Assembly (NCBI GenBank): GCA_017499595.2
Contig: CM039004.1
Location: 186,001 to 250,000 of the forward strand
Source: Psilocybe cubensis
Taxonomy: Eukaryota
Reading direction: 5' to 3'
Length of the DNA stretch: 64,000 bases
The notes under the pieces: model-generated
Told to the model about the DNA's origin: nothing
Seen by the model: the letters and a program-made list of their open reading frames with translations, nothing else
Databases searched by the model: none
In this document: positions 1 through 64,000 of the stretch, piece after piece
How the letters are laid out: each line of letters opens with the position of its first letter
How positions within the stretch are numbered: position 1 is the first letter of the stretch
Translations under genes and position numbers: made by a program

Positions 1-1831
1 CCTCTAGCTCTAGCTCTAACAGAACAACAACACTGAACAAGTCCGCGGAGACCGTATTTCATATTTTAAGTCTTGTATTATGTGTACATGTGAATGTGAA
101 TGTAACTGGAAGTCGGAAGGCGGAGGTAACACCAACACTCACACCAACACAGACGGCGATCACAAGGGAATGAACATGCAAGTAAATGCAACTACAACTT
201 GACCACATTGCCTCAAACATGTAAACATTTCAAATAAACTTTTATAAAATTATATATCAAAAGCTTGTGCAACAGCGAGTATATGAGTCAGCGAGTACAT
301 GAGTCTGTCAAACCCAAGGCAGACTCCAGGAAAACTCCAGGCAGACTCAAGGAAAACTTGTCACTCCAGGAGTCAGAACCGACCGTGACATTCAGACGCA
401 AACAAACAGACATATAAGGAAGAAGACAACACAAATACACAAACAAACGGCTAGATCATTAAAGCGTGGGAACTAACCTCGCCGTTCGCTTGACTTGCCA
501 ATCTAACACCCAACACAATGATCAATCTATTCCAACGTATGTCTCCTGGAGGGGGCGAGGGGATTTTGCTCGAGTGCGAGGTTGAGGTCGAGGTCGGAGT
601 CGAGGTCGGAGTCGGAGTTGAGGGAAGGTGTAAGGCCAAGCACACGGGCAAGGGACAGGGCAAGGGCAAGAAGGGTGGGGGCAATCGCGGGAACCTGAAT
701 TCTGGAAACACACTCGAACAACACCCAATGTACTAGTACATGTCCATTAGCCTCGCAGAATAAGAGCTCTAATATCTATATTGTACCACGCCACCATCAT
801 CAAAATGATATTAAATATTATGACTCTTGCCTTTCCCGCTTTTGTTTTTACCCTTTTCAAACGTCACTATCTTGCCGCGATAGTAGTAGTAATTATGTAC
901 TAATTAGCAGTAGCAATAGTAGAGTTTAGGTCAGTGCGGAAGATAGTCGTGCGTCGGCGCTACGACCGAGCTAGCTAGTAAAATCCAATTTCCACTTTCC
1001 AGTATTCCTTTACACCTATATCATTTAAGCATGTATATGGTAGTTATTTATCTTTTTTGAAGCTGTGCCTAGTTACACTGATGATGGTCACACATTCCAG
1101 GTTCGGGGAGAATGTATATTACTTATAATTATTGTTATTCCCAGTACGATGCAGACCCCCTCGCATTTACGAGCTTAAGCTTAAGCTCAAGGTCCGGTCT
1201 CTCGTTGGAATATAATATGCAATGCTAATAGTCAAAGGAGTGTCACTCGTGTCAACGGTAGATTAAATCTCAACAAGGCACTACTTCCAATTCTAATTCG
1301 AAATCAGACAGATCGACTGGAACCTGCGAACCGTCGCAAGCTGAATGTGTGTCGACGTCGGACGACAACACGGTCAGGGGTACCGGGTACCGAGAATCCT
1401 GTTGAGATTATAATATGGGAAACTGTAGTACACATGCTGCACAGCAGCTAATAGCTGCAACACAGACACAGACCAATTGAAGCCAATAAATAGCTGCTCC
1501 TAGTGCGCATAGCTGACATAATTTCCACTTGTGTTTGTTTGTACATCAAATAATTCAGAGTTTCTCAATCCAAATGTCCTGTCCTGTCCTGTCCTGATAC
1601 ATATCTATCAAACAATAGTCAATACCCAATAATCACTACCCAACAAGGAAAATAAGTAAAAGTAAACTCACATATCCAAAAAGGATTAGCGTCCATATAT
1701 CAATTCCAATTCCAACTCTCCCCACTCAGTCGGACAGATTGCGATGGAGATATACATATATCTATCTGATGTCGATGTCTTCCATCGCCGACCAGAAGCA
1801 GAACCAGAACCGGAACCAGAACCAGAAGTCA

Positions 1832-3754
1832 GACTCGACCAGCATGGAACTTGAATTGGAAGCACCCTCGACATGACACGCCAATGTCGAGCCAGTCGTC
1901 CTCTTCCCAGGTCAACCGGCCCGACTTGCATCCCCCCGAGAAGAAAGAGATAAAAGACAACATGAATTCCAAAATGGGCAAGCAAGTTGCTTGTTTAAAA
2001 TGGAAGAACAGTCAAACGTCGCCTCGATCATAGGGGTGCATAATGCTTATCAAGTGGCTGATATATAGTAGTAATAGTGGAGATGCAGGGGAGGTAATCG
2101 TTAATATTAAATAATATTTTTAATCAACAGTGATACCGACTCACCGAGCACCGACGAGTAACAACCGCGAATCTTCTGCGTCCTTCGTTACCATATCCGC
2201 ATCCGCATCCGCATCCGCAATCTGCGCGGCCGAGATATGTGCATTGGTCATTACTTTCCTTCTTTACATGTTCACTTCCATGATATGATCTCCAGACCCG
2301 TGCTGCTGGCTACTTACACTTCAATTACACTTCCAATTACATAGCGTAGAATAGGGTTAGGTATATTTATAACTGTTAGTGTTAGTGTTATGTCAAAGTC
2401 TCCTAAGTCTTCGGAGCGCGCTCAATTTGGATATCGAGGCTCAGAGCCGCTGAATTGTGCAAATGCCAAACGCTCGTCGGGGAGTTCAGTCCCGGTGGTA
2501 CTATGTTCACACTGATCAACGGTAGGTGGTATCAAAACATCACGCTGACCATGATTACTACTTGATTAAGTGAAAAAACAACCCGCTAACCAATTGCATC
2601 AGCATTTTTTGGCTGCATAAAACTATACATCCCAGTCACACGCCGCGCGCGCTCAACGACATCTACCGACAAAAATGTAACCCGGAGAGACTTTCACCGG
2701 ACCTTCAAATTAAAACCATTCTGCATTCCCGACAATGACAATAGCTTAGCTTGTTTTCTCATGACACAGGGCAGCGAAGCTAACCCACCTAACCCAGATC
2801 CACCCGCGCTATTGACGTGCCGTGCCACATCTGGATGCCCTATCACATACACACGTAGCGCGGAAGCACAGTGAAGCACGAATCCCAAAGCGTCAAGTAT
2901 GCATCGGTGACGCGAGGACTCTGACCTCTGACAAGGGGTAAGTAGATAGCTTATCAGACGTCGCATCCCCATCCTTCCCAGCCCACGAAAGAAAGCACCT
3001 TCTTGTTCGTTCCTGGACCGGGTGGAGCATCCTATCTCCTTTGTTTGTTGTTCGCAGGGATGGGTAATAGCCAGCACCATCTGATTAACAAGAAATATTC
3101 CTGGAAGAAAATCGTCGTTGTTAGTTTGAGCACACGCATGTTCCATGCCCATGTTCAACAATCAGGGTGAAAGGGTGAAAGGTTCCATGATGGTCAGATT
3201 TCGAATTTCCAACCTTACCCTACGTTTCAATTTCGAGTCTATGAGTACCCTCACTGAACTGACATGACATAATAGAGCTCTCCGAAGACAGAAGACAGAG
3301 GTTCCAGTTCAGCGGGCACACAGGCACATCCGAATCCGAATCCGAGGCGTTTGCGTTTGCCACCGCCACGACAGAACAGAACAGAACAGCGTCATTCGTA
3401 CACTCCTTACTCTTCCATCTTCATGTCATTCCGACCTTCAGCTTCGGGTGTGACTATATACAACCATATACAACTCACACGCGCATCGCTCAAAACACCC
3501 ACCTGTAATTTATATCTCCACAAACACACACCAGTTTCCAAACAAAGACACCCAGAAAATTACGGAGTACAATATTATACAAACACCAAACACGAAACAC
3601 GAAACAGATTAAAAACCTTACCGCCACCGGACTGATCTTCTACTTGTACGTTTCTACTGTCCTCCCTCCTAGACTCGAATACGTATGTATGTATGGGAAG
3701 TGATATCTGGAAGAGCATATGTATATGATCATGAGTAAGAGCCTCACGCTAACA
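1832..3754. repeat. A1: left terminal A segment; left part diverged, right part matches internal copies
   Basis: SNPs and indels versus 9671-10189 up to position 2352 (AATAGGG vs AACAGGG); no differences seen afterwards. Confidence 0.93.
2694..3152 (-). CDS. Possible orphan ORF (~152 aa from ATG, MGMEHACAQ...) in segment A; present in all 7 A copies
   Basis: Longest ORF of the unit and still open in the diverged A7 (54354-54818), where I count 4 synonymous and 3 non-synonymous changes. No recognisable domain. Confidence 0.2.
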   Translation of the reverse strand: MGMEHACAQTNNDDFLPGIFLVNQMVLAITHPCEQQTKEIGCSTRSRNEQEGAFFRGLGRMGMRRLISYLLTPCQRSESSRHRCILDALGFVLHCASALRVYVIGHPDVARHVNSAGGSGLGGLASLPCVMRKQAKLLSLSGMQNGFNLKVR

Positions 3755-6700
3755 GGCTTAGTACTTCGTAGTGCAGTTGAAAGTGAAAAAGCGGCGTTGT
3801 GTGTTAAAATCGGGGGAATGCGTGATGATAATTTCCAAATGTAGAGCGAGTTACCATATTTTGACGACCCTGAGTGAAAGAGATAGAAGTTTTTTCTTAA
3901 ATTTTGCTAGGTGAACTTGCATAGGTTCTCCCCGCCCGAAGGCCTGCCATATATTTTTCTATCTACAACAAACAAGGTGCCTAAAGAATCCTGTCATGTC
4001 GGCACCCTTCAAAGTTGATAGGAAGTCGGGAAGTTGTCATCGCGGAAACTCCTAATCTAGATGGGCAGTAACATAGCTTTCATTGTCACGGTACAAATGT
4101 TGCAACACGATACAGAATTGAACAGTGAAACTTACCTGCAAGTTTGCCTTGACGACACGCACCGCGATCGCCTCCAAGCACATGTTGTAGGTTGTATTGT
4201 GCACATACGTCTTTGGGATACCTGTGAACTTCCTGTCAGTCTCGCTGCAGCTCGATGTAAAAAGAACAAGCGCTCAACAACACATGCTGCTGGCAGAATA
4301 GTTGGACACGGACACAAAACATTGCTTGCGGGAACTTCAGAAACCAAAGTTCAAATTCTGCAAACGGAGAATGGTGAGAACACGCTACAGAATTGGACCA
4401 TACAACCTACGTGGACTCAATACCCGGCCGCGGGAACCTCAGAGCACAGAACATTGCTCGCGGGAACTCCAAAAATCGAATTTTGAAATCTGGCGACAGA
4501 GAACCTCTGAGCACAAAATGTTGCTCGCGGGAAGTCCAAAAAACCGGCTGCTGACAGAATAGTGAGGACACAATACAGAGTTGGGAAATAGCACCTACGT
4601 GGACTCGACAGCCGCGGGAACTTCAGAGCACAAAACATTGCTCGCGGGAACTCCAAAAAACCGAACATCGAATTCTGGTAACCGAATAGTGAGTACACAA
4701 GATGTAATTGGACAATGCCCGGCCAGAACATTGGTCCCAAAATACTGTTCAAGAGAATAGTGAGGAAACGACACGGAATTGGACAACGGCACCTACGTGG
4801 ACTTGACACCCAGCCCGGGGGAACACAATGGCCGTGAAAAAACATCGCTCGCGGGAGCTCCAAAAATCAATTTTTAAAATCTGCTGAGAGAATAGTGAGT
4901 ACACGATATGGAGTTGAGCAATGACACGTACGTGGACTCGACACCCAGGCCGCGGGAACTCCAAATATTGAATTTGAGCACACTGTGCGTGTCGGCGGAC
5001 GTCCAAATATCAAATATGGGTGGGGTGCTCGCCGGAGCTCCAAAAATGCTGTTCAAGAGAGTAGTGAGGACACAACACAGACTTGGACACCAACACCTAC
5101 CTGGACTCAACACCCAGGTCATGGGAACACAATGCCAGTGAAAAACATTGCTCGCGGGAGACCCAAAAATCAATTCTTAAATTCTGTTGAGAGAATAGTG
5201 AGTACACGATGCAGAGTTGGACAATGACACGTACGTGGACTCGACACCCAGGCCGCGGGAACTCCAAATATCGAATTTGAGTACACCGTGATGGCCTAGC
5301 AGTGTCGGCGGACGTCCAAATATCAAATTTGGGTGGGACAGCATCATGTAGCGGACTGGCATAAACTCGGGATACAATCCCTGGCAAAGGAAAAAAATCA
5401 AAGTCGACCTATATACCGCATATTCAAGCTCCGCTATCCCTGCCACAAACAAACCCAAATTCTTCTAGCTCTGATCAATTTCGCTCCTATCAAGGTATAC
5501 GTACATATCCCGCTCCAGCTCAATTTTCAGACCGTAGAATACTTCATCTTCAATTCAACCCTGAAGATACTTTGAATTCAGTCTACAAAACAAAATGACA
5601 CTCAACTTTACATCACAGACACGAGTTCGAATGAAGACAACGCTTCAAGATCAAAAATAACGCACAAGTCCTCAATAACGAAACCACGCCGCTAGCGAAT
5701 ATCGGCTACTAGTAAGCAATATCTGGATCTAAAACCCAGCCCGTCGGTGCCCACAAACCAATCGTGCGGTTTTCAGGGTCGAAAATCTGCCTTTGAATGA
5801 CGCAAGTCTATCAAATTCAGGCCCCAAATTGAGTTTCCGGCTATTTTAGGTATGGTTGAAAGCTCAATTCTAAGGATTAACTGTGGATGCGTGTGATTCT
5901 GATGCAATTCTCTGTTTGTTCAAGGTAAGATTCCAACTAAAAGTCTATGTCGCATTTTCGGACTCAAAATCCGTGATTGATCGCTCCCCAGCGATTATAC
6001 GTCACTAGGTACTATCTTATTTGTCTGTGTCGCCGGACGCCCACAAACAAGTTCACAACCCGAGCCAAATTCGGATTGCCATGCTAATTTAAATAGTGCC
6101 TACGTCCAGACGGGTAGAAAAACATGTTTAAACTCTGAAAACGGGTATATATAACGTACCTTGCCTGCTTTCCATAGCCGGGACCTGTCCAAAAATATAT
6201 TTAAAACTGACATTAACACTCGTCGATAGAACTCGAATGGCGGTTGTTGAAGCTCCTGGAAAACGGTAACATTGCATTCACTGCTAGAGAACAAGACAGG
6301 CTTATCTATACCAGTTTAGTTCATTAGGAGAGGTTGGAAACTACGCTACACAGACAGATCTTTGCATAGTAACCGTTTAAACACATTTCAAGCTCACCAA
6401 ATCATATAACGGATGAAAACAGCGAGCCAACAGTATACAATGAGCATACTTCACAAAGGTCACCGTGTCTGTACAAATTTGTGCACTCCAGACGCTCGTA
6501 AACTATCTAAATTAACATTCAAATCGAAATAACCCACTACACGGACCCACAACCACCACTAAAGACACCCGGAAACGGCTGGAATGAGGTACATACAGAG
6601 ATACCCCACCGATAGCATCACTAACCCACAAGCCAGACCTGCTCGCATGTCACATAGACCACATCCAACGCCACGAACCAACCTCCTCCTCCTCCCCATT

Positions 6701-6870
6701 TACACATCCACAAGCATCTCAACCCGCGTTCTTTTCGCCCCCTTCGCGTTTCAGACCCATTACGACACCCCTTACATACACGATCGAACTATCTGTCAGA
6801 AGAAAATGAGAGGAAGACGCGGTGAACTCGACGAACGTTGCTGTGTGCTGGCAGCACATACACGCTATTT
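3755..6870 (-). ncRNA. Putative spliced non-coding transcript, left arm of B (ends approximate)
   Basis: Minus-strand TATAAA at 6897-6902 followed by a CT-rich tract; many minus-strand GT..AG segments including six regular introns at 4358-5234. My manual splicing of 5380-4797 reaches stops. No expression data. Confidence 0.35.
4287..5335 (-). repeat. Degenerate tandem exon-intron repeat (~130-190 bp monomers, ~303-bp higher-order dimer); present in every B
   Basis: Recurring motifs GAATAGTGAG(T/G)ACAC, C(C/G)TACGTGGACTCGAC, GCCGCGGGAACTCC, AACATTGCTCGCGGGA. On the minus strand monomers contain a 51-53-nt GTA(C/G)GT...CTCAC...CAG intron-like segment (5184-5234, 5049-5100, 4881-4931, 4745-4796, 4548-4598, 4358-4410). 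Confidence 0.85.
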
Positions 6871-6896
6871 GCGCAGAGAACGCGGTTTTGTACGTG

Positions 6897-6902
6897 TTTA
6901 TA
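6897..6902 (-). promoter_or_regulatory. Putative TATA box of the leftward transcription unit
   Basis: CTCTATAAAC on the minus strand, followed ~80-110 nt downstream by TCTTCCTCTCATTTTCTTCT. Confidence 0.35.
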
Positions 6903-8046
6903 GAGTCAGAGGGGCTATATGGTAACTTGAGTGGTATCCGGATATCGTTGGGAGGTTGGTGAGGCCGTGGATTCGCGGTCGAGGGTTGTTTGTGCAAATG
7001 ATCCCTGCATGTTGAAATCGCCCGTTTCACTCGAAATATCGTATATCTGTGCGTTTATGGTGAATGTGGGTGATTGTACACACAATATATTTCGCCACTT
7101 GATGTTCGAGATTGAAAATGTCAAGTCAGTTCTCAAATTCATCGAAACAATATCCATACTCGCCTCTTCTCCTCCACCCCGAATCCACCGCTCTTCTCTC
7201 AAATTTCGAACCGGATTCATATCACCCCCTAATCTATGAATACCCACTAGTCTATCTCACGTACATACTCGCATAATCCGAAGCTCAAACACGAAAATTT
7301 TCATCCATCTCCCGAGCACCGAATTCAGTTCTCCAGCACTAGAGCACAAAAACCACGTACGAGTTCAATAAAGACGCAAATTAAGAATACACCGAATGCA
7401 CACTAACACGTTTCGGATGTTCAGATAGTGCTCCAGGTTTGAATTTTTGCAACACAACTCACCAAGTGTGCATGATCCTCGGATGTCTCTCCCCGTCCCA
7501 TTCTTCCGAAAGAATGGCATTTTCAAACGACTTTGTTGTCAAGGGTTCTATTCGGGTGATACGTAATAGTGAACGGTGTTTTGAAAATGTTGGATCGAGC
7601 GGTGTCTTGACAAAAGCTAGATGTCGATGTTATGTATATTTCACTGAAATGCATTGTACGTACGGATTCAACGCGATGGCAATGACATACCGAGTAGTAG
7701 CAGAGTGAATAATTCAAATCTTGCAGCAGAGTGGCACTGTACTCGATAAAGCTGGAAGAAAGTTGACATTGCAAGAAATTCCATGTTTGAATCCAAACCG
7801 AAACGAAATGTCCATCAAACACACCGAAACAAAATGTCCAAATCAAACACACCAAAAACACATCTATTCACAGTTCCAAAAGGTTTAACGACAGAAGCAA
7901 GCCGTACATACCCTCGGCTAGCACTCGCTTCGCATTGAACTAGCAAAAACTCATTCGTAGATCCTCAAACTCGGACCCTGCAAAGCACGGTACAACCCGA
8001 AATTGCATAGCGTACCGGTGTACGTACAGCGGCGTGTTTCTGGGAC

Positions 8047-8135
8047 TATAAAAGGGTGCGTGAATCGACTCACTTTTTCCCATTCCACTCCCACTCCCCT
8101 CTCAGGGGTCCTCTCCTCTCTCCTCCCCTGTTCTG
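8047..8135 (+). promoter_or_regulatory. Putative core promoter: TATAAAA plus CT-rich box
   Basis: GGGACTATAAAAGGG at 8042-8056, then a ~60-nt pyrimidine tract (CACTTTTTCCCATTCCACTCCCACTCCCCT...CTCTCCTCTCTCCTCCCCT) and a canonical first intron at 8155-8219; typical fungal Pol II layout. Confidence 0.6.
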
Positions 8136-9660
8136 CACGGTGTCGGTTGTTCAGGTAAGCTATTCAGCTGCGCTTTGACACCGCGACTGACGGTGTTTTA
8201 CCGCCTGTTTGTGTGCCAGGTCATCGACTCGACTGACGAGCAGAGCACAGCAGACGTGTCCTGCACACGGTGAGTGAACTGCTTGGGTCTGTTGAGACGA
8301 TGCTGAATGGTGGTGTCGTGGTCTAGACGCGTTGTAGCGACATATTCAGTGAGTACGAGTGAAAATGTGTGACTCGCCTCATCCTGACGCGTCCCCCTTG
8401 CCCCCATTGCCACAGGTCATTGTGCTGCTCATGGGTTGACGTGTCGCGCTGGAACGTGAGTACGAACCCTACACACACGTACATAACCACTCCCATAGTG
8501 CTGCAAGACCCTTCTCGTGTCGTTTCACGCTCTCTGCCGCGTTGTTGAGAACTCGATTGAGGCCGGGCTAGAATGAGAGGTAGATGTGAGTACGAGCCTT
8601 ACACACATGTACATGACCACTCACCGGACACTTCCATTGTGCTTGTCGTTCCGCCCTCTCTGCGCCGTGGCGCCATGGTCTGTGAGTACAAGTAAAAACA
8701 AGATAGTCACGCCACGCTGAAGCTCTTTTCCTCACCCGATGACTGCTCGCCGTATACAAGAGGACCCGCCCATTGCACAGCAAGACCCTTACACCACCAC
8801 CCGTCATTTCGCCCTGTCTGCCGATTTGTGCATCGTGAGATGCGCCATAGCGCCATGTCCTGTGAGTACATATGAAAATGGCCTGGTCGCGTCATGCTGA
8901 AGCACCCTTCTTCACCCCCGCTATCACAGGTTGCCACCCATAGCACTGGACCTCGAGGCAACAGTGAGTACTAAATCCCAAACACATATAGATGTCCGCT
9001 CACCGTGTGTAAAAGGACCATTTTGTTGTGATGCAAAGAGACCTTCCCCGCCCATCGCTTTGCCCGTTGGATGCGCCGCGGCGCTGTGTTCAGTGAGTAA
9101 AGTGAATATAAAACCCCTTCACTGAATCACCTCGTCTCGACCTAGTGTCCAGTGTTGTGTTGAGGCTAGGCATATTGGTGAGTAAGAGGACGACGGCCTG
9201 GCCAACCCCTCGTTTATGACCTTGTAAGCTGAATAGATGGTGTCCAGTGTTGTGCAGGAGGGTGTAATGGATGTGTCGGGGTTAGGCATGGTGGTGAGTA
9301 AGACTACATAACCACTCACCGTGTGTAAGAGGATGACGTCCCTCATTTTTGACCTCGTACACTGCCAAAGTGCTGTCCCACCCCGCTCGCCTCTAACAGC
9401 CCCGCACAACCACTCGTTTTCGACCTCGTATGCTTGGTGTCTAGTGTTGGGCAGGAGGATATAAGTGATGTGTTGATGTTAGGCATAGTGGTGAGTAAGA
9501 CTACATAACTGCTCACCGTGTGCAAGAGGATGACGTCCCTCATTTTTGACCTTGTACACTGCCAGAGTGCTGTCCCACCCCGCTCGCCTCTGATAAGACC
9601 CCACGGACCAGACGGAAAGTTGTAGGCATGGTACGTGATGATTATGCGTCGGGAAACAGT
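8075..9660 (+). ncRNA. Putative multi-intron non-coding transcript, right arm of B (~12 donor sites, mostly short exons)
   Basis: Donor GTAAGC at 8155 and GTGAGT at 8270, 8349, 8456, 8586, 8682, 8862, 8964, 9093, 9178, 9294, 9491. Well-formed introns 8155-8219, 8270-8326, 8349-8415, 8862-8929, 8964-9015, 9093-9145, 9178-9236. First spliced ATG reads ATG GGT TGA. Confidence 0.5.
9238..9591 (+). repeat. Two-copy 197-bp direct tandem duplication within the right arm of B
   Basis: GTGGTGAGTAAGACTACATAAC...GCTGTCCCACCCCGCTCGCCTCT occurs at ~9291-9394 and ~9488-9591. Confidence 0.9.
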
Positions 9661-9670
9661 GGTTAGACTC

Positions 9671-12600
9671 GACTCGACCAGCATGGAACTTGAATTGGAA
9701 GCACCCTCGACATGACACGCCAATGTCGAGTCAGTCATCCTGGCCAACGGTCCGACTTGCAAGATAAAAGACAACATGAATTCCATAATTGGAAAGCAAG
9801 TTGCTTGTTTAAAATGGAAGAACAGTCAAACGTCGCCTCGATCATAGGGGTGCATAATACTTATCAAGTGGCTGATATATAGTAGTAATAGTGGAGATAC
9901 AGGGGAGGTAATCATTAATATCATTATTAATCAACAGTGAGACCTACTCACCGAGCACCGACGAGTAACAACCGCGAATCTTCTGCGTCCTTCGTTACCA
10001 TATCCGCATCCGCATCCGCATCCAAAATCTGCGCGGCCGAGATATGTGCATGTGTATGCACTCGACACTCGGTTGGTGTTGGTGAGTCATTACTTTTACT
10101 TTCCTTCTTTACATGTTCACTTTGACCTCCAGACCCGTGCTGCTGGCCACTTACACTTCAATTACACTTCCAATTACATAGCGTAGAACAGGGTTAGGTA
10201 TATTTATAACTGTTAGTGTTAGTGTTATGTCAAAGTCTCCTAAGTCTTCGGAGCGCGCTCAATTTGGATATCGAGGCTCAGAGCCGCTGAATTGTGCAAA
10301 TGCCAAACGCTCGTCGGGGAGTTCAGTCCCGGTGGTACTATGTTCACACTGATCAACGGTAGGTGGTATCAAAACATCACGCTGACCATGATTACTACTT
10401 GATTAAGTGAAAAAACAACCCGCTAACCAATTGCATCAGCATTTTTTGGCTGCATAAAACTATACATCCCAGTCACACGCCGCGCGCGCTCAACGACATC
10501 TACCGACAAAAATGTAACCCGGAGAGACTTTCACCGGACCTTCAAATTAAAACCATTCTGCATTCCCGACAATGACAATAGCTTAGCTTGTTTTCTCATG
10601 ACACAGGGCAGCGAAGCTAACCCACCTAACCCAGATCCACCCGCGCTATTGACGTGCCGTGCCACATCTGGATGCCCTATCACATACACACGTAGCGCGG
10701 AAGCACAGTGAAGCACGAATCCCAAAGCGTCAAGTATGCATCGGTGACGCGAGGACTCTGACCTCTGACAAGGGGTAAGTAGATAGCTTATCAGACGTCG
10801 CATCCCCATCCTTCCCAGCCCACGAAAGAAAGCACCTTCTTGTTCGTTCCTGGACCGGGTGGAGCATCCTATCTCCTTTGTTTGTTGTTCGCAGGGATGG
10901 GTAATAGCCAGCACCATCTGATTAACAAGAAATATTCCTGGAAGAAAATCGTCGTTGTTAGTTTGAGCACACGCATGTTCCATGCCCATGTTCAACAATC
11001 AGGGTGAAAGGGTGAAAGGTTCCATGATGGTCAGATTTCGAATTTCCAACCTTACCCTACGTTTCAATTTCGAGTCTATGAGTACCCTCACTGAACTGAC
11101 ATGACATAATAGAGCTCTCCGAAGACAGAAGACAGAGGTTCCAGTTCAGCGGGCACACAGGCACATCCGAATCCGAATCCGAGGCGTTTGCGTTTGCCAC
11201 CGCCACGACAGAACAGAACAGAACAGCGTCATTCGTACACTCCTTACTCTTCCATCTTCATGTCATTCCGACCTTCAGCTTCGGGTGTGACTATATACAA
11301 CCATATACAACTCACACGCGCATCGCTCAAAACACCCACCTGTAATTTATATCTCCACAAACACACACCAGTTTCCAAACAAAGACACCCAGAAAATTAC
11401 GGAGTACAATATTATACAAACACCAAACACGAAACACGAAACAGATTAAAAACCTTACCGCCACCGGACTGATCTTCTACTTGTACGTTTCTACTGTCCT
11501 CCCTCCTAGACTCGAATACGTATGTATGTATGGGAAGTGATATCTGGAAGAGCATATGTATATGATCATGAGTAAGAGCCTCACGCTAACAGGCTTAGTA
11601 CTTCGTAGTGCAGTTGAAAGTGAAAAAGCGGCGTTGTGTGTTAAAATCGGGGGAATGCGTGATGATAATTTCCAAATGTAGAGCGAGTTACCATATTTTG
11701 ACGACCCTGAGTGAAAGAGATAGAAGTTTTTTCTTAAATTTTGCTAGGTGAACTTGCATAGGTTCTCCCCGCCCGAAGGCCTGCCATATATTTTTCTATC
11801 TACAACAAACAAGGTGCCTAAAGAATCCTGTCATGTCGGCACCCTTCAAAGTTGATAGGAAGTCGGGAAGTTGTCATCGCGGAAACTCCTAATCTAGATG
11901 GGCAGTAACATAGCTTTCATTGTCACGGTACAAATGTTGCAACACGATACAGAATTGAACAGTGAAACTTACCTGCAAGTTTGCCTTGACGACACGCACC
12001 GCGATCGCCTCCAAGCACATGTTGTAGGTTGTATTGTGCACATACGTCTTTGGGATACCTGTGAACTTCCTGTCAGTCTCGCTGCAGCTCGATGTAAAAA
12101 GAACAAGCGCTCAACAACACATGCTGCTGGCAGAATAGTTGGACACGGACACAAAACATTGCTTGCGGGAACTTCAGAAACCAAAGTTCAAATTCTGCAA
12201 ACGGAGAATGGTGAGAACACGCTACAGAATTGGACCATACAACCTACGTGGACTCAATACCCGGCCGCGGGAACCTCAGAGCACAGAACATTGCTCGCGG
12301 GAACTCCAAAAATCGAATTTTGAAATCTGGCGACAGAGAACCTCTGAGCACAAAATGTTGCTCGCGGGAAGTCCAAAAAACCGGCTGCTGACAGAATAGT
12401 GAGGACACAATACAGAGTTGGGAAATAGCACCTACGTGGACTCGACAGCCGCGGGAACTTCAGAGCACAAAACATTGCTCGCGGGAACTCCAAAAAACCG
12501 AACATCGAATTCTGGTAACCGAATAGTGAGTACACAAGATGTAATTGGACAATGCCCGGCCAGAACATTGGTCCCAAAATACTGTTCAAGAGAATAGTGA

Positions 12601-15600
12601 GGAAACGACACGGAATTGGACAACGGCACCTACGTGGACTTGACACCCAGCCCGGGGGAACACAATGGCCGTGAAAAAACATCGCTCGCGGGAGCTCCAA
12701 AAATCAATTTTTAAAATCTGCTGAGAGAATAGTGAGTACACGATATGGAGTTGAGCAATGACACGTACGTGGACTCGACACCCAGGCCGCGGGAACTCCA
12801 AATATTGAATTTGAGCACACTGTGCGTGTCGGCGGACGTCCAAATATCAAATATGGGTGGGGTGCTCGCCGGAGCTCCAAAAATGCTGTTCAAGAGAGTA
12901 GTGAGGACACAACACAGACTTGGACACCAACACCTACCTGGACTCAACACCCAGGTCATGGGAACACAATGCCAGTGAAAAACATTGCTCGCGGGAGACC
13001 CAAAAATCAATTCTTAAATTCTGTTGAGAGAATAGTGAGTACACGATGCAGAGTTGGACAATGACACGTACGTGGACTCGACACCCAGGCCGCGGGAACT
13101 CCAAATATCGAATTTGAGTACACCGTGATGGCCTAGCAGTGTCGGCGGACGTCCAAATATCAAATTTGGGTGGGACAGCATCATGTAGCGGACTGGCATA
13201 AACTCGGGATACAATCCCTGGCAAAGGAAAAAAATCAAAGTCGACCTATATACCGCATATTCAAGCTCCGCTATCCCTGCCACAAACAAACCCAAATTCT
13301 TCTAGCTCTGATCAATTTCGCTCCTATCAAGGTATACGTACATATCCCGCTCCAGCTCAATTTTCAGACCGTAGAATACTTCATCTTCAATTCAACCCTG
13401 AAGATACTTTGAATTCAGTCTACAAAACAAAATGACACTCAACTTTACATCACAGACACGAGTTCGAATGAAGACAACGCTTCAAGATCAAAAATAACGC
13501 ACAAGTCCTCAATAACGAAACCACGCCGCTAGCGAATATCGGCTACTAGTAAGCAATATCTGGATCTAAAACCCAGCCCGTCGGTGCCCACAAACCAATC
13601 GTGCGGTTTTCAGGGTCGAAAATCTGCCTTTGAATGACGCAAGTCTATCAAATTCAGGCCCCAAATTGAGTTTCCGGCTATTTTAGGTATGGTTGAAAGC
13701 TCAATTCTAAGGATTAACTGTGGATGCGTGTGATTCTGATGCAATTCTCTGTTTGTTCAAGGTAAGATTCCAACTAAAAGTCTATGTCGCATTTTCGGAC
13801 TCAAAATCCGTGATTGATCGCTCCCCAGCGATTATACGTCACTAGGTACTATCTTATTTGTCTGTGTCGCCGGACGCCCACAAACAAGTTCACAACCCGA
13901 GCCAAATTCGGATTGCCATGCTAATTTAAATAGTGCCTACGTCCAGACGGGTAGAAAAACATGTTTAAACTCTGAAAACGGGTATATATAACGTACCTTG
14001 CCTGCTTTCCATAGCCGGGACCTGTCCAAAAATATATTTAAAACTGACATTAACACTCGTCGATAGAACTCGAATGGCGGTTGTTGAAGCTCCTGGAAAA
14101 CGGTAACATTGCATTCACTGCTAGAGAACAAGACAGGCTTATCTATACCAGTTTAGTTCATTAGGAGAGGTTGGAAACTACGCTACACAGACAGATCTTT
14201 GCATAGTAACCGTTTAAACACATTTCAAGCTCACCAAATCATATAACGGATGAAAACAGCGAGCCAACAGTATACAATGAGCATACTTCACAAAGGTCAC
14301 CGTGTCTGTACAAATTTGTGCACTCCAGACGCTCGTAAACTATCTAAATTAACATTCAAATCGAAATAACCCACTACACGGACCCACAACCACCACTAAA
14401 GACACCCGGAAACGGCTGGAATGAGGTACATACAGAGATACCCCACCGATAGCATCACTAACCCACAAGCCAGACCTGCTCGCATGTCACATAGACCACA
14501 TCCAACGCCACGAACCAACCTCCTCCTCCTCCCCATTTACACATCCACAAGCATCTCAACCCGCGTTCTTTTCGCCCCCTTCGCGTTTCAGACCCATTAC
14601 GACACCCCTTACATACACGATCGAACTATCTGTCAGAAGAAAATGAGAGGAAGACGCGGTGAACTCGACGAACGTTGCTGTGTGCTGGCAGCACATACAC
14701 GCTATTTGCGCAGAGAACGCGGTTTTGTACGTGTTTATAGAGTCAGAGGGGCTATATGGTAACTTGAGTGGTATCCGGATATCGTTGGGAGGTTGGTGAG
14801 GCCGTGGATTCGCGGTCGAGGGTTGTTTGTGCAAATGATCCCTGCATGTTGAAATCGCCCGTTTCACTCGAAATATCGTATATCTGTGCGTTTATGGTGA
14901 ATGTGGGTGATTGTACACACAATATATTTCGCCACTTGATGTTCGAGATTGAAAATGTCAAGTCAGTTCTCAAATTCATCGAAACAATATCCATACTCGC
15001 CTCTTCTCCTCCACCCCGAATCCACCGCTCTTCTCTCAAATTTCGAACCGGATTCATATCACCCCCTAATCTATGAATACCCACTAGTCTATCTCACGTA
15101 CATACTCGCATAATCCGAAGCTCAAACACGAAAATTTTCATCCATCTCCCGAGCACCGAATTCAGTTCTCCAGCACTAGAGCACAAAAACCACGTACGAG
15201 TTCAATAAAGACGCAAATTAAGAATACACCGAATGCACACTAACACGTTTCGGATGTTCAGATAGTGCTCCAGGTTTGAATTTTTGCAACACAACTCACC
15301 AAGTGTGCATGATCCTCGGATGTCTCTCCCCGTCCCATTCTTCCGAAAGAATGGCATTTTCAAACGACTTTGTTGTCAAGGGTTCTATTCGGGTGATACG
15401 TAATAGTGAACGGTGTTTTGAAAATGTTGGATCGAGCGGTGTCTTGACAAAAGCTAGATGTCGATGTTATGTATATTTCACTGAAATGCATTGTACGTAC
15501 GGATTCAACGCGATGGCAATGACATACCGAGTAGTAGCAGAGTGAATAATTCAAATCTTGCAGCAGAGTGGCACTGTACTCGATAAAGCTGGAAGAAAGT

Positions 15601-17507
15601 TGACATTGCAAGAAATTCCATGTTTGAATCCAAACCGAAACGAAATGTCCATCAAACACACCGAAACAAAATGTCCAAATCAAACACACCAAAAACACAT
15701 CTATTCACAGTTCCAAAAGGTTTAACGACAGAAGCAAGCCGTACATACCCTCGGCTAGCACTCGCTTCGCATTGAACTAGCAAAAACTCATTCGTAGATC
15801 CTCAAACTCGGACCCTGCAAAGCACGGTACAACCCGAAATTGCATAGCGTACCGGTGTACGTACAGCGGCGTGTTTCTGGGACTATAAAAGGGTGCGTGA
15901 ATCGACTCACTTTTTCCCATTCCACTCCCACTCCCCTCTCAGGGGTCCTCTCCTCTCTCCTCCCCTGTTCTGCACGGTGTCGGTTGTTCAGGTAAGCTAT
16001 TCAGCTGCGCTTTGACACCGCGACTGACGGTGTTTTACCGCCTGTTTGTGTGCCAGGTCATCGACTCGACTGACGAGCAGAGCACAGCAGACGTGTCCTG
16101 CACACGGTGAGTGAACTGCTTGGGTCTGTTGAGACGATGCTGAATGGTGGTGTCGTGGTCTAGACGCGTTGTAGCGACATATTCAGTGAGTACGAGTGAA
16201 AATGTGTGACTCGCCTCATCCTGACGCGTCCCCCTTGCCCCCATTGCCACAGGTCATTGTGCTGCTCATGGGTTGACGTGTCGCGCTGGAACGTGAGTAC
16301 GAACCCTACACACACGTACATAACCACTCCCATAGTGCTGCAAGACCCTTCTCGTGTCGTTTCACGCTCTCTGCCGCGTTGTTGAGAACTCGATTGAGGC
16401 CGGGCTAGAATGAGAGGTAGATGTGAGTACGAGCCTTACACACATGTACATGACCACTCACCGGACACTTCCATTGTGCTTGTCGTTCCGCCCTCTCTGC
16501 GCCGTGGCGCCATGGTCTGTGAGTACAAGTAAAAACAAGATAGTCACGCCACGCTGAAGCTCTTTTCCTCACCCGATGACTGCTCGCCGTATACAAGAGG
16601 ACCCGCCCATTGCACAGCAAGACCCTTACACCACCACCCGTCATTTCGCCCTGTCTGCCGATTTGTGCATCGTGAGATGCGCCATAGCGCCATGTCCTGT
16701 GAGTACATATGAAAATGGCCTGGTCGCGTCATGCTGAAGCACCCTTCTTCACCCCCGCTATCACAGGTTGCCACCCATAGCACTGGACCTCGAGGCAACA
16801 GTGAGTACTAAATCCCAAACACATATAGATGTCCGCTCACCGTGTGTAAAAGGACCATTTTGTTGTGATGCAAAGAGACCTTCCCCGCCCATCGCTTTGC
16901 CCGTTGGATGCGCCGCGGCGCTGTGTTCAGTGAGTAAAGTGAATATAAAACCCCTTCACTGAATCACCTCGTCTCGACCTAGTGTCCAGTGTTGTGTTGA
17001 GGCTAGGCATATTGGTGAGTAAGAGGACGACGGCCTGGCCAACCCCTCGTTTATGACCTTGTAAGCTGAATAGATGGTGTCCAGTGTTGTGCAGGAGGGT
17101 GTAATGGATGTGTCGGGGTTAGGCATGGTGGTGAGTAAGACTACATAACCACTCACCGTGTGTAAGAGGATGACGTCCCTCATTTTTGACCTCGTACACT
17201 GCCAAAGTGCTGTCCCACCCCGCTCGCCTCTAACAGCCCCGCACAACCACTCGTTTTCGACCTCGTATGCTTGGTGTCTAGTGTTGGGCAGGAGGATATA
17301 AGTGATGTGTTGATGTTAGGCATAGTGGTGAGTAAGACTACATAACTGCTCACCGTGTGCAAGAGGATGACGTCCCTCATTTTTGACCTTGTACACTGCC
17401 AGAGTGCTGTCCCACCCCGCTCGCCTCTGATAAGACCCCACGGACCAGACGGAAAGTTGTAGGCATGGTACGTGATGATTATGCGTCGGGAAACAGTGGT
17501 TAGACTC
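9671..17507. repeat. Unit 2 (A2 9671-11591 + B2 11592-17507)
   Basis: ORF translations identical to neighbouring units at offset 7837. Confidence 0.95.
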
Positions 17508-20500
17508 GACTCGACCAGCATGGAACTTGAATTGGAAGCACCCTCGACATGACACGCCAATGTCGAGTCAGTCATCCTGGCCAACGGTCCGACTTGCAAG
17601 ATAAAAGACAACATGAATTCCATAATTGGAAAGCAAGTTGCTTGTTTAAAATGGAAGAACAGTCAAACGTCGCCTCGATCATAGGGGTGCATAATACTTA
17701 TCAAGTGGCTGATATATAGTAGTAATAGTGGAGATACAGGGGAGGTAATCATTAATATCATTATTAATCAACAGTGAGACCTACTCACCGAGCACCGACG
17801 AGTAACAACCGCGAATCTTCTGCGTCCTTCGTTACCATATCCGCATCCGCATCCGCATCCAAAATCTGCGCGGCCGAGATATGTGCATGTGTATGCACTC
17901 GACACTCGGTTGGTGTTGGTGAGTCATTACTTTTACTTTCCTTCTTTACATGTTCACTTTGACCTCCAGACCCGTGCTGCTGGCCACTTACACTTCAATT
18001 ACACTTCCAATTACATAGCGTAGAACAGGGTTAGGTATATTTATAACTGTTAGTGTTAGTGTTATGTCAAAGTCTCCTAAGTCTTCGGAGCGCGCTCAAT
18101 TTGGATATCGAGGCTCAGAGCCGCTGAATTGTGCAAATGCCAAACGCTCGTCGGGGAGTTCAGTCCCGGTGGTACTATGTTCACACTGATCAACGGTAGG
18201 TGGTATCAAAACATCACGCTGACCATGATTACTACTTGATTAAGTGAAAAAACAACCCGCTAACCAATTGCATCAGCATTTTTTGGCTGCATAAAACTAT
18301 ACATCCCAGTCACACGCCGCGCGCGCTCAACGACATCTACCGACAAAAATGTAACCCGGAGAGACTTTCACCGGACCTTCAAATTAAAACCATTCTGCAT
18401 TCCCGACAATGACAATAGCTTAGCTTGTTTTCTCATGACACAGGGCAGCGAAGCTAACCCACCTAACCCAGATCCACCCGCGCTATTGACGTGCCGTGCC
18501 ACATCTGGATGCCCTATCACATACACACGTAGCGCGGAAGCACAGTGAAGCACGAATCCCAAAGCGTCAAGTATGCATCGGTGACGCGAGGACTCTGACC
18601 TCTGACAAGGGGTAAGTAGATAGCTTATCAGACGTCGCATCCCCATCCTTCCCAGCCCACGAAAGAAAGCACCTTCTTGTTCGTTCCTGGACCGGGTGGA
18701 GCATCCTATCTCCTTTGTTTGTTGTTCGCAGGGATGGGTAATAGCCAGCACCATCTGATTAACAAGAAATATTCCTGGAAGAAAATCGTCGTTGTTAGTT
18801 TGAGCACACGCATGTTCCATGCCCATGTTCAACAATCAGGGTGAAAGGGTGAAAGGTTCCATGATGGTCAGATTTCGAATTTCCAACCTTACCCTACGTT
18901 TCAATTTCGAGTCTATGAGTACCCTCACTGAACTGACATGACATAATAGAGCTCTCCGAAGACAGAAGACAGAGGTTCCAGTTCAGCGGGCACACAGGCA
19001 CATCCGAATCCGAATCCGAGGCGTTTGCGTTTGCCACCGCCACGACAGAACAGAACAGAACAGCGTCATTCGTACACTCCTTACTCTTCCATCTTCATGT
19101 CATTCCGACCTTCAGCTTCGGGTGTGACTATATACAACCATATACAACTCACACGCGCATCGCTCAAAACACCCACCTGTAATTTATATCTCCACAAACA
19201 CACACCAGTTTCCAAACAAAGACACCCAGAAAATTACGGAGTACAATATTATACAAACACCAAACACGAAACACGAAACAGATTAAAAACCTTACCGCCA
19301 CCGGACTGATCTTCTACTTGTACGTTTCTACTGTCCTCCCTCCTAGACTCGAATACGTATGTATGTATGGGAAGTGATATCTGGAAGAGCATATGTATAT
19401 GATCATGAGTAAGAGCCTCACGCTAACAGGCTTAGTACTTCGTAGTGCAGTTGAAAGTGAAAAAGCGGCGTTGTGTGTTAAAATCGGGGGAATGCGTGAT
19501 GATAATTTCCAAATGTAGAGCGAGTTACCATATTTTGACGACCCTGAGTGAAAGAGATAGAAGTTTTTTCTTAAATTTTGCTAGGTGAACTTGCATAGGT
19601 TCTCCCCGCCCGAAGGCCTGCCATATATTTTTCTATCTACAACAAACAAGGTGCCTAAAGAATCCTGTCATGTCGGCACCCTTCAAAGTTGATAGGAAGT
19701 CGGGAAGTTGTCATCGCGGAAACTCCTAATCTAGATGGGCAGTAACATAGCTTTCATTGTCACGGTACAAATGTTGCAACACGATACAGAATTGAACAGT
19801 GAAACTTACCTGCAAGTTTGCCTTGACGACACGCACCGCGATCGCCTCCAAGCACATGTTGTAGGTTGTATTGTGCACATACGTCTTTGGGATACCTGTG
19901 AACTTCCTGTCAGTCTCGCTGCAGCTCGATGTAAAAAGAACAAGCGCTCAACAACACATGCTGCTGGCAGAATAGTTGGACACGGACACAAAACATTGCT
20001 TGCGGGAACTTCAGAAACCAAAGTTCAAATTCTGCAAACGGAGAATGGTGAGAACACGCTACAGAATTGGACCATACAACCTACGTGGACTCAATACCCG
20101 GCCGCGGGAACCTCAGAGCACAGAACATTGCTCGCGGGAACTCCAAAAATCGAATTTTGAAATCTGGCGACAGAGAACCTCTGAGCACAAAATGTTGCTC
20201 GCGGGAAGTCCAAAAAACCGGCTGCTGACAGAATAGTGAGGACACAATACAGAGTTGGGAAATAGCACCTACGTGGACTCGACAGCCGCGGGAACTTCAG
20301 AGCACAAAACATTGCTCGCGGGAACTCCAAAAAACCGAACATCGAATTCTGGTAACCGAATAGTGAGTACACAAGATGTAATTGGACAATGCCCGGCCAG
20401 AACATTGGTCCCAAAATACTGTTCAAGAGAATAGTGAGGAAACGACACGGAATTGGACAACGGCACCTACGTGGACTTGACACCCAGCCCGGGGGAACAC

Positions 20501-23500
20501 AATGGCCGTGAAAAAACATCGCTCGCGGGAGCTCCAAAAATCAATTTTTAAAATCTGCTGAGAGAATAGTGAGTACACGATATGGAGTTGAGCAATGACA
20601 CGTACGTGGACTCGACACCCAGGCCGCGGGAACTCCAAATATTGAATTTGAGCACACTGTGCGTGTCGGCGGACGTCCAAATATCAAATATGGGTGGGGT
20701 GCTCGCCGGAGCTCCAAAAATGCTGTTCAAGAGAGTAGTGAGGACACAACACAGACTTGGACACCAACACCTACCTGGACTCAACACCCAGGTCATGGGA
20801 ACACAATGCCAGTGAAAAACATTGCTCGCGGGAGACCCAAAAATCAATTCTTAAATTCTGTTGAGAGAATAGTGAGTACACGATGCAGAGTTGGACAATG
20901 ACACGTACGTGGACTCGACACCCAGGCCGCGGGAACTCCAAATATCGAATTTGAGTACACCGTGATGGCCTAGCAGTGTCGGCGGACGTCCAAATATCAA
21001 ATTTGGGTGGGACAGCATCATGTAGCGGACTGGCATAAACTCGGGATACAATCCCTGGCAAAGGAAAAAAATCAAAGTCGACCTATATACCGCATATTCA
21101 AGCTCCGCTATCCCTGCCACAAACAAACCCAAATTCTTCTAGCTCTGATCAATTTCGCTCCTATCAAGGTATACGTACATATCCCGCTCCAGCTCAATTT
21201 TCAGACCGTAGAATACTTCATCTTCAATTCAACCCTGAAGATACTTTGAATTCAGTCTACAAAACAAAATGACACTCAACTTTACATCACAGACACGAGT
21301 TCGAATGAAGACAACGCTTCAAGATCAAAAATAACGCACAAGTCCTCAATAACGAAACCACGCCGCTAGCGAATATCGGCTACTAGTAAGCAATATCTGG
21401 ATCTAAAACCCAGCCCGTCGGTGCCCACAAACCAATCGTGCGGTTTTCAGGGTCGAAAATCTGCCTTTGAATGACGCAAGTCTATCAAATTCAGGCCCCA
21501 AATTGAGTTTCCGGCTATTTTAGGTATGGTTGAAAGCTCAATTCTAAGGATTAACTGTGGATGCGTGTGATTCTGATGCAATTCTCTGTTTGTTCAAGGT
21601 AAGATTCCAACTAAAAGTCTATGTCGCATTTTCGGACTCAAAATCCGTGATTGATCGCTCCCCAGCGATTATACGTCACTAGGTACTATCTTATTTGTCT
21701 GTGTCGCCGGACGCCCACAAACAAGTTCACAACCCGAGCCAAATTCGGATTGCCATGCTAATTTAAATAGTGCCTACGTCCAGACGGGTAGAAAAACATG
21801 TTTAAACTCTGAAAACGGGTATATATAACGTACCTTGCCTGCTTTCCATAGCCGGGACCTGTCCAAAAATATATTTAAAACTGACATTAACACTCGTCGA
21901 TAGAACTCGAATGGCGGTTGTTGAAGCTCCTGGAAAACGGTAACATTGCATTCACTGCTAGAGAACAAGACAGGCTTATCTATACCAGTTTAGTTCATTA
22001 GGAGAGGTTGGAAACTACGCTACACAGACAGATCTTTGCATAGTAACCGTTTAAACACATTTCAAGCTCACCAAATCATATAACGGATGAAAACAGCGAG
22101 CCAACAGTATACAATGAGCATACTTCACAAAGGTCACCGTGTCTGTACAAATTTGTGCACTCCAGACGCTCGTAAACTATCTAAATTAACATTCAAATCG
22201 AAATAACCCACTACACGGACCCACAACCACCACTAAAGACACCCGGAAACGGCTGGAATGAGGTACATACAGAGATACCCCACCGATAGCATCACTAACC
22301 CACAAGCCAGACCTGCTCGCATGTCACATAGACCACATCCAACGCCACGAACCAACCTCCTCCTCCTCCCCATTTACACATCCACAAGCATCTCAACCCG
22401 CGTTCTTTTCGCCCCCTTCGCGTTTCAGACCCATTACGACACCCCTTACATACACGATCGAACTATCTGTCAGAAGAAAATGAGAGGAAGACGCGGTGAA
22501 CTCGACGAACGTTGCTGTGTGCTGGCAGCACATACACGCTATTTGCGCAGAGAACGCGGTTTTGTACGTGTTTATAGAGTCAGAGGGGCTATATGGTAAC
22601 TTGAGTGGTATCCGGATATCGTTGGGAGGTTGGTGAGGCCGTGGATTCGCGGTCGAGGGTTGTTTGTGCAAATGATCCCTGCATGTTGAAATCGCCCGTT
22701 TCACTCGAAATATCGTATATCTGTGCGTTTATGGTGAATGTGGGTGATTGTACACACAATATATTTCGCCACTTGATGTTCGAGATTGAAAATGTCAAGT
22801 CAGTTCTCAAATTCATCGAAACAATATCCATACTCGCCTCTTCTCCTCCACCCCGAATCCACCGCTCTTCTCTCAAATTTCGAACCGGATTCATATCACC
22901 CCCTAATCTATGAATACCCACTAGTCTATCTCACGTACATACTCGCATAATCCGAAGCTCAAACACGAAAATTTTCATCCATCTCCCGAGCACCGAATTC
23001 AGTTCTCCAGCACTAGAGCACAAAAACCACGTACGAGTTCAATAAAGACGCAAATTAAGAATACACCGAATGCACACTAACACGTTTCGGATGTTCAGAT
23101 AGTGCTCCAGGTTTGAATTTTTGCAACACAACTCACCAAGTGTGCATGATCCTCGGATGTCTCTCCCCGTCCCATTCTTCCGAAAGAATGGCATTTTCAA
23201 ACGACTTTGTTGTCAAGGGTTCTATTCGGGTGATACGTAATAGTGAACGGTGTTTTGAAAATGTTGGATCGAGCGGTGTCTTGACAAAAGCTAGATGTCG
23301 ATGTTATGTATATTTCACTGAAATGCATTGTACGTACGGATTCAACGCGATGGCAATGACATACCGAGTAGTAGCAGAGTGAATAATTCAAATCTTGCAG
23401 CAGAGTGGCACTGTACTCGATAAAGCTGGAAGAAAGTTGACATTGCAAGAAATTCCATGTTTGAATCCAAACCGAAACGAAATGTCCATCAAACACACCG

Positions 23501-25344
23501 AAACAAAATGTCCAAATCAAACACACCAAAAACACATCTATTCACAGTTCCAAAAGGTTTAACGACAGAAGCAAGCCGTACATACCCTCGGCTAGCACTC
23601 GCTTCGCATTGAACTAGCAAAAACTCATTCGTAGATCCTCAAACTCGGACCCTGCAAAGCACGGTACAACCCGAAATTGCATAGCGTACCGGTGTACGTA
23701 CAGCGGCGTGTTTCTGGGACTATAAAAGGGTGCGTGAATCGACTCACTTTTTCCCATTCCACTCCCACTCCCCTCTCAGGGGTCCTCTCCTCTCTCCTCC
23801 CCTGTTCTGCACGGTGTCGGTTGTTCAGGTAAGCTATTCAGCTGCGCTTTGACACCGCGACTGACGGTGTTTTACCGCCTGTTTGTGTGCCAGGTCATCG
23901 ACTCGACTGACGAGCAGAGCACAGCAGACGTGTCCTGCACACGGTGAGTGAACTGCTTGGGTCTGTTGAGACGATGCTGAATGGTGGTGTCGTGGTCTAG
24001 ACGCGTTGTAGCGACATATTCAGTGAGTACGAGTGAAAATGTGTGACTCGCCTCATCCTGACGCGTCCCCCTTGCCCCCATTGCCACAGGTCATTGTGCT
24101 GCTCATGGGTTGACGTGTCGCGCTGGAACGTGAGTACGAACCCTACACACACGTACATAACCACTCCCATAGTGCTGCAAGACCCTTCTCGTGTCGTTTC
24201 ACGCTCTCTGCCGCGTTGTTGAGAACTCGATTGAGGCCGGGCTAGAATGAGAGGTAGATGTGAGTACGAGCCTTACACACATGTACATGACCACTCACCG
24301 GACACTTCCATTGTGCTTGTCGTTCCGCCCTCTCTGCGCCGTGGCGCCATGGTCTGTGAGTACAAGTAAAAACAAGATAGTCACGCCACGCTGAAGCTCT
24401 TTTCCTCACCCGATGACTGCTCGCCGTATACAAGAGGACCCGCCCATTGCACAGCAAGACCCTTACACCACCACCCGTCATTTCGCCCTGTCTGCCGATT
24501 TGTGCATCGTGAGATGCGCCATAGCGCCATGTCCTGTGAGTACATATGAAAATGGCCTGGTCGCGTCATGCTGAAGCACCCTTCTTCACCCCCGCTATCA
24601 CAGGTTGCCACCCATAGCACTGGACCTCGAGGCAACAGTGAGTACTAAATCCCAAACACATATAGATGTCCGCTCACCGTGTGTAAAAGGACCATTTTGT
24701 TGTGATGCAAAGAGACCTTCCCCGCCCATCGCTTTGCCCGTTGGATGCGCCGCGGCGCTGTGTTCAGTGAGTAAAGTGAATATAAAACCCCTTCACTGAA
24801 TCACCTCGTCTCGACCTAGTGTCCAGTGTTGTGTTGAGGCTAGGCATATTGGTGAGTAAGAGGACGACGGCCTGGCCAACCCCTCGTTTATGACCTTGTA
24901 AGCTGAATAGATGGTGTCCAGTGTTGTGCAGGAGGGTGTAATGGATGTGTCGGGGTTAGGCATGGTGGTGAGTAAGACTACATAACCACTCACCGTGTGT
25001 AAGAGGATGACGTCCCTCATTTTTGACCTCGTACACTGCCAAAGTGCTGTCCCACCCCGCTCGCCTCTAACAGCCCCGCACAACCACTCGTTTTCGACCT
25101 CGTATGCTTGGTGTCTAGTGTTGGGCAGGAGGATATAAGTGATGTGTTGATGTTAGGCATAGTGGTGAGTAAGACTACATAACTGCTCACCGTGTGCAAG
25201 AGGATGACGTCCCTCATTTTTGACCTTGTACACTGCCAGAGTGCTGTCCCACCCCGCTCGCCTCTGATAAGACCCCACGGACCAGACGGAAAGTTGTAGG
25301 CATGGTACGTGATGATTATGCGTCGGGAAACAGTGGTTAGACTC
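17508..25344. repeat. Unit 3 (A3 17508-19428 + B3 19429-25344)
   Basis: ORF translations identical at offset 7837. Confidence 0.95.
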
Positions 25345-28300
25345 GACTCGACCAGCATGGAACTTGAATTGGAAGCACCCTCGACATGACACGCCAATGT
25401 CGAGTCAGTCATCCTGGCCAACGGTCCGACTTGCAAGATAAAAGACAACATGAATTCCATAATTGGAAAGCAAGTTGCTTGTTTAAAATGGAAGAACAGT
25501 CAAACGTCGCCTCGATCATAGGGGTGCATAATACTTATCAAGTGGCTGATATATAGTAGTAATAGTGGAGATACAGGGGAGGTAATCATTAATATCATTA
25601 TTAATCAACAGTGAGACCTACTCACCGAGCACCGACGAGTAACAACCGCGAATCTTCTGCGTCCTTCGTTACCATATCCGCATCCGCATCCGCATCCAAA
25701 ATCTGCGCGGCCGAGATATGTGCATGTGTATGCACTCGACACTCGGTTGGTGTTGGTGAGTCATTACTTTTACTTTCCTTCTTTACATGTTCACTTTGAC
25801 CTCCAGACCCGTGCTGCTGGCCACTTACACTTCAATTACACTTCCAATTACATAGCGTAGAACAGGGTTAGGTATATTTATAACTGTTAGTGTTAGTGTT
25901 ATGTCAAAGTCTCCTAAGTCTTCGGAGCGCGCTCAATTTGGATATCGAGGCTCAGAGCCGCTGAATTGTGCAAATGCCAAACGCTCGTCGGGGAGTTCAG
26001 TCCCGGTGGTACTATGTTCACACTGATCAACGGTAGGTGGTATCAAAACATCACGCTGACCATGATTACTACTTGATTAAGTGAAAAAACAACCCGCTAA
26101 CCAATTGCATCAGCATTTTTTGGCTGCATAAAACTATACATCCCAGTCACACGCCGCGCGCGCTCAACGACATCTACCGACAAAAATGTAACCCGGAGAG
26201 ACTTTCACCGGACCTTCAAATTAAAACCATTCTGCATTCCCGACAATGACAATAGCTTAGCTTGTTTTCTCATGACACAGGGCAGCGAAGCTAACCCACC
26301 TAACCCAGATCCACCCGCGCTATTGACGTGCCGTGCCACATCTGGATGCCCTATCACATACACACGTAGCGCGGAAGCACAGTGAAGCACGAATCCCAAA
26401 GCGTCAAGTATGCATCGGTGACGCGAGGACTCTGACCTCTGACAAGGGGTAAGTAGATAGCTTATCAGACGTCGCATCCCCATCCTTCCCAGCCCACGAA
26501 AGAAAGCACCTTCTTGTTCGTTCCTGGACCGGGTGGAGCATCCTATCTCCTTTGTTTGTTGTTCGCAGGGATGGGTAATAGCCAGCACCATCTGATTAAC
26601 AAGAAATATTCCTGGAAGAAAATCGTCGTTGTTAGTTTGAGCACACGCATGTTCCATGCCCATGTTCAACAATCAGGGTGAAAGGGTGAAAGGTTCCATG
26701 ATGGTCAGATTTCGAATTTCCAACCTTACCCTACGTTTCAATTTCGAGTCTATGAGTACCCTCACTGAACTGACATGACATAATAGAGCTCTCCGAAGAC
26801 AGAAGACAGAGGTTCCAGTTCAGCGGGCACACAGGCACATCCGAATCCGAATCCGAGGCGTTTGCGTTTGCCACCGCCACGACAGAACAGAACAGAACAG
26901 CGTCATTCGTACACTCCTTACTCTTCCATCTTCATGTCATTCCGACCTTCAGCTTCGGGTGTGACTATATACAACCATATACAACTCACACGCGCATCGC
27001 TCAAAACACCCACCTGTAATTTATATCTCCACAAACACACACCAGTTTCCAAACAAAGACACCCAGAAAATTACGGAGTACAATATTATACAAACACCAA
27101 ACACGAAACACGAAACAGATTAAAAACCTTACCGCCACCGGACTGATCTTCTACTTGTACGTTTCTACTGTCCTCCCTCCTAGACTCGAATACGTATGTA
27201 TGTATGGGAAGTGATATCTGGAAGAGCATATGTATATGATCATGAGTAAGAGCCTCACGCTAACAGGCTTAGTACTTCGTAGTGCAGTTGAAAGTGAAAA
27301 AGCGGCGTTGTGTGTTAAAATCGGGGGAATGCGTGATGATAATTTCCAAATGTAGAGCGAGTTACCATATTTTGACGACCCTGAGTGAAAGAGATAGAAG
27401 TTTTTTCTTAAATTTTGCTAGGTGAACTTGCATAGGTTCTCCCCGCCCGAAGGCCTGCCATATATTTTTCTATCTACAACAAACAAGGTGCCTAAAGAAT
27501 CCTGTCATGTCGGCACCCTTCAAAGTTGATAGGAAGTCGGGAAGTTGTCATCGCGGAAACTCCTAATCTAGATGGGCAGTAACATAGCTTTCATTGTCAC
27601 GGTACAAATGTTGCAACACGATACAGAATTGAACAGTGAAACTTACCTGCAAGTTTGCCTTGACGACACGCACCGCGATCGCCTCCAAGCACATGTTGTA
27701 GGTTGTATTGTGCACATACGTCTTTGGGATACCTGTGAACTTCCTGTCAGTCTCGCTGCAGCTCGATGTAAAAAGAACAAGCGCTCAACAACACATGCTG
27801 CTGGCAGAATAGTTGGACACGGACACAAAACATTGCTTGCGGGAACTTCAGAAACCAAAGTTCAAATTCTGCAAACGGAGAATGGTGAGAACACGCTACA
27901 GAATTGGACCATACAACCTACGTGGACTCAATACCCGGCCGCGGGAACCTCAGAGCACAGAACATTGCTCGCGGGAACTCCAAAAATCGAATTTTGAAAT
28001 CTGGCGACAGAGAACCTCTGAGCACAAAATGTTGCTCGCGGGAAGTCCAAAAAACCGGCTGCTGACAGAATAGTGAGGACACAATACAGAGTTGGGAAAT
28101 AGCACCTACGTGGACTCGACAGCCGCGGGAACTTCAGAGCACAAAACATTGCTCGCGGGAACTCCAAAAAACCGAACATCGAATTCTGGTAACCGAATAG
28201 TGAGTACACAAGATGTAATTGGACAATGCCCGGCCAGAACATTGGTCCCAAAATACTGTTCAAGAGAATAGTGAGGAAACGACACGGAATTGGACAACGG

Positions 28301-31300
28301 CACCTACGTGGACTTGACACCCAGCCCGGGGGAACACAATGGCCGTGAAAAAACATCGCTCGCGGGAGCTCCAAAAATCAATTTTTAAAATCTGCTGAGA
28401 GAATAGTGAGTACACGATATGGAGTTGAGCAATGACACGTACGTGGACTCGACACCCAGGCCGCGGGAACTCCAAATATTGAATTTGAGCACACTGTGCG
28501 TGTCGGCGGACGTCCAAATATCAAATATGGGTGGGGTGCTCGCCGGAGCTCCAAAAATGCTGTTCAAGAGAGTAGTGAGGACACAACACAGACTTGGACA
28601 CCAACACCTACCTGGACTCAACACCCAGGTCATGGGAACACAATGCCAGTGAAAAACATTGCTCGCGGGAGACCCAAAAATCAATTCTTAAATTCTGTTG
28701 AGAGAATAGTGAGTACACGATGCAGAGTTGGACAATGACACGTACGTGGACTCGACACCCAGGCCGCGGGAACTCCAAATATCGAATTTGAGTACACCGT
28801 GATGGCCTAGCAGTGTCGGCGGACGTCCAAATATCAAATTTGGGTGGGACAGCATCATGTAGCGGACTGGCATAAACTCGGGATACAATCCCTGGCAAAG
28901 GAAAAAAATCAAAGTCGACCTATATACCGCATATTCAAGCTCCGCTATCCCTGCCACAAACAAACCCAAATTCTTCTAGCTCTGATCAATTTCGCTCCTA
29001 TCAAGGTATACGTACATATCCCGCTCCAGCTCAATTTTCAGACCGTAGAATACTTCATCTTCAATTCAACCCTGAAGATACTTTGAATTCAGTCTACAAA
29101 ACAAAATGACACTCAACTTTACATCACAGACACGAGTTCGAATGAAGACAACGCTTCAAGATCAAAAATAACGCACAAGTCCTCAATAACGAAACCACGC
29201 CGCTAGCGAATATCGGCTACTAGTAAGCAATATCTGGATCTAAAACCCAGCCCGTCGGTGCCCACAAACCAATCGTGCGGTTTTCAGGGTCGAAAATCTG
29301 CCTTTGAATGACGCAAGTCTATCAAATTCAGGCCCCAAATTGAGTTTCCGGCTATTTTAGGTATGGTTGAAAGCTCAATTCTAAGGATTAACTGTGGATG
29401 CGTGTGATTCTGATGCAATTCTCTGTTTGTTCAAGGTAAGATTCCAACTAAAAGTCTATGTCGCATTTTCGGACTCAAAATCCGTGATTGATCGCTCCCC
29501 AGCGATTATACGTCACTAGGTACTATCTTATTTGTCTGTGTCGCCGGACGCCCACAAACAAGTTCACAACCCGAGCCAAATTCGGATTGCCATGCTAATT
29601 TAAATAGTGCCTACGTCCAGACGGGTAGAAAAACATGTTTAAACTCTGAAAACGGGTATATATAACGTACCTTGCCTGCTTTCCATAGCCGGGACCTGTC
29701 CAAAAATATATTTAAAACTGACATTAACACTCGTCGATAGAACTCGAATGGCGGTTGTTGAAGCTCCTGGAAAACGGTAACATTGCATTCACTGCTAGAG
29801 AACAAGACAGGCTTATCTATACCAGTTTAGTTCATTAGGAGAGGTTGGAAACTACGCTACACAGACAGATCTTTGCATAGTAACCGTTTAAACACATTTC
29901 AAGCTCACCAAATCATATAACGGATGAAAACAGCGAGCCAACAGTATACAATGAGCATACTTCACAAAGGTCACCGTGTCTGTACAAATTTGTGCACTCC
30001 AGACGCTCGTAAACTATCTAAATTAACATTCAAATCGAAATAACCCACTACACGGACCCACAACCACCACTAAAGACACCCGGAAACGGCTGGAATGAGG
30101 TACATACAGAGATACCCCACCGATAGCATCACTAACCCACAAGCCAGACCTGCTCGCATGTCACATAGACCACATCCAACGCCACGAACCAACCTCCTCC
30201 TCCTCCCCATTTACACATCCACAAGCATCTCAACCCGCGTTCTTTTCGCCCCCTTCGCGTTTCAGACCCATTACGACACCCCTTACATACACGATCGAAC
30301 TATCTGTCAGAAGAAAATGAGAGGAAGACGCGGTGAACTCGACGAACGTTGCTGTGTGCTGGCAGCACATACACGCTATTTGCGCAGAGAACGCGGTTTT
30401 GTACGTGTTTATAGAGTCAGAGGGGCTATATGGTAACTTGAGTGGTATCCGGATATCGTTGGGAGGTTGGTGAGGCCGTGGATTCGCGGTCGAGGGTTGT
30501 TTGTGCAAATGATCCCTGCATGTTGAAATCGCCCGTTTCACTCGAAATATCGTATATCTGTGCGTTTATGGTGAATGTGGGTGATTGTACACACAATATA
30601 TTTCGCCACTTGATGTTCGAGATTGAAAATGTCAAGTCAGTTCTCAAATTCATCGAAACAATATCCATACTCGCCTCTTCTCCTCCACCCCGAATCCACC
30701 GCTCTTCTCTCAAATTTCGAACCGGATTCATATCACCCCCTAATCTATGAATACCCACTAGTCTATCTCACGTACATACTCGCATAATCCGAAGCTCAAA
30801 CACGAAAATTTTCATCCATCTCCCGAGCACCGAATTCAGTTCTCCAGCACTAGAGCACAAAAACCACGTACGAGTTCAATAAAGACGCAAATTAAGAATA
30901 CACCGAATGCACACTAACACGTTTCGGATGTTCAGATAGTGCTCCAGGTTTGAATTTTTGCAACACAACTCACCAAGTGTGCATGATCCTCGGATGTCTC
31001 TCCCCGTCCCATTCTTCCGAAAGAATGGCATTTTCAAACGACTTTGTTGTCAAGGGTTCTATTCGGGTGATACGTAATAGTGAACGGTGTTTTGAAAATG
31101 TTGGATCGAGCGGTGTCTTGACAAAAGCTAGATGTCGATGTTATGTATATTTCACTGAAATGCATTGTACGTACGGATTCAACGCGATGGCAATGACATA
31201 CCGAGTAGTAGCAGAGTGAATAATTCAAATCTTGCAGCAGAGTGGCACTGTACTCGATAAAGCTGGAAGAAAGTTGACATTGCAAGAAATTCCATGTTTG

Positions 31301-33181
31301 AATCCAAACCGAAACGAAATGTCCATCAAACACACCGAAACAAAATGTCCAAATCAAACACACCAAAAACACATCTATTCACAGTTCCAAAAGGTTTAAC
31401 GACAGAAGCAAGCCGTACATACCCTCGGCTAGCACTCGCTTCGCATTGAACTAGCAAAAACTCATTCGTAGATCCTCAAACTCGGACCCTGCAAAGCACG
31501 GTACAACCCGAAATTGCATAGCGTACCGGTGTACGTACAGCGGCGTGTTTCTGGGACTATAAAAGGGTGCGTGAATCGACTCACTTTTTCCCATTCCACT
31601 CCCACTCCCCTCTCAGGGGTCCTCTCCTCTCTCCTCCCCTGTTCTGCACGGTGTCGGTTGTTCAGGTAAGCTATTCAGCTGCGCTTTGACACCGCGACTG
31701 ACGGTGTTTTACCGCCTGTTTGTGTGCCAGGTCATCGACTCGACTGACGAGCAGAGCACAGCAGACGTGTCCTGCACACGGTGAGTGAACTGCTTGGGTC
31801 TGTTGAGACGATGCTGAATGGTGGTGTCGTGGTCTAGACGCGTTGTAGCGACATATTCAGTGAGTACGAGTGAAAATGTGTGACTCGCCTCATCCTGACG
31901 CGTCCCCCTTGCCCCCATTGCCACAGGTCATTGTGCTGCTCATGGGTTGACGTGTCGCGCTGGAACGTGAGTACGAACCCTACACACACGTACATAACCA
32001 CTCCCATAGTGCTGCAAGACCCTTCTCGTGTCGTTTCACGCTCTCTGCCGCGTTGTTGAGAACTCGATTGAGGCCGGGCTAGAATGAGAGGTAGATGTGA
32101 GTACGAGCCTTACACACATGTACATGACCACTCACCGGACACTTCCATTGTGCTTGTCGTTCCGCCCTCTCTGCGCCGTGGCGCCATGGTCTGTGAGTAC
32201 AAGTAAAAACAAGATAGTCACGCCACGCTGAAGCTCTTTTCCTCACCCGATGACTGCTCGCCGTATACAAGAGGACCCGCCCATTGCACAGCAAGACCCT
32301 TACACCACCACCCGTCATTTCGCCCTGTCTGCCGATTTGTGCATCGTGAGATGCGCCATAGCGCCATGTCCTGTGAGTACATATGAAAATGGCCTGGTCG
32401 CGTCATGCTGAAGCACCCTTCTTCACCCCCGCTATCACAGGTTGCCACCCATAGCACTGGACCTCGAGGCAACAGTGAGTACTAAATCCCAAACACATAT
32501 AGATGTCCGCTCACCGTGTGTAAAAGGACCATTTTGTTGTGATGCAAAGAGACCTTCCCCGCCCATCGCTTTGCCCGTTGGATGCGCCGCGGCGCTGTGT
32601 TCAGTGAGTAAAGTGAATATAAAACCCCTTCACTGAATCACCTCGTCTCGACCTAGTGTCCAGTGTTGTGTTGAGGCTAGGCATATTGGTGAGTAAGAGG
32701 ACGACGGCCTGGCCAACCCCTCGTTTATGACCTTGTAAGCTGAATAGATGGTGTCCAGTGTTGTGCAGGAGGGTGTAATGGATGTGTCGGGGTTAGGCAT
32801 GGTGGTGAGTAAGACTACATAACCACTCACCGTGTGTAAGAGGATGACGTCCCTCATTTTTGACCTCGTACACTGCCAAAGTGCTGTCCCACCCCGCTCG
32901 CCTCTAACAGCCCCGCACAACCACTCGTTTTCGACCTCGTATGCTTGGTGTCTAGTGTTGGGCAGGAGGATATAAGTGATGTGTTGATGTTAGGCATAGT
33001 GGTGAGTAAGACTACATAACTGCTCACCGTGTGCAAGAGGATGACGTCCCTCATTTTTGACCTTGTACACTGCCAGAGTGCTGTCCCACCCCGCTCGCCT
33101 CTGATAAGACCCCACGGACCAGACGGAAAGTTGTAGGCATGGTACGTGATGATTATGCGTCGGGAAACAGTGGTTAGACTC
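25345..33181. repeat. Unit 4 (A4 25345-27265 + B4 27266-33181)
   Basis: ORF translations identical at offset 7837. Confidence 0.95.
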
Positions 33182-36100
33182 GACTCGACCAGCATGGAAC
33201 TTGAATTGGAAGCACCCTCGACATGACACGCCAATGTCGAGTCAGTCATCCTGGCCAACGGTCCGACTTGCAAGATAAAAGACAACATGAATTCCATAAT
33301 TGGAAAGCAAGTTGCTTGTTTAAAATGGAAGAACAGTCAAACGTCGCCTCGATCATAGGGGTGCATAATACTTATCAAGTGGCTGATATATAGTAGTAAT
33401 AGTGGAGATACAGGGGAGGTAATCATTAATATCATTATTAATCAACAGTGAGACCTACTCACCGAGCACCGACGAGTAACAACCGCGAATCTTCTGCGTC
33501 CTTCGTTACCATATCCGCATCCGCATCCGCATCCAAAATCTGCGCGGCCGAGATATGTGCATGTGTATGCACTCGACACTCGGTTGGTGTTGGTGAGTCA
33601 TTACTTTTACTTTCCTTCTTTACATGTTCACTTTGACCTCCAGACCCGTGCTGCTGGCCACTTACACTTCAATTACACTTCCAATTACATAGCGTAGAAC
33701 AGGGTTAGGTATATTTATAACTGTTAGTGTTAGTGTTATGTCAAAGTCTCCTAAGTCTTCGGAGCGCGCTCAATTTGGATATCGAGGCTCAGAGCCGCTG
33801 AATTGTGCAAATGCCAAACGCTCGTCGGGGAGTTCAGTCCCGGTGGTACTATGTTCACACTGATCAACGGTAGGTGGTATCAAAACATCACGCTGACCAT
33901 GATTACTACTTGATTAAGTGAAAAAACAACCCGCTAACCAATTGCATCAGCATTTTTTGGCTGCATAAAACTATACATCCCAGTCACACGCCGCGCGCGC
34001 TCAACGACATCTACCGACAAAAATGTAACCCGGAGAGACTTTCACCGGACCTTCAAATTAAAACCATTCTGCATTCCCGACAATGACAATAGCTTAGCTT
34101 GTTTTCTCATGACACAGGGCAGCGAAGCTAACCCACCTAACCCAGATCCACCCGCGCTATTGACGTGCCGTGCCACATCTGGATGCCCTATCACATACAC
34201 ACGTAGCGCGGAAGCACAGTGAAGCACGAATCCCAAAGCGTCAAGTATGCATCGGTGACGCGAGGACTCTGACCTCTGACAAGGGGTAAGTAGATAGCTT
34301 ATCAGACGTCGCATCCCCATCCTTCCCAGCCCACGAAAGAAAGCACCTTCTTGTTCGTTCCTGGACCGGGTGGAGCATCCTATCTCCTTTGTTTGTTGTT
34401 CGCAGGGATGGGTAATAGCCAGCACCATCTGATTAACAAGAAATATTCCTGGAAGAAAATCGTCGTTGTTAGTTTGAGCACACGCATGTTCCATGCCCAT
34501 GTTCAACAATCAGGGTGAAAGGGTGAAAGGTTCCATGATGGTCAGATTTCGAATTTCCAACCTTACCCTACGTTTCAATTTCGAGTCTATGAGTACCCTC
34601 ACTGAACTGACATGACATAATAGAGCTCTCCGAAGACAGAAGACAGAGGTTCCAGTTCAGCGGGCACACAGGCACATCCGAATCCGAATCCGAGGCGTTT
34701 GCGTTTGCCACCGCCACGACAGAACAGAACAGAACAGCGTCATTCGTACACTCCTTACTCTTCCATCTTCATGTCATTCCGACCTTCAGCTTCGGGTGTG
34801 ACTATATACAACCATATACAACTCACACGCGCATCGCTCAAAACACCCACCTGTAATTTATATCTCCACAAACACACACCAGTTTCCAAACAAAGACACC
34901 CAGAAAATTACGGAGTACAATATTATACAAACACCAAACACGAAACACGAAACAGATTAAAAACCTTACCGCCACCGGACTGATCTTCTACTTGTACGTT
35001 TCTACTGTCCTCCCTCCTAGACTCGAATACGTATGTATGTATGGGAAGTGATATCTGGAAGAGCATATGTATATGATCATGAGTAAGAGCCTCACGCTAA
35101 CAGGCTTAGTACTTCGTAGTGCAGTTGAAAGTGAAAAAGCGGCGTTGTGTGTTAAAATCGGGGGAATGCGTGATGATAATTTCCAAATGTAGAGCGAGTT
35201 ACCATATTTTGACGACCCTGAGTGAAAGAGATAGAAGTTTTTTCTTAAATTTTGCTAGGTGAACTTGCATAGGTTCTCCCCGCCCGAAGGCCTGCCATAT
35301 ATTTTTCTATCTACAACAAACAAGGTGCCTAAAGAATCCTGTCATGTCGGCACCCTTCAAAGTTGATAGGAAGTCGGGAAGTTGTCATCGCGGAAACTCC
35401 TAATCTAGATGGGCAGTAACATAGCTTTCATTGTCACGGTACAAATGTTGCAACACGATACAGAATTGAACAGTGAAACTTACCTGCAAGTTTGCCTTGA
35501 CGACACGCACCGCGATCGCCTCCAAGCACATGTTGTAGGTTGTATTGTGCACATACGTCTTTGGGATACCTGTGAACTTCCTGTCAGTCTCGCTGCAGCT
35601 CGATGTAAAAAGAACAAGCGCTCAACAACACATGCTGCTGGCAGAATAGTTGGACACGGACACAAAACATTGCTTGCGGGAACTTCAGAAACCAAAGTTC
35701 AAATTCTGCAAACGGAGAATGGTGAGAACACGCTACAGAATTGGACCATACAACCTACGTGGACTCAATACCCGGCCGCGGGAACCTCAGAGCACAGAAC
35801 ATTGCTCGCGGGAACTCCAAAAATCGAATTTTGAAATCTGGCGACAGAGAACCTCTGAGCACAAAATGTTGCTCGCGGGAAGTCCAAAAAACCGGCTGCT
35901 GACAGAATAGTGAGGACACAATACAGAGTTGGGAAATAGCACCTACGTGGACTCGACAGCCGCGGGAACTTCAGAGCACAAAACATTGCTCGCGGGAACT
36001 CCAAAAAACCGAACATCGAATTCTGGTAACCGAATAGTGAGTACACAAGATGTAATTGGACAATGCCCGGCCAGAACATTGGTCCCAAAATACTGTTCAA

Positions 36101-39036
36101 GAGAATAGTGAGGAAACGACACGGAATTGGACAACGGCACCTACGTGGACTTGACACCCAGCCCGGGGGAACACAATGGCCGTGAAAAAACATCGCTCGC
36201 GGGAGCTCCAAAAATCAATTTTTAAAATCTGCTGAGAGAATAGTGAGTACACGATATGGAGTTGAGCAATGACACGTACGTGGACTCGACACCCAGGCCG
36301 CGGGAACTCCAAATATTGAATTTGAGCACACTGTGCGTGTCGGCGGACGTCCAAATATCAAATATGGGTGGGGTGCTCGCCGGAGCTCCAAAAATGCTGT
36401 TCAAGAGAGTAGTGAGGACACAACACAGACTTGGACACCAACACCTACCTGGACTCAACACCCAGGTCATGGGAACACAATGCCAGTGAAAAACATTGCT
36501 CGCGGGAGACCCAAAAATCAATTCTTAAATTCTGTTGAGAGAATAGTGAGTACACGATGCAGAGTTGGACAATGACACGTACGTGGACTCGACACCCAGG
36601 CCGCGGGAACTCCAAATATCGAATTTGAGTACACCGTGATGGCCTAGCAGTGTCGGCGGACGTCCAAATATCAAATTTGGGTGGGACAGCATCATGTAGC
36701 GGACTGGCATAAACTCGGGATACAATCCCTGGCAAAGGAAAAAAATCAAAGTCGACCTATATACCGCATATTCAAGCTCCGCTATCCCTGCCACAAACAA
36801 ACCCAAATTCTTCTAGCTCTGATCAATTTCGCTCCTATCAAGGTATACGTACATATCCCGCTCCAGCTCAATTTTCAGACCGTAGAATACTTCATCTTCA
36901 ATTCAACCCTGAAGATACTTTGAATTCAGTCTACAAAACAAAATGACACTCAACTTTACATCACAGACACGAGTTCGAATGAAGACAACGCTTCAAGATC
37001 AAAAATAACGCACAAGTCCTCAATAACGAAACCACGCCGCTAGCGAATATCGGCTACTAGTAAGCAATATCTGGATCTAAAACCCAGCCCGTCGGTGCCC
37101 ACAAACCAATCGTGCGGTTTTCAGGGTCGAAAATCTGCCTTTGAATGACGCAAGTCTATCAAATTCAGGCCCCAAATTGAGTTTCCGGCTATTTTAGGTA
37201 TGGTTGAAAGCTCAATTCTAAGGATTAACTGTGGATGCGTGTGATTCTGATGCAATTCTCTGTTTGTTCAAGGTAAGATTCCAACTAAAAGTCTATGTCG
37301 CATTTTCGGACTCAAAATCCGTGATTGATCGCTCCCCAGCGATTATACGTCACTAGGTACTATCTTATTTGTCTGTGTCGCCGGACGCCCACAAACAAGT
37401 TCACAACCCGAGCCAAATTCGGATTGCCATGCTAATTTAAATAGTGCCTACGTCCAGACGGGTAGAAAAACATGTTTAAACTCTGAAAACGGGTATATAT
37501 AACGTACCTTGCCTGCTTTCCATAGCCGGGACCTGTCCAAAAATATATTTAAAACTGACATTAACACTCGTCGATAGAACTCGAATGGCGGTTGTTGAAG
37601 CTCCTGGAAAACGGTAACATTGCATTCACTGCTAGAGAACAAGACAGGCTTATCTATACCAGTTTAGTTCATTAGGAGAGGTTGGAAACTACGCTACACA
37701 GACAGATCTTTGCATAGTAACCGTTTAAACACATTTCAAGCTCACCAAATCATATAACGGATGAAAACAGCGAGCCAACAGTATACAATGAGCATACTTC
37801 ACAAAGGTCACCGTGTCTGTACAAATTTGTGCACTCCAGACGCTCGTAAACTATCTAAATTAACATTCAAATCGAAATAACCCACTACACGGACCCACAA
37901 CCACCACTAAAGACACCCGGAAACGGCTGGAATGAGGTACATACAGAGATACCCCACCGATAGCATCACTAACCCACAAGCCAGACCTGCTCGCATGTCA
38001 CATAGACCACATCCAACGCCACGAACCAACCTCCTCCTCCTCCCCATTTACACATCCACAAGCATCTCAACCCGCGTTCTTTTCGCCCCCTTCGCGTTTC
38101 AGACCCATTACGACACCCCTTACATACACGATCGAACTATCTGTCAGAAGAAAATGAGAGGAAGACGCGGTGAACTCGACGAACGTTGCTGTGTGCTGGC
38201 AGCACATACACGCTATTTGCGCAGAGAACGCGGTTTTGTACGTGTTTATAGAGTCAGAGGGGCTATATGGTAACTTGAGTGGTATCCGGATATCGTTGGG
38301 AGGTTGGTGAGGCCGTGGATTCGCGGTCGAGGGTTGTTTGTGCAAATGATCCCTGCATGTTGAAATCGCCCGTTTCACTCGAAATATCGTATATCTGTGC
38401 GTTTATGGTGAATGTGGGTGATTGTACACACAATATATTTCGCCACTTGATGTTCGAGATTGAAAATGTCAAGTCAGTTCTCAAATTCATCGAAACAATA
38501 TCCATACTCGCCTCTTCTCCTCCACCCCGAATCCACCGCTCTTCTCTCAAATTTCGAACCGGATTCATATCACCCCCTAATCTATGAATACCCACTAGTC
38601 TATCTCACGTACATACTCGCATAATCCGAAGCTCAAACACGAAAATTTTCATCCATCTCCCGAGCACCGAATTCAGTTCTCCAGCACTAGAGCACAAAAA
38701 CCACGTACGAGTTCAATAAAGACGCAAATTAAGAATACACCGAATGCACACTAACACGTTTCGGATGTTCAGATAGTGCTCCAGGTTTGAATTTTTGCAA
38801 CACAACTCACCAAGTGTGCATGATCCTCGGATGTCTCTCCCCGTCCCATTCTTCCGAAAGAATGGCATTTTCAAACGACTTTGTTGTCAAGGGTTCTATT
38901 CGGGTGATACGTAATAGTGAACGGTGTTTTGAAAATGTTGGATCGAGCGGTGTCTTGACAAAAGCTAGATGTCGATGTTATGTATATTTCACTGAAATGC
39001 ATTGTACGTACGGATTCAACGCGATGGCAATGACAT

Positions 39037-39217
39037 TGTTGGAATGATAGTCGGCGAGCGACTTGGTCGCTAAGTCGTTATCTTCCTCTTGTAGTTTATC
39101 TTATCATATTTTTTCTAGATTATTCTACTATAGGTTCCGTAGTTACTGTAGGTACAACCGTGTAGCTACGTCGTGAATCTACATCTTTTACCACCACTGC
39201 GCATTATACTTACAACA
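39037..39217 (+). repeat. 5' LTR (181 bp)
   Basis: TGTTGGAATG...ACTTACAACA; no difference seen from the 3' LTR. Confidence 0.98.
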
Positions 39218-39229
39218 GGTTATGGGCCC
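39218..39229 (+). promoter_or_regulatory. Primer-binding site complementary to the anticodon arm of initiator tRNA-Met (half-tRNA priming)
   Basis: GGTTATGGGCCC directly after the LTR; same PBS type as Drosophila copia. Confidence 0.85.
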
Positions 39230-39312
39230 CGAGAGGTCATAACTAAAGCTCGCTTTGTTCTAAACTCGTTCTATTCTTATCGATCTATATCTAAACTTGT
39301 ACTCGACGTCAA

Positions 39313-42300
39313 ATGGCTGACTCGACAACCGCGGAAGTCAACATCGGCGGATATCGCATCGACACACTGAAGGCCCACAATTGGATGCCGTGGAAGCGGC
39401 GCATGCTAGCAGTACTGGTGGACCTCGGACTGGAGAAATACGTGGACGGCACGTCGCTTCGACCAGGATCAGCGAAACCGAACGCACCCACGGCGGAAGA
39501 AATCGCAGCTCAGACAGCGTGGGATAAGGGAGATGCGAAAGCGCGATGCAGGATCGAACTCGCGTTAAGCGATGCGGAGATGGTACACGTCCTGGGAGCG
39601 CGCACGGCGCGCGAGATGTGGACGCAGTTGTGCACAGTGAAGGAATCCAAGGGACGACTCGGTGTTTTGGCGACACGACGAGCACTTTTCCGGGCAACCG
39701 CAGAGGAGGGATGCGACATGGCAGAGCATATCGCAAAGCTACGTCAATTCCAGGAGGAGCTGCACATCATGGGCAGCATTGTATCGGACGAAGATTTCGT
39801 CATGATTTTGCTCACCTCGTTGCCGGAATCTTGGGAGAATTATGCGTCATCCTTTTTGGGCTCGAGCGGGAATCGTCCTACGCTCACTTCGCAAGAGCTC
39901 GTTGGTGTTCTCCTTGAAGAAGCTCGTCGTCGGAAGGAGCGTGGAGGTGATGGTGCCGGAGGGACTACGCTTCAAGTTCGTGGAGGTCAAGGGTCGTCGG
40001 ATGGAAAGGGTAATGGTTCGAGGGATGGCAGCGGCGGGAAGGAGTGCTATAATTGCCACAAGATGGGGCACATTTCGAAGGATTGCTGGGCGAAGGGCGG
40101 AGGTCGTGAAGGAAAGGGTCCGAGGGGGCGGAAGACGAAGAATAGAGGGCGGACGAATCAGGCTCGGGAGGACGTCAACACTACGCTCAACGATGAGGTT
40201 GCGTACCACACGTACTCGACGTCAAACTTCTCTCGTTACGACTGGCTTTACGATTCTGCAACCACCAGTCACGTTTGTCCCGTCCGTGAAGCCTTCATCG
40301 AGTATACGCCACTCGTTAATTCCTCCGTTCGTGGTGTCGGAAAGAGTCCAGCTATCATTGCAGGCCGCGGAACAGTCATCCTCAACTTCGATGTCGACGG
40401 GCAGACGATTACTCATCGTTTGAAAGACGTTTTACACATCCCTGAAGCCGAAAATGCTTTGATGTCGCTCGGAAGGTTTGAGAGGGATGGGAGGAGCTCG
40501 TCGTTTAAGAATGGGAAGGTTCTTTTGATGGATGCGAAGGATAAGGTTATTGGAAAAGGGTCGAAACGCGGTCAGATGTATATTCTTCACGCTCGCGCTC
40601 AGCTTAATTCAGGGGAACAGGTCAACTACGTCTCGCCAAAACTCACCTGGGATCAATGGCATCGTCGTTTTGGCCATATCTCAGTGTCGTCGTTGCAGAA
40701 ACTCGTCCGGAACGATCTTGTCGTCGGTCTTTCCGTGGACGAAACGTCTATTCCATCCCCATCGTGCGAGGCGTGCATCCAAGCGAAGCAGACGCATAAA
40801 CCTTTCCCTGGAGAAGCAGAAAATCGATCCACGGTTCCTGGAGAGCGAACCATGAGCGACGTATGGGGTCCTATCGGAACACGCTCGGTAAATGGATTTT
40901 ATTACTACATTACGTTTATGGACGACGCGAAGCGATACAACGGCGTGGTTTTCTTGAAGGACAAGAAGGAGGCGGCGAAGGCGATTGAGAATCATGGGGA
41001 GCGAGTGAAGAGGAGGTTTGGGCAGTATCCGAGGTACATTCGCATGGACAATGGCAAGGAACTCGTGAACGAGCGGATTAAGAAGTGGGCGGCGGAGAGA
41101 GGCATTGAAATCGAGACGACGGCGCCATATTCCCCATCTCAGAACGGCGTCGCAGAGCGCTACAATCGTACGCTGTTGGAGCTAGCACGTGCGATGATTA
41201 TTGCGAAGAATTTACCTCTCTTTCTCTGGGACGAGGCGGTCAATTACGCGAATTATTTACGCAACCGCGCGCCTACTCGAGCACTCGACGACAAGACACC
41301 ATATGAAGGCTGGCACAACAAGAAACCGGATGTTTCTCACCTTCGGGAGTTCGGATGCGATGTATGGGTGTTAGACGAGACGAAGGGGCTTTCGAAGCTC
41401 AAGCCACGGTCGAAGAAGATGGTATTCGTTGGTTTTAACGAAGGCTCGAAGTCTGTGCGTTATTACGATCCCAAATCGCGCACAGTGAAGTCATCGCGAA
41501 ACGTATCGTTTAACGAAAACGAAACGCCGCAGAACGTCGAAATTCCTGGATTATCGTCTGAGGGGGAGCGTAACGAATCGACAGACGTTAAATCCAGCGA
41601 AAACGAGCCAGAAACCGTCAAGAACGAACCTATTTCGTCTACAGCATCGATTCCACAGCCCAGCATACGTCGATCAGCTCGTGAACACAATTTTGTTGAT
41701 TACAAGAAGGCAAACAACCCGAATGCTCGTTTACCGACTACACGATCCCAAACGACTCTAAACGCACCACAAATCGCTACAAAATCGACCGAGACCTCGA
41801 GCGCAAAGTCTACAGCAACGGAGCAAGCAAACATTGTCAAAGAACAGCTGTGGGGCGCGATTTTAGACGATTCGGAACGTGTCTTTGCCATGCGCGAATT
41901 GGACGTACCTCGGACACTTGAAGAAGCTTTGGAAAGCTGTGAGGCAGCTGCGTGGAAGGCAGCTATGGACGAAGAAATTGAGACGCTTTTACGGATGGGT
42001 ACTTGGGAGATGATGAAGATTCCGGATGGAAGGAAACTGGTTGGATGCCGTTGGGTCTACGCGAAGAAACGGGACGAAAACGGGAACGTCATCAAGTACA
42101 AGGCCCGACTAGTCGTTCAGGGATGCTCTCAGAGACCTGGTACAGACTACAGCGAGGACGGAACATTCGCACCAGTCATGCGATTCGACACGCTACGCTC
42201 GCTACTCGCATATTCGGCCGTACACAATCTCAAGATGCGTCAATTCGATATAAAGGGTGCATATTTGCATGGTTACATCTCGGAGGAGATATATATGGTC

Positions 42301-43482
42301 CAACCACCCGGTTATGACGATGGCACTGGTCAGGCATGCCGTCTCATTCGTTCGCTTTACGGTCTCAAGCAGGCAGGAAACGTATGGAACCATGAACTCG
42401 ATAACGCTCTCACTTCATTCGGTTTTACGAAACTCAAGAGCGATTACTGCTGCTACATCCGTCGAGCTGAAAACGGCGATTTTACGATTTTGGTTACCTG
42501 GGTGGACGACATAATCAGTTTCTCAACAAACGACTCGCTCAACGACCAGCTGGAGCGAGAATTAGGCTCGAAATTCGACGTTAAATCGATGGGTCAGCCC
42601 TCGATGATGCTAGGATTCAAGCTCGAGCAAAAGGACCATTACATTTCGCTCTCGCAAGCACACTACATCGACAAACTCCTCGAGAAGTTTGGTTTACAAG
42701 ACGCGAACCCCGTTTCGACGCCTATGGACCCGAACGTGCGATTGGATAAGGATGAAGGTGTTCGGGAGGATGGAGACGGTCAGGGGGAGGTTAATTCGCG
42801 TTTAGGATTCAGTTATGCAACGGTCATCGGCTCGCTCATGTATCTGGCACTCGGAACTCGTCCAGACATCGCGTTTGCGGTATACAAACTCGCGCAATTC
42901 ACCAGCAAGCCGAAATCGACTCATTGGACCGCTGTCAAACGTATATTTCGTTATCTGAAGGGCACGCGCAATCACAAACTTACTTACGGCGGCGATTCGC
43001 AAGTTTTGGACGTAAATCTCAATGTTTATTGCGACGCCGATTGGGCTGAAAACTACGATCGGAAATCAACTAGCGGATACGTGGTTACGATAGCAGGCGG
43101 CGCTGTGGCATGGAGCTCGAAGAAACAGAATACGGTCGCACTTTCAACCGCTGAAGCCGAATACGTTTCCACAACGCATGCGGCGAAGCAAGTCTTATGG
43201 CACCGCTCACTCTTCACGGAGCTCGGTTTCCACATTCCATCAACGTCAACCATCTTTACCGACAATACGGCAGCCATTTCGATTGCGCATCATCCAGAAT
43301 TCCATGCCCGTACGAAGCACATTGACATTGCATTTCATTTCCTACGCGACTTGGTGGAGAAGAAGACGCTCGACACGGTTTACATCAACACTTCAAACAA
43401 TTTGGCAGACGTTTTCACAAAGGCTTTACCTCGCGTTGCACACGATGGTTTCACGTTGCAGTTGGGAGTTTTGGCCGACTAA
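39313..43482 (+). CDS. Copia gag-pol polyprotein, 1389 aa, uninterrupted
   Basis: Zinc knuckle CYNCHKMGHISKDC; protease WLYDSATTSH; HHCC WHRRFGH...CEAC; integrase SDVWGP / RMDNGKE / QNGVAER; RT YKARLVVQG, YGLKQAG, WVDD; RNase H YCDADWA, EAEY, ADVFTK. Confidence 0.99.
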   Translation: MADSTTAEVNIGGYRIDTLKAHNWMPWKRRMLAVLVDLGLEKYVDGTSLRPGSAKPNAPTAEEIAAQTAWDKGDAKARCRIELALSDAEMVHVLGARTAREMWTQLCTVKESKGRLGVLATRRALFRATAEEGCDMAEHIAKLRQFQEELHIMGSIVSDEDFVMILLTSLPESWENYASSFLGSSGNRPTLTSQELVGVLLEEARRRKERGGDGAGGTTLQVRGGQGSSDGKGNGSRDGSGGKECYNCHKMGHISKDCWAKGGGREGKGPRGRKTKNRGRTNQAREDVNTTLNDEVAYHTYSTSNFSRYDWLYDSATTSHVCPVREAFIEYTPLVNSSVRGVGKSPAIIAGRGTVILNFDVDGQTITHRLKDVLHIPEAENALMSLGRFERDGRSSSFKNGKVLLMDAKDKVIGKGSKRGQMYILHARAQLNSGEQVNYVSPKLTWDQWHRRFGHISVSSLQKLVRNDLVVGLSVDETSIPSPSCEACIQAKQTHKPFPGEAENRSTVPGERTMSDVWGPIGTRSVNGFYYYITFMDDAKRYNGVVFLKDKKEAAKAIENHGERVKRRFGQYPRYIRMDNGKELVNERIKKWAAERGIEIETTAPYSPSQNGVAERYNRTLLELARAMIIAKNLPLFLWDEAVNYANYLRNRAPTRALDDKTPYEGWHNKKPDVSHLREFGCDVWVLDETKGLSKLKPRSKKMVFVGFNEGSKSVRYYDPKSRTVKSSRNVSFNENETPQNVEIPGLSSEGERNESTDVKSSENEPETVKNEPISSTASIPQPSIRRSAREHNFVDYKKANNPNARLPTTRSQTTLNAPQIATKSTETSSAKSTATEQANIVKEQLWGAILDDSERVFAMRELDVPRTLEEALESCEAAAWKAAMDEEIETLLRMGTWEMMKIPDGRKLVGCRWVYAKKRDENGNVIKYKARLVVQGCSQRPGTDYSEDGTFAPVMRFDTLRSLLAYSAVHNLKMRQFDIKGAYLHGYISEEIYMVQPPGYDDGTGQACRLIRSLYGLKQAGNVWNHELDNALTSFGFTKLKSDYCCYIRRAENGDFTILVTWVDDIISFSTNDSLNDQLERELGSKFDVKSMGQPSMMLGFKLEQKDHYISLSQAHYIDKLLEKFGLQDANPVSTPMDPNVRLDKDEGVREDGDGQGEVNSRLGFSYATVIGSLMYLALGTRPDIAFAVYKLAQFTSKPKSTHWTAVKRIFRYLKGTRNHKLTYGGDSQVLDVNLNVYCDADWAENYDRKSTSGYVVTIAGGAVAWSSKKQNTVALSTAEAEYVSTTHAAKQVLWHRSLFTELGFHIPSTSTIFTDNTAAISIAHHPEFHARTKHIDIAFHFLRDLVEKKTLDTVYINTSNNLADVFTKALPRVAHDGFTLQLGVLAD

Positions 43483-43489
43483 GGGGGAG
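43481..43489 (+). other. Polypurine tract
   Basis: AAGGGGGAG directly before the 3' LTR, overlapping the pol stop codon. Confidence 0.9.
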
Positions 43490-43670
43490 TGTTGGAATGA
43501 TAGTCGGCGAGCGACTTGGTCGCTAAGTCGTTATCTTCCTCTTGTAGTTTATCTTATCATATTTTTTCTAGATTATTCTACTATAGGTTCCGTAGTTACT
43601 GTAGGTACAACCGTGTAGCTACGTCGTGAATCTACATCTTTTACCACCACTGCGCATTATACTTACAACA
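43490..43670 (+). repeat. 3' LTR (181 bp)
   Basis: Identical to 39037-39217 by eye. Confidence 0.98.
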
Positions 43671-45657
43671 GACATACCGAGTAGTAGCAGAGTGAATAAT
43701 TCAAATCTTGCAGCAGAGTGGCACTGTACTCGATAAAGCTGGAAGAAAGTTGACATTGCAAGAAATTCCATGTTTGAATCCAAACCGAAACGAAATGTCC
43801 ATCAAACACACCGAAACAAAATGTCCAAATCAAACACACCAAAAACACATCTATTCACAGTTCCAAAAGGTTTAACGACAGAAGCAAGCCGTACATACCC
43901 TCGGCTAGCACTCGCTTCGCATTGAACTAGCAAAAACTCATTCGTAGATCCTCAAACTCGGACCCTGCAAAGCACGGTACAACCCGAAATTGCATAGCGT
44001 ACCGGTGTACGTACAGCGGCGTGTTTCTGGGACTATAAAAGGGTGCGTGAATCGACTCACTTTTTCCCATTCCACTCCCACTCCCCTCTCAGGGGTCCTC
44101 TCCTCTCTCCTCCCCTGTTCTGCACGGTGTCGGTTGTTCAGGTAAGCTATTCAGCTGCGCTTTGACACCGCGACTGACGGTGTTTTACCGCCTGTTTGTG
44201 TGCCAGGTCATCGACTCGACTGACGAGCAGAGCACAGCAGACGTGTCCTGCACACGGTGAGTGAACTGCTTGGGTCTGTTGAGACGATGCTGAATGGTGG
44301 TGTCGTGGTCTAGACGCGTTGTAGCGACATATTCAGTGAGTACGAGTGAAAATGTGTGACTCGCCTCATCCTGACGCGTCCCCCTTGCCCCCATTGCCAC
44401 AGGTCATTGTGCTGCTCATGGGTTGACGTGTCGCGCTGGAACGTGAGTACGAACCCTACACACACGTACATAACCACTCCCATAGTGCTGCAAGACCCTT
44501 CTCGTGTCGTTTCACGCTCTCTGCCGCGTTGTTGAGAACTCGATTGAGGCCGGGCTAGAATGAGAGGTAGATGTGAGTACGAGCCTTACACACATGTACA
44601 TGACCACTCACCGGACACTTCCATTGTGCTTGTCGTTCCGCCCTCTCTGCGCCGTGGCGCCATGGTCTGTGAGTACAAGTAAAAACAAGATAGTCACGCC
44701 ACGCTGAAGCTCTTTTCCTCACCCGATGACTGCTCGCCGTATACAAGAGGACCCGCCCATTGCACAGCAAGACCCTTACACCACCACCCGTCATTTCGCC
44801 CTGTCTGCCGATTTGTGCATCGTGAGATGCGCCATAGCGCCATGTCCTGTGAGTACATATGAAAATGGCCTGGTCGCGTCATGCTGAAGCACCCTTCTTC
44901 ACCCCCGCTATCACAGGTTGCCACCCATAGCACTGGACCTCGAGGCAACAGTGAGTACTAAATCCCAAACACATATAGATGTCCGCTCACCGTGTGTAAA
45001 AGGACCATTTTGTTGTGATGCAAAGAGACCTTCCCCGCCCATCGCTTTGCCCGTTGGATGCGCCGCGGCGCTGTGTTCAGTGAGTAAAGTGAATATAAAA
45101 CCCCTTCACTGAATCACCTCGTCTCGACCTAGTGTCCAGTGTTGTGTTGAGGCTAGGCATATTGGTGAGTAAGAGGACGACGGCCTGGCCAACCCCTCGT
45201 TTATGACCTTGTAAGCTGAATAGATGGTGTCCAGTGTTGTGCAGGAGGGTGTAATGGATGTGTCGGGGTTAGGCATGGTGGTGAGTAAGACTACATAACC
45301 ACTCACCGTGTGTAAGAGGATGACGTCCCTCATTTTTGACCTCGTACACTGCCAAAGTGCTGTCCCACCCCGCTCGCCTCTAACAGCCCCGCACAACCAC
45401 TCGTTTTCGACCTCGTATGCTTGGTGTCTAGTGTTGGGCAGGAGGATATAAGTGATGTGTTGATGTTAGGCATAGTGGTGAGTAAGACTACATAACTGCT
45501 CACCGTGTGCAAGAGGATGACGTCCCTCATTTTTGACCTTGTACACTGCCAGAGTGCTGTCCCACCCCGCTCGCCTCTGATAAGACCCCACGGACCAGAC
45601 GGAAAGTTGTAGGCATGGTACGTGATGATTATGCGTCGGGAAACAGTGGTTAGACTC

Positions 45658-48600
45658 GACTCGACCAGCATGGAACTTGAATTGGAAGCACCCTCGACAT
45701 GACACGCCAATGTCGAGTCAGTCATCCTGGCCAACGGTCCGACTTGCAAGATAAAAGACAACATGAATTCCATAATTGGAAAGCAAGTTGCTTGTTTAAA
45801 ATGGAAGAACAGTCAAACGTCGCCTCGATCATAGGGGTGCATAATACTTATCAAGTGGCTGATATATAGTAGTAATAGTGGAGATACAGGGGAGGTAATC
45901 ATTAATATCATTATTAATCAACAGTGAGACCTACTCACCGAGCACCGACGAGTAACAACCGCGAATCTTCTGCGTCCTTCGTTACCATATCCGCATCCGC
46001 ATCCGCATCCAAAATCTGCGCGGCCGAGATATGTGCATGTGTATGCACTCGACACTCGGTTGGTGTTGGTGAGTCATTACTTTTACTTTCCTTCTTTACA
46101 TGTTCACTTTGACCTCCAGACCCGTGCTGCTGGCCACTTACACTTCAATTACACTTCCAATTACATAGCGTAGAACAGGGTTAGGTATATTTATAACTGT
46201 TAGTGTTAGTGTTATGTCAAAGTCTCCTAAGTCTTCGGAGCGCGCTCAATTTGGATATCGAGGCTCAGAGCCGCTGAATTGTGCAAATGCCAAACGCTCG
46301 TCGGGGAGTTCAGTCCCGGTGGTACTATGTTCACACTGATCAACGGTAGGTGGTATCAAAACATCACGCTGACCATGATTACTACTTGATTAAGTGAAAA
46401 AACAACCCGCTAACCAATTGCATCAGCATTTTTTGGCTGCATAAAACTATACATCCCAGTCACACGCCGCGCGCGCTCAACGACATCTACCGACAAAAAT
46501 GTAACCCGGAGAGACTTTCACCGGACCTTCAAATTAAAACCATTCTGCATTCCCGACAATGACAATAGCTTAGCTTGTTTTCTCATGACACAGGGCAGCG
46601 AAGCTAACCCACCTAACCCAGATCCACCCGCGCTATTGACGTGCCGTGCCACATCTGGATGCCCTATCACATACACACGTAGCGCGGAAGCACAGTGAAG
46701 CACGAATCCCAAAGCGTCAAGTATGCATCGGTGACGCGAGGACTCTGACCTCTGACAAGGGGTAAGTAGATAGCTTATCAGACGTCGCATCCCCATCCTT
46801 CCCAGCCCACGAAAGAAAGCACCTTCTTGTTCGTTCCTGGACCGGGTGGAGCATCCTATCTCCTTTGTTTGTTGTTCGCAGGGATGGGTAATAGCCAGCA
46901 CCATCTGATTAACAAGAAATATTCCTGGAAGAAAATCGTCGTTGTTAGTTTGAGCACACGCATGTTCCATGCCCATGTTCAACAATCAGGGTGAAAGGGT
47001 GAAAGGTTCCATGATGGTCAGATTTCGAATTTCCAACCTTACCCTACGTTTCAATTTCGAGTCTATGAGTACCCTCACTGAACTGACATGACATAATAGA
47101 GCTCTCCGAAGACAGAAGACAGAGGTTCCAGTTCAGCGGGCACACAGGCACATCCGAATCCGAATCCGAGGCGTTTGCGTTTGCCACCGCCACGACAGAA
47201 CAGAACAGAACAGCGTCATTCGTACACTCCTTACTCTTCCATCTTCATGTCATTCCGACCTTCAGCTTCGGGTGTGACTATATACAACCATATACAACTC
47301 ACACGCGCATCGCTCAAAACACCCACCTGTAATTTATATCTCCACAAACACACACCAGTTTCCAAACAAAGACACCCAGAAAATTACGGAGTACAATATT
47401 ATACAAACACCAAACACGAAACACGAAACAGATTAAAAACCTTACCGCCACCGGACTGATCTTCTACTTGTACGTTTCTACTGTCCTCCCTCCTAGACTC
47501 GAATACGTATGTATGTATGGGAAGTGATATCTGGAAGAGCATATGTATATGATCATGAGTAAGAGCCTCACGCTAACAGGCTTAGTACTTCGTAGTGCAG
47601 TTGAAAGTGAAAAAGCGGCGTTGTGTGTTAAAATCGGGGGAATGCGTGATGATAATTTCCAAATGTAGAGCGAGTTACCATATTTTGACGACCCTGAGTG
47701 AAAGAGATAGAAGTTTTTTCTTAAATTTTGCTAGGTGAACTTGCATAGGTTCTCCCCGCCCGAAGGCCTGCCATATATTTTTCTATCTACAACAAACAAG
47801 GTGCCTAAAGAATCCTGTCATGTCGGCACCCTTCAAAGTTGATAGGAAGTCGGGAAGTTGTCATCGCGGAAACTCCTAATCTAGATGGGCAGTAACATAG
47901 CTTTCATTGTCACGGTACAAATGTTGCAACACGATACAGAATTGAACAGTGAAACTTACCTGCAAGTTTGCCTTGACGACACGCACCGCGATCGCCTCCA
48001 AGCACATGTTGTAGGTTGTATTGTGCACATACGTCTTTGGGATACCTGTGAACTTCCTGTCAGTCTCGCTGCAGCTCGATGTAAAAAGAACAAGCGCTCA
48101 ACAACACATGCTGCTGGCAGAATAGTTGGACACGGACACAAAACATTGCTTGCGGGAACTTCAGAAACCAAAGTTCAAATTCTGCAAACGGAGAATGGTG
48201 AGAACACGCTACAGAATTGGACCATACAACCTACGTGGACTCAATACCCGGCCGCGGGAACCTCAGAGCACAGAACATTGCTCGCGGGAACTCCAAAAAT
48301 CGAATTTTGAAATCTGGCGACAGAGAACCTCTGAGCACAAAATGTTGCTCGCGGGAAGTCCAAAAAACCGGCTGCTGACAGAATAGTGAGGACACAATAC
48401 AGAGTTGGGAAATAGCACCTACGTGGACTCGACAGCCGCGGGAACTTCAGAGCACAAAACATTGCTCGCGGGAACTCCAAAAAACCGAACATCGAATTCT
48501 GGTAACCGAATAGTGAGTACACAAGATGTAATTGGACAATGCCCGGCCAGAACATTGGTCCCAAAATACTGTTCAAGAGAATAGTGAGGAAACGACACGG

Positions 48601-51600
48601 AATTGGACAACGGCACCTACGTGGACTTGACACCCAGCCCGGGGGAACACAATGGCCGTGAAAAAACATCGCTCGCGGGAGCTCCAAAAATCAATTTTTA
48701 AAATCTGCTGAGAGAATAGTGAGTACACGATATGGAGTTGAGCAATGACACGTACGTGGACTCGACACCCAGGCCGCGGGAACTCCAAATATTGAATTTG
48801 AGCACACTGTGCGTGTCGGCGGACGTCCAAATATCAAATATGGGTGGGGTGCTCGCCGGAGCTCCAAAAATGCTGTTCAAGAGAGTAGTGAGGACACAAC
48901 ACAGACTTGGACACCAACACCTACCTGGACTCAACACCCAGGTCATGGGAACACAATGCCAGTGAAAAACATTGCTCGCGGGAGACCCAAAAATCAATTC
49001 TTAAATTCTGTTGAGAGAATAGTGAGTACACGATGCAGAGTTGGACAATGACACGTACGTGGACTCGACACCCAGGCCGCGGGAACTCCAAATATCGAAT
49101 TTGAGTACACCGTGATGGCCTAGCAGTGTCGGCGGACGTCCAAATATCAAATTTGGGTGGGACAGCATCATGTAGCGGACTGGCATAAACTCGGGATACA
49201 ATCCCTGGCAAAGGAAAAAAATCAAAGTCGACCTATATACCGCATATTCAAGCTCCGCTATCCCTGCCACAAACAAACCCAAATTCTTCTAGCTCTGATC
49301 AATTTCGCTCCTATCAAGGTATACGTACATATCCCGCTCCAGCTCAATTTTCAGACCGTAGAATACTTCATCTTCAATTCAACCCTGAAGATACTTTGAA
49401 TTCAGTCTACAAAACAAAATGACACTCAACTTTACATCACAGACACGAGTTCGAATGAAGACAACGCTTCAAGATCAAAAATAACGCACAAGTCCTCAAT
49501 AACGAAACCACGCCGCTAGCGAATATCGGCTACTAGTAAGCAATATCTGGATCTAAAACCCAGCCCGTCGGTGCCCACAAACCAATCGTGCGGTTTTCAG
49601 GGTCGAAAATCTGCCTTTGAATGACGCAAGTCTATCAAATTCAGGCCCCAAATTGAGTTTCCGGCTATTTTAGGTATGGTTGAAAGCTCAATTCTAAGGA
49701 TTAACTGTGGATGCGTGTGATTCTGATGCAATTCTCTGTTTGTTCAAGGTAAGATTCCAACTAAAAGTCTATGTCGCATTTTCGGACTCAAAATCCGTGA
49801 TTGATCGCTCCCCAGCGATTATACGTCACTAGGTACTATCTTATTTGTCTGTGTCGCCGGACGCCCACAAACAAGTTCACAACCCGAGCCAAATTCGGAT
49901 TGCCATGCTAATTTAAATAGTGCCTACGTCCAGACGGGTAGAAAAACATGTTTAAACTCTGAAAACGGGTATATATAACGTACCTTGCCTGCTTTCCATA
50001 GCCGGGACCTGTCCAAAAATATATTTAAAACTGACATTAACACTCGTCGATAGAACTCGAATGGCGGTTGTTGAAGCTCCTGGAAAACGGTAACATTGCA
50101 TTCACTGCTAGAGAACAAGACAGGCTTATCTATACCAGTTTAGTTCATTAGGAGAGGTTGGAAACTACGCTACACAGACAGATCTTTGCATAGTAACCGT
50201 TTAAACACATTTCAAGCTCACCAAATCATATAACGGATGAAAACAGCGAGCCAACAGTATACAATGAGCATACTTCACAAAGGTCACCGTGTCTGTACAA
50301 ATTTGTGCACTCCAGACGCTCGTAAACTATCTAAATTAACATTCAAATCGAAATAACCCACTACACGGACCCACAACCACCACTAAAGACACCCGGAAAC
50401 GGCTGGAATGAGGTACATACAGAGATACCCCACCGATAGCATCACTAACCCACAAGCCAGACCTGCTCGCATGTCACATAGACCACATCCAACGCCACGA
50501 ACCAACCTCCTCCTCCTCCCCATTTACACATCCACAAGCATCTCAACCCGCGTTCTTTTCGCCCCCTTCGCGTTTCAGACCCATTACGACACCCCTTACA
50601 TACACGATCGAACTATCTGTCAGAAGAAAATGAGAGGAAGACGCGGTGAACTCGACGAACGTTGCTGTGTGCTGGCAGCACATACACGCTATTTGCGCAG
50701 AGAACGCGGTTTTGTACGTGTTTATAGAGTCAGAGGGGCTATATGGTAACTTGAGTGGTATCCGGATATCGTTGGGAGGTTGGTGAGGCCGTGGATTCGC
50801 GGTCGAGGGTTGTTTGTGCAAATGATCCCTGCATGTTGAAATCGCCCGTTTCACTCGAAATATCGTATATCTGTGCGTTTATGGTGAATGTGGGTGATTG
50901 TACACACAATATATTTCGCCACTTGATGTTCGAGATTGAAAATGTCAAGTCAGTTCTCAAATTCATCGAAACAATATCCATACTCGCCTCTTCTCCTCCA
51001 CCCCGAATCCACCGCTCTTCTCTCAAATTTCGAACCGGATTCATATCACCCCCTAATCTATGAATACCCACTAGTCTATCTCACGTACATACTCGCATAA
51101 TCCGAAGCTCAAACACGAAAATTTTCATCCATCTCCCGAGCACCGAATTCAGTTCTCCAGCACTAGAGCACAAAAACCACGTACGAGTTCAATAAAGACG
51201 CAAATTAAGAATACACCGAATGCACACTAACACGTTTCGGATGTTCAGATAGTGCTCCAGGTTTGAATTTTTGCAACACAACTCACCAAGTGTGCATGAT
51301 CCTCGGATGTCTCTCCCCGTCCCATTCTTCCGAAAGAATGGCATTTTCAAACGACTTTGTTGTCAAGGGTTCTATTCGGGTGATACGTAATAGTGAACGG
51401 TGTTTTGAAAATGTTGGATCGAGCGGTGTCTTGACAAAAGCTAGATGTCGATGTTATGTATATTTCACTGAAATGCATTGTACGTACGGATTCAACGCGA
51501 TGGCAATGACATACCGAGTAGTAGCAGAGTGAATAATTCAAATCTTGCAGCAGAGTGGCACTGTACTCGATAAAGCTGGAAGAAAGTTGACATTGCAAGA

Positions 51601-53493
51601 AATTCCATGTTTGAATCCAAACCGAAACGAAATGTCCATCAAACACACCGAAACAAAATGTCCAAATCAAACACACCAAAAACACATCTATTCACAGTTC
51701 CAAAAGGTTTAACGACAGAAGCAAGCCGTACATACCCTCGGCTAGCACTCGCTTCGCATTGAACTAGCAAAAACTCATTCGTAGATCCTCAAACTCGGAC
51801 CCTGCAAAGCACGGTACAACCCGAAATTGCATAGCGTACCGGTGTACGTACAGCGGCGTGTTTCTGGGACTATAAAAGGGTGCGTGAATCGACTCACTTT
51901 TTCCCATTCCACTCCCACTCCCCTCTCAGGGGTCCTCTCCTCTCTCCTCCCCTGTTCTGCACGGTGTCGGTTGTTCAGGTAAGCTATTCAGCTGCGCTTT
52001 GACACCGCGACTGACGGTGTTTTACCGCCTGTTTGTGTGCCAGGTCATCGACTCGACTGACGAGCAGAGCACAGCAGACGTGTCCTGCACACGGTGAGTG
52101 AACTGCTTGGGTCTGTTGAGACGATGCTGAATGGTGGTGTCGTGGTCTAGACGCGTTGTAGCGACATATTCAGTGAGTACGAGTGAAAATGTGTGACTCG
52201 CCTCATCCTGACGCGTCCCCCTTGCCCCCATTGCCACAGGTCATTGTGCTGCTCATGGGTTGACGTGTCGCGCTGGAACGTGAGTACGAACCCTACACAC
52301 ACGTACATAACCACTCCCATAGTGCTGCAAGACCCTTCTCGTGTCGTTTCACGCTCTCTGCCGCGTTGTTGAGAACTCGATTGAGGCCGGGCTAGAATGA
52401 GAGGTAGATGTGAGTACGAGCCTTACACACATGTACATGACCACTCACCGGACACTTCCATTGTGCTTGTCGTTCCGCCCTCTCTGCGCCGTGGCGCCAT
52501 GGTCTGTGAGTACAAGTAAAAACAAGATAGTCACGCCACGCTGAAGCTCTTTTCCTCACCCGATGACTGCTCGCCGTATACAAGAGGACCCGCCCATTGC
52601 ACAGCAAGACCCTTACACCACCCCCGTCATTTCGCCCTGTCTGCCGATTTGTGCATCGTGAGATGCGCCATAGCGCCATGTCCTGTGAGTACATATGAAA
52701 ATGGCCTGGTCGCGTCATGCTGAAGCACCCTTCTTCACCCCCGCTATCACAGGTTGCCACCCATAGCACTGGACCTCGAGGCAACAGTGAGTACTAAATC
52801 CCAAACACATATAGATGTCCGCTCACCGTGTGTAAAAGGACCATTTTGTTGTGATGCAAAGAGACCTTCCCCGCCCATCGCTTTGCCCGTTGGATGCGCC
52901 GCGGCGCTGTGTTCAGTGAGTAAAGTGAATATAAAACCCCTTCACTGAATCACCTCGTCTCGACCTAGTGTCCAGTGTTGTGTTGAGGCTAGGCATATTG
53001 GTGAGTAAGAGGACGACGGCCTGGCCAACCCCTCGTTTATGACCTTGTAAGCTGAATAGATGGTGTCCAGTGTTGTGCAGGAGGGTGTAATGGATGTGTC
53101 GGGGTTAGGCATGGTGGTGAGTAAGACTACATAACCACTCACCGTGTGTAAGAGGATGACGTCCCTCATTTTTGACCTCGTACACTGCCAAAGTGCTGTC
53201 CCACCCCGCTCGCCTCTAACAGCCCCGCACAACCACTCGTTTTCGACCTCGTATGCTTGGTGTCTAGTGTTGGGCAGGAGGATATAAGTGATGTGTTGAT
53301 GTTAGGCATAGTGGTGAGTAAGACTACATAACTGCTCACCGTGTGCAAGAGGATGACGTCCCTCATTTTTGACCTTGTACACTGCCAGAGTGCTGTCCCA
53401 CCCCGCTCGCCTCTGATAAGACCCCACGGACCAGACGGAAAGTTGTAGGCATGGTACGTGATGATTATGCGTCGGGAAACAGTGGTTAGACTC
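45658..53493. repeat. Unit 6 (A6 45658-47578 + B6 47579-53493), with a 1-bp deletion near 52622
   Basis: TTACACCACCCCCGTC here vs TTACACCACCACCCGTC in other units; this fuses two ORFs into 52392..52784. Confidence 0.93.
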
Positions 53494-55417
53494 GACTCGA
53501 CCAGCATGGAACTTGAATTGGAAGCACCCTCGACATGACACGCCAATGTCGAGTCAGTCATCCTGGCCAACGGTCCGACTTGCAAGATAAAAGACAACAT
53601 GAATTCCATAATTGGAAAGCAAGTTGCTTGTTTAAAATGGAAGAACAGTCAAACGTCGCCTCGATCATAGGGGTGCATAATACTTATCAAGTGGCTGATA
53701 TATAGTAGTAATAGTGGAGATACAGGGGAGGTAATCATTAATATCATTATTAATCAACAGTGAGACCTACTCACCGAGCACCGACGAGTAACAACCGCGA
53801 ATCTTCTGCGTCCTTCGTTACCATATCCGCATCCGCATCCGCATCCAAAATCTGCGCGGCCGAGATATGTGCATGTGTATGCACTCGACACTCGGTTGGT
53901 GTTGGTGAGTCATTACTTTTACTTTCCTTCTTTACATGTTCACTTTGACCTCCAGACCCGTGCTGCTGGCCACTTACACTTCAATTACACTTCCAATTAC
54001 ATAGCGTAGAACAGGGTTAGGTATATTTATAACTGTTAGTGTTAGTGTTATGTCAAAGTCTCCTAAGTCTTCGGAGCGCGCTCAATTTGGATATCGAGGC
54101 TCAGAGCCGCTGAATTGTGCAAATGCCAAACGCTCGTCGGGGAGTTCAGTCCCGGTGGTACTATGTTCACACTGATCAACGGTAGGTGGTATCAAAACAT
54201 CACGCTGACCATGATTACTACTTGATTAAGTGAAAAAACAACCCGCTAACCAATTGCATCAGCATTTTTTGGCTGCATAAAACTATACATCCCAGTCACA
54301 CGCCGCGCGCGCTCAACGACATCTACCGACAAAAATGTAACCCGGAGAGACTTTCACCGGACCTTCAAATTAAAACCATTCTGCATTCCCGACAATGACA
54401 ATAGCTTAGCTTGTTTTCTCATGACACAGGGCAGCGAAGCTAACCCACCTAACCCAGATCCACCCGCGCTATTGACGTGCCGTGCCACATCTGGATGCCC
54501 TATCACATGCACACGTAGCGCGGAAGCACAATGAAGCACGAATCCCAAAGCGTCAAGTATGCATCGGTGACGCGAGGACTCTGACCTCTGACAAGGGGTA
54601 AGTAGATAGCTTATCAGACGTCGCATCCCCATCCTTCCCAGCCCGCGAAAGAAATCGCCTTCTCGTTCGTTCCTGGACCGGGTGGAACATCCTATCTCCT
54701 TTGTTTGTTGTTCGCAGGGATGGGTAATAGCCAGCACCATCTGATTAACAAGAAATATTCCTGGAAGAAAATCGTCGTTGTTAGTTTGAGCACACGCATG
54801 TTCCATGCCCATGTTCAACGTTCAGGGTGAAAGGGTGAAAGCTTCCATGATAGGTCAGATTTCGAATTTCCAACCTTACCCTACGTTTCAATTTCGAGTC
54901 TATGAGTACCCTCACTGAACTGACATGACATAATAGAGCTCTCCGAAGACAGAAGACAGAGGTTCCAGTTCAGCGGGCACACAGGCACATCCGAATCCGA
55001 ATCCGAGGCGTTTGCGTTTGCCACCGCCACGACAGAACAGAACAGAACAGCGTCATTCGTACACTCCTTACTCTTCCATCTTCATGTCATTCCGACCTTC
55101 AGCTTCGGGTGTGACTATATACAACCATATACAACTCACACGCGCATCGCTCAAAACACCCACCTGTAATTTATATCTCCACAAACACACACCAGTTTCC
55201 AAACAAAGACACCCAGAAAATCACGGAGTTTAATATTACTCAAACACCCAACACTCAACACAAAACAGATTAAAAAAACTTTACCGCCACGGGACTGATC
55301 TTCTACTTGTACGTTCCTACTGCTCTCCCTCCTAGACTCGAATACGTATGTATGTATGGGAAGTGATATCTGGAAGAGCATATGTATATGATCATGAGTA
55401 AGAGCCTCACGCTAACA
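53494..55417. repeat. A7: right terminal A segment; left part matches internal copies, right part diverged
   Basis: First visible difference at 54509 (CACATGCAC vs CACATACAC), then 54531, ~54645-54664, ~54687, ~54820-54855 and a cluster at ~55220-55330. Unique sequence resumes after GCTAACA at 55417. Confidence 0.93.
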
Positions 55418-57833
55418 CGAATACAGGGAGTGAATATTGAGAAATGAATAAACACACTTGTCTTGTCCGTACCACCCCAGGCCTGGCCCATACCACATCA
55501 TGCAACACCACGACTCGACTCAGACCTGTGCATTTGATTTGTCTTCTATTGCAACTGAGTAAGTTTGTATCCGTAGTTTTTACTCATAGATTAACCAAAA
55601 CCAAAACCAAAACCAAAACCGAACAAATCTTCTGTTTGGAATTCATTGATGTAGCCGACCTCACTCCCTTCAACAACCTTCACTCTGCCCCACCTCACAA
55701 TTTCACCCCCGGTCCGCGGTCTCCAGATCCTGTATCCAATTTGTCCGACCTGATCTGATCCCGAAGGCTCAACACACACACAGATGCAGGCGGAAAACAC
55801 GTCAAGCAACGCCGCGGAGTGTCATGGTGCAGTTAAGATTTTGAATTGGTCAAGGTATACCAGGTATACCTGTATCAGCGCCTTGCCGTTGTCTACGTTT
55901 TGGATTCGGTCCCATAGTTATGATGTGCGACGTCACGACCATTTACTTTCACTTCGAGCGGTTCTGTGTTGTTCTGGAGTTCTGGAGTGTTTGGGAGTAC
56001 GTATCCGCCTATGTGACTTCCAGCTTCCTGTTGATGCGGTATGTTAAAGAATAATACGCATACACTTAAGCTTAGCGCAATCGTAATGTATCCTTCAACT
56101 AACTCGCCTAGCTACAATTTATATTCTCCAATAACAGTTACAGAGCAGCATTCACGATTAGTGCACAAGTCTTAGGCTGCCAGCGTCTAGTATCAATTTT
56201 CCAGTGCATGCCACTATCCATAATCGAGTTGAGATCGAGTTCCAAAATTGTCTGAAAACACGAAATCCGCGGTGACGAGTGTCGTTTCTGTTCTCAGGAA
56301 AGTCACAGTCGAAGGTCGATTGTACAAAGCCACAAAGTCCCTAATTGTCCACTGGAGGTTCGGGCAGGCCAGTATGAAAATGGACTTCGAACTTGAGCTT
56401 GATATTTCAAGTAATATGTACAGAAAGTACAAGCTACATGTAATTAACAACGCTTGACGTCGATTAGCCCCTGATTGCTCCGTCGTGGCTTGGGTCGGAA
56501 CCGTGGGAAAGTGAACTTCAATTGCGTTGGATTATGTAGGTTGATCCAAAGTGCACTCACAACATGAACATTGAAAATTGTTCACATTAATAGCAAGACA
56601 TTCTTCAGACATTAGTACGTAGAACCAATGAGCCGATGTCAACCGACACCGAGTAGCATTGAGAAAGTATAACCCGTCCGGCATTGGCTGGGATTAAATG
56701 ATTACATGATGACCTTATTAAAGCTCCGCTGGAACAGGGTAAGTACACTCGTTTGGATTTCATTGTCGAGGTTGGGTGAGAGACTTATCTATTGGGTACA
56801 TATCAATGGTTAATGAATATTATTACTCCATTATATACTTTATAGCCTAAGATATGGGTTTTAGAGCAACATGAAGGAAATGAGACGGTCTACACCTTGC
56901 TGAGCGGCATGATCCTGGTATGGATATTTCAACAACCGCGTGATCGGCCCGTTGGAGTTTGGTGGAACGGTGTGGATATTTGAGGCTGCTAGAGCTGGCA
57001 AGAGTAGCTGAAGTTTAAATAGAGAGGTAATTATACTTCAAGTGAGTCACCTGCACTCTACTTACTTGCCCCATGTTCAATTATATCCTCAAGGCACCGG
57101 ACTTCGACCAGATTCCAATTAATACGTCGCTTACTATTTACATTCCGCGGGAGCCGGATGTCGGCGACGACCAATATGTGTGAATAGTGAGCTATCTATC
57201 GGAAACATTAATACGCTCGAAACAGAGGAATCAATTAGAGAACACTTAAAGTGCTATACAACAGCTCGGTATCTGTAAAGACTACTCGTAGAAAGCAGTA
57301 GATATGGAGGCACGTTCGAGCACTTCCTTTTCAACGATATATTAATCATGATTATCGCGGGTACCTGTCTGTCTAATGCCAATGGAATACATATACTGAC
57401 GTGAGAAGAGAATGTTATGTGCGATCAGATAGGTGTGACTGATGTATGGACTATCAAATTATTCGTATACAAAAACACAAGACTCATAGAAAATGGAATT
57501 TCTATCAATTTAGGCATACCCCTCAATTCCAATCAGTCGACTTTCCGTACTTCCACATGAATTCTGAAGTCGGGGACCATTCTGATACGGAATATATGTG
57601 AGAATAGTACCGGATCATGTAGAAGCTGCGTATCATGTCTAATTATCTTCTGAAGTATGACACCGGCGTAATCATCTTGCTCTGACATAGAATCGAGGTC
57701 TTCAACAGTTAGCCCCTGAGTTATGTGGTCTACACGAGCCTAAAAATACTACACACATTATCAGCAACTATATAATGGCTAATGGTAAAGGCATTGAAAT
57801 GTAGGTCTGAGGCATCTTTGGAATCAAACCGCA

Positions 57834-59668
57834 ATGGCTACTGCTAACTTCCTTGTCTTGGTTTCTGCGGCTGTGAGTGATTCATGAGTTTTATCTCAAT
57901 ACGGAAATCACTGATCATGATTTCACACTACATTTTAGTTATGTGTTGTCGCTTCTCCAACATTGGATGTTAGACAATCTTCTACGGCAAGTCTCCCTTC
58001 CGGGTGGGCACCATTCGGATGTTACAGGTAAGAAATTTGTAACAACATATTTATTCCCAAATAAACCTTAATTTCTCAGTGATTCAACATCATCACGAAC
58101 CCTTCGTGTAGCATCCTTCACCGATATTACAGGCATGACCGTTGAGTCATGTATAGCGTTCTGCACTCCTGCAGGATATAATTTTGCAGGTCTTGAATTC
58201 GCTCGAGTAAGGTCAAATAATGATTTCCAAATGTCTTTTTCTAACATATTCTTATCAAGGAATGCTGTAAGAGGCCGGGTGTCAATGTGTCTTCCTTTCG
58301 ATGTACTGATTCCAAATGTTCATATTCCAGATTGTGACAATATCATCGAGCCTCCAGCGGTTGTTATCGACAGCAGCAATTGCGCAACACCTTGTACAGG
58401 CAATGCCAATGAAATCTGTGGTGGTTCAAACGCTATTACAATCTTTCAGCAGTACGTATGCATAAACGTCCGCCGGGAACTTGATATTCAGGGCTATATC
58501 TTGTTCAATTGTACTTAGTACTGCAGCCTCGAATCCACCAACCCCCACGACAACCACGACAACGACAACGACAACGCCGACTCCAGTTGCCAGCATCAAG
58601 CAGTCCGTCGGCACCTTCCAATATAAAGGATGCTTCCAGTATGTCTATTATCTATCACATACCGTTATAAAGAGATTTCCATAGCTTAAATACTCTCTAG
58701 GGATCGTCCTGCTAACCAACCGCGTGCTCTCGGGACTCAACTGACAATCTCTGGAGTCACCGCTGAAACATGTACCGCTGCATGCAAAGCTGCGGGATTT
58801 GCACTAGCCGGGTTGGAATTTGGACAGGAATGCTGTAAGTCAAAAATTGATCAACTTATTAGAATATAACTTACTGTTCCACTTCTAAATACAGGGTGTG
58901 CAACCTTCATGTCACTAGTCTCGCCATTGCCCGACTCGCAATGCAACATGGTTTGCGTTGCAGATAGCACCGAGCTTTGCGGCGCAGGAAATGTCCTTGC
59001 CGTATACCAGGACACCACGGCTACTCCTCTTGATCAGAATACATGCCTTTCCCTTGGGATTCTCTTCCCAGGAGCAGGCGGTGTACCAGACTTTAATTTC
59101 AATCTTCTGATGGTACCATCAAGCGGGACTGGAACAAATGTTCTTCTTGGAGTCGTGTTTAATACTACGATCCCCATCAACCAGAGCGTTTTCAAACTTA
59201 CAGTACGTACTGAGGTATACAATAAATTAACATTTTCCAACCAACTGAAAACCTTTACTCTCAGGGTAGCCTTCCCCAAACTAGTCCTGGACATTCTTTC
59301 TCCATTTCCGGAGGTCAGGGTGCAGTTGGTGCCAACTCCGGAGGAGTCGACGCTGGTTTCTCAATCCCGCTAATCGCCGGACAAGCAGTATTATTCGACT
59401 TCGTCAACTTCAGCACTAACATATGCATGAAGGTGCGAAGGATTTTCCGATTTTTTTATGAGACCTCCCTGATACTGTATCGATGTAGCCTAATCCAATC
59501 GGTTCCTTTGGACCATTCATCGGGCCGCCGGTGCTTTCCGTCAATGGACAGGCCAATCCTTGGGCATCTTGCGCGACAGAGCCATTGACACCCATATTCT
59601 CACCCACCGCGGCCAATGGCGTATGCACGAGCGTTTTCCTGGAGATGCTTCCCCCATCTATCGCTTAA
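57834..59668 (+). CDS. Secreted protein with two WSC (carbohydrate-binding) domains, Thr-rich linker and C-terminal domain; about ten exons
   Basis: Spliced: MATANFLVLVSAALCVVASPT...GWAPFGCYSDSTSSRTL...MTVESCIAFC...FAGLEFARECYCDN...CATPCTGNANEICGG; PTTTTTTT linker; second repeat GCFQ...TAETCTAAC...AGLEFGQECWC...CNMVCVADSTELCGAGN. Canonical introns; stop TAA 59666-59668; TATATAA near 57769. Confidence 0.92.
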
Positions 59669-60211
59669 GATTTGCAGTTAAATGCTACAAATGTGGAAAT
59701 TGGATGAATATAAGGGGTAGCGCTTAACTTTCAAGGCTCAGAAGAGAGGCATATTTGACTTTCATGGTTCTCATTAACAATAATGTAGTATGTGATAGTT
59801 TGGAGATTAAATGCAGAAGCTTTTACCATCATAAAGTGTTATATGTTGTCGTATATCTCAAGGGTCAGGTGTACAATATTTTTGATACTACAGAATGACA
59901 ACCTCAAAGCAACCATGTATGTCACTGGAGAAAAAATTGTCTATGACAGTACTCGATGAATACACCTTTATTGTCTGGGAGTGTGTTCAAGATAAAATTG
60001 AGATAAAATGGATGTACTCATGAACGTGTATACTATGGGGCCCCTGGATAATCTTGGGTTCATATATTTGTTTAGGCCCTGTTCGCTAGCAAGTCACGGT
60101 CGGCTAATTGATGTCTGGAACCAATCATAGCACGTGGACCTGCCACATGTCCGATGATTATCCAATGTGGTTGACTATTTCTTCATTCCTCTCTTTTCTC
60201 TTGATTGTTCT

Positions 60212-60797
60212 ATGATTTGGGCAATATTTGTCTTTCTATACGTGTTGCAACTCGCTCTAGAAGTCATAACCTTCATTTTGGGCATCATACTATGGTGTCT
60301 CCAGACTGTAATCGACTTTCTCTCTCTCATTGTCTTCGTTCTCCCCTCTCCAATCTTTGTGATCCGTCACAGTACGTTGGAATGCTTCGAGGAAACCAAA
60401 AGGGCATGGGGCCGTCTCTGGATACCTATTCGTGAGTAGATACAGTGTATCTTCAGTGACATCATTCACATCAGGTTTTGTAGTTGAACAGAAAGCCCGA
60501 CCCTTCCTTGGCACACGAGCTGATCTCCAATCGCAAAAACAAAAACTCCAACGTCGTTTTGACAATGCAGCCCCCAGGACCCAAGTCTATGTTGACACCC
60601 GCAATCAACTGCACTTGCTCGACACCAAGGTCTTTGCAAATGAAGCAGCGTTCGAGCTCACCATACGCCGGTACACACCACCCGAGGAATACGAGGCCTA
60701 CTGCCATCGCTACGGTGTCACTCCAATGCGTGCTTTGATAAAAAGGACATCGTCGCCTGGACCTGCTCCAGTCCCCGCTTCCACCTCTGCTTCTTGA
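60212..60797 (+). CDS. Hypothetical ~180-aa protein with hydrophobic N-terminus (two exons)
   Basis: Removing the GTGAGT...CAG intron 60432-60474 joins MIWAIFVFLYVLQLALEVITFILGIILW... in frame to ...FVVEQKARPFLGTRADLQ...PASTSAS*. Confidence 0.6.
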
Positions 60798-61010
60798 TGG
60801 TCGATGCTATCTTTTCGTTGTTTTTACCTTGAACTGCTCGTTGTTTCCCTTGTATACACGTTTCATGCAGTAACTTTGTCATCATGCCTTCCTTATCTTG
60901 GACTGCTTTACCTTTGTATGTAACTCTCACCCGCTGCCTTGCTGATATCTTGGACTGCTTACCTTGCGTACAAATCCAGCAATATATGTATATGTGGACT
61001 CCAGACGTGG

Positions 61011-62188
61011 CGACTGCTTGGCCCTTGTGCGTGATCGCGCAGGTCAGAGAACGTGTTGTCTACGCTACTGATAGTTGGAAATTGCATTTTGCATCAAAGT
61101 CCTGATGATTCGGGACAAGGTAAAGTACTCACATCGACAATGCCCTGGGGCCGGTCATCATGGGAATACAGTATTGAGCACAGGGAATTCATCTGAACGG
61201 TGTCCCTATGGATGAAGTATGATGGGATGGATGACCGAAGCAGGCTTAACGCAAAAGAGTGTGTGGAAGATGGAATAGGGCAAGTTCGTGTTATTTTTAC
61301 ATTGCCATCCGGCTCCTTGCAACAACTCTTTCCCTCTGGTATCTATCCACCGCGTCACCTTGCTTATGTTGAATGGTTCACCAAATTTGACCGTCTTCCG
61401 GAGGCTGACTTGAATCTTTACAAAGTCAGGTGGTCTATTAAAAATGGCGAGAAACTTGCATCAGTGATACCGGTATCCCTTATACAAAGGAGCGTCCTAA
61501 GTGGGGACACTTTATTCCAGCTGATTGGACTAAATTTAACGTTTTGGACAAGTGTAGCGTATTTTATTTGAATTGTTTCAAGGACCGTCATACGTACTTT
61601 AATGTGTACTAATATGCTGTACTAAATTGACTGAAAATTAGCAGCTTTTAGTAAATAATTATACGACCTTGGTAACAATTCTATGCATTTGCTGGAGATT
61701 AGATATAATACTTCCTAATTATTTTAAGATTCCCAAGGGAGGGTTTTCCTGATGCAGGTTCCCTTAAAAAGTGGAAGTTTAATCTCCCCTCTGTAATGCA
61801 GAAAGTCAAGAATATTATACAGGAGCAGTCCTGGGAGATTGACCGGTATGACTTGCTCCTCCGCCTGTGTGTGTTCGCGCAGGTCAGAGAGATGGAACGA
61901 CGTGTTGTGTATGCTACTGACAATTGCGTCTTACAACGAATCATTGATGATTCAGGCCGGTCATCATGGGCATACAAACTTGCCTTACAGTATTGAGCAC
62001 AGGGAATTCAAATTTCATCTGAACTGGTGTCCTCATTAGTGTCCCCATGGATGAGGCGTGATGGGATGGACGACTAAAGCAGCCTTAATGCAAAAGAGTG
62101 CGTGGAAGATGGATTAGCCTCAGGTTCCCCTATAAAGTGGAAGTTTAATCTCCCCTCTGTAATGCAGAAAGTCAAGGATATTATACAG
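61011..62188 (+). repeat. Local diverged duplication X1-[transposase relic]-Y1-X2-Y2
   Basis: X: ~61011-61274 vs ~61849-62113 (CGCGCAGGTCAGAGA...TATTGAGCACAGGGAATTCA...GTGGAAGATGGA). Y: 61755-61822 vs 62121-62188 (CAGGTTCCC...AAGTGGAAGTTTAATCTCCCCTCTGTAATGCAGAAAGTCAAG). Confidence 0.88.
61275..61612 (+). pseudogene. C-terminal fragment of a Plavaka-type (basidiomycete) DNA transposase, frameshifted
   Basis: IGQVRVIFTLP...HLAYVEWFT...LYKVRWS...ASVIPVSLIQRSV, frameshift near 61497, then PKWGHFIPADWTKFNVLDKCSVFYLNCFKDRHTYFNVY*. Family assigned from remembered motifs, not from a search. Confidence 0.75.
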
Positions 62189-62202
62189 TCATTCTCTCTT
62201 AA

Positions 62203-63271
62203 CTACACCTTCCCAAACCCACCGCTCTCCAAGAATGCCCGCACGCTTCCAACAATGCGATCCAGGCCCTCAAGCCACCGTGCCAGTTCAACATCAAGCT
62301 CATCAAACGGCTCTCCTTGCGCAATAGACGTGTAGAAGGCATGTCGATGGGGTGTCGCTCGGATCGCAACCTGATAGACAATTAAGTTCCGAGGCGTAGT
62401 ACCTTGGCGCACTGTGACTCACCCCGACTACACCCCTAATCACAAAGTTGTGGTGGTGTCGCAGCACCTCGTCATATGCTCGCCGGAAGCAGACGTGAAG
62501 TTCGCAAGAGGTATCGCGCTGCATGTGCTGCAGGGCGCGACAGGTGAACAAGAGACCTCTACGATGGGAGTTTCAGTAGGCAACGAATTGAATCTGGGAT
62601 TGCAGAAACTTGTATCCCAACGAACCGTCAGAGAAAACATTCTCACCTTATTAATCGCACTAGGCACGGCGTGGCGTGTCGGTGTGGCTCATTCTTCTCC
62701 GATTGAACGAGTTCCTCGAGGGTGCGGGATGCGTCTTTATGGGAGTCGTACCGAGCGCGTACGCCCTGTAATTATGTTAGACGTCAATAAATGACACATA
62801 ATATCAATAGGATGGGAAGCGGTCAAGGTAAGTCGAGCCAGTAGACATACATTGATGTTCCCCCTAATATCGGCCTGTACGAATCCAAAAACACCGGATC
62901 CTAGAAGGTCTGTTGATCATTTGGTCAGTGAACGCTTGCTTCATAAGGTGTAAACCGCAAAGGAGAATAGAAATTTTATAAGGATTGGACGACGACGGTT
63001 AAGAAATGCATCGAAGAAATGGATTGAAAAGTCGCACCAAATAACTGAACCAGCCCATCTGACGCTGCCAGAAATGCCTCTGTCTCCACACCTCCTTGAC
63101 CGTCTTCGCCAGTAAATGGAACATCAGCAAATGACTTTGAAAGGGAAAAATGGTGGGGTGGCGTTGATGAATTGATCCATGGATTAAAAGCACACATTGT
63201 AAGTCAGAAAAATCAGACGGAAATTGACCAATTGGCATACGCACCTTTACGGTCTGAAAGTAAGGAGCCAT
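62203..63271 (-). CDS. GLTP: Glycolipid transfer protein (GLTP family, HET-C2-like), six exons
   Basis: Spliced: MAPYFQTVK|SFADVPFTGEDGQGGVETEAFLAASDGLVQLF|DLLGSGVFGFVQADIRGNIN|GVRARYDSHKDASRTLEELVQSEK...ATPCLVRLIR|GLLFTCRAL...FRRAYDEVLRHHHNFVIRGVVG|VAIRATPHRHAFY...FLESGGFGKV*; canonical introns. Confidence 0.92.
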
Positions 63272-63719
63272 GGAGTCGATATGGGTCTGGAGTCAGAGGA
63301 GGCTCAAATATGGCTACGGTATGGATGGGTCCGACACGTTCATGCCATGAGTTCGTATGTTTAAAAATGGTTCCATCATGATCGTGCATGTCGACCGAAC
63401 ATCAGATTTTCGACTACGTAAGCATCAATGCATGACGTTTGTTTGGTTGGTTGGTTGGTTTGCGAGATTACTAAGACAGCCACCCGGTGTGTAGCAGGGG
63501 TAAGGACCCGACCCTCACCCTGTCCTACACAAGCCCTTGAGCTAATTTGCGTTATTAAAAGTAGGTTAAATCTTTTATTTTTTCTTTCCTAAAATTAACA
63601 GGGAAAAAAACATGAGAAAAAAAAGGTGGGTATTCAGGACGTTTGTAATCCAAATTAAATTATGTAGAATAGAAGCAATAGTAGTAAAGAAAAAAATGTC
63701 CTGGTCCATTCATACAATT

Positions 63720-64000
63720 TTATTCATTCTGCAGAAGATCCGCCTCCATCTTGCTATATAGCGCGATATTGTCATCTACTTCTTGTATATTCTGGCTGAT
63801 GCGCAGTAATTCCTGCATGGCGCATCTCTTCCTTCTTTTTTCACTCTCAATCAACATTCGAACAAGATCGAGTTTGCTGTAACTGGAAAGATTCTGGGTA
63901 TCTGTTGAATTATGTTAGTAAATACCACGATGTAGAACTCGTTTGAAACTTACGTGTGTCTTGTTTGGGCTCTGGTTTCGGTTCAGGATTTGACGATGAT
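63720..64000 (-). CDS. 3' end of an unknown gene running off the window (helical/coiled-coil-like C-terminus)
   Basis: ...SSSNPEPKPEPKQDT, intron GTAAGT...TACTAAC...CAG (~63902-63953), then HTQNLSSYSKLDLVRMLIESEKRRKRCAMQELLRISQNIQEVDDNIALYSKMEADLLQNE* in frame. Confidence 0.65.

Follow-up and report, generated by a model that had tools for sequence, protein, structure and literature searches.

The 64,000-nucleotide stretch of Psilocybe cubensis DNA analysed here (the window; positions are counted from its first nucleotide) contains a head-to-tail tandem array of a 7,837-bp unit on the + strand, at 1832-55417. The unit is of kilobase scale and is repeated head to tail at one locus, as in macrosatellites. 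We conclude that this is probably a young, non-coding macrosatellite of an Agaricales-type fungus, the amplification of which was driven by direct repeats flanking the unit, through a founding unequal exchange. The interpretation draws on the form of the repeats at the junctions between units, on the near absence of differences among the units, and on a search of the unit for genes.

Structure and copy number of the array

Chance cannot produce exact repeats of 7.8 kb. An offset of 7,837 is the top of the k-mer offset spectrum (29,777 shared 20-mers), and the secondary peaks at 12,476 and 7,836 correspond to 7,837 plus an insertion of 4,639 and to a 1-bp deletion, respectively. In blastn, homology to the unit begins at 1832, where it is 88.4% identical with indels (1832-2244), is 100% identical from 2353 rightward, and stops exactly at 55417. 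Each period consists of a repeat of ~1.92 kb (R) followed by a body of ~5.92 kb (X), and the order R-X-R-X-...-R can be written as R-X-(R'-X)x5-R. The array thus measures n x (repeat + body) plus one extra repeat (6 x 7,837 + 1,921 bp) rather than a whole number of units, which is the layout predicted by repeat-flanked amplification. Neither R nor X occurs again in the 10.4 kb of flanking sequence covered by blastn. A subtelomeric location was rejected, as no TTAGGG run was found.

With the second period (9671-17507, 7837 bp) as reference, the third (17508-25344) and fourth (25345-33181), both also 7837 bp, show no differences at all. The fifth (33182-45657, 12476 bp) differs only by the single 4,639-bp insertion, and the sixth (45658-53493, 7836 bp) lacks one base, within 52615-52630 on the + strand (around 52622), where ACCACCACCCG has become ACCACCCCCG. 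Differences in the first period (1832-9670, 7839 bp) are confined to its first 519 positions (26 substitutions, four insertions totalling 40 bp and one deletion of 38 bp), and those in the partial seventh (53494-55417, 1924 bp) all fall in unit positions 1016-1828 (24 substitutions and 3 inserted bases). Across an interior of more than 39 kb there are no substitutions, and the insertion and the lost base are the only two private changes.

The insertion is a Ty1/copia LTR retrotransposon of 4,634 bp, situated in the X of the fifth period (39037-43670, +). Its identical 181-bp LTRs (39037-39217 and 43490-43670, +) give the element TG..CA ends (TGTTGG...ACAACA), and it is bounded by a 5-bp target duplication, GACAT, at 39032-39036 and 43671-43675 (+). 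The intact gag-pol ORF of 1,395 aa (39295-43482, +) matches the Pfam families Retrotran_gag_2 (residues 37-216), rve (515-614) and RVT_2 (903-1144), in the gag-integrase-RVT_2 order of Ty1/copia. Given the identical LTRs, the intact ORF and the preserved duplication, the insertion is young.

A first-pass annotation of the same DNA had placed the array at 1832-55417, and the blastn boundaries coincide with this. Its period of 7,837 bp also holds, but its count of six falls short, as the array comprises 6.245 periods, six full and a seventh partial. The description of an insertion and a 1-bp deletion as the sole differences is correct for the interior and incorrect for both ends of the array, which have diverged. 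Its copia call is confirmed by the Pfam domains, LTRs and target duplication, and the very recent amplification that it proposed agrees with the lack of substitutions among periods two to six and with the identity of the first period beyond position 519. It had also warned of an assembly artefact, and here the warning is partly justified. The reference copy of X lies at 11592-17507, and further copies are assembled at 3755-9670, 19429-25344, 27266-33181, 35103-45657 (with the copia element inside) and 47579-53493, all on the + strand. Internal markers distinguish three kinds only (plain, copia-bearing and 1-bp-deleted), and these prove only three or more copies; the figure of six rests on a marker-free stretch of 36.7 kb (2353-39036, 4.7 periods) that is a perfect repeat with no distinguishing base. 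Typical high-accuracy long reads are shorter than 36.7 kb. The tandem duplication could accordingly be real and its copy number inflated by the assembler, with a true count of 3 to 5 copies of X. We consider such inflation rather unlikely, given that the hybrid repeats described below, the target duplication of the copia element and the diverged ends form coherent biology rather than the invention of an assembler, and that, as a matter of general knowledge, collapse of tandem repeats is commoner than expansion in modern assemblies. The array nevertheless marks a region whose assembled copy number wants confirmation by ultra-long reads.

Flanking repeats and the founding exchange

The leftmost repeat (R_L, 1832-3754, +) and the rightmost (R_R, 53494-55417, +), which we take as the parental direct repeats, are 93.7% identical, with 43 mismatches (a substitution divergence of ~2.3%) and 10 gaps. 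The inner repeat, R' (9671-11591, +), recurs at 17508-19428, 25345-27265, 33182-35102 and 45658-47578 (+), and all five copies are identical to one another. In this one form, the 5' part is that of R_R, the distal parental repeat, and the 3' part is that of R_L, the proximal one: R_L differs from R' only at R positions 61-519 (26 substitutions, 5 indels), and R_R only at R positions 1016-1828 (24 substitutions plus 3 inserted bases). In the interval between, at R positions 520-1015 (10190-10685, +), the three forms R_L, R_R and R' share one sequence. The five identical hybrids point to one founding unequal exchange between old direct repeats, followed by very recent expansion.

We propose an ancestral locus R_L-X-R_R, in which a gene-free X of 5.9 kb would have lain between the old direct repeats of ~1.92 kb. 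A single homologous exchange out of register, pairing R_R on one chromatid (or homologue) with R_L on its partner, would have produced R_L-X-R'-X-R_R. The 7.8 kb of perfect homology thereby created may then have fostered more unequal exchange, or replication slippage, up to the six copies of X as assembled, the exchanges being too recent for any substitution to accumulate. Later, an active copia element would have entered one copy and one base would have been lost from another. The number and kind of these expansion steps we infer, and the founding and later exchange points, if the model is right, must fall in R positions 520-1015. This tract, 496 bp identical in both parental repeats, is much above chance expectation at 2-5% divergence. 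It thus implies a history of more than one exchange, or of earlier gene conversion, and counts against the model in its simple form.

Founding by homologous exchange between pre-existing 1.9-kb repeats requires no amplified cargo. The first-pass annotation had argued from the usual role of large tandem amplifications, an increased dose of a gene under selection, to a cargo consisting here of non-coding RNA, a cis element or a selfish replicating unit; the hybrid inner repeats speak instead for an accident of recombination, to which cargo is unnecessary. Amplification without direct selection is on record in yeast (PMC4856073).

Could the array instead be old, its units kept alike by concerted evolution through ongoing gene conversion and unequal exchange, rather than recently expanded? 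A homogeneous core with diverged edges is typical of long-lived arrays, and the tract common to the edge repeats would imply repeated exchanges at the edges. However, zero substitutions in the interior, with only two private changes, would call for very fast turnover, and a single hybrid form occupies all five inner junctions. We regard such a history as quite improbable.

The junction repeats also bear on a route through a circle. Recombination of R_L with R_R could excise a 7,837-bp circle (X + R'). The circle would replicate, either in rolling-circle mode or with an origin that it carries itself, and homologous recombination would return it to the locus as a multimer, the unit then being a 'selfish', origin-bearing amplicon. 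An excised circle would carry the identical hybrid (5' R_R and 3' R_L), so the structure fits this route equally well, and six identical copies are possible in one step. In yeast, the formation of a circle and its subsequent integration in tandem into a chromosome have been demonstrated, and origins adjoin several amplified genes (PMC4352087). We nevertheless judge the route unlikely. It calls for a circle to be excised, replicated and reintegrated, whereas unequal exchange would be enough by itself, and the identical tract of the end repeats would suggest several exchanges involving the ends, not one integration. Moreover, a basidiomycete origin is not recognisable from sequence alone.

On the reading that we prefer, founding unequal exchange between flanking repeats, the locus keeps nearly every birth stage of a tandem array: diverged parental repeats, one hybrid form and identical units. 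It also retains the two changes acquired afterwards by single copies, the insertion of a live copia element and the loss of 1 bp.

Content of the unit

What, then, has been amplified? The reference copy of X shows no coding or known RNA signal. Rfam gave no match at gathering score in the whole window and, for the unit at E<=10, only two chance-level miRNA models (mir-297, E 5.4; mir-24, E 4.3), and ARAGORN found no tRNA genes. On these results an array of known RNA genes (rDNA, tRNA, snRNA or snoRNA) was rejected. Among 107 stop-to-stop ORFs of >=45 aa, nothing exceeded the Pfam cut-off. The best sub-threshold match, to DUF2805, is noise (E 0.0026; 18.5 bits, where the cut-off is 22.5), and a hit of 14 bits to a pertussis-toxin S4 model is due to chance and meaningless. 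Read-through translation of the unit likewise yielded no Pfam family at E<=0.1 in any of the six frames.

The statistics of the unit resemble those of randomised sequence in most respects. Median 3-base periodicity is 1.01, compared with 1.00 in shuffles and 2.98 in the copia ORF; the longest ORF has 160 aa (153 +/- 26 simulated), and stop codons number 637, as against 635 +/- 24 for a second-order null. The number of ORFs of >=100 aa is slightly raised, at 16 against 10 +/- 3, a value reached by 4% of 300 second-order simulations and by 0.3% of simulations under a first-order null. A splice-aware search for the longest ORF, which recovered the WSC gene (465 aa, 6 introns) as positive control, returned 193 aa on the + strand and 304 aa on the - strand (null 193 +/- 43). 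The 304-aa path was matched by 1 of 120 simulated strands, and we judge it spurious because two of its exons would be as short as 6 and 24 nt.

Protein database searches with three ORFs of the unit produced no credible relatives. There was no match for a 155-aa ORF among 74 candidates, and none for a 73-aa exon-like ORF among 20 candidates (longer proteins searched). The 160-aa ORF, compared with 1.84 billion representatives, had one match (E 2.5e-5), in which a stretch of 20 residues aligns six times with a repeated Y_Y_Y/LRR bacterial protein and which we consider repeat-inflated chance. Pfam, periodicity, ORF statistics, the splice-aware search and the database searches therefore all fail to identify an array of an amplified protein-coding gene.

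The first-pass annotation had seen no rRNA, tRNA or recognisable CDS in the unit, and the Rfam, ARAGORN and Pfam searches bear this out; the conserved spliced protein gene that it had set against its own reading did not emerge from the splice-aware search, Pfam or the protein databases. The unit carries no detectable gene. To be undetectable by these searches is not to be functionless, and lineage-specific ncRNAs, origins and binding-site arrays escape Pfam and Rfam.

Two blocks of degenerate sub-repeats occur in X, at 12150-13175 (+; periods of ~190 and 300 bp, 70-85% identity by self-blast) and at 16100-17430 (+; spacing 79-197 bp, best pair 86% identical). The second block holds 11 GTGAGT motifs (10 as GTGAGTA), every one on the + strand, and upstream of it, at 15877, lies TATAAAAG; the 11 motifs follow within 1.2 kb downstream (16107-17328). 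In all, GTGAGT occurs 15 times on the + strand and 6 times on the - strand, where ~2 per strand are expected, and strict intron-like patterns number 6 and 1, respectively (2.3 +/- 1.7 simulated). These features are compatible with a spliced non-coding transcript. The array may, on such grounds, have been kept or expanded for the dose of an unannotated and perhaps multi-intron ncRNA, or as a cis-acting array that supplies, for instance, binding sites or a chromatin boundary. Among human macrosatellites, transcription or CTCF binding is reported for some.

We find this content-driven reading improbable. The motifs lie within degenerate sub-repeats and so are copies of one ancestor rather than independent occurrences. 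The six introns of the adjoining WSC gene model are AT-rich and 60-76 nt long, whereas the candidates here are rich in GC and in several cases would have to extend to 100-130 nt. The RNA fold of 16960-17460 (501 nt) does not surpass that of shuffled sequence (z = 0.11; 56 of 100 shuffles fold equally well or better), and a structured RNA or hairpin cluster in the second block was rejected on that z-score. With the Rfam null result and this fold, the amplified non-coding RNA suggested by the first-pass annotation has no positive evidence, and the repeat-flanked layout accounts for the amplification without cargo. A further reading would make the unit either an origin-bearing amplicon cycling through an R x R circle or a lineage-specific multi-intron ncRNA, with a TATA box at 15877 and the donor-like run of GTGAGTA as its signals, and with dose selected either way. 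This appears quite unlikely; if true, a mushroom-forming fungus would possess a locus that is functional, amplified and yet gene-free.

Returning to amplification by the flanking repeats, we infer that the array may have no selected function. On this view, tandem amplification can be both recent and extensive with no selected gene aboard, a useful caution for scans that equate amplification with function. Evidence that the unit is transcribed, or that it replicates itself, would add considerably to the interest of the locus.

Relation to transposons

The R-X-R arrangement invites comparison with a non-autonomous LTR retrotransposon of the 'large retrotransposon derivative' (LARD) kind, with the array as an LTR-internal multimer formed by inter-LTR recombination. 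The sizes suit (terminal direct repeats of 1.9 kb around a body of 5.9 kb), ~2.3% substitution divergence resembles that of an ageing LTR pair, and R ends in CA. However, R begins with AGACTC rather than TG (its end reads AACA), and the array has no target-site duplication, being bordered by AAGTC on the left and CGAAT on the right. By eye, R is followed by GGCTTAGTACTT instead of a TGG-type primer-binding site, and, also by eye, the sequence before R, GGGAAACAGTGGTT, is only partly purine and no clean polypurine tract. Six read-through frames contain no remnant of gag, protease, reverse transcriptase or integrase, the flanks hold no second R or X, and CpG is not depleted. A LARD origin is thus very improbable.

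Multimeric LTR-retrotransposon arrays have the form LTR-internal-LTR-internal-LTR. The present array is like them in its arithmetic, n x (repeat + body) + repeat, and in a mechanism of inter-repeat recombination, and differs in that R is without TG..CA ends, target duplication and primer-binding site and X is without a retroelement remnant. A Helitron or rolling-circle transposon array (5'-TC...CTRR-3', inserted between A and T) was also rejected, as the array ends ...GCTAACA and is followed by CGAAT; the diverged outer ends also speak against one-step synthesis. The unit has no inverted terminal repeats, and 7 weak inverted pairs of 16-21 nt were found. Its CpG observed/expected ratio of 0.97 shows none of the decay of an old repeat subject to methylation or RIP. 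With this ratio, and with 29 transitions against 22 transversions, decay by RIP or methylation was rejected.

Comparison with known tandem arrays

The unequal-exchange arrays of yeast (HXT6-HXT7, CUP1, ENA and rDNA) resemble this one in being head to tail between two similar flanks, in their hybrid junction copies and near-identical units, and, on the model proposed, in further growth by unequal sister-chromatid exchange. Brown et al. are said to have described, in 1998, a hybrid junction gene in the HXT array. The yeast arrays differ in carrying a dose-selected gene, such as a hexose transporter or metallothionein, whereas no detectable gene or known RNA is present here and the flanking repeats are themselves non-coding. 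The CUP1 and HXT6-HXT7 tandem arrays figure in PMC4856073, and the yeast unequal-exchange arrays (HXT6-HXT7, CUP1, ENA and rDNA) are named in that paper and in the reference list of PMC8150848. The circle-derived amplification of XylA/ARS1529 in yeast (PMC4352087) likewise ends in tandem copies where the sequence originally lay, and an R x R circle would carry the same hybrid as found here. Unlike the present array, it arose without flanking repeats, through 8-nt microhomology, and with a proven origin and a selected gene.

Human macrosatellites (D4Z4, with a 3.3-kb unit, DXZ4, RS447 and the 7.3-kb tRNA array at 1q23.3) share kilobase units, a single locus, head-to-tail order, high identity and a function that is often unknown. 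Their arrays commonly run to tens of units and are known to vary in copy number, as against six assembled units in one sequence here, and are often GC-rich with a gene or CTCF sites, whereas no gene was found in the present unit. The Agaricus 'ABR1' was rejected as a parallel with large tandem units, because it is a hAT-type non-autonomous transposon according to PMC10051438. Literature searches on large tandem repeats of fungi or Agaricomycetes yielded no account of an array of this kind, which is weak evidence that it is new to print. The array can readily serve as a marker in work on copy number and recombination in this fungus, its copia element providing an anchor inside the repeats.

Array structure

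The 20-mer offset spectrum of the window peaks at 7,837 bp (29,777 k-mers), the period of a head-to-tail array, with side peaks at 12,476 (7,837 + 4,639) and 7,836. Homology to the repeat unit begins at 1832 and stops exactly at 55417, the limits assigned by the first-pass annotation. The six 7,837-bp periods it described are also present, but it overlooked that the array comprises 6.245 periods and that both ends have diverged. The first 413 bp share 88.4% identity with the unit, with indels, and the match is perfect from 2353 on. Since one 1.92-kb sequence both opens and closes the array, its structure is R-X-R-X-R-X-R-X-R-X-R-X-R, where R is a direct repeat of ~ 1,921 bp and X a body of ~ 5,916 bp. 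By form the array is a macrosatellite, although most human macrosatellites have higher copy numbers.

The second period (9671-17507) is the same as the third and fourth. The first (1832-9670) has differences confined to its first 519 positions, the fifth departs from the second solely by a 4,639-bp insertion, and the sixth lacks one base near 52622 (ACCACCACCCG to ACCACCCCCG). In the partial seventh (53494-55417), the differences are limited to unit positions 1016-1828. Internal markers tell apart only three X copies. The assembled copy number within 2353-39036 could be wrong, as this is 36.7 kb of perfect repeat without any marker. No further R or X copies occur in the window flanks.

Hybrid repeats and the origin of the array

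In an alignment of all seven R copies, the five inner copies show no differences from one another. Relative to the other copies, the leftmost (R_L, 1832-3754) has 26 substitutions and five indels, all of them at R positions 61-519; beyond these it is identical. The rightmost copy (R_R, 53494-55417) matches the inner copies through position 1015; its positions 1016-1828 then contain 24 substitutions and three inserted bases. Since each end copy differs in its own interval only, the inner R is a hybrid, with its 5' side from R_R and its 3' side from R_L. A direct alignment of R_L with R_R gives 93.7% identity, with 43 mismatches and with 10 gaps spanning 81 nt.

Such a hybrid is the expected product of exchange between chromatids, in which R_R on one pairs with R_L on the other, and the sequence shows that every inner junction derives from one founding exchange of this kind. 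Going from two to six X copies would then take at least two more exchanges, or a single replicative event; later exchanges would be easy given 7.8 kb of perfect homology. Alternatively, a circle excised by recombination between R_L and R_R may have reintegrated to build the array, a route of amplification described in PMC4352087. The excised circle would bear the same hybrid R and sequence alone fits both routes, but we consider the circle unlikely. Exchange between pre-existing flanking repeats explains the amplification.

At R positions 520-1015, R_L and R_R are both already equal to the hybrid, and this 496-bp tract far exceeds chance expectation at 2-5% divergence. The best explanation would be either several exchanges in which the end repeats took part or a conversion tract that predated the crossover and guided it as well. 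The substitutions between R_L and R_R show no excess of transitions of the kind left by repeat-induced point mutation. Hexanucleotide microsatellites lie near both array edges: (ACCAGA)6 at 1791-1827, ending 4 bp left of the R_L boundary, and (AACCAA)4.7 at 55593-55620, 176 bp past the right boundary. These may have had a role in the original duplication that produced both R copies. Another, (ATCCGC)4, is inside R (2195-2219).

Timing and the copia insertion

The parental repeats are old, given ~ 2.3% substitutions plus indels between R_L and R_R, and the expansion is very young, given zero substitutions over the > 39 kb array interior. The copia insertion and the 1-bp loss postdate the last duplication of their own units. 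The Ty1/copia element (39037-43670, 4,634 bp) has identical 181-bp LTRs, TG..CA ends, a GACAT target duplication and an uninterrupted 1,395-aa gag-integrase-RVT_2 polyprotein. The LTRs, polyprotein and target duplication suggest that it is active. Its nearest relatives in the database are from Agrocybe pediades (64% identity) and Coprinellus (57%), so the protein collection searched contains nothing close to this family. These matches put the host with Agaricales-type mushrooms, its own proteins being absent from the database.

Gene content of the unit

Rfam returned no matches at gathering score across the window, and a permissive scan of the unit gave only two miRNA-model matches, at chance level. 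No tRNA genes were found. Pfam searches with 107 stop-to-stop ORFs of ≥ 45 aa yielded nothing above cut-off, and six frames read past stops yielded no families at E ≤ 0.1. The longest unit ORF (160 aa) compares with 153 ± 26 aa in random sequence of like composition, where 33% of simulations reach at least 160. Stop codons number 637 versus 635 under a second-order null, and ORFs of ≥ 100 aa show a mild, borderline excess (16 versus 10 ± 3 expected). Median three-base periodicity is 1.01, against 1.00 in shuffles and 2.98 in the copia ORF. A splice-aware ORF search that recovers the neighboring WSC-domain gene (465 aa, six introns) yielded paths of 193 aa (+ strand) and 304 aa (- strand) in the unit (null 193 ± 43), the latter path requiring exons of 6 nt and 24 nt. 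Protein database searches with three unit ORFs found no credible relatives. The earlier impression that the unit holds no recognisable gene is thus borne out by the Rfam, tRNA, Pfam, coding-statistics and protein searches, which still leave a function possible.

The array does not resemble an LTR-element multimer, having no TG start, target duplication, primer-binding site or retroelement remnant, and the hallmarks tested for Helitron and RNA-gene arrays were absent. Terminal inverted repeats and telomere repeats were sought and not found.

Repeat-flanked tandem amplification is known from yeast HXT6-HXT7, CUP1, ENA and rDNA (named in PMC4856073, with original papers listed in PMC8150848), and the locus here works alike. 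However, the yeast amplifications carry a gene, whereas this array has none detectable. Amplification without direct selection has precedent (PMC4856073). The first-pass annotation was right to call the amplification recent and gene-free, but the selected or selfish cargo it proposed is unnecessary, since flanking-repeat exchange suffices; the unit itself is quite unlikely to be functional or self-propagating.

Sequence features of the unit

X contains two degenerate sub-repeat blocks, at 12.15-13.2 kb and, downstream of TATAAAAG at 15877, at 16.1-17.4 kb. The second holds 11 GTGAGT motifs (16107-17328, with equivalent sites in each period), every one of them on the + strand and ten reading GTGAGTA; within the sub-repeats they recur at intervals of 79-197 bp. 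Preceded by TATAAAAG, these could mark a spliced non-coding transcript. Yet the motifs all derive from a single ancestral one, the introns they imply do not resemble the 60-76 nt, AT-rich introns of the WSC gene model, and the region's RNA fold is no better than that of shuffles. The other block has three more AGTGAGTAC motifs (12526, 12732 and 13035). Observed/expected CpG in the unit is 0.97, i.e. without depletion. On its + strand the array has A in excess of T and C in excess of G throughout, with AT skew up to +0.19 and GC skew down to -0.15 in 2-kb windows; the asymmetry stops in the right flank.

Right flank

The nearest gene lies 2.4 kb to the right of the array, where the splice-aware search predicts a + strand model at 57798-59600; ORF 58072-58518 carries a Pfam WSC carbohydrate-binding domain (E 2.5e-12). 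Further right, 61026-62188 contains short local duplications, 61755-61822 versus 62121-62188 (96%) and 61167-61278 versus 61986-62117 (76%), that overlap with ORFs lacking a Pfam match. One of these, ORF 61197-61571, may resemble proteins linked to mushroom Kyakuja-Dileera-Zisupton/Plavaka transposons.

Follow-up and report, generated by a model that had tools for sequence, protein, structure and literature searches.

Organization of the tandem array

The window analysed here, a 64,000-nucleotide stretch of the Psilocybe cubensis genome (contig CM039004.1, positions 186,001 to 250,000 of the forward strand), contains a tandem array at positions 1832 to 55417 of the window. Self-megablast of the window revealed a period of 7,837 bp, arranged head to tail, in which a segment A of about 1.92 kb alternates with a segment B of 5,916 bp (about 5.9 kb). 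The layout is A1-B-(A-B)x5-A7, with seven A copies and six B copies, which corresponds to A(BA)n with one extra A. Tandem Repeats Finder, whose longest period is 500, returned nothing for the window, and self-BLAST was used instead. The first A copy (A1) lies at 1832-3754 and is followed by the first of the six B segments at 3755-9670. The five internal A copies lie at 9671-11591 (A2), 17508-19428 (A3), 25345-27265 (A4), 33182-35102 (A5) and 45658-47578 (A6), and the last copy (A7) at 53494-55417. The period is interrupted once, by a 4,634-bp insert in the fifth B that was found in the same self-comparison.

Homology of A1 to the internal copies ends on the left at about 1832, beside a microsatellite of the CCAGAA type, and homology of A7 to them ends on the right at 55417. 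Comparison of the unit with the flanks found no unit-like sequence in either of them, and no A-like segment was found within B. Recognizable flanking genes occur on the right side only, where Pfam identified WSC-domain exons on the plus strand (58072-58866) and a glycolipid-transfer-protein (GLTP) exon on the minus strand (62306-62572); the 1.8-kb left flank contains no protein family match in Pfam.

Judged by comparison with known families, the unit appears to be non-coding and shows no sign of a gene. None of the 52 stop-to-stop open reading frames (ORFs) of at least 60 aa in the unit matched Pfam above the cut-off (one sub-threshold DUF2805 match was disregarded), and a homologue search for the longest ORF of A (minus strand, 2697-3161), which covered proteins of 85-272 aa, found none. 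Rfam yielded no match at the gathering score in the whole window and none at E values up to 1 in the interval 1700-9800, while the unit contains no tRNA gene and no inverted repeats were found in it. A promoter and terminator scan of a 496-bp block inside A, described below, gave nothing above shuffled sequences, the models being bacterial and the host a fungus. In our reading, the array is a neutral, unstable, macrosatellite-like copy-number variant, with no function indicated.

Although a 7.8-kb unit is typical of fungal ribosomal DNA, identification of the unit as a ribosomal DNA repeat was rejected, since it has no 18S, 5.8S or 28S sequence (zero Rfam matches). Segment B includes two degenerate minisatellite-like zones that recur in each unit, at approximately 4313-5337 and 8456-9591, with periods of about 135-300 bp and 130-200 bp, respectively, and 70-88% identity. 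Short ORF-like frames in these zones are kept by the chance of repetition.

A copia element in the fifth unit and the age of the copies

The insert in the fifth B is a copia-type LTR retrotransposon on the plus strand (39037-43670) that shows every feature expected of such an element. Its 181-bp LTRs are 100% identical and have TG..CA ends, it is bordered by a 5-bp target duplication (GACAT at 39032-39036 and 43671-43675), and its frame is open over 1,395 codons with gag, integrase and RVT_2 domains (Pfam). The element is apparently active, and it probably landed in a single unit after the amplification.

With the copia insert removed, the interval 2353 to 54012, which amounts to about 47 kb of copies, shows a single difference among its six units, a 1-bp indel at 52622 in the sixth unit. 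Because six units differ by one 1-bp indel, either the amplification is very recent or the copies were homogenised by the assembly; both the count of six units and their perfect identity are as given by the assembly alone. This 53-kb region is flagged here as one whose assembly copy number merits checking.

A single switch block in the end copies

A MAFFT alignment was made of all seven A copies, each extended by 600 bp on the upstream and 800 bp on the downstream side. Not one column varies among the five internal A copies, A3 to A6 being identical to A2. A1 differs from them by 31 events, comprising 26 substitutions and 5 indels (8, 17, 7, 38 and 8 bp), every one of which lies at or to the left of 2352, where the last is found; the left 521 bp of A1 (1832-2352) show 88.6% identity to the internal copies, and from 2353 onward A1 is identical to them. 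Between A7 and the internal copies there are 26 events (24 substitutions and 2 small indels), all of them from 54509 onward (the equivalent of 2849 in A1), where the first is found, and A7 equals the internal copies up to 54508. At all A1-informative sites A7 carries the internal allele, and at all A7-informative sites A1 does.

Because A1 events end at 2352 and A7 events start at 2849, a 496-bp block (2353-2848 in A1) is identical in all seven A copies; its equivalents lie at 10190-10685, 18027-18522, 25864-26359, 33701-34196, 46177-46672 and 54013-54508. The probability that the 57 events would be ordered in this way by chance is 8e-17, and no identical run of at least 496 columns arose in 200,000 simulations with 57 events placed at random over 1,964 columns. 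An earlier note on this DNA, made by inspection of the sequence, had described exactly this pattern: A1 differing solely to the left of 2353, A7 differing solely from 54509, a block of about 496 bp common to all copies, and five internal copies that combine the left part of A7 with the right part of A1 and switch in the same interval. The alignment bears out each of these points, the differences being neither scattered along A1 and A7 nor placed at different breakpoints among the internal copies.

Divergence between A1 and A7 is patchy: the left side has 31 events within 521 bp, the right side 26 within 906 bp, and 16 of these 26 fall within 3561-3661. A second long run of identity between A1 and A7 spans 369 bp (3192-3560), and the identical runs of 496, 369 and 132 bp lie amid stretches at 11-16% divergence.

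Two sequence types, here called p and c, thus meet in one 496-bp block at both ends of the array. The p type is that of the internal A copies, which show it throughout, left and right of the block, and are contiguous with B. The c type is that of A1 to the left of the block and of A7 to the right of it, and it is also the type of the single A in strains without B.

Alleles of other isolates

A sequence search with positions 1-9670 listed 14 public runs, 10 of which contain any part of this interval. The shares of sampled words found were 0.89-0.94 in six runs, 0.22-0.27 in three and 0.06 in one. Among the 10 runs with any part, B occurs in 6, which come from two of three studies; this result concerns presence only and not copy number. 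Positions 1-9670 were then compared at 90% likeness with the raw reads of one run (X11) and with contigs of three others (X7, X8 and X9), alleles of these strains being read from 40 of 190 variant rows and 23 of 95 contig pieces. X7 contributed 12 pieces and is informative for the right part of A alone.

B is essentially absent from X11, X8 and X9, and X7 has scraps of it only; a second dikaryon allele may be hidden. In X11, the summed depth per bin is 6-35 in the flank and 15-27 in A (1939-3876), so that A, with the same depth as the flank, is single-copy in this run. Over 18 bins of B the X11 depth averages about 1.6, with nine bins at zero and a maximum of 10.7 at 7753-8075. Contigs of X8 and X9 cover the interval from about 110 or 430 to 3718, beyond which they contain short B islands only. 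Since B is essentially missing in these strains, the array is a presence/absence polymorphism.

The single A of these strains is of the c type on both sides. To the left of the block, X8 differs from A1 by three mismatches and no gaps over 1873-2186, and both X8 and X9 are identical to A1 over 2178-2800, a span in which the 38-bp and 8-bp indels are in their A1 state and which takes in the sites at 2217-2352. To the right, all four runs have the A7 allele at 3561, 3578, 3579, 3588 and 3601, and X11, the only run covered there, also has it at 3160 and 3182; the other strains' single A therefore carries the A7 allele at 7 of the 7 A7-specific sites among the variant rows listed. No internal-type allele was seen at the listed right-hand sites in any run (at 3561 in X11, 22 of 22 and 14 of 14 reads are A7-type), and X11 has no p-type right part of A and no B anywhere at 90% likeness or above. 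A putative empty-site allele, a single A with A1-left and A7-right sequence and without B, is accordingly found in X8; X9 shows the same from 2173, and X11 shows it by depth and A7 alleles. The earlier note had set this allele against a single-unit A1-B-A7 allele as the two states to look for in other strains. The former was found; the latter was seen in none of the four runs compared (X7, X8, X9 and X11), none of which has B at single-copy level, X7 being uninformative.

The c-type alleles differ among themselves in the left part of A. A1-left shares changes with X8 at 2100, 2119 and 2134 and at the 7-bp indel, while X9 and X11 keep the p state, with the internal-type bases at all three positions in both runs and the 7-base gap in X9. 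At 1892 the internal-type state is found in X11 and X8. Because A1-left groups with X8 against X9 and X11, the c-type parts of the array haplotype are nested within the diversity of B-less alleles, as would be expected for a young derived haplotype. These data fit a simple tree in which all c alleles (A1-left, A7-right and the single A of other strains) form one group with the p type outside it, A1-left being nearest to X8. X9 bears another organism label, yet over about 1.3 kb of flank it shows 31 mismatches versus 28 for the conspecific X8, and it is thus no usable outgroup.

At 3223 and 3251, all seven copies in the window have C and T, where X8, X9 and X11 read T and C. Either the latter is a derived state common to the B-less strains, or the 3192-3560 interval of A7 was converted by its internal neighbours. 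X8 shows 28 mismatches and 24 gap positions against the window over 426-1708 and only three mismatches over the next 930 bp (1873-2800), a contrast that implies either that recombination once occurred near 1710-1870 or that the block is strongly conserved.

Origin of the array

The earlier note offered two histories with the same outcome: amplification of an ancestral A1-B-A7 by exchange between its diverged repeats, and integration of a 7.8-kb circle with its own copy of A (A') into a chromosomal A, followed by amplification. Both still fit, and the B-less alleles do not decide between them. As the note had foreseen, pop-out of an A1-B-A7 allele would leave the same product as an original single A, so that a B-less allele of the c type is predicted by insertion and by pop-out alike. 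Break repair templated by a B-bearing homologue would be a third route to the same outcome and needs no circle.

We tentatively prefer, at somewhat less than an even chance, a history in which a lone A without B is the ancestral state and a single event brought A'-B into a c-type allele. The mechanism that we infer begins with one homologous exchange inside the 496-bp block, which joined p-type A'-B to c-type DNA and produced a c/p-A, a B and a p/c-A in succession. Unequal exchange between whole units, either between sister chromatids or at meiosis, would then raise their number to six. This step would be very quick, since whole units offer 7.8 kb of perfect homology, a substrate far superior to the 496-bp block. 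The copia element would have landed in one unit thereafter. Youth of the array is indicated by the single 1-bp indel in about 47 kb and by the identity of the copia LTRs.

The entry itself may have taken either of two routes, both of which would place the two switches at one spot. In the simpler one, break repair, a broken end would invade an A' copy of a homologue or donor with B, which serves as template; synthesis would proceed through B, and the new strand would anneal at the next A'. We regard this route as possible, if on the unlikely side. Entry by a Campbell-type single crossover of a 7.8-kb circle is unlikely. Under either route, the internal copies would be the donor's own repeat and A1 and A7 would be the chimeras. 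The statement of the earlier note that all internal A copies are hybrids is therefore right as to the mosaic, but its wording holds only if B was flanked by diverged repeats from the start; circle integration makes the end copies the hybrids. The note's single founding event follows from the identity of the copies, an identity that later homogenisation or assembly polishing would also give.

Insertion requires no deletion in the other strains, and we lean towards it as the reading that fits both the nesting of A1-left and the lack of p-type DNA elsewhere. Against it, the c-type B-less allele is equally expected from pop-out deletion of A1-B-A7; a donor has to be postulated, and neither a free circle nor a haplotype whose ends are purely p-type was seen; and the patchy divergence between c and p, with its 369-bp identical run, is what long co-residence in cis with gene conversion would be expected to leave.

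A more specific version of this history, which we consider quite unlikely, holds that the p-type DNA (B with its own A) is foreign to the usual gene pool of the species, having arrived by introgression or horizontal transfer, and that a Campbell-type crossover in the 496-bp block brought it into the chromosome in the form of a 7.8-kb circle, after which it was amplified. The reading is prompted by the fact that p-type DNA is missing from the other conspecific genomes examined and falls outside all A alleles seen. If true, nature would here have produced in a mushroom the equivalent of an integrated plasmid, with both chimeric junctions and the empty site preserved.

The main alternative, to which we give a substantial probability well short of even, is that old, diverged direct repeats (alpha, now A1, and beta, now A7) flanked B, that one unequal crossover of beta with alpha in the block yielded the first hybrid internal copy, that subsequent exchange between units built the array, and that the B-less alleles are pop-outs between alpha and beta. 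In a variant, the array is older and its interior copies were homogenised while the edges escaped. The A(BA)n layout with a junction copy made of A7-left and A1-right is the textbook product of such an exchange, and no unseen donor is required. Old repeats in cis with gene conversion also account for the patchy divergence of A1 and A7, pop-out between 1.9-kb direct repeats would be easy and recurrent, and the B-less alleles have exactly the alpha-left and beta-right composition predicted. However, three of the four runs (X8, X9 and X11) are clearly B-less, X7 has scraps only, and the single-unit A1-B-A7 state is missing among them. One ancient pop-out does not fit the grouping of A1-left with X8 at 2100-2134, so that several pop-outs or additional recombination would be needed. 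In addition, an 11% divergence, taken as a measure of the repeats' age, would mean that B has long been at this site, yet B is missing from every other sampled allele.

Two separate meiotic crossovers between a pure p-type array haplotype and common B-less c-type alleles, one in the first A and one in the last, would give the same mosaic, an explanation that we find improbable. Recombination near the locus is evident from X8, which is identical to A1 over 2178-2800 and divergent over 426-1708, and the block is the longest stretch of perfect identity between c and p. Nevertheless, two switches within the same 496 bp would be a coincidence that the single-event histories yield at no cost, and no pure p-type haplotype was seen.

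A partial assembly artefact, with real unit and junctions but with copy number and identity produced by the assembler or by polishing (for example, through a graph loop), is very improbable. The one 1-bp difference in about 47 kb, known from the assembly alone, is what such an artefact would leave. On the other hand, the copia insert has a target-site duplication with unit sequence on both sides, the ends of the array are distinct and anchored in unique flanks, and B is found in six runs of two studies (as presence only, not copy number).

A transposon-driven origin, with A as the long terminal repeat of a non-autonomous A-B-A element turned into multimers through LTR-LTR exchange or cDNA recombination, or the array as a Helitron-like rolling-circle concatemer, is scarcely credible. 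In its favour, ..AACA closes the A copies, and 11 bp ahead of the point where homology starts the internal copies carry a TG that itself follows a short purine-rich run. Against it, there is by eye no target-site duplication (ACCAG before A1, CGAAT after A7) and no TGG-type primer-binding site after A (B starts GGCTTAG), TG is lacking at the equivalent place of A1, all 52 unit ORFs of at least 60 aa are without a gag, pol, Rep or helicase match, inverted repeats are lacking, and A is single-copy in X11 and so not a dispersed family. Both readings, an LTR for A and a Helitron for the unit, were rejected.

Comparison with known systems

Tandem amplification by unequal exchange between direct repeats is known from the amplifiable units of DNA in Streptomyces. 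Like products of non-allelic homologous recombination (NAHR), the present array has the A(BA)n form with n+1 repeats, a chimeric junction repeat and a single switch in the longest identical stretch, as well as near-identical copies whose number varies between strains. Unlike in those cases, the repeats here are of considerable length (1.9 kb) and, beyond the block, strongly diverged; the unit is without a recognizable gene, so that no selected amplification is evident, and a single-unit precursor was not found in the four runs compared. An amplified unit of the 'repeat + unit + repeat' form is described in PMC8831618.

Single-crossover integration of circular DNA is just as classical a source of such a structure. 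Campbell-type ('ends-in') integration is familiar from the integrative transformation of yeasts and filamentous fungi, where it is associated with gap repair and tandem multicopy inserts. The structure of this locus is what that process predicts: an insert between two chimeric copies of the homology with both switches at one place, a place that carries the recipient's sequence if a gap has been repaired; an 'empty' allele of A1-left and A7-right; and a tandem of insert plus homology. The difference is that the event here would be a natural one with a non-coding insert, and that neither a circle nor a donor locus was seen. Re-insertion of extrachromosomal circular DNA (eccDNA) in a fungus is mentioned in PMC9694575. 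Homologue-templated repair would yield the same product as Campbell integration without a circle.

Macrosatellites, such as human D4Z4, are tandem arrays of kilobase units with copy-number polymorphism. The array resembles them in its kilobase-sized unit, head-to-tail arrangement and near-identical copies, and in a presence or copy number that differs between individuals; it differs in having six units only, in being wholly absent from other strains, and in diverged end repeats that still record its joining to the chromosome. Arrays of the form A-B-A-B-A with one repeat common to neighbours are known for LTR elements, and tandem multimers with common LTRs arise by recombination of Ty1 cDNA. 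The present array shares with these the alternation of repeat and internal segments and a recombinational origin, whereas its A has no target duplication, primer-binding site or coding partner and is single-copy elsewhere.

The locus adds no new mechanism; it is a well-preserved case of a known recombination-driven event in non-coding DNA. No description of such an array in Psilocybe was found in literature searches that included 'Psilocybe cubensis' with 'tandem repeat', as judged from the listings. Its biological weight is modest because the amplified DNA has no recognizable gene. As a record of amplification it is unusually complete, combining chimeric ends, a switch interval, near-identical units, a dated copia marker and a B-less allele. 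It also provides a natural case in which strain-specific fungal arrays derived from old flanking repeats can be weighed against DNA that enters by homologous integration, with an instability that can be measured.

B-like islands and the left-border microsatellite

Short islands of B occur in the B-less strains at roughly single-copy depth (3844-3895, 6686-6840, 7288-7316 and 7987-8036). In X8, several of them keep their order on contigs whose depths agree (about 21), including one of 5 kb. These islands hint at a strongly diverged B-like locus elsewhere in the B-less genomes. Strings from the loose ends of the other strains' pieces were sought in the window and none was found; because these ends match nothing there, the B islands of other strains sit in contexts foreign to the window.

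The CCAGAA-type microsatellite at 1792-1830 lies exactly at the left border of A1. Many X11 reads break at it, and in other strains a 36-bp piece of it recurs in several unrelated contigs at raised depth (108 in X8).

Follow-up and report, generated by a model that had tools for sequence, protein, structure and literature searches.

Introduction

Several described systems share features with the locus reported here, in which a segment A alternates with a segment B. Macrosatellites, as represented by accounts of human D4Z4 and DXZ4 (PMC5687341, PMC2965761), resemble it in their kilobase-scale head-to-tail unit, variable copy number or presence, near-identical copies and promoter-like sites. The present array is unlike them in that it has only 6 copies, is fungal and consists of a unit without a gene, whereas D4Z4 carries DUX4. 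Among the matches listed, the literature on macrosatellites in basidiomycetes concerned rDNA spacers and not such a locus.

In arrays of the yeast CUP1 type, which carry a selectable gene, amplification proceeds by unequal exchange between the direct repeats on either side. The A-(B-A)n layout, the hybrid edge repeats and the presence or absence among strains are common to these arrays, to eccDNA reintegration in the accounts consulted, and to our locus. Unlike them, our array has no evident gene in the place of a selectable one.

Direct repeats can also provoke RNA silencing. In TRISS of Fusarium graminearum, direct repeats in tandem that exceed about 1.1-3 kb give rise to siRNA of both strands, even when intergenic, and native transcription boosts the effect (PMC12366691). 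In Cryptococcus, transgene arrays trigger sex-induced silencing or co-suppression (PMC3420925). An array of six 7.8-kb units is well above the repeat lengths described as tested for TRISS (PMC12366691). Both cases concern engineered repeats in other fungi, and a comparable pathway acting on the present array would be hypothetical. SCANR is a spliceosome-coupled nuclear RNAi system of Cryptococcus whose substrates are poorly spliced transposon transcripts (Dumesic et al. 2013, as summarised in PMC5851062). The locus resembles the substrates described there in being repetitive, non-coding and intron-bearing, its intron-like segments being predictions from the DNA; it is unlike those poorly spliced introns in that the intron-like segments of B have good consensus signals.

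Results

Layout of the tandem array

The window analysed was a 64,000-nucleotide stretch of Psilocybe cubensis (GCA_017499595.2, contig CM039004.1, positions 186,001 to 250,000), and all positions given below are those of the window. It contains a tandem array of the form A-(B-A)x6, with seven copies of A and six of B, spanning 53,586 bp including a copia insertion. The main features are as follows.

1832..55417, plus strand: whole tandem array A0-(B-A)x6, from the unit spacing of 7837 and copy comparison
1832..3754, plus strand: A0, the leftmost A, a hybrid, from copy alignment
3755..9670, no strand assigned: first copy of B, 5,916 bp, with left arm, centre and right arm, from border comparisons
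9671..11591, no strand assigned: one of the inner A copies (1,921 bp), which do not differ from each other
39037..43670, plus strand: intact Ty1/copia retrotransposon in B copy 5, from its open frame, LTRs and target duplication
53494..55417, plus strand: A6, the rightmost A, a hybrid, from copy alignment

The repeat unit consists of B (3755-9670) plus A (9671-11591), together 7,837 bp, and is repeated head to tail. Full-length matches to the unit start at 3755, 11592, 19429, 27266, 35103 (split) and 47579, with a spacing of 7837. Unit copies 2-4 showed 0 differences from copy 1 and the inner copies are 100% identical, a perfection for which assembly polishing could partly account. The last unit copy differs in 28 alignment columns, 27 in the right part of A and one in B, the latter being a 1-bp difference of that B copy alone. 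Comparison of the borders at both ends placed B at exactly 3755-9670, the anatomy and coordinates already proposed in the first-pass annotation. With a head-to-tail unit of more than 1 kb, high identity between copies and a presence that differs among individuals (samples X5 and X6 versus X7 and X11, described below), the locus has the hallmarks of a macrosatellite or segmental amplification.

The copia element, found in one B copy only, has a 1,395-aa open frame at 39295-43482, two 100% identical LTRs of about 182 bp and a target duplication of 5 bp; it is a young insertion. Because the copies are identical and this insertion with identical LTRs occurs in just one of them, the expansion of the array would be recent.

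Segment A and the hybrid edges

At the A|B border, A runs to 3754 and B begins at 3755, where the homology to the right-flank junction stops; the inner A starts at 9671, which corresponds to position 1832 of the first copy. No homology is seen at the A|B and B|A junctions, where there is just a GACTC duplication of 5 bp. In A0, the part at 1832-2352 is of a diverged "chromosomal" type (88.6%, with indels) and the remainder, 2353-3754, matches the inner copies without a difference. A 44-bp gap with TGGTCA is typical of this chromosomal type and was also found in X7 and X11 (joint 53874/53919). A6 has the reverse arrangement: its left part is the same as in the inner copies, and differences appear from 54509 on (27 of the 28 columns of the last copy). 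This divergence is confined to the unit from position 6932 on and does not overlap the diverged part of A0. Over the 496-bp interval between the two diverged parts, all three types of A are identical. The outermost A copies are thus hybrids, which marks homologous recombination. The left part of the inner A is of a type absent from the X11 and X7 reads.

Pfam and homologue searches on the inner A gave no domain and no ORF with homologues. Direct reading of the sequence found AT-rich, terminator-like stretches just inside both ends of A; transcripts overlapping across A are therefore an assumption.

The locus in other strains

Samples X5 and X6, which come from a different study, contain a fraction of 0.97-0.98 of the words of the unit. 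In X7, a 3,695-nt contig matches exactly from the left border of A (53494), and its 2,305 nt to the left of A did not fall on B among the pieces listed. A second X7 contig joins A to the right flank, crossing 55417 (record spans 55024-55477). Read depth in X7 was 18-28 over A versus 24-28 in most flank bins, so that A is about single-copy, and it was 0 over 51963-53058 in the right arm of B. The raw DNA of X11 gave 20-30 reads per strand on the flank, 8-14 on A and 0 on most of B, where only patches of about 50-300 nt were covered, each bounded by loose ends. Other samples of the species therefore have A next to the right flank and lack B save for short or diverged patches. A is ordinary host DNA: it adjoins the right flank in the B-less sample, and in X11 it bears the chromosomal-type mark. 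The first-pass annotation had supposed that the element captures host DNA; no capture is needed, the hybrid outermost A copies being a product of homologous recombination within A.

One X7 contig that shares short pieces with B has a depth of 177 versus about 27, some 6.5 times single-copy, and this match is 27 nt on its shorter side and is flagged by the tool as unreliable.

Coding and RNA-gene searches on the unit

The unit has no spliced frame, domain or credible homologue of a protein-coding gene. The longest stop-free path in a permissive in-silico splice graph was 181 aa, which bears out the earlier remark that no spliced ORF is present. Pfam gave 0 of 85 ORFs of at least 50 aa above the cut-off, and the three longest ORFs, 4420-4866(-), 10534-10998(-) and 9346-9825(-), had no homologues among proteins of similar length. 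Mismatches between sub-repeats were distributed 14/11/10 and 2/6/7 by codon position, without codon periodicity. For 5180-5464(-), HMMER against 1.84 billion representatives matched one 1,964-aa repeat protein in seven stretches of 25-30 bits and 25-30% identity, which we rejected as a repeat-inflated chance match. B is non-coding by every test run.

Rfam gave 0 matches on the unit at the gathering threshold and 0 at E<=1, ARAGORN found 0 tRNA, and no 1.5-copy telomere template was found, so that the idea of a telomerase RNA was dropped; an array of structured RNA genes (rDNA, snRNA, snoRNA, tRNA or telomerase RNA) does not describe the unit. Small pheromone-like CaaX or Cys-rich ORFs were likewise not found in it. 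An integrated laboratory plasmid array or transformation vector was considered and rejected, as a blastn search with the whole unit matched none of 72,556 plasmid records. Metagenome scans with a left-arm motif and with a conserved central patch gave 0 matches each.

Arms and intron-like modules

Self-BLAST of the unit showed that the arms of B are made of internal direct repeats (4313-5337 and 8456-9604). The features of B are listed below.

4050..5340, minus strand: left arm, about six repeated modules, from repeats and intron model
5234-5184, 5100-5049, 4931-4884, 4796-4745, 4598-4551 and 4410-4358, minus strand: left-arm intron-like segments
6897..6902, minus strand: TATAAA, putative leftward promoter, from the motif
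8047..8135, plus strand: TATAAAA and CT-rich tract, putative rightward promoter, from the motif and pyrimidine tract
8155..9604, plus strand: right arm, repeated exon-intron-like modules, from repeats and intron model
8155-8219, 8349-8415, 8862-8929, 9093-9145 and 9491-9565, plus strand: among the right-arm intron-like segments, from the listing model

In each left-arm module, the minus strand has an intron-like segment of 48-53 nt, and this is the best-conserved part of the module; a 20-nt motif of this arm, GCTCGCGGGAACTCCAAAAA, occurs five times per unit. On the plus strand, GTGAGT occurs 11 times between 8270 and 9491. We applied a strict intron model (GTRNGT, 42-95 nt, branch-like site, pyrimidine tract, YAG). 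The left arm gave six segments on the minus strand versus none on the plus, against 1.03 expected, and six was reached in 1 of 200 dinucleotide shuffles. The right arm gave four on the plus strand versus one on the minus, against 0.98 expected, a count reached in 8 of 200 shuffles. These segments cannot be counted as independent events, since the modules that hold them are copies of each other. The same model scored 3 and 2 on flank genes verified by RNA. The outward orientation described in the first-pass annotation stands above the shuffles. The geometry given there is also borne out: every inner A has a rightward arm on one side and a leftward arm on the other. In size and signals, the segments match the real introns of this genome. 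Direct reading of the sequence showed that the acceptor is lost in some modules (e.g., 8586 compared with 8456). On the plus strand, the left half has A>T and C>G. Introner-like elements are near-identical introns dispersed across many unrelated genes; within the window, the modules are confined to the array.

Tandem Repeats Finder reported small simple repeats only, the arm modules being too diverged for this tool. Self-BLAST of the unit gave plus/plus pairs only and no inverted pairs of at least 40 nt at E<=1e-3. The unit thus has no long inverted repeat of the kind expected of a hairpin siRNA locus. Two RNA-like runs labelled as this species, X13 and X14, yielded spliced contigs over the flank genes, and their matches to the unit were limited to pieces of 22-26 nt whose long ends were unlike it. 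B is missing from other samples under the species label, which makes these runs uninformative for expression of the array.

Promoter-like sites

The two promoter-like sites lie where they had been placed, 1.15 kb apart (minus strand, 6897-6902; plus strand, 8047-8052), but the TATA motif itself is near chance frequency: each unit has five TATAAA, and the window has 41 where 27.4 (sd 5.6) are expected. An intron-like segment at 6861-6793 (minus) lies near the minus-strand TATAAA, and the 69-nt tract 3' of the plus-strand TATA is 81% pyrimidine. X11 keeps 7987-8036, just upstream of the plus-strand TATA (patch 51811-51860), and its loose-end text adjoining that patch again shows the TATAAAAG box. 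This conservation around the plus-strand TATA in a diverged relative hints that the site may be a functional promoter. A scan for bacterial promoters and terminators remained at chance level and is irrelevant to a eukaryote.

Comparison with transposon structures

An LTR retrotransposon, or a LARD with A as its LTR, should have TG...CA ends, a 4-6-bp target duplication, a primer-binding site starting with TGG behind the 5' LTR and a polypurine tract. A begins with GACTCGACC and ends with GCTAACA, its flanking bases differ (AGTCA vs CGAAT) and B begins with GGCTTAGTAC, which does not agree with this structure. The intron-like segments are retained on the sense strand, which would argue against passage through RNA. 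A TIR DNA transposon should have terminal inverted repeats together with a target duplication, and the unit has no inverted termini. Helitrons have 5'-TC...CTRR-3' ends with a 3' hairpin and insert at A|T, and the junction sequences do not fit.

Discussion

We consider it probable, if well short of certain, that the locus is a strain-polymorphic, recently expanded, macrosatellite-like tandem amplification of fast-evolving DNA that does not encode protein. The ancestral or alternative locus would have consisted of left flank, A and right flank. In this strain, the 5.9-kb B lies between A copies, and the B-A unit would have reached six copies via homologous recombination within A, either by unequal exchange between the A copies flanking B or by Campbell-type entry of a B+A circle with multimerisation. 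Only the outer sides of the outermost A copies would have retained the original sequence. B, which is non-coding, probably evolves fast and belongs to a small family with relatives in other strains, its two promoter-like sites facing outward and its arms presumably grown by internal duplication of exon-intron-like modules; it would be transcribed outward and spliced. Such an account would call for no dedicated function. Against it, the intron-like modules are regular, consistent in strand and as dense as in real genes, which neutral amplification does not explain; the conserved plus-TATA region in the X11 relative also hints at more, and the first placement of B between two A copies is left unaccounted for.

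The hybrid edges could equally stem from unequal exchange, from integration of a circle or from an old array whose edges have not been homogenised. It is unlikely, in our judgement, that B+A is or derives from a non-autonomous circular element that enters by homologous recombination via its host-derived A, the array being an integrated multimer. The complementary diverged parts of A0 and A6 with the identical interval between them are what one Campbell-type crossover would leave, the left part of the inner A is of a type unseen in X11 and X7 reads, B varies from strain to strain and a B-less sample has the high-depth contig sharing short B pieces; however, the short match of that contig is the one flagged as unreliable, the other two routes give the same edge pattern, and the unit has no recombinase, replication gene or any credible ORF, nor terminal repeats, target duplication or hairpin ends. 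We give hardly any credence to an assembly artefact in which the assembler inserted a repeat, circular or collapsed, into the chromosome sequence. Exactly identical inner copies would agree with it, and an assembler that jumped from chromosome to circle or back within the identical 496 bp could have produced the hybrid edges, but the copia insertion is in one copy alone with normal copies on either side, the last B copy has its own difference, and two samples of another study hold nearly all of the unit's words.

We find it quite improbable that B is what decay has left of one or two protein genes, rich in introns and with duplicated exons, that were then passively amplified: the promoter-like sites, the resemblance of its segments to real introns and the lost acceptors would suit a pseudogene, but no frame has protein or domain similarity, the lone weak match at 5180-5464(-) comes from 25-30-bit segments of a repeat protein counted seven times, and residual codon periodicity was not found. 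The first-pass annotation had favoured a dedicated bidirectional cassette of spliced non-coding RNA, read into A from both sides to give dsRNA, or stalled in a SCANR-like manner to give siRNA against the host segment. Its geometry, the outward-facing modules, the lack of an ORF in B, the conserved plus-strand TATA with its CT box and the strand composition of the left half, which fits minus-sense transcription, all speak for it, and in Cryptococcus, SCANR is described as channelling transcripts that splice poorly into siRNA production (PMC5851062). Nevertheless, we regard this cassette as very unlikely, given that TATAAA is near chance and the sites are 1.15 kb apart, that terminator-like stretches inside both A ends leave overlap unimplied, that B has no inverted repeat, and that A, with no gene, domain or homologue, offers no evident silencing target. 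Tandem-repeat RNAi as described for TRISS would put siRNA on the whole unit and not on A specifically (PMC12366691). Any siRNA output would most simply be a generic fungal RNAi response to a tandem array, which is simpler than a dedicated cassette. There is only a slim chance that the B family as a whole is a protein-free, strain-variable "silencing cassette", non-coding, promoter-bearing and intron-dense, that multiplies in tandem or circular form, enters chromosomes by homologous recombination via a host piece, and feeds RNAi against the enclosed host segment through spliced outward transcripts or the array state.

If the macrosatellite-like reading is true, the locus is a clean natural case of very young tandem amplification of a kilobase-scale unit in a fungus. 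Both recombinant edges and the empty allele are preserved, which helps the study of array origin, and the array would be a natural substrate for tandem-repeat-induced RNAi outside transgenes. The curiosity is that DNA free of protein has kept its intron-like modules regular and consistent in strand behind promoter-like sites. Were they spliced, B would provide a multi-copy, intron-dense pair of lncRNAs that could load spliceosomes or RNAi.

Organization of the array

The locus is an array of non-coding DNA that looks chromosomal, is polymorphic and has recombinant edges. The repeat families in the window were spaced at 7,837 bp, with one additional spacing of 12,476 bp. We took 3755-11591, one B segment followed by one A segment, as the reference unit and aligned it to the window by BLAST.

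Copies of the unit in the window
1832-2244 and 2251-3754: partial copy at the left, 88.6% and 99.3% identical, respectively
11592, 19429 and 27266 (starts): full-length copies, 0 mismatches each
35103-39036 and 43671-47578: split copy
47579-55417: last copy, 99.64% identical

These positions give the order left flank (1-1831), leftmost A copy (A0), six B-A pairs and right flank (55418-64000). The borders of B (3755-9670) and A (9671-11591) are exact to the single base. When the A/B junction was compared with the A/right-flank junction, homology ended after 3754 = 55417, and when the left-flank/A0 junction was compared with the B/A junction, it began at 1832 = 9671. An extra GACTC closes B and directly duplicates the first five bases of A (GACTC GACTC, 9661-9675). 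This 5-bp duplication is absent from the left-flank/A0 junction; the event by which B and A were first joined may have left it as a microhomology scar.

One unit copy is split by an intact Ty1/copia element (39037-43670); the other five B copies lack this insertion. The element has an open frame of 1,395 aa with gag, integrase and RVT_2 domains, LTRs of about 182 bp that are 100% identical to each other, and a target duplication of 5 bp; it looks very young and is possibly active. The inner copies are identical, and just one copy holds a copia element, whose LTRs are identical to each other; these observations point to a very recent expansion of the array. The last B copy carries a private 1-bp difference. 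This difference and the copia insertion argue against the array being purely an artefact of assembly.

Right flank

The right flank carries the following genes.

Genes of the right flank
57900-59750, plus strand: WSC-domain gene (Pfam PF01822, E 2.5e-12)
60200-60911, plus strand: expressed spliced gene without Pfam match, one 52-nt intron
62126-63316, minus strand: expressed spliced gene without Pfam match, at least three CT..AC joints

The WSC-domain gene has five GT..AG introns of 56-67 nt, backed by contigs of the RNA-like run X13 at a depth of about 150-167. The gene at 60200-60911 had a depth of about 240-250 in both RNA-like runs (X13 and X14), and the alleles of the two runs differ (17 differences and 5 gaps vs. 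2).

Two stretches of this flank vary among samples. Two DNA samples, X7 (in a contig) and X11 (in 29 reads), skip the 1,110 bp at 60994-62103 and carry an additional A where the two sides meet. The ends of this stretch are alike by eye (about 61040-61260 and 61870-62100), and the stretch has the look of a local tandem duplication confined to the array strain. In the 1.5 kb of flank nearest the array (55418-56900), X11 depth was 6-14 reads per strand vs. 20-30 further out, and X7 was represented, among the pieces listed, only by pieces with gaps. This stretch is a hypervariable zone adjoining the array.

The unit has no recognizable coding or RNA-gene content

The first-pass annotation had found no spliced ORF in B, and its anatomy of the locus as a whole was confirmed. 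In a permissive splice graph of the unit, the longest stop-free path was 181 aa on the minus strand and 167 aa on the plus strand; the longest unspliced ORF was 160 aa. None of the 85 ORFs of at least 50 aa reached the Pfam cut-off (one DUF2805 match had 18.5 bits vs. a cut-off of 22.5), and the three longest had no homologue among proteins of similar length. For one further ORF, a full HMMER scan returned one match, which was rejected as repeat-inflated. Mismatches between sub-repeats were distributed over the codon phases as 14/11/10 and 2/6/7. Neither CaaX or Cys-rich small ORFs nor an Rfam family, tRNA or telomerase template was found in the unit.

Promoter-like sites and oriented intron-like modules in B

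Both promoter-like TATA sites described in the first pass are present in the sequence. Each unit has 5 TATAAA and the whole window 41, vs. 27.4 expected (sd 5.6), so the motif on its own is near chance. Downstream of the plus-strand TATA, pyrimidines make up 81% of a 69-nt tract. A promoter at this site would fit both this CT box and the conservation of the site in X11. On the plus strand of the left half, A exceeds T and C exceeds G, a composition that fits minus-sense transcription.

The arms are built from internal direct repeats (4313-5337 and 8456-9604) that are mutually unrelated, and no inverted repeat was found within the unit. RNA contigs matching the flank genes supplied true introns of the organism, which were 52-110 nt long and started with GTACGT, GTATGT, GTAAGT, GTGAGT, GTGAGA, GTGCGA or GTGCGT. 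Counts from a strict intron model were compared with 200 dinucleotide shuffles, and they bore out the proposal that the intron-like segments of the arms face outward. The arm counts are not independent events, because the modules were copied from each other.

Intron-like segments under the strict model
Left arm: 6 minus, 0 plus; 1.03 expected; count reached in 1/200 shuffles
Right arm: 4 plus, 1 minus; 0.98 expected; count reached in 8/200 shuffles
Verified flank gene 1: 3; 0.41 expected; count reached in 5/200 shuffles
Verified flank gene 2: 2; 0.28 expected; count reached in 8/200 shuffles

Predicted introns include 5234-5184, 5100-5049 and 4796-4745 on the minus strand and 8155-8219, 8349-8415 and 8862-8929 on the plus strand. 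The left-arm modules can also be read, on the plus strand, as weak introns that have no pyrimidine tract, and none of these passes the strict model. Conservation among six aligned left-arm modules was highest in the intron-like part. The right arm has 11 GTGAGT on its plus strand within 8270-9491, and the acceptor has been lost in some of its modules (8456 vs. 8586). On the grounds of the left-half composition and of the plus TATA, we propose that B may comprise two non-coding transcription units that face outward, and that its arms grew through local duplication of exon-intron-like modules.

B-less alleles in other samples

A run search listed four runs from which this DNA may stem, two from another study with 0.97-0.98 of the unit's words and several with 0.07-0.13; no RNA run with the unit was among those listed. 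Reads and contigs were mapped, at a threshold of 88%, to 47579-64000, which comprises the last unit and the right flank. X7 and X11 diverge from the window by several percent, in the flank as well, so part of their lack of B may reflect divergence below this threshold.

In X7 (contigs), depth was 24-28 in most bins of the flank and in the first two of A, 18 in a third A bin and 0 over the right arm of B (51963-53058). The match of a 3,695-nt X7 contig starts exactly at the left border of A (53494), and the 2,305 nt to its left were absent among the pieces listed on B. A second contig spans the border between A and the flank, from 55024 to 55477. In X11 (raw DNA), the flank had 20-30 reads per strand, A had 8-14 and most B bins had 0. 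Coverage of B was limited to patches about 50-300 nt long, at whose borders 39-45 reads had loose ends.

Patches of B covered in X11 (window equivalents)
3844-3895
about 5330-5476
5721-5780
6716-6846
7166-7467
7987-8096

The X11 sequence adjoining 7987-8036 contains a recognisably similar TATAAAAG box, which indicates a diverged relative of at least that part of B. Both samples have the 44-bp gap and TGGTCA that mark the left part of A0. At the diagnostic sites listed in the left part of A, all X11 reads were of the A0-left type, and the type found in the inner A copies was absent from the X11 and X7 data. These data indicate that a B-less flank-A-flank state exists in the species. A is ordinary single-copy host DNA.

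One X7 contig of depth 177, about 6.5 times single copy, matched B at 49154 and 50627 (5330 and 6803 in the first copy). The two matched places are 1,472 bp apart, and the matches, 27 nt each, are too short for reliance; B-like pieces may be multi-copy in the X7 strain.

Recombinant edges

A0 differs from the inner A copies only within 1832-2352, and the rightmost copy (A6) differs from them only from unit position 6932 onward; its diagnostic sites lie at unit positions 6932-7744 (window 54509-55324). Between these diverged parts, 496 bp are identical in all three A types. Three histories fit this pattern. A single reciprocal crossover could have occurred between two A alleles or paralogues, either when A copies on both sides of B exchanged unequally or when a B+A circle entered in Campbell fashion. 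Further unequal exchange could have come after this founding crossover, or the array could be older, with outer edges that escape homogenisation. Under each of them, homologous recombination within A would build or maintain the array.

Transcription and siRNA

The first-pass annotation had proposed that B is a bidirectional spliced-ncRNA cassette giving dsRNA and siRNA over A. Its background statements, on SCANR in Cryptococcus and on intron-dependent mRNA accumulation in Cryptococcus, agree with PMC5851062 and PMC3744415, respectively. A 20-nt left-arm motif, GCTCGCGGGAACTCCAAAAA, occurs 5 times per unit (4456-4475 and four more sites), with 30 matches at up to 2 mismatches vs. 0 expected. 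It also occurs in RNA contigs of X13 (depth 53.5) and X14 (depth 13.9), where text like the inner end of the left arm follows within about 13 nt and the surroundings are unlike the unit. These matches, of 22-26 nt, are of a length flagged as unreliable and give a weak hint of a transcribed single-module relative of the left arm in other strains. AT-rich terminator-like stretches lie just inside both ends of A (9850-9935 and 11340-11450), so read-through into A, and with it dsRNA over A, is an assumption.

Tandem-repeat-induced RNAi would be a simpler route, by analogy, to any siRNA from the array. According to PMC12366691, direct repeats above about 1.1-3 kb in F. graminearum, even an intergenic one, yield two-strand siRNA, which is boosted by native transcription; PMC3420925 describes RNAi set off by transgene arrays in Cryptococcus. 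This route predicts siRNA across the entire unit. A putative siRNA cassette operating as a dedicated system is unlikely.

Nature of the locus

Tests of the locus as an LTR element with A as the LTR, a TIR transposon, a Helitron, a hairpin siRNA locus, a protein-coding gene, a known RNA gene array and a vector insertion all failed. Its features are those that define a macrosatellite-like tandem amplification of variable copy number. This does not explain why intron-like modules in DNA that encodes no protein are so regular and consistently oriented, and a genuinely new element therefore keeps a small probability. The best reading is that recombination recently amplified this fast-evolving non-coding DNA in a strain-specific manner.

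Follow-up and report, generated by a model that had tools for sequence, protein, structure and literature searches.

The plus strand of the 64,000-nucleotide stretch of Psilocybe cubensis DNA analyzed here (the window) carries a ladder of 5′ splice-site motifs that is best explained, tentatively and with a little less than even confidence, as a set of duplicated exon-intron modules making up a non-coding Pol II transcript that is spliced. Eleven GTGAGT motifs were found in the 1227 bases of the ladder (8270-9491), besides a GTAAGC at 8155. Shuffling of the whole window produced 40.74 GTGAGT matches per 128,000 strand-bases, that is, about 0.39 expected by chance on one strand of the ladder stretch, and the excess reported in the first-pass annotation was therefore confirmed. 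The minus strand has two GTGAGT motifs within the ladder (8619 and 9314). Ten of the eleven plus-strand motifs extend to GTGAGTA, six as GTGAGTAC and four as GTGAGTAA. Each repeat unit of the array described below has 13 GTGAGTA on the plus strand and one on the minus strand. Outside the array, over some 10 kb, GTGAGTA occurs only twice, once as an RNA-verified donor at 60432. All 12 ladder donor sites fit GT[AG]AG[TC], a 5′ splice site that matches the usage of the species. In a comparison with introner-like elements, the ladder copies were local within the window.

The ladder recurs every 7837 bp, since it belongs to a 7.8-kb unit that is repeated in tandem in the window (Table 1). The unit consists of two parts, S (9671-11591) and X (11592-17507), and there are about 6.2 copies arranged head to tail. 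Interior copies are approximately 100% identical and the edges are diverged (identity of 84% between 1832-2400 and 9671-10237, and of 96% between 55000-55417 and 11176-11591). Further runs of GTGAGT were located, at the same period, at 16107-17328, 23944-25165, 31781-33002, 44257-45478 and 52094-53314. Neither the array nor the recurrence of the ladder had been recorded in the first-pass annotation. With a unit longer than 1 kb in several head-to-tail copies, the array is a macrosatellite. The human macrosatellites D4Z4 and DXZ4 have a transcription unit in every repeat. The array resembles them in its kilobase-scale, near-identical, head-to-tail units, in the promoter-like motif found in each, and in a copy number or presence that varies between strains; it differs from them in being fungal and in having a unit without an ORF. 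No comparable macrosatellite array was found described in the literature on fungi, and a search for Psilocybe tandem repeats or lncRNA returned nothing bearing on the ladder. The possibility that the unit is an LTR/LARD or TIR element was discarded, as it has no terminal repeats, target duplication or gag-pol. S starts with GACTCGACC, ends with CTAACA and lies between AGTCA and CGAAT, which do not form a target duplication; the unit is not bounded by long terminal repeats in either direct or inverted orientation, and the Pfam search was also blank.

Upstream of the ladder there is a TATA-box-like motif, TATAAAAG, followed by a CT-rich tract at 8075-8135. Seven matches to the motif were counted over the whole window: each unit has one on the plus strand, and a further one lies at 239 on the minus strand. 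The short island that precedes it is retained in another strain: reads of that strain (X10) cover 51811-51860, which is the unit position of the island, while the flanks on both sides are unlike, with loose ends in 45 and 40 reads on the two sides. The consensus of the downstream loose ends repeats CTATAAAAG and then reads CGTGAAT. A scan of metagenomes with a 28-base pattern of the promoter island gave no matches. A 20-base degenerate TATA pattern matched 58 metagenome loci, none of which had blastn similarity to the unit or at least four GTGAGT in 1.3 kb.

Candidate introns were defined by a CTNA[ACT] branch, a length of 48-90 nt and the condition that the first AG at least 8 nt downstream of the branch be YAG. 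Seven of the 12 donors gave well-formed introns of 53-75 nt by this relaxed rule, compared with a mean of 2.3 (sd 1.4) in donor-preserving shuffles; the value of seven was reached in 3 of 1000 shuffles, a figure that overstates the significance because the shuffles are blind to the kinship of the sub-repeats, and the rule itself was picked after the verified introns and the earlier list had been seen. With a strict CTRAY branch, two of the 12 donors passed, a number matched by 229 of 1000 shuffles and thus not above chance. The earlier statement that at least seven donors have intron partners consequently holds under the relaxed rule but not under the strict one. The remaining five donors have no acceptable intron by the relaxed rule. 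The exon sizes given in the first-pass annotation were reproduced as 50 (8220-8269), 22 (8327-8348), 40 (8416-8455), 34 (8930-8963) and 32 nt (9146-9177).

Table 1. Coordinates of the array, the ladder and associated features in the window.
Feature	Position	Strand	Description
Tandem array	1832..55417	+	period 7837 bp; (S X) six times, then final S
Island just upstream of TATA box	7987..8036	+	50 bp; at least 90% likeness in another strain
TATA-box-like TATAAAAG	8047..8054	+	sole one in unit; 108 nt upstream of first donor
GTGAGT starts	8270, 8349, 8456, 8586, 8682, 8862, 8964, 9093, 9178, 9294, 9491	+	motif count
Candidate intron 1	8155..8219	+	65 nt; GTAAGC donor, CTGAC branch 29 nt before CAG acceptor
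Candidate intron 2	8270..8326	+	57 nt; GTGAGT donor, CTGAA branch, TAG acceptor
Candidate intron 3	8349..8415	+	67 nt; GTGAGTAC donor, CTGAC 28 nt before CAG; sub-family A
Donor motif, sub-family B	8456..8461	+	no acceptor by rule; AAG at 8507 only
Donor motif, sub-family B	8586..8591	+	no acceptor ahead of next donor
Donor motif, sub-family A	8682..8687	+	CTGAAG kept; acceptors only AAG or distant CAG
Candidate intron	8862..8929	+	68 nt; GTGAGTAC donor, CTGAA branch, CAG acceptor; sub-family A
Donor motif, sub-family B	8964..8969	+	acceptors AAG only (9015, 9038)
Candidate intron	9093..9145	+	53 nt (or 60, to 9152); GTGAGTAA donor, CTGAA branch, TAG acceptor; sub-family A
Candidate intron	9178..9247	+	70 nt; GTGAGTAA donor, CTGAA branch, CAG acceptor; sub-family C
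Donor motif, sub-family C	9294..9299	+	inside 9238-9394 copy of 157-nt repeat
Candidate intron	9491..9565	+	75 nt; GTGAGTAA donor, CTCAT branch, CAG acceptor; sub-family C, 9435-9591 repeat copy
Second, unrelated decayed sub-repeat of unit	12100..13200	+	period 134-198 nt
Ty1/copia LTR retrotransposon within one unit	39037..43670	+	open 1395-aa gag-pol frame

Introns verified in the neighboring genes served as the reference. Two RNA runs (X12 and X13) gave contigs with 11 GT-AG joints in the flanking genes, which define introns of 52-128 nt, seven of them of 52-67 nt. Their likely branches, read by eye, are CTTAA, CTTAC, CTGAA, CTGAT, TTCAC, CTAAC and CTGAC. The candidate introns of the ladder are similar in size to these verified introns. 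The verified introns are AT-richer than their exons (GC content of 27-50% versus 49-55%), a contrast that was not observed in the ladder candidates, with 43-58% GC in the introns and 46-61% in their exons.

Taken as a transcription unit, the ladder would be made up of miniature exon-intron modules that multiplied by local duplication. In each module, a GTGAGTA donor would be followed after about 29-50 nt by a branch of the (G)CTGA type and, about 15-30 nt later, by a YAG acceptor. This block of modules would lie immediately 3′ of a TATA-type Pol II promoter and within a non-coding 7.8-kb unit that one Psilocybe cubensis lineage has amplified to about six tandem copies. A non-coding Pol II transcript would be the likeliest product; from the position of the promoter-like motif, we infer a start near 8075-8100. 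Introns 1-3, together with several further downstream, would be spliced out like any other short intron, and the number and uniformity of the donors would stem from duplication of two or three ancestral modules (A, B and C).

The donors of the ladder group into three sub-families, A, B and C, with recognizable common flanks that point to their descent from local duplications. Four donors of sub-family A (8349, 8682, 8862 and 9093) retain CTGA[AC] at +29 to +37, within segments that are only 66-74% identical over 35 nt. When the 11 donor-centered segments were aligned, the mean column identity was 48%. Ten columns were conserved at a level of at least 90%, six of them in GTGAGTA, plus the one invariant column, in an alignment that was anchored on the motif and is therefore biased towards its conservation. 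The first-pass annotation had proposed that the splice signals persisted while the surrounding repeat decayed; the share of GTGAGTA among the best conserved columns agrees with this proposal, but the anchoring of the alignment weakens it. The largest similarity is a pair of 157-nt repeats (9238-9394 and 9435-9591) that are 90% identical. Beyond this pair, local similarity is limited to five short pairs of stretches of about 15-37 nt. The donor is present in three of the five short pairs and in the 157-nt pair. Apparent paralogues with a decayed motif (family D8), for example GTGTGTAAGAGGA at 9321 and GTGTGCAAGAGGA at 9518, count against the spliced reading. The retention of the donor and of a branch-like motif amid decaying flanks suggests that the splicing machinery continued to recognize them.

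These same relationships support the chief alternative, which we consider unlikely on balance: a short segment with two or three donor-like motifs would have been tandemly duplicated and would have decayed since, unspliced and perhaps untranscribed, and the ladder would have no function beyond its membership of a young, strain-specific segmental amplification. The common flanks of the sub-families are expected under this alternative, as are the lack of a GC contrast between candidate introns and exons and the five donors without an acceptable acceptor. The uniformity of the donors has the same bearing. GTGAGT is found in 11 of 11 ladder motifs and in two of the 11 verified donors of the neighboring genes, which are diverse (GTAAGT is found in one), and this difference points to duplication. 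A second sub-repeat of the unit (Table 1), unrelated to the ladder, has GTGAG[T/G/A]A as a plain part of its units, varying at +6; these units carry GAATAGTGAG[T/G/A]ACAC, and in three of them the motif is GTGAGTAC (12526, 12732 and 13035). Furthermore, no X10 read of at least 90% likeness was found on 52359-53460, which corresponds to most of the ladder, so the sequence is absent or fast-evolving within the species. On the other side, GTGAGTA supplies most of the near-invariant columns of segments whose mean identity is so low, the short similar stretches tend to include the donor, well-formed introns exceed the shuffle mean, and the TATA box is rightly placed, with its upstream island retained in another strain. 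With respect to the uniform donors, common descent fits at least as well as selection. The inference of selection on splicing made in the first-pass annotation thus stands in part: there is no reading frame, and donors, branches and acceptors co-occur above the level of the shuffles, with selection itself as a possible cause.

Six sequencing runs contained at least half of the words of 7900-9900, all of them of DNA or of unknown kind and none listed as RNA. Runs X1-X6 represent a lineage that bears the array. Run X7 proved to come from the same or a near-identical strain sequenced at low depth and not from a diverged relative, as four 151-nt pieces had no differences from the window. The two RNA runs have no contig on 51257-54562, but their strains, about 1-2% different from the window in the flank, may lack the array. 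Contigs show presence and not absence, and after complete splicing, exons as short as 22-50 nt would have few 31-mers in common with the genome. Given the strain difference and these limits, the RNA runs have no bearing on the expression of the ladder.

The intron-like anatomy and the promoter would be equally expected if the ladder were the remnant of an intron-rich protein-coding gene, typical of Agaricomycetes, in which an internal segment was duplicated and the frame was lost. The neighboring genes, which normally have short exons and introns of 52-67 nt, are in agreement with this reading, which is nonetheless improbable in view of the lack of any coding signal. None of the 71 ORFs of at least 55 aa in the unit reached the curated Pfam cut-off, and no ORF of the unit is longer than 160 aa. 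Enumeration of all candidate isoforms (73 candidate introns), a check proposed with the first-pass annotation, gave a longest ORF of 239 aa that was equaled in 44 of 60 donor-preserving shuffles, the hypothetical products being judged by length against shuffles only. After removal of the seven good introns, the longest ATG-initiated ORF has 56 aa. Exon 1 is CT-rich and has no ATG. Whether the leader is spliced or not, its first ATG is closed after two codons (ATG GGT TGA at 8431). The absence of a frame and the immediate closure of the first ATG, both described earlier, were therefore corroborated. A homologue search with the longest ORF of the region was negative. A minus-strand gene was also rejected, as its longest ORF (160 aa) has neither a Pfam match nor a homologue.

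Compared with known spliced lncRNA genes of eukaryotes, which are transcribed by Pol II, have a TATA box and lack an ORF, the ladder shares a TATA-like box, a CT-rich leader, short GT-AG candidate introns of the size usual in the species, and the absence of a long or conserved ORF in any isoform. It differs in that its candidate introns are local duplicates with identical donors, in that the gene-like unit, 7.8 kb long, forms a tandem array of about six copies, and in that its transcription and splicing are predicted from the DNA. There would also be a resemblance to a snoRNA host gene, in that the transcript would be non-coding and have many introns, short exons that are not conserved and a leader rich in pyrimidines. 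Such genes have one snoRNA per intron, whereas candidate introns of 53-75 nt are too short for a snoRNA, and no intron-encoded snoRNA was identified with Rfam. No Rfam match was obtained at gathering scores in the 64 kb, and the E-value mode, applied to one unit, returned only a chance match to mir-24 (E 4.2). A snoRNA host, a structured RNA and rDNA are therefore all unsupported. If the ladder is a transcribed and spliced non-coding gene, it would clearly exemplify the multiplication of exon-intron modules by local duplication within such a gene, and the gene would itself exist as copies in a 7.8-kb macrosatellite that varies among strains of a single fungal species. It would then be a natural system for studying how splice signals persist without coding constraint, and could be used to test arrays of 5′ splice sites in basidiomycete RNA retention or silencing. 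If it is silent, it would be only a young, strain-specific segmental amplification with a decaying repeat.

A different role for such an RNA is quite improbable, namely, that it matters through its many strong and partly unpaired 5′ splice sites, at which U1 snRNP or stalled spliceosomes would hold the RNA in the nucleus or on chromatin, or would feed RNAi, for example to silence the array. An A at donor position +7 lengthens the pairing with the 5′ end of U1. Such an A is present in the ten donors that reach GTGAGTA, a usable acceptor is missing for five of the 12 donors, and the unit is repeated and bears a retrotransposon. Mechanisms of this kind are known in other organisms (PMC4380460, PMC9074902, 10.1101/310433, PMC6643885), including retention of RNAs in the nucleus or on chromatin that depends on a 5′ splice-site motif and U1 (PMC4380460, PMC9074902, 10.1101/310433). 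The ladder is comparable to these retained RNAs in that strong consensus 5′ splice sites, here many, occur outside coding sequence, and a good acceptor is missing for several of them; in contrast, those cases are single motifs in mammalian RNAs, whereas the ladder has 11, most with intron-like partners. In the SCANR pathway of Cryptococcus, stalled spliceosomes trigger RNAi on transposon transcripts. The likeness is that of repeated DNA in a basidiomycete with candidate introns that are strong at the 5′ end and have weak 3′ signals; the ladder unit, however, has no transposon coding sequence. The mechanism is documented for mammals and Cryptococcus, and no report of SCANR in Agaricales was found in the literature searched. 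In addition, duplication accounts for the uniformity of the donors. It is highly doubtful that the RNA was selected to carry about a dozen 5′ splice sites of maximal strength, several without an acceptor, and that through U1 snRNP or stalled spliceosomes it tethers itself to its own array or triggers RNAi or heterochromatin over the macrosatellite. Such an RNA would be a cis-acting silencing or retention device based on splice signals in a mushroom-forming fungus. Most improbable of all is a clustered regulatory or structural element in which a protein binds GTGAGTA(C/A) / TACTCAC in the DNA, since the motif is clustered and more uniform than splicing requires but its bias to one strand (11:2 in the ladder and 13:1 in each unit) and its co-occurrence with branch and acceptor motifs at intron-like distances are unexpected for a DNA site, and no inverted repeats of at least 20 nt were found in 7900-10200. 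A hairpin formed by GGTGAGT and ACTCACC was dropped because RNA folding of eight donor/intron segments was no better than that of shuffles (z-scores of -1.55 to +0.90), a result that also weighs against the DNA-level element.

The retrotransposon inserted in one of the units is a Ty1/copia element with matches to the Pfam families RVT_2 (6e-64), Retrotran_gag_2 and rve, and it is flanked by a 5-bp target duplication, GACAT (39032-39036 and 43671-43675).

The ladder of donor-like sites lies in a non-coding tandem array with a period of 7837 bp and ~6.2 copies, and is one of six copies in the window, a fact that the first-pass annotation had overlooked. Homology to the unit extends from 1832 to 55417, and the array is therefore laid out as (S X) x6 + S, where S and X are the two parts of the unit. 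Interior copies are ~100% identical across whole 500-base windows and both array edges are diverged: at the left, 1832-2400 shares 84% identity with 9671-10237, and at the right there are several differences in the final ~220 bases before 55417. An LTR or LARD identity was ruled out, since S lacks both TG..CA ends and a target duplication, and terminal repeats are absent from the unit. A complete Ty1/copia element with short LTRs, a gag-pol frame open over 1395 aa and a 5-bp target duplication (GACAT) looks like a recent insertion. S also includes an (ATCCGC)3.7 microsatellite at 10002-10023. Nothing on arrays of this kind in Psilocybe or fungi was found in the published literature.

Positions of the array parts, donor sub-families, introns and genes within the window
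Feature	Position	Strand	Remarks
S	9671-11591		
X	11592-17507		candidate promoter and ladder are its 3' end
Donor sub-family A	8349, 8682, 8862, 9093	+	GCGCC..GTGAGTAC..GCTGAAG
Donor sub-family B	8456, 8586, 8964	+	GTGAGTACGAGCCTTACACACATGTACAT..CACTCACC
Donor sub-family C	9178, 9294, 9491	+	TTAGGCATNGTGGTGAGTAAGA
Well-formed candidate introns	8155-8219, 8270-8326, 8349-8415, 8862-8929, 9093-9145, 9178-9247, 9491-9565	+	
Complete Ty1/copia retrotransposon	39037-43670		within one array unit
RNA-verified introns	58452-63244		n=11, in three neighbouring genes
WSC-domain gene	~58.0-59.7 kb	+	holds RNA-verified introns
Neighbouring gene	60.2-60.9 kb	+	holds RNA-verified introns
Neighbouring gene	62.1-63.3 kb	-	holds RNA-verified introns

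The donor ladder is a confirmed observation, far beyond chance. All 11 plus-strand GTGAGT sites reported earlier were recovered, at 8270, 8349, 8456, 8586, 8682, 8862, 8964, 9093, 9178, 9294 and 9491, together with the additional GTAAGC at 8155, as were exons of 50, 22, 40, 34 and 32 nt and an early-closing ATG, which stops after two codons. Shuffles of the whole window gave an expectation of ~0.39 GTGAGT per 1227 bases of one strand; on both strands of the window the mean was 40.74 (sd 6.21), and the 137 observed were reached by none of 100 shuffles. The minus strand of the ladder has only two. Ten of the 11 ladder sites extend to GTGAGTA, six as GTGAGTAC and four as GTGAGTAA. The TATA-like motif TATAAAAG, the candidate promoter, is found once per unit on the plus strand, at 8047, with a CT-rich tract behind it and the first donor 108 nt downstream. 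A 26-nt tandem repeat (7797-7857, 2.3 copies, ACCGAAACAAAATGTCCAATCAAACAC) precedes it by about 200 nt.

Introns of neighbouring genes, 11 GT-AG joints taken from contigs of the transcriptome runs X12 and X13, provided a useful local calibration for splice signals. They measure 52, 52, 56, 60, 62, 62, 67, 85, 88, 110 and 128 nt. The donors comprise GTACGT (two), GTATGT (two), GTAAGT, GTGCGA (two), GTGCGT, GTGAGA and GTGAGT (two), and the branch-like motifs, judged by eye, are of a loose CTNA type. The WSC-domain gene exon at 58897-59202 is 100% identical to a Psilocybe cubensis protein (NCBI), with next-best matches in Gymnopilus and Galerina (71%). Based on this calibration, introns were required to be 48-90 nt long and to contain CTNA[ACT], with YAG as the first AG at least 8 nt beyond it. 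The earlier claim of at least seven donors with introns stood under this loose branch rule (7 of 12) but not under a strict CTRAY branch, where only 2 of 12 donors pass, a result reached by 229 of 1000 shuffles. Donor-preserving shuffles yielded a mean of 2.3 (sd 1.4) well-formed introns and reached seven in 3 of 1000, with a rule set after the data were seen and shuffles that destroy sub-repeat relatedness.

The best-supported reading, which we propose tentatively and at somewhat less than even chances, is that the ladder belongs to a TATA-driven non-coding Pol II unit with duplicated mini exon-intron modules, within a strain-specific 7.8-kb macrosatellite. The TATA motif would drive non-coding Pol II transcription, the 5' 1.4 kb of the transcription unit would consist of locally duplicated modules, and at least the first three introns, probably about seven, would be functional.

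The main rival, in which the ladder is an unspliced sub-repeat that decays neutrally, is rather unlikely. The ladder has one long repeat pair (9238-9394 and 9435-9591, 157 nt, 90% identity) and its self-similarity is otherwise limited to stretches of ~15-37 nt; a donor is present in the long pair and in three of five short pairs, and the donors form three sub-families, A, B and C. The proposal that splice signals outlasted the decay of the repeat was borne out in part. When 11 donor-centred 101-nt segments were aligned (mean column identity 48%), six of the 10 columns conserved at 90% or more fell in GTGAGTA, as did the sole invariant one, a result biased by the choice of segments by motif, and CTGA[AC] at +29 to +37 was kept in all four sub-family A donors. 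Against selection, GTGAGT is found in 11 of 11 ladder donors versus 2 of 11 real donors of the species, there are apparent decayed relatives such as GTGTGTAAGAGGA at 9321, the candidate introns match their exons in GC-richness, in contrast to the distinctly more AT-rich verified introns, and a second, unrelated sub-repeat of the unit, at 12100-13200, has GTGAG[T/G/A]A as an ordinary component of its repeating sequence.

A dead coding gene is less likely still, and improbable. No coding potential was found in the unit: there are no stop-to-stop frames longer than 160 aa, none of 71 frames of at least 55 aa reached the Pfam curated cut-off (six had rows at chance level, E 0.0026 to 0.07), and the 160-aa minus-strand frame beneath the ladder had no homologue at E <=0.01 among 20 candidates. 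The absence of a reading frame noted earlier agrees with a splice-graph search (21 donor-like sites, 73 candidate introns), whose best ATG-ORF, 239 aa, was also attained in 44 of 60 shuffles with donors held in place; removing the seven best introns left at most 56 aa. Rfam gave no match at gathering scores in the whole window and, in E-value mode on one unit, only a chance mir-24 row (E 4.2). A U1 or stalled-spliceosome platform, which recalls the 5'SS-motif retention and stalled-spliceosome RNAi treated in published work, is quite improbable, and an array of DNA sites is very unlikely.

Raw DNA reads of another strain under the same species label (X10) cover the right flank, and S from about 53.5-53.9 kb onward, at a depth close to single-copy (~10 per strand; flank bins 6-31 per strand). 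None is at least 90% like the window over 52359-53460, most of the ladder, and the rest of X is represented by small islands only. Nine runs share any of 7900-9900, six of them 95-98% of words and three 5-7%. This coverage and word sharing therefore confine the amplified unit, and perhaps also X in its present form, to one lineage. One X10 island comprises the 50 bases just upstream of the TATA motif (unit position 7987-8036), beyond which the reads turn unlike the window at either end (45 and 40 reads); its downstream loose ends have the consensus CTATAAAAG, five bases, and CGTGAAT again. Elsewhere in the species there is therefore a diverged homologue of the candidate promoter, with the core kept. 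A second 50-base island, 11681-11732 (= 47668-47719), is kept at 90% or more in X10, again between unlike sequences (39 and 40 reads).

In X12 and X13 the flanking genes are covered and 51257-54562 has no contig; these strains differ from that of the window and may lack the array, and RNA contigs show presence only. A spliced product with exons of 22-50 nt would have few 31-mers in common with the genome. The unrelated sub-repeat at 12100-13200, decayed, 134-198 nt in period and found at the equivalent place of every unit, carries GAATAGTGAG[T/G/A]ACAC and GGGAACTCCAAAAA. Contigs of X12 and X13 align with it over short stretches (48280-48485) before entering unlike sequence, so a related repeat is apparently expressed at some other genomic locus. 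Beside expressed genes, 1110 bases (60994-62103) are skipped by 29 X10 DNA reads and one contig of run X7, an insertion/deletion polymorphism between strains.
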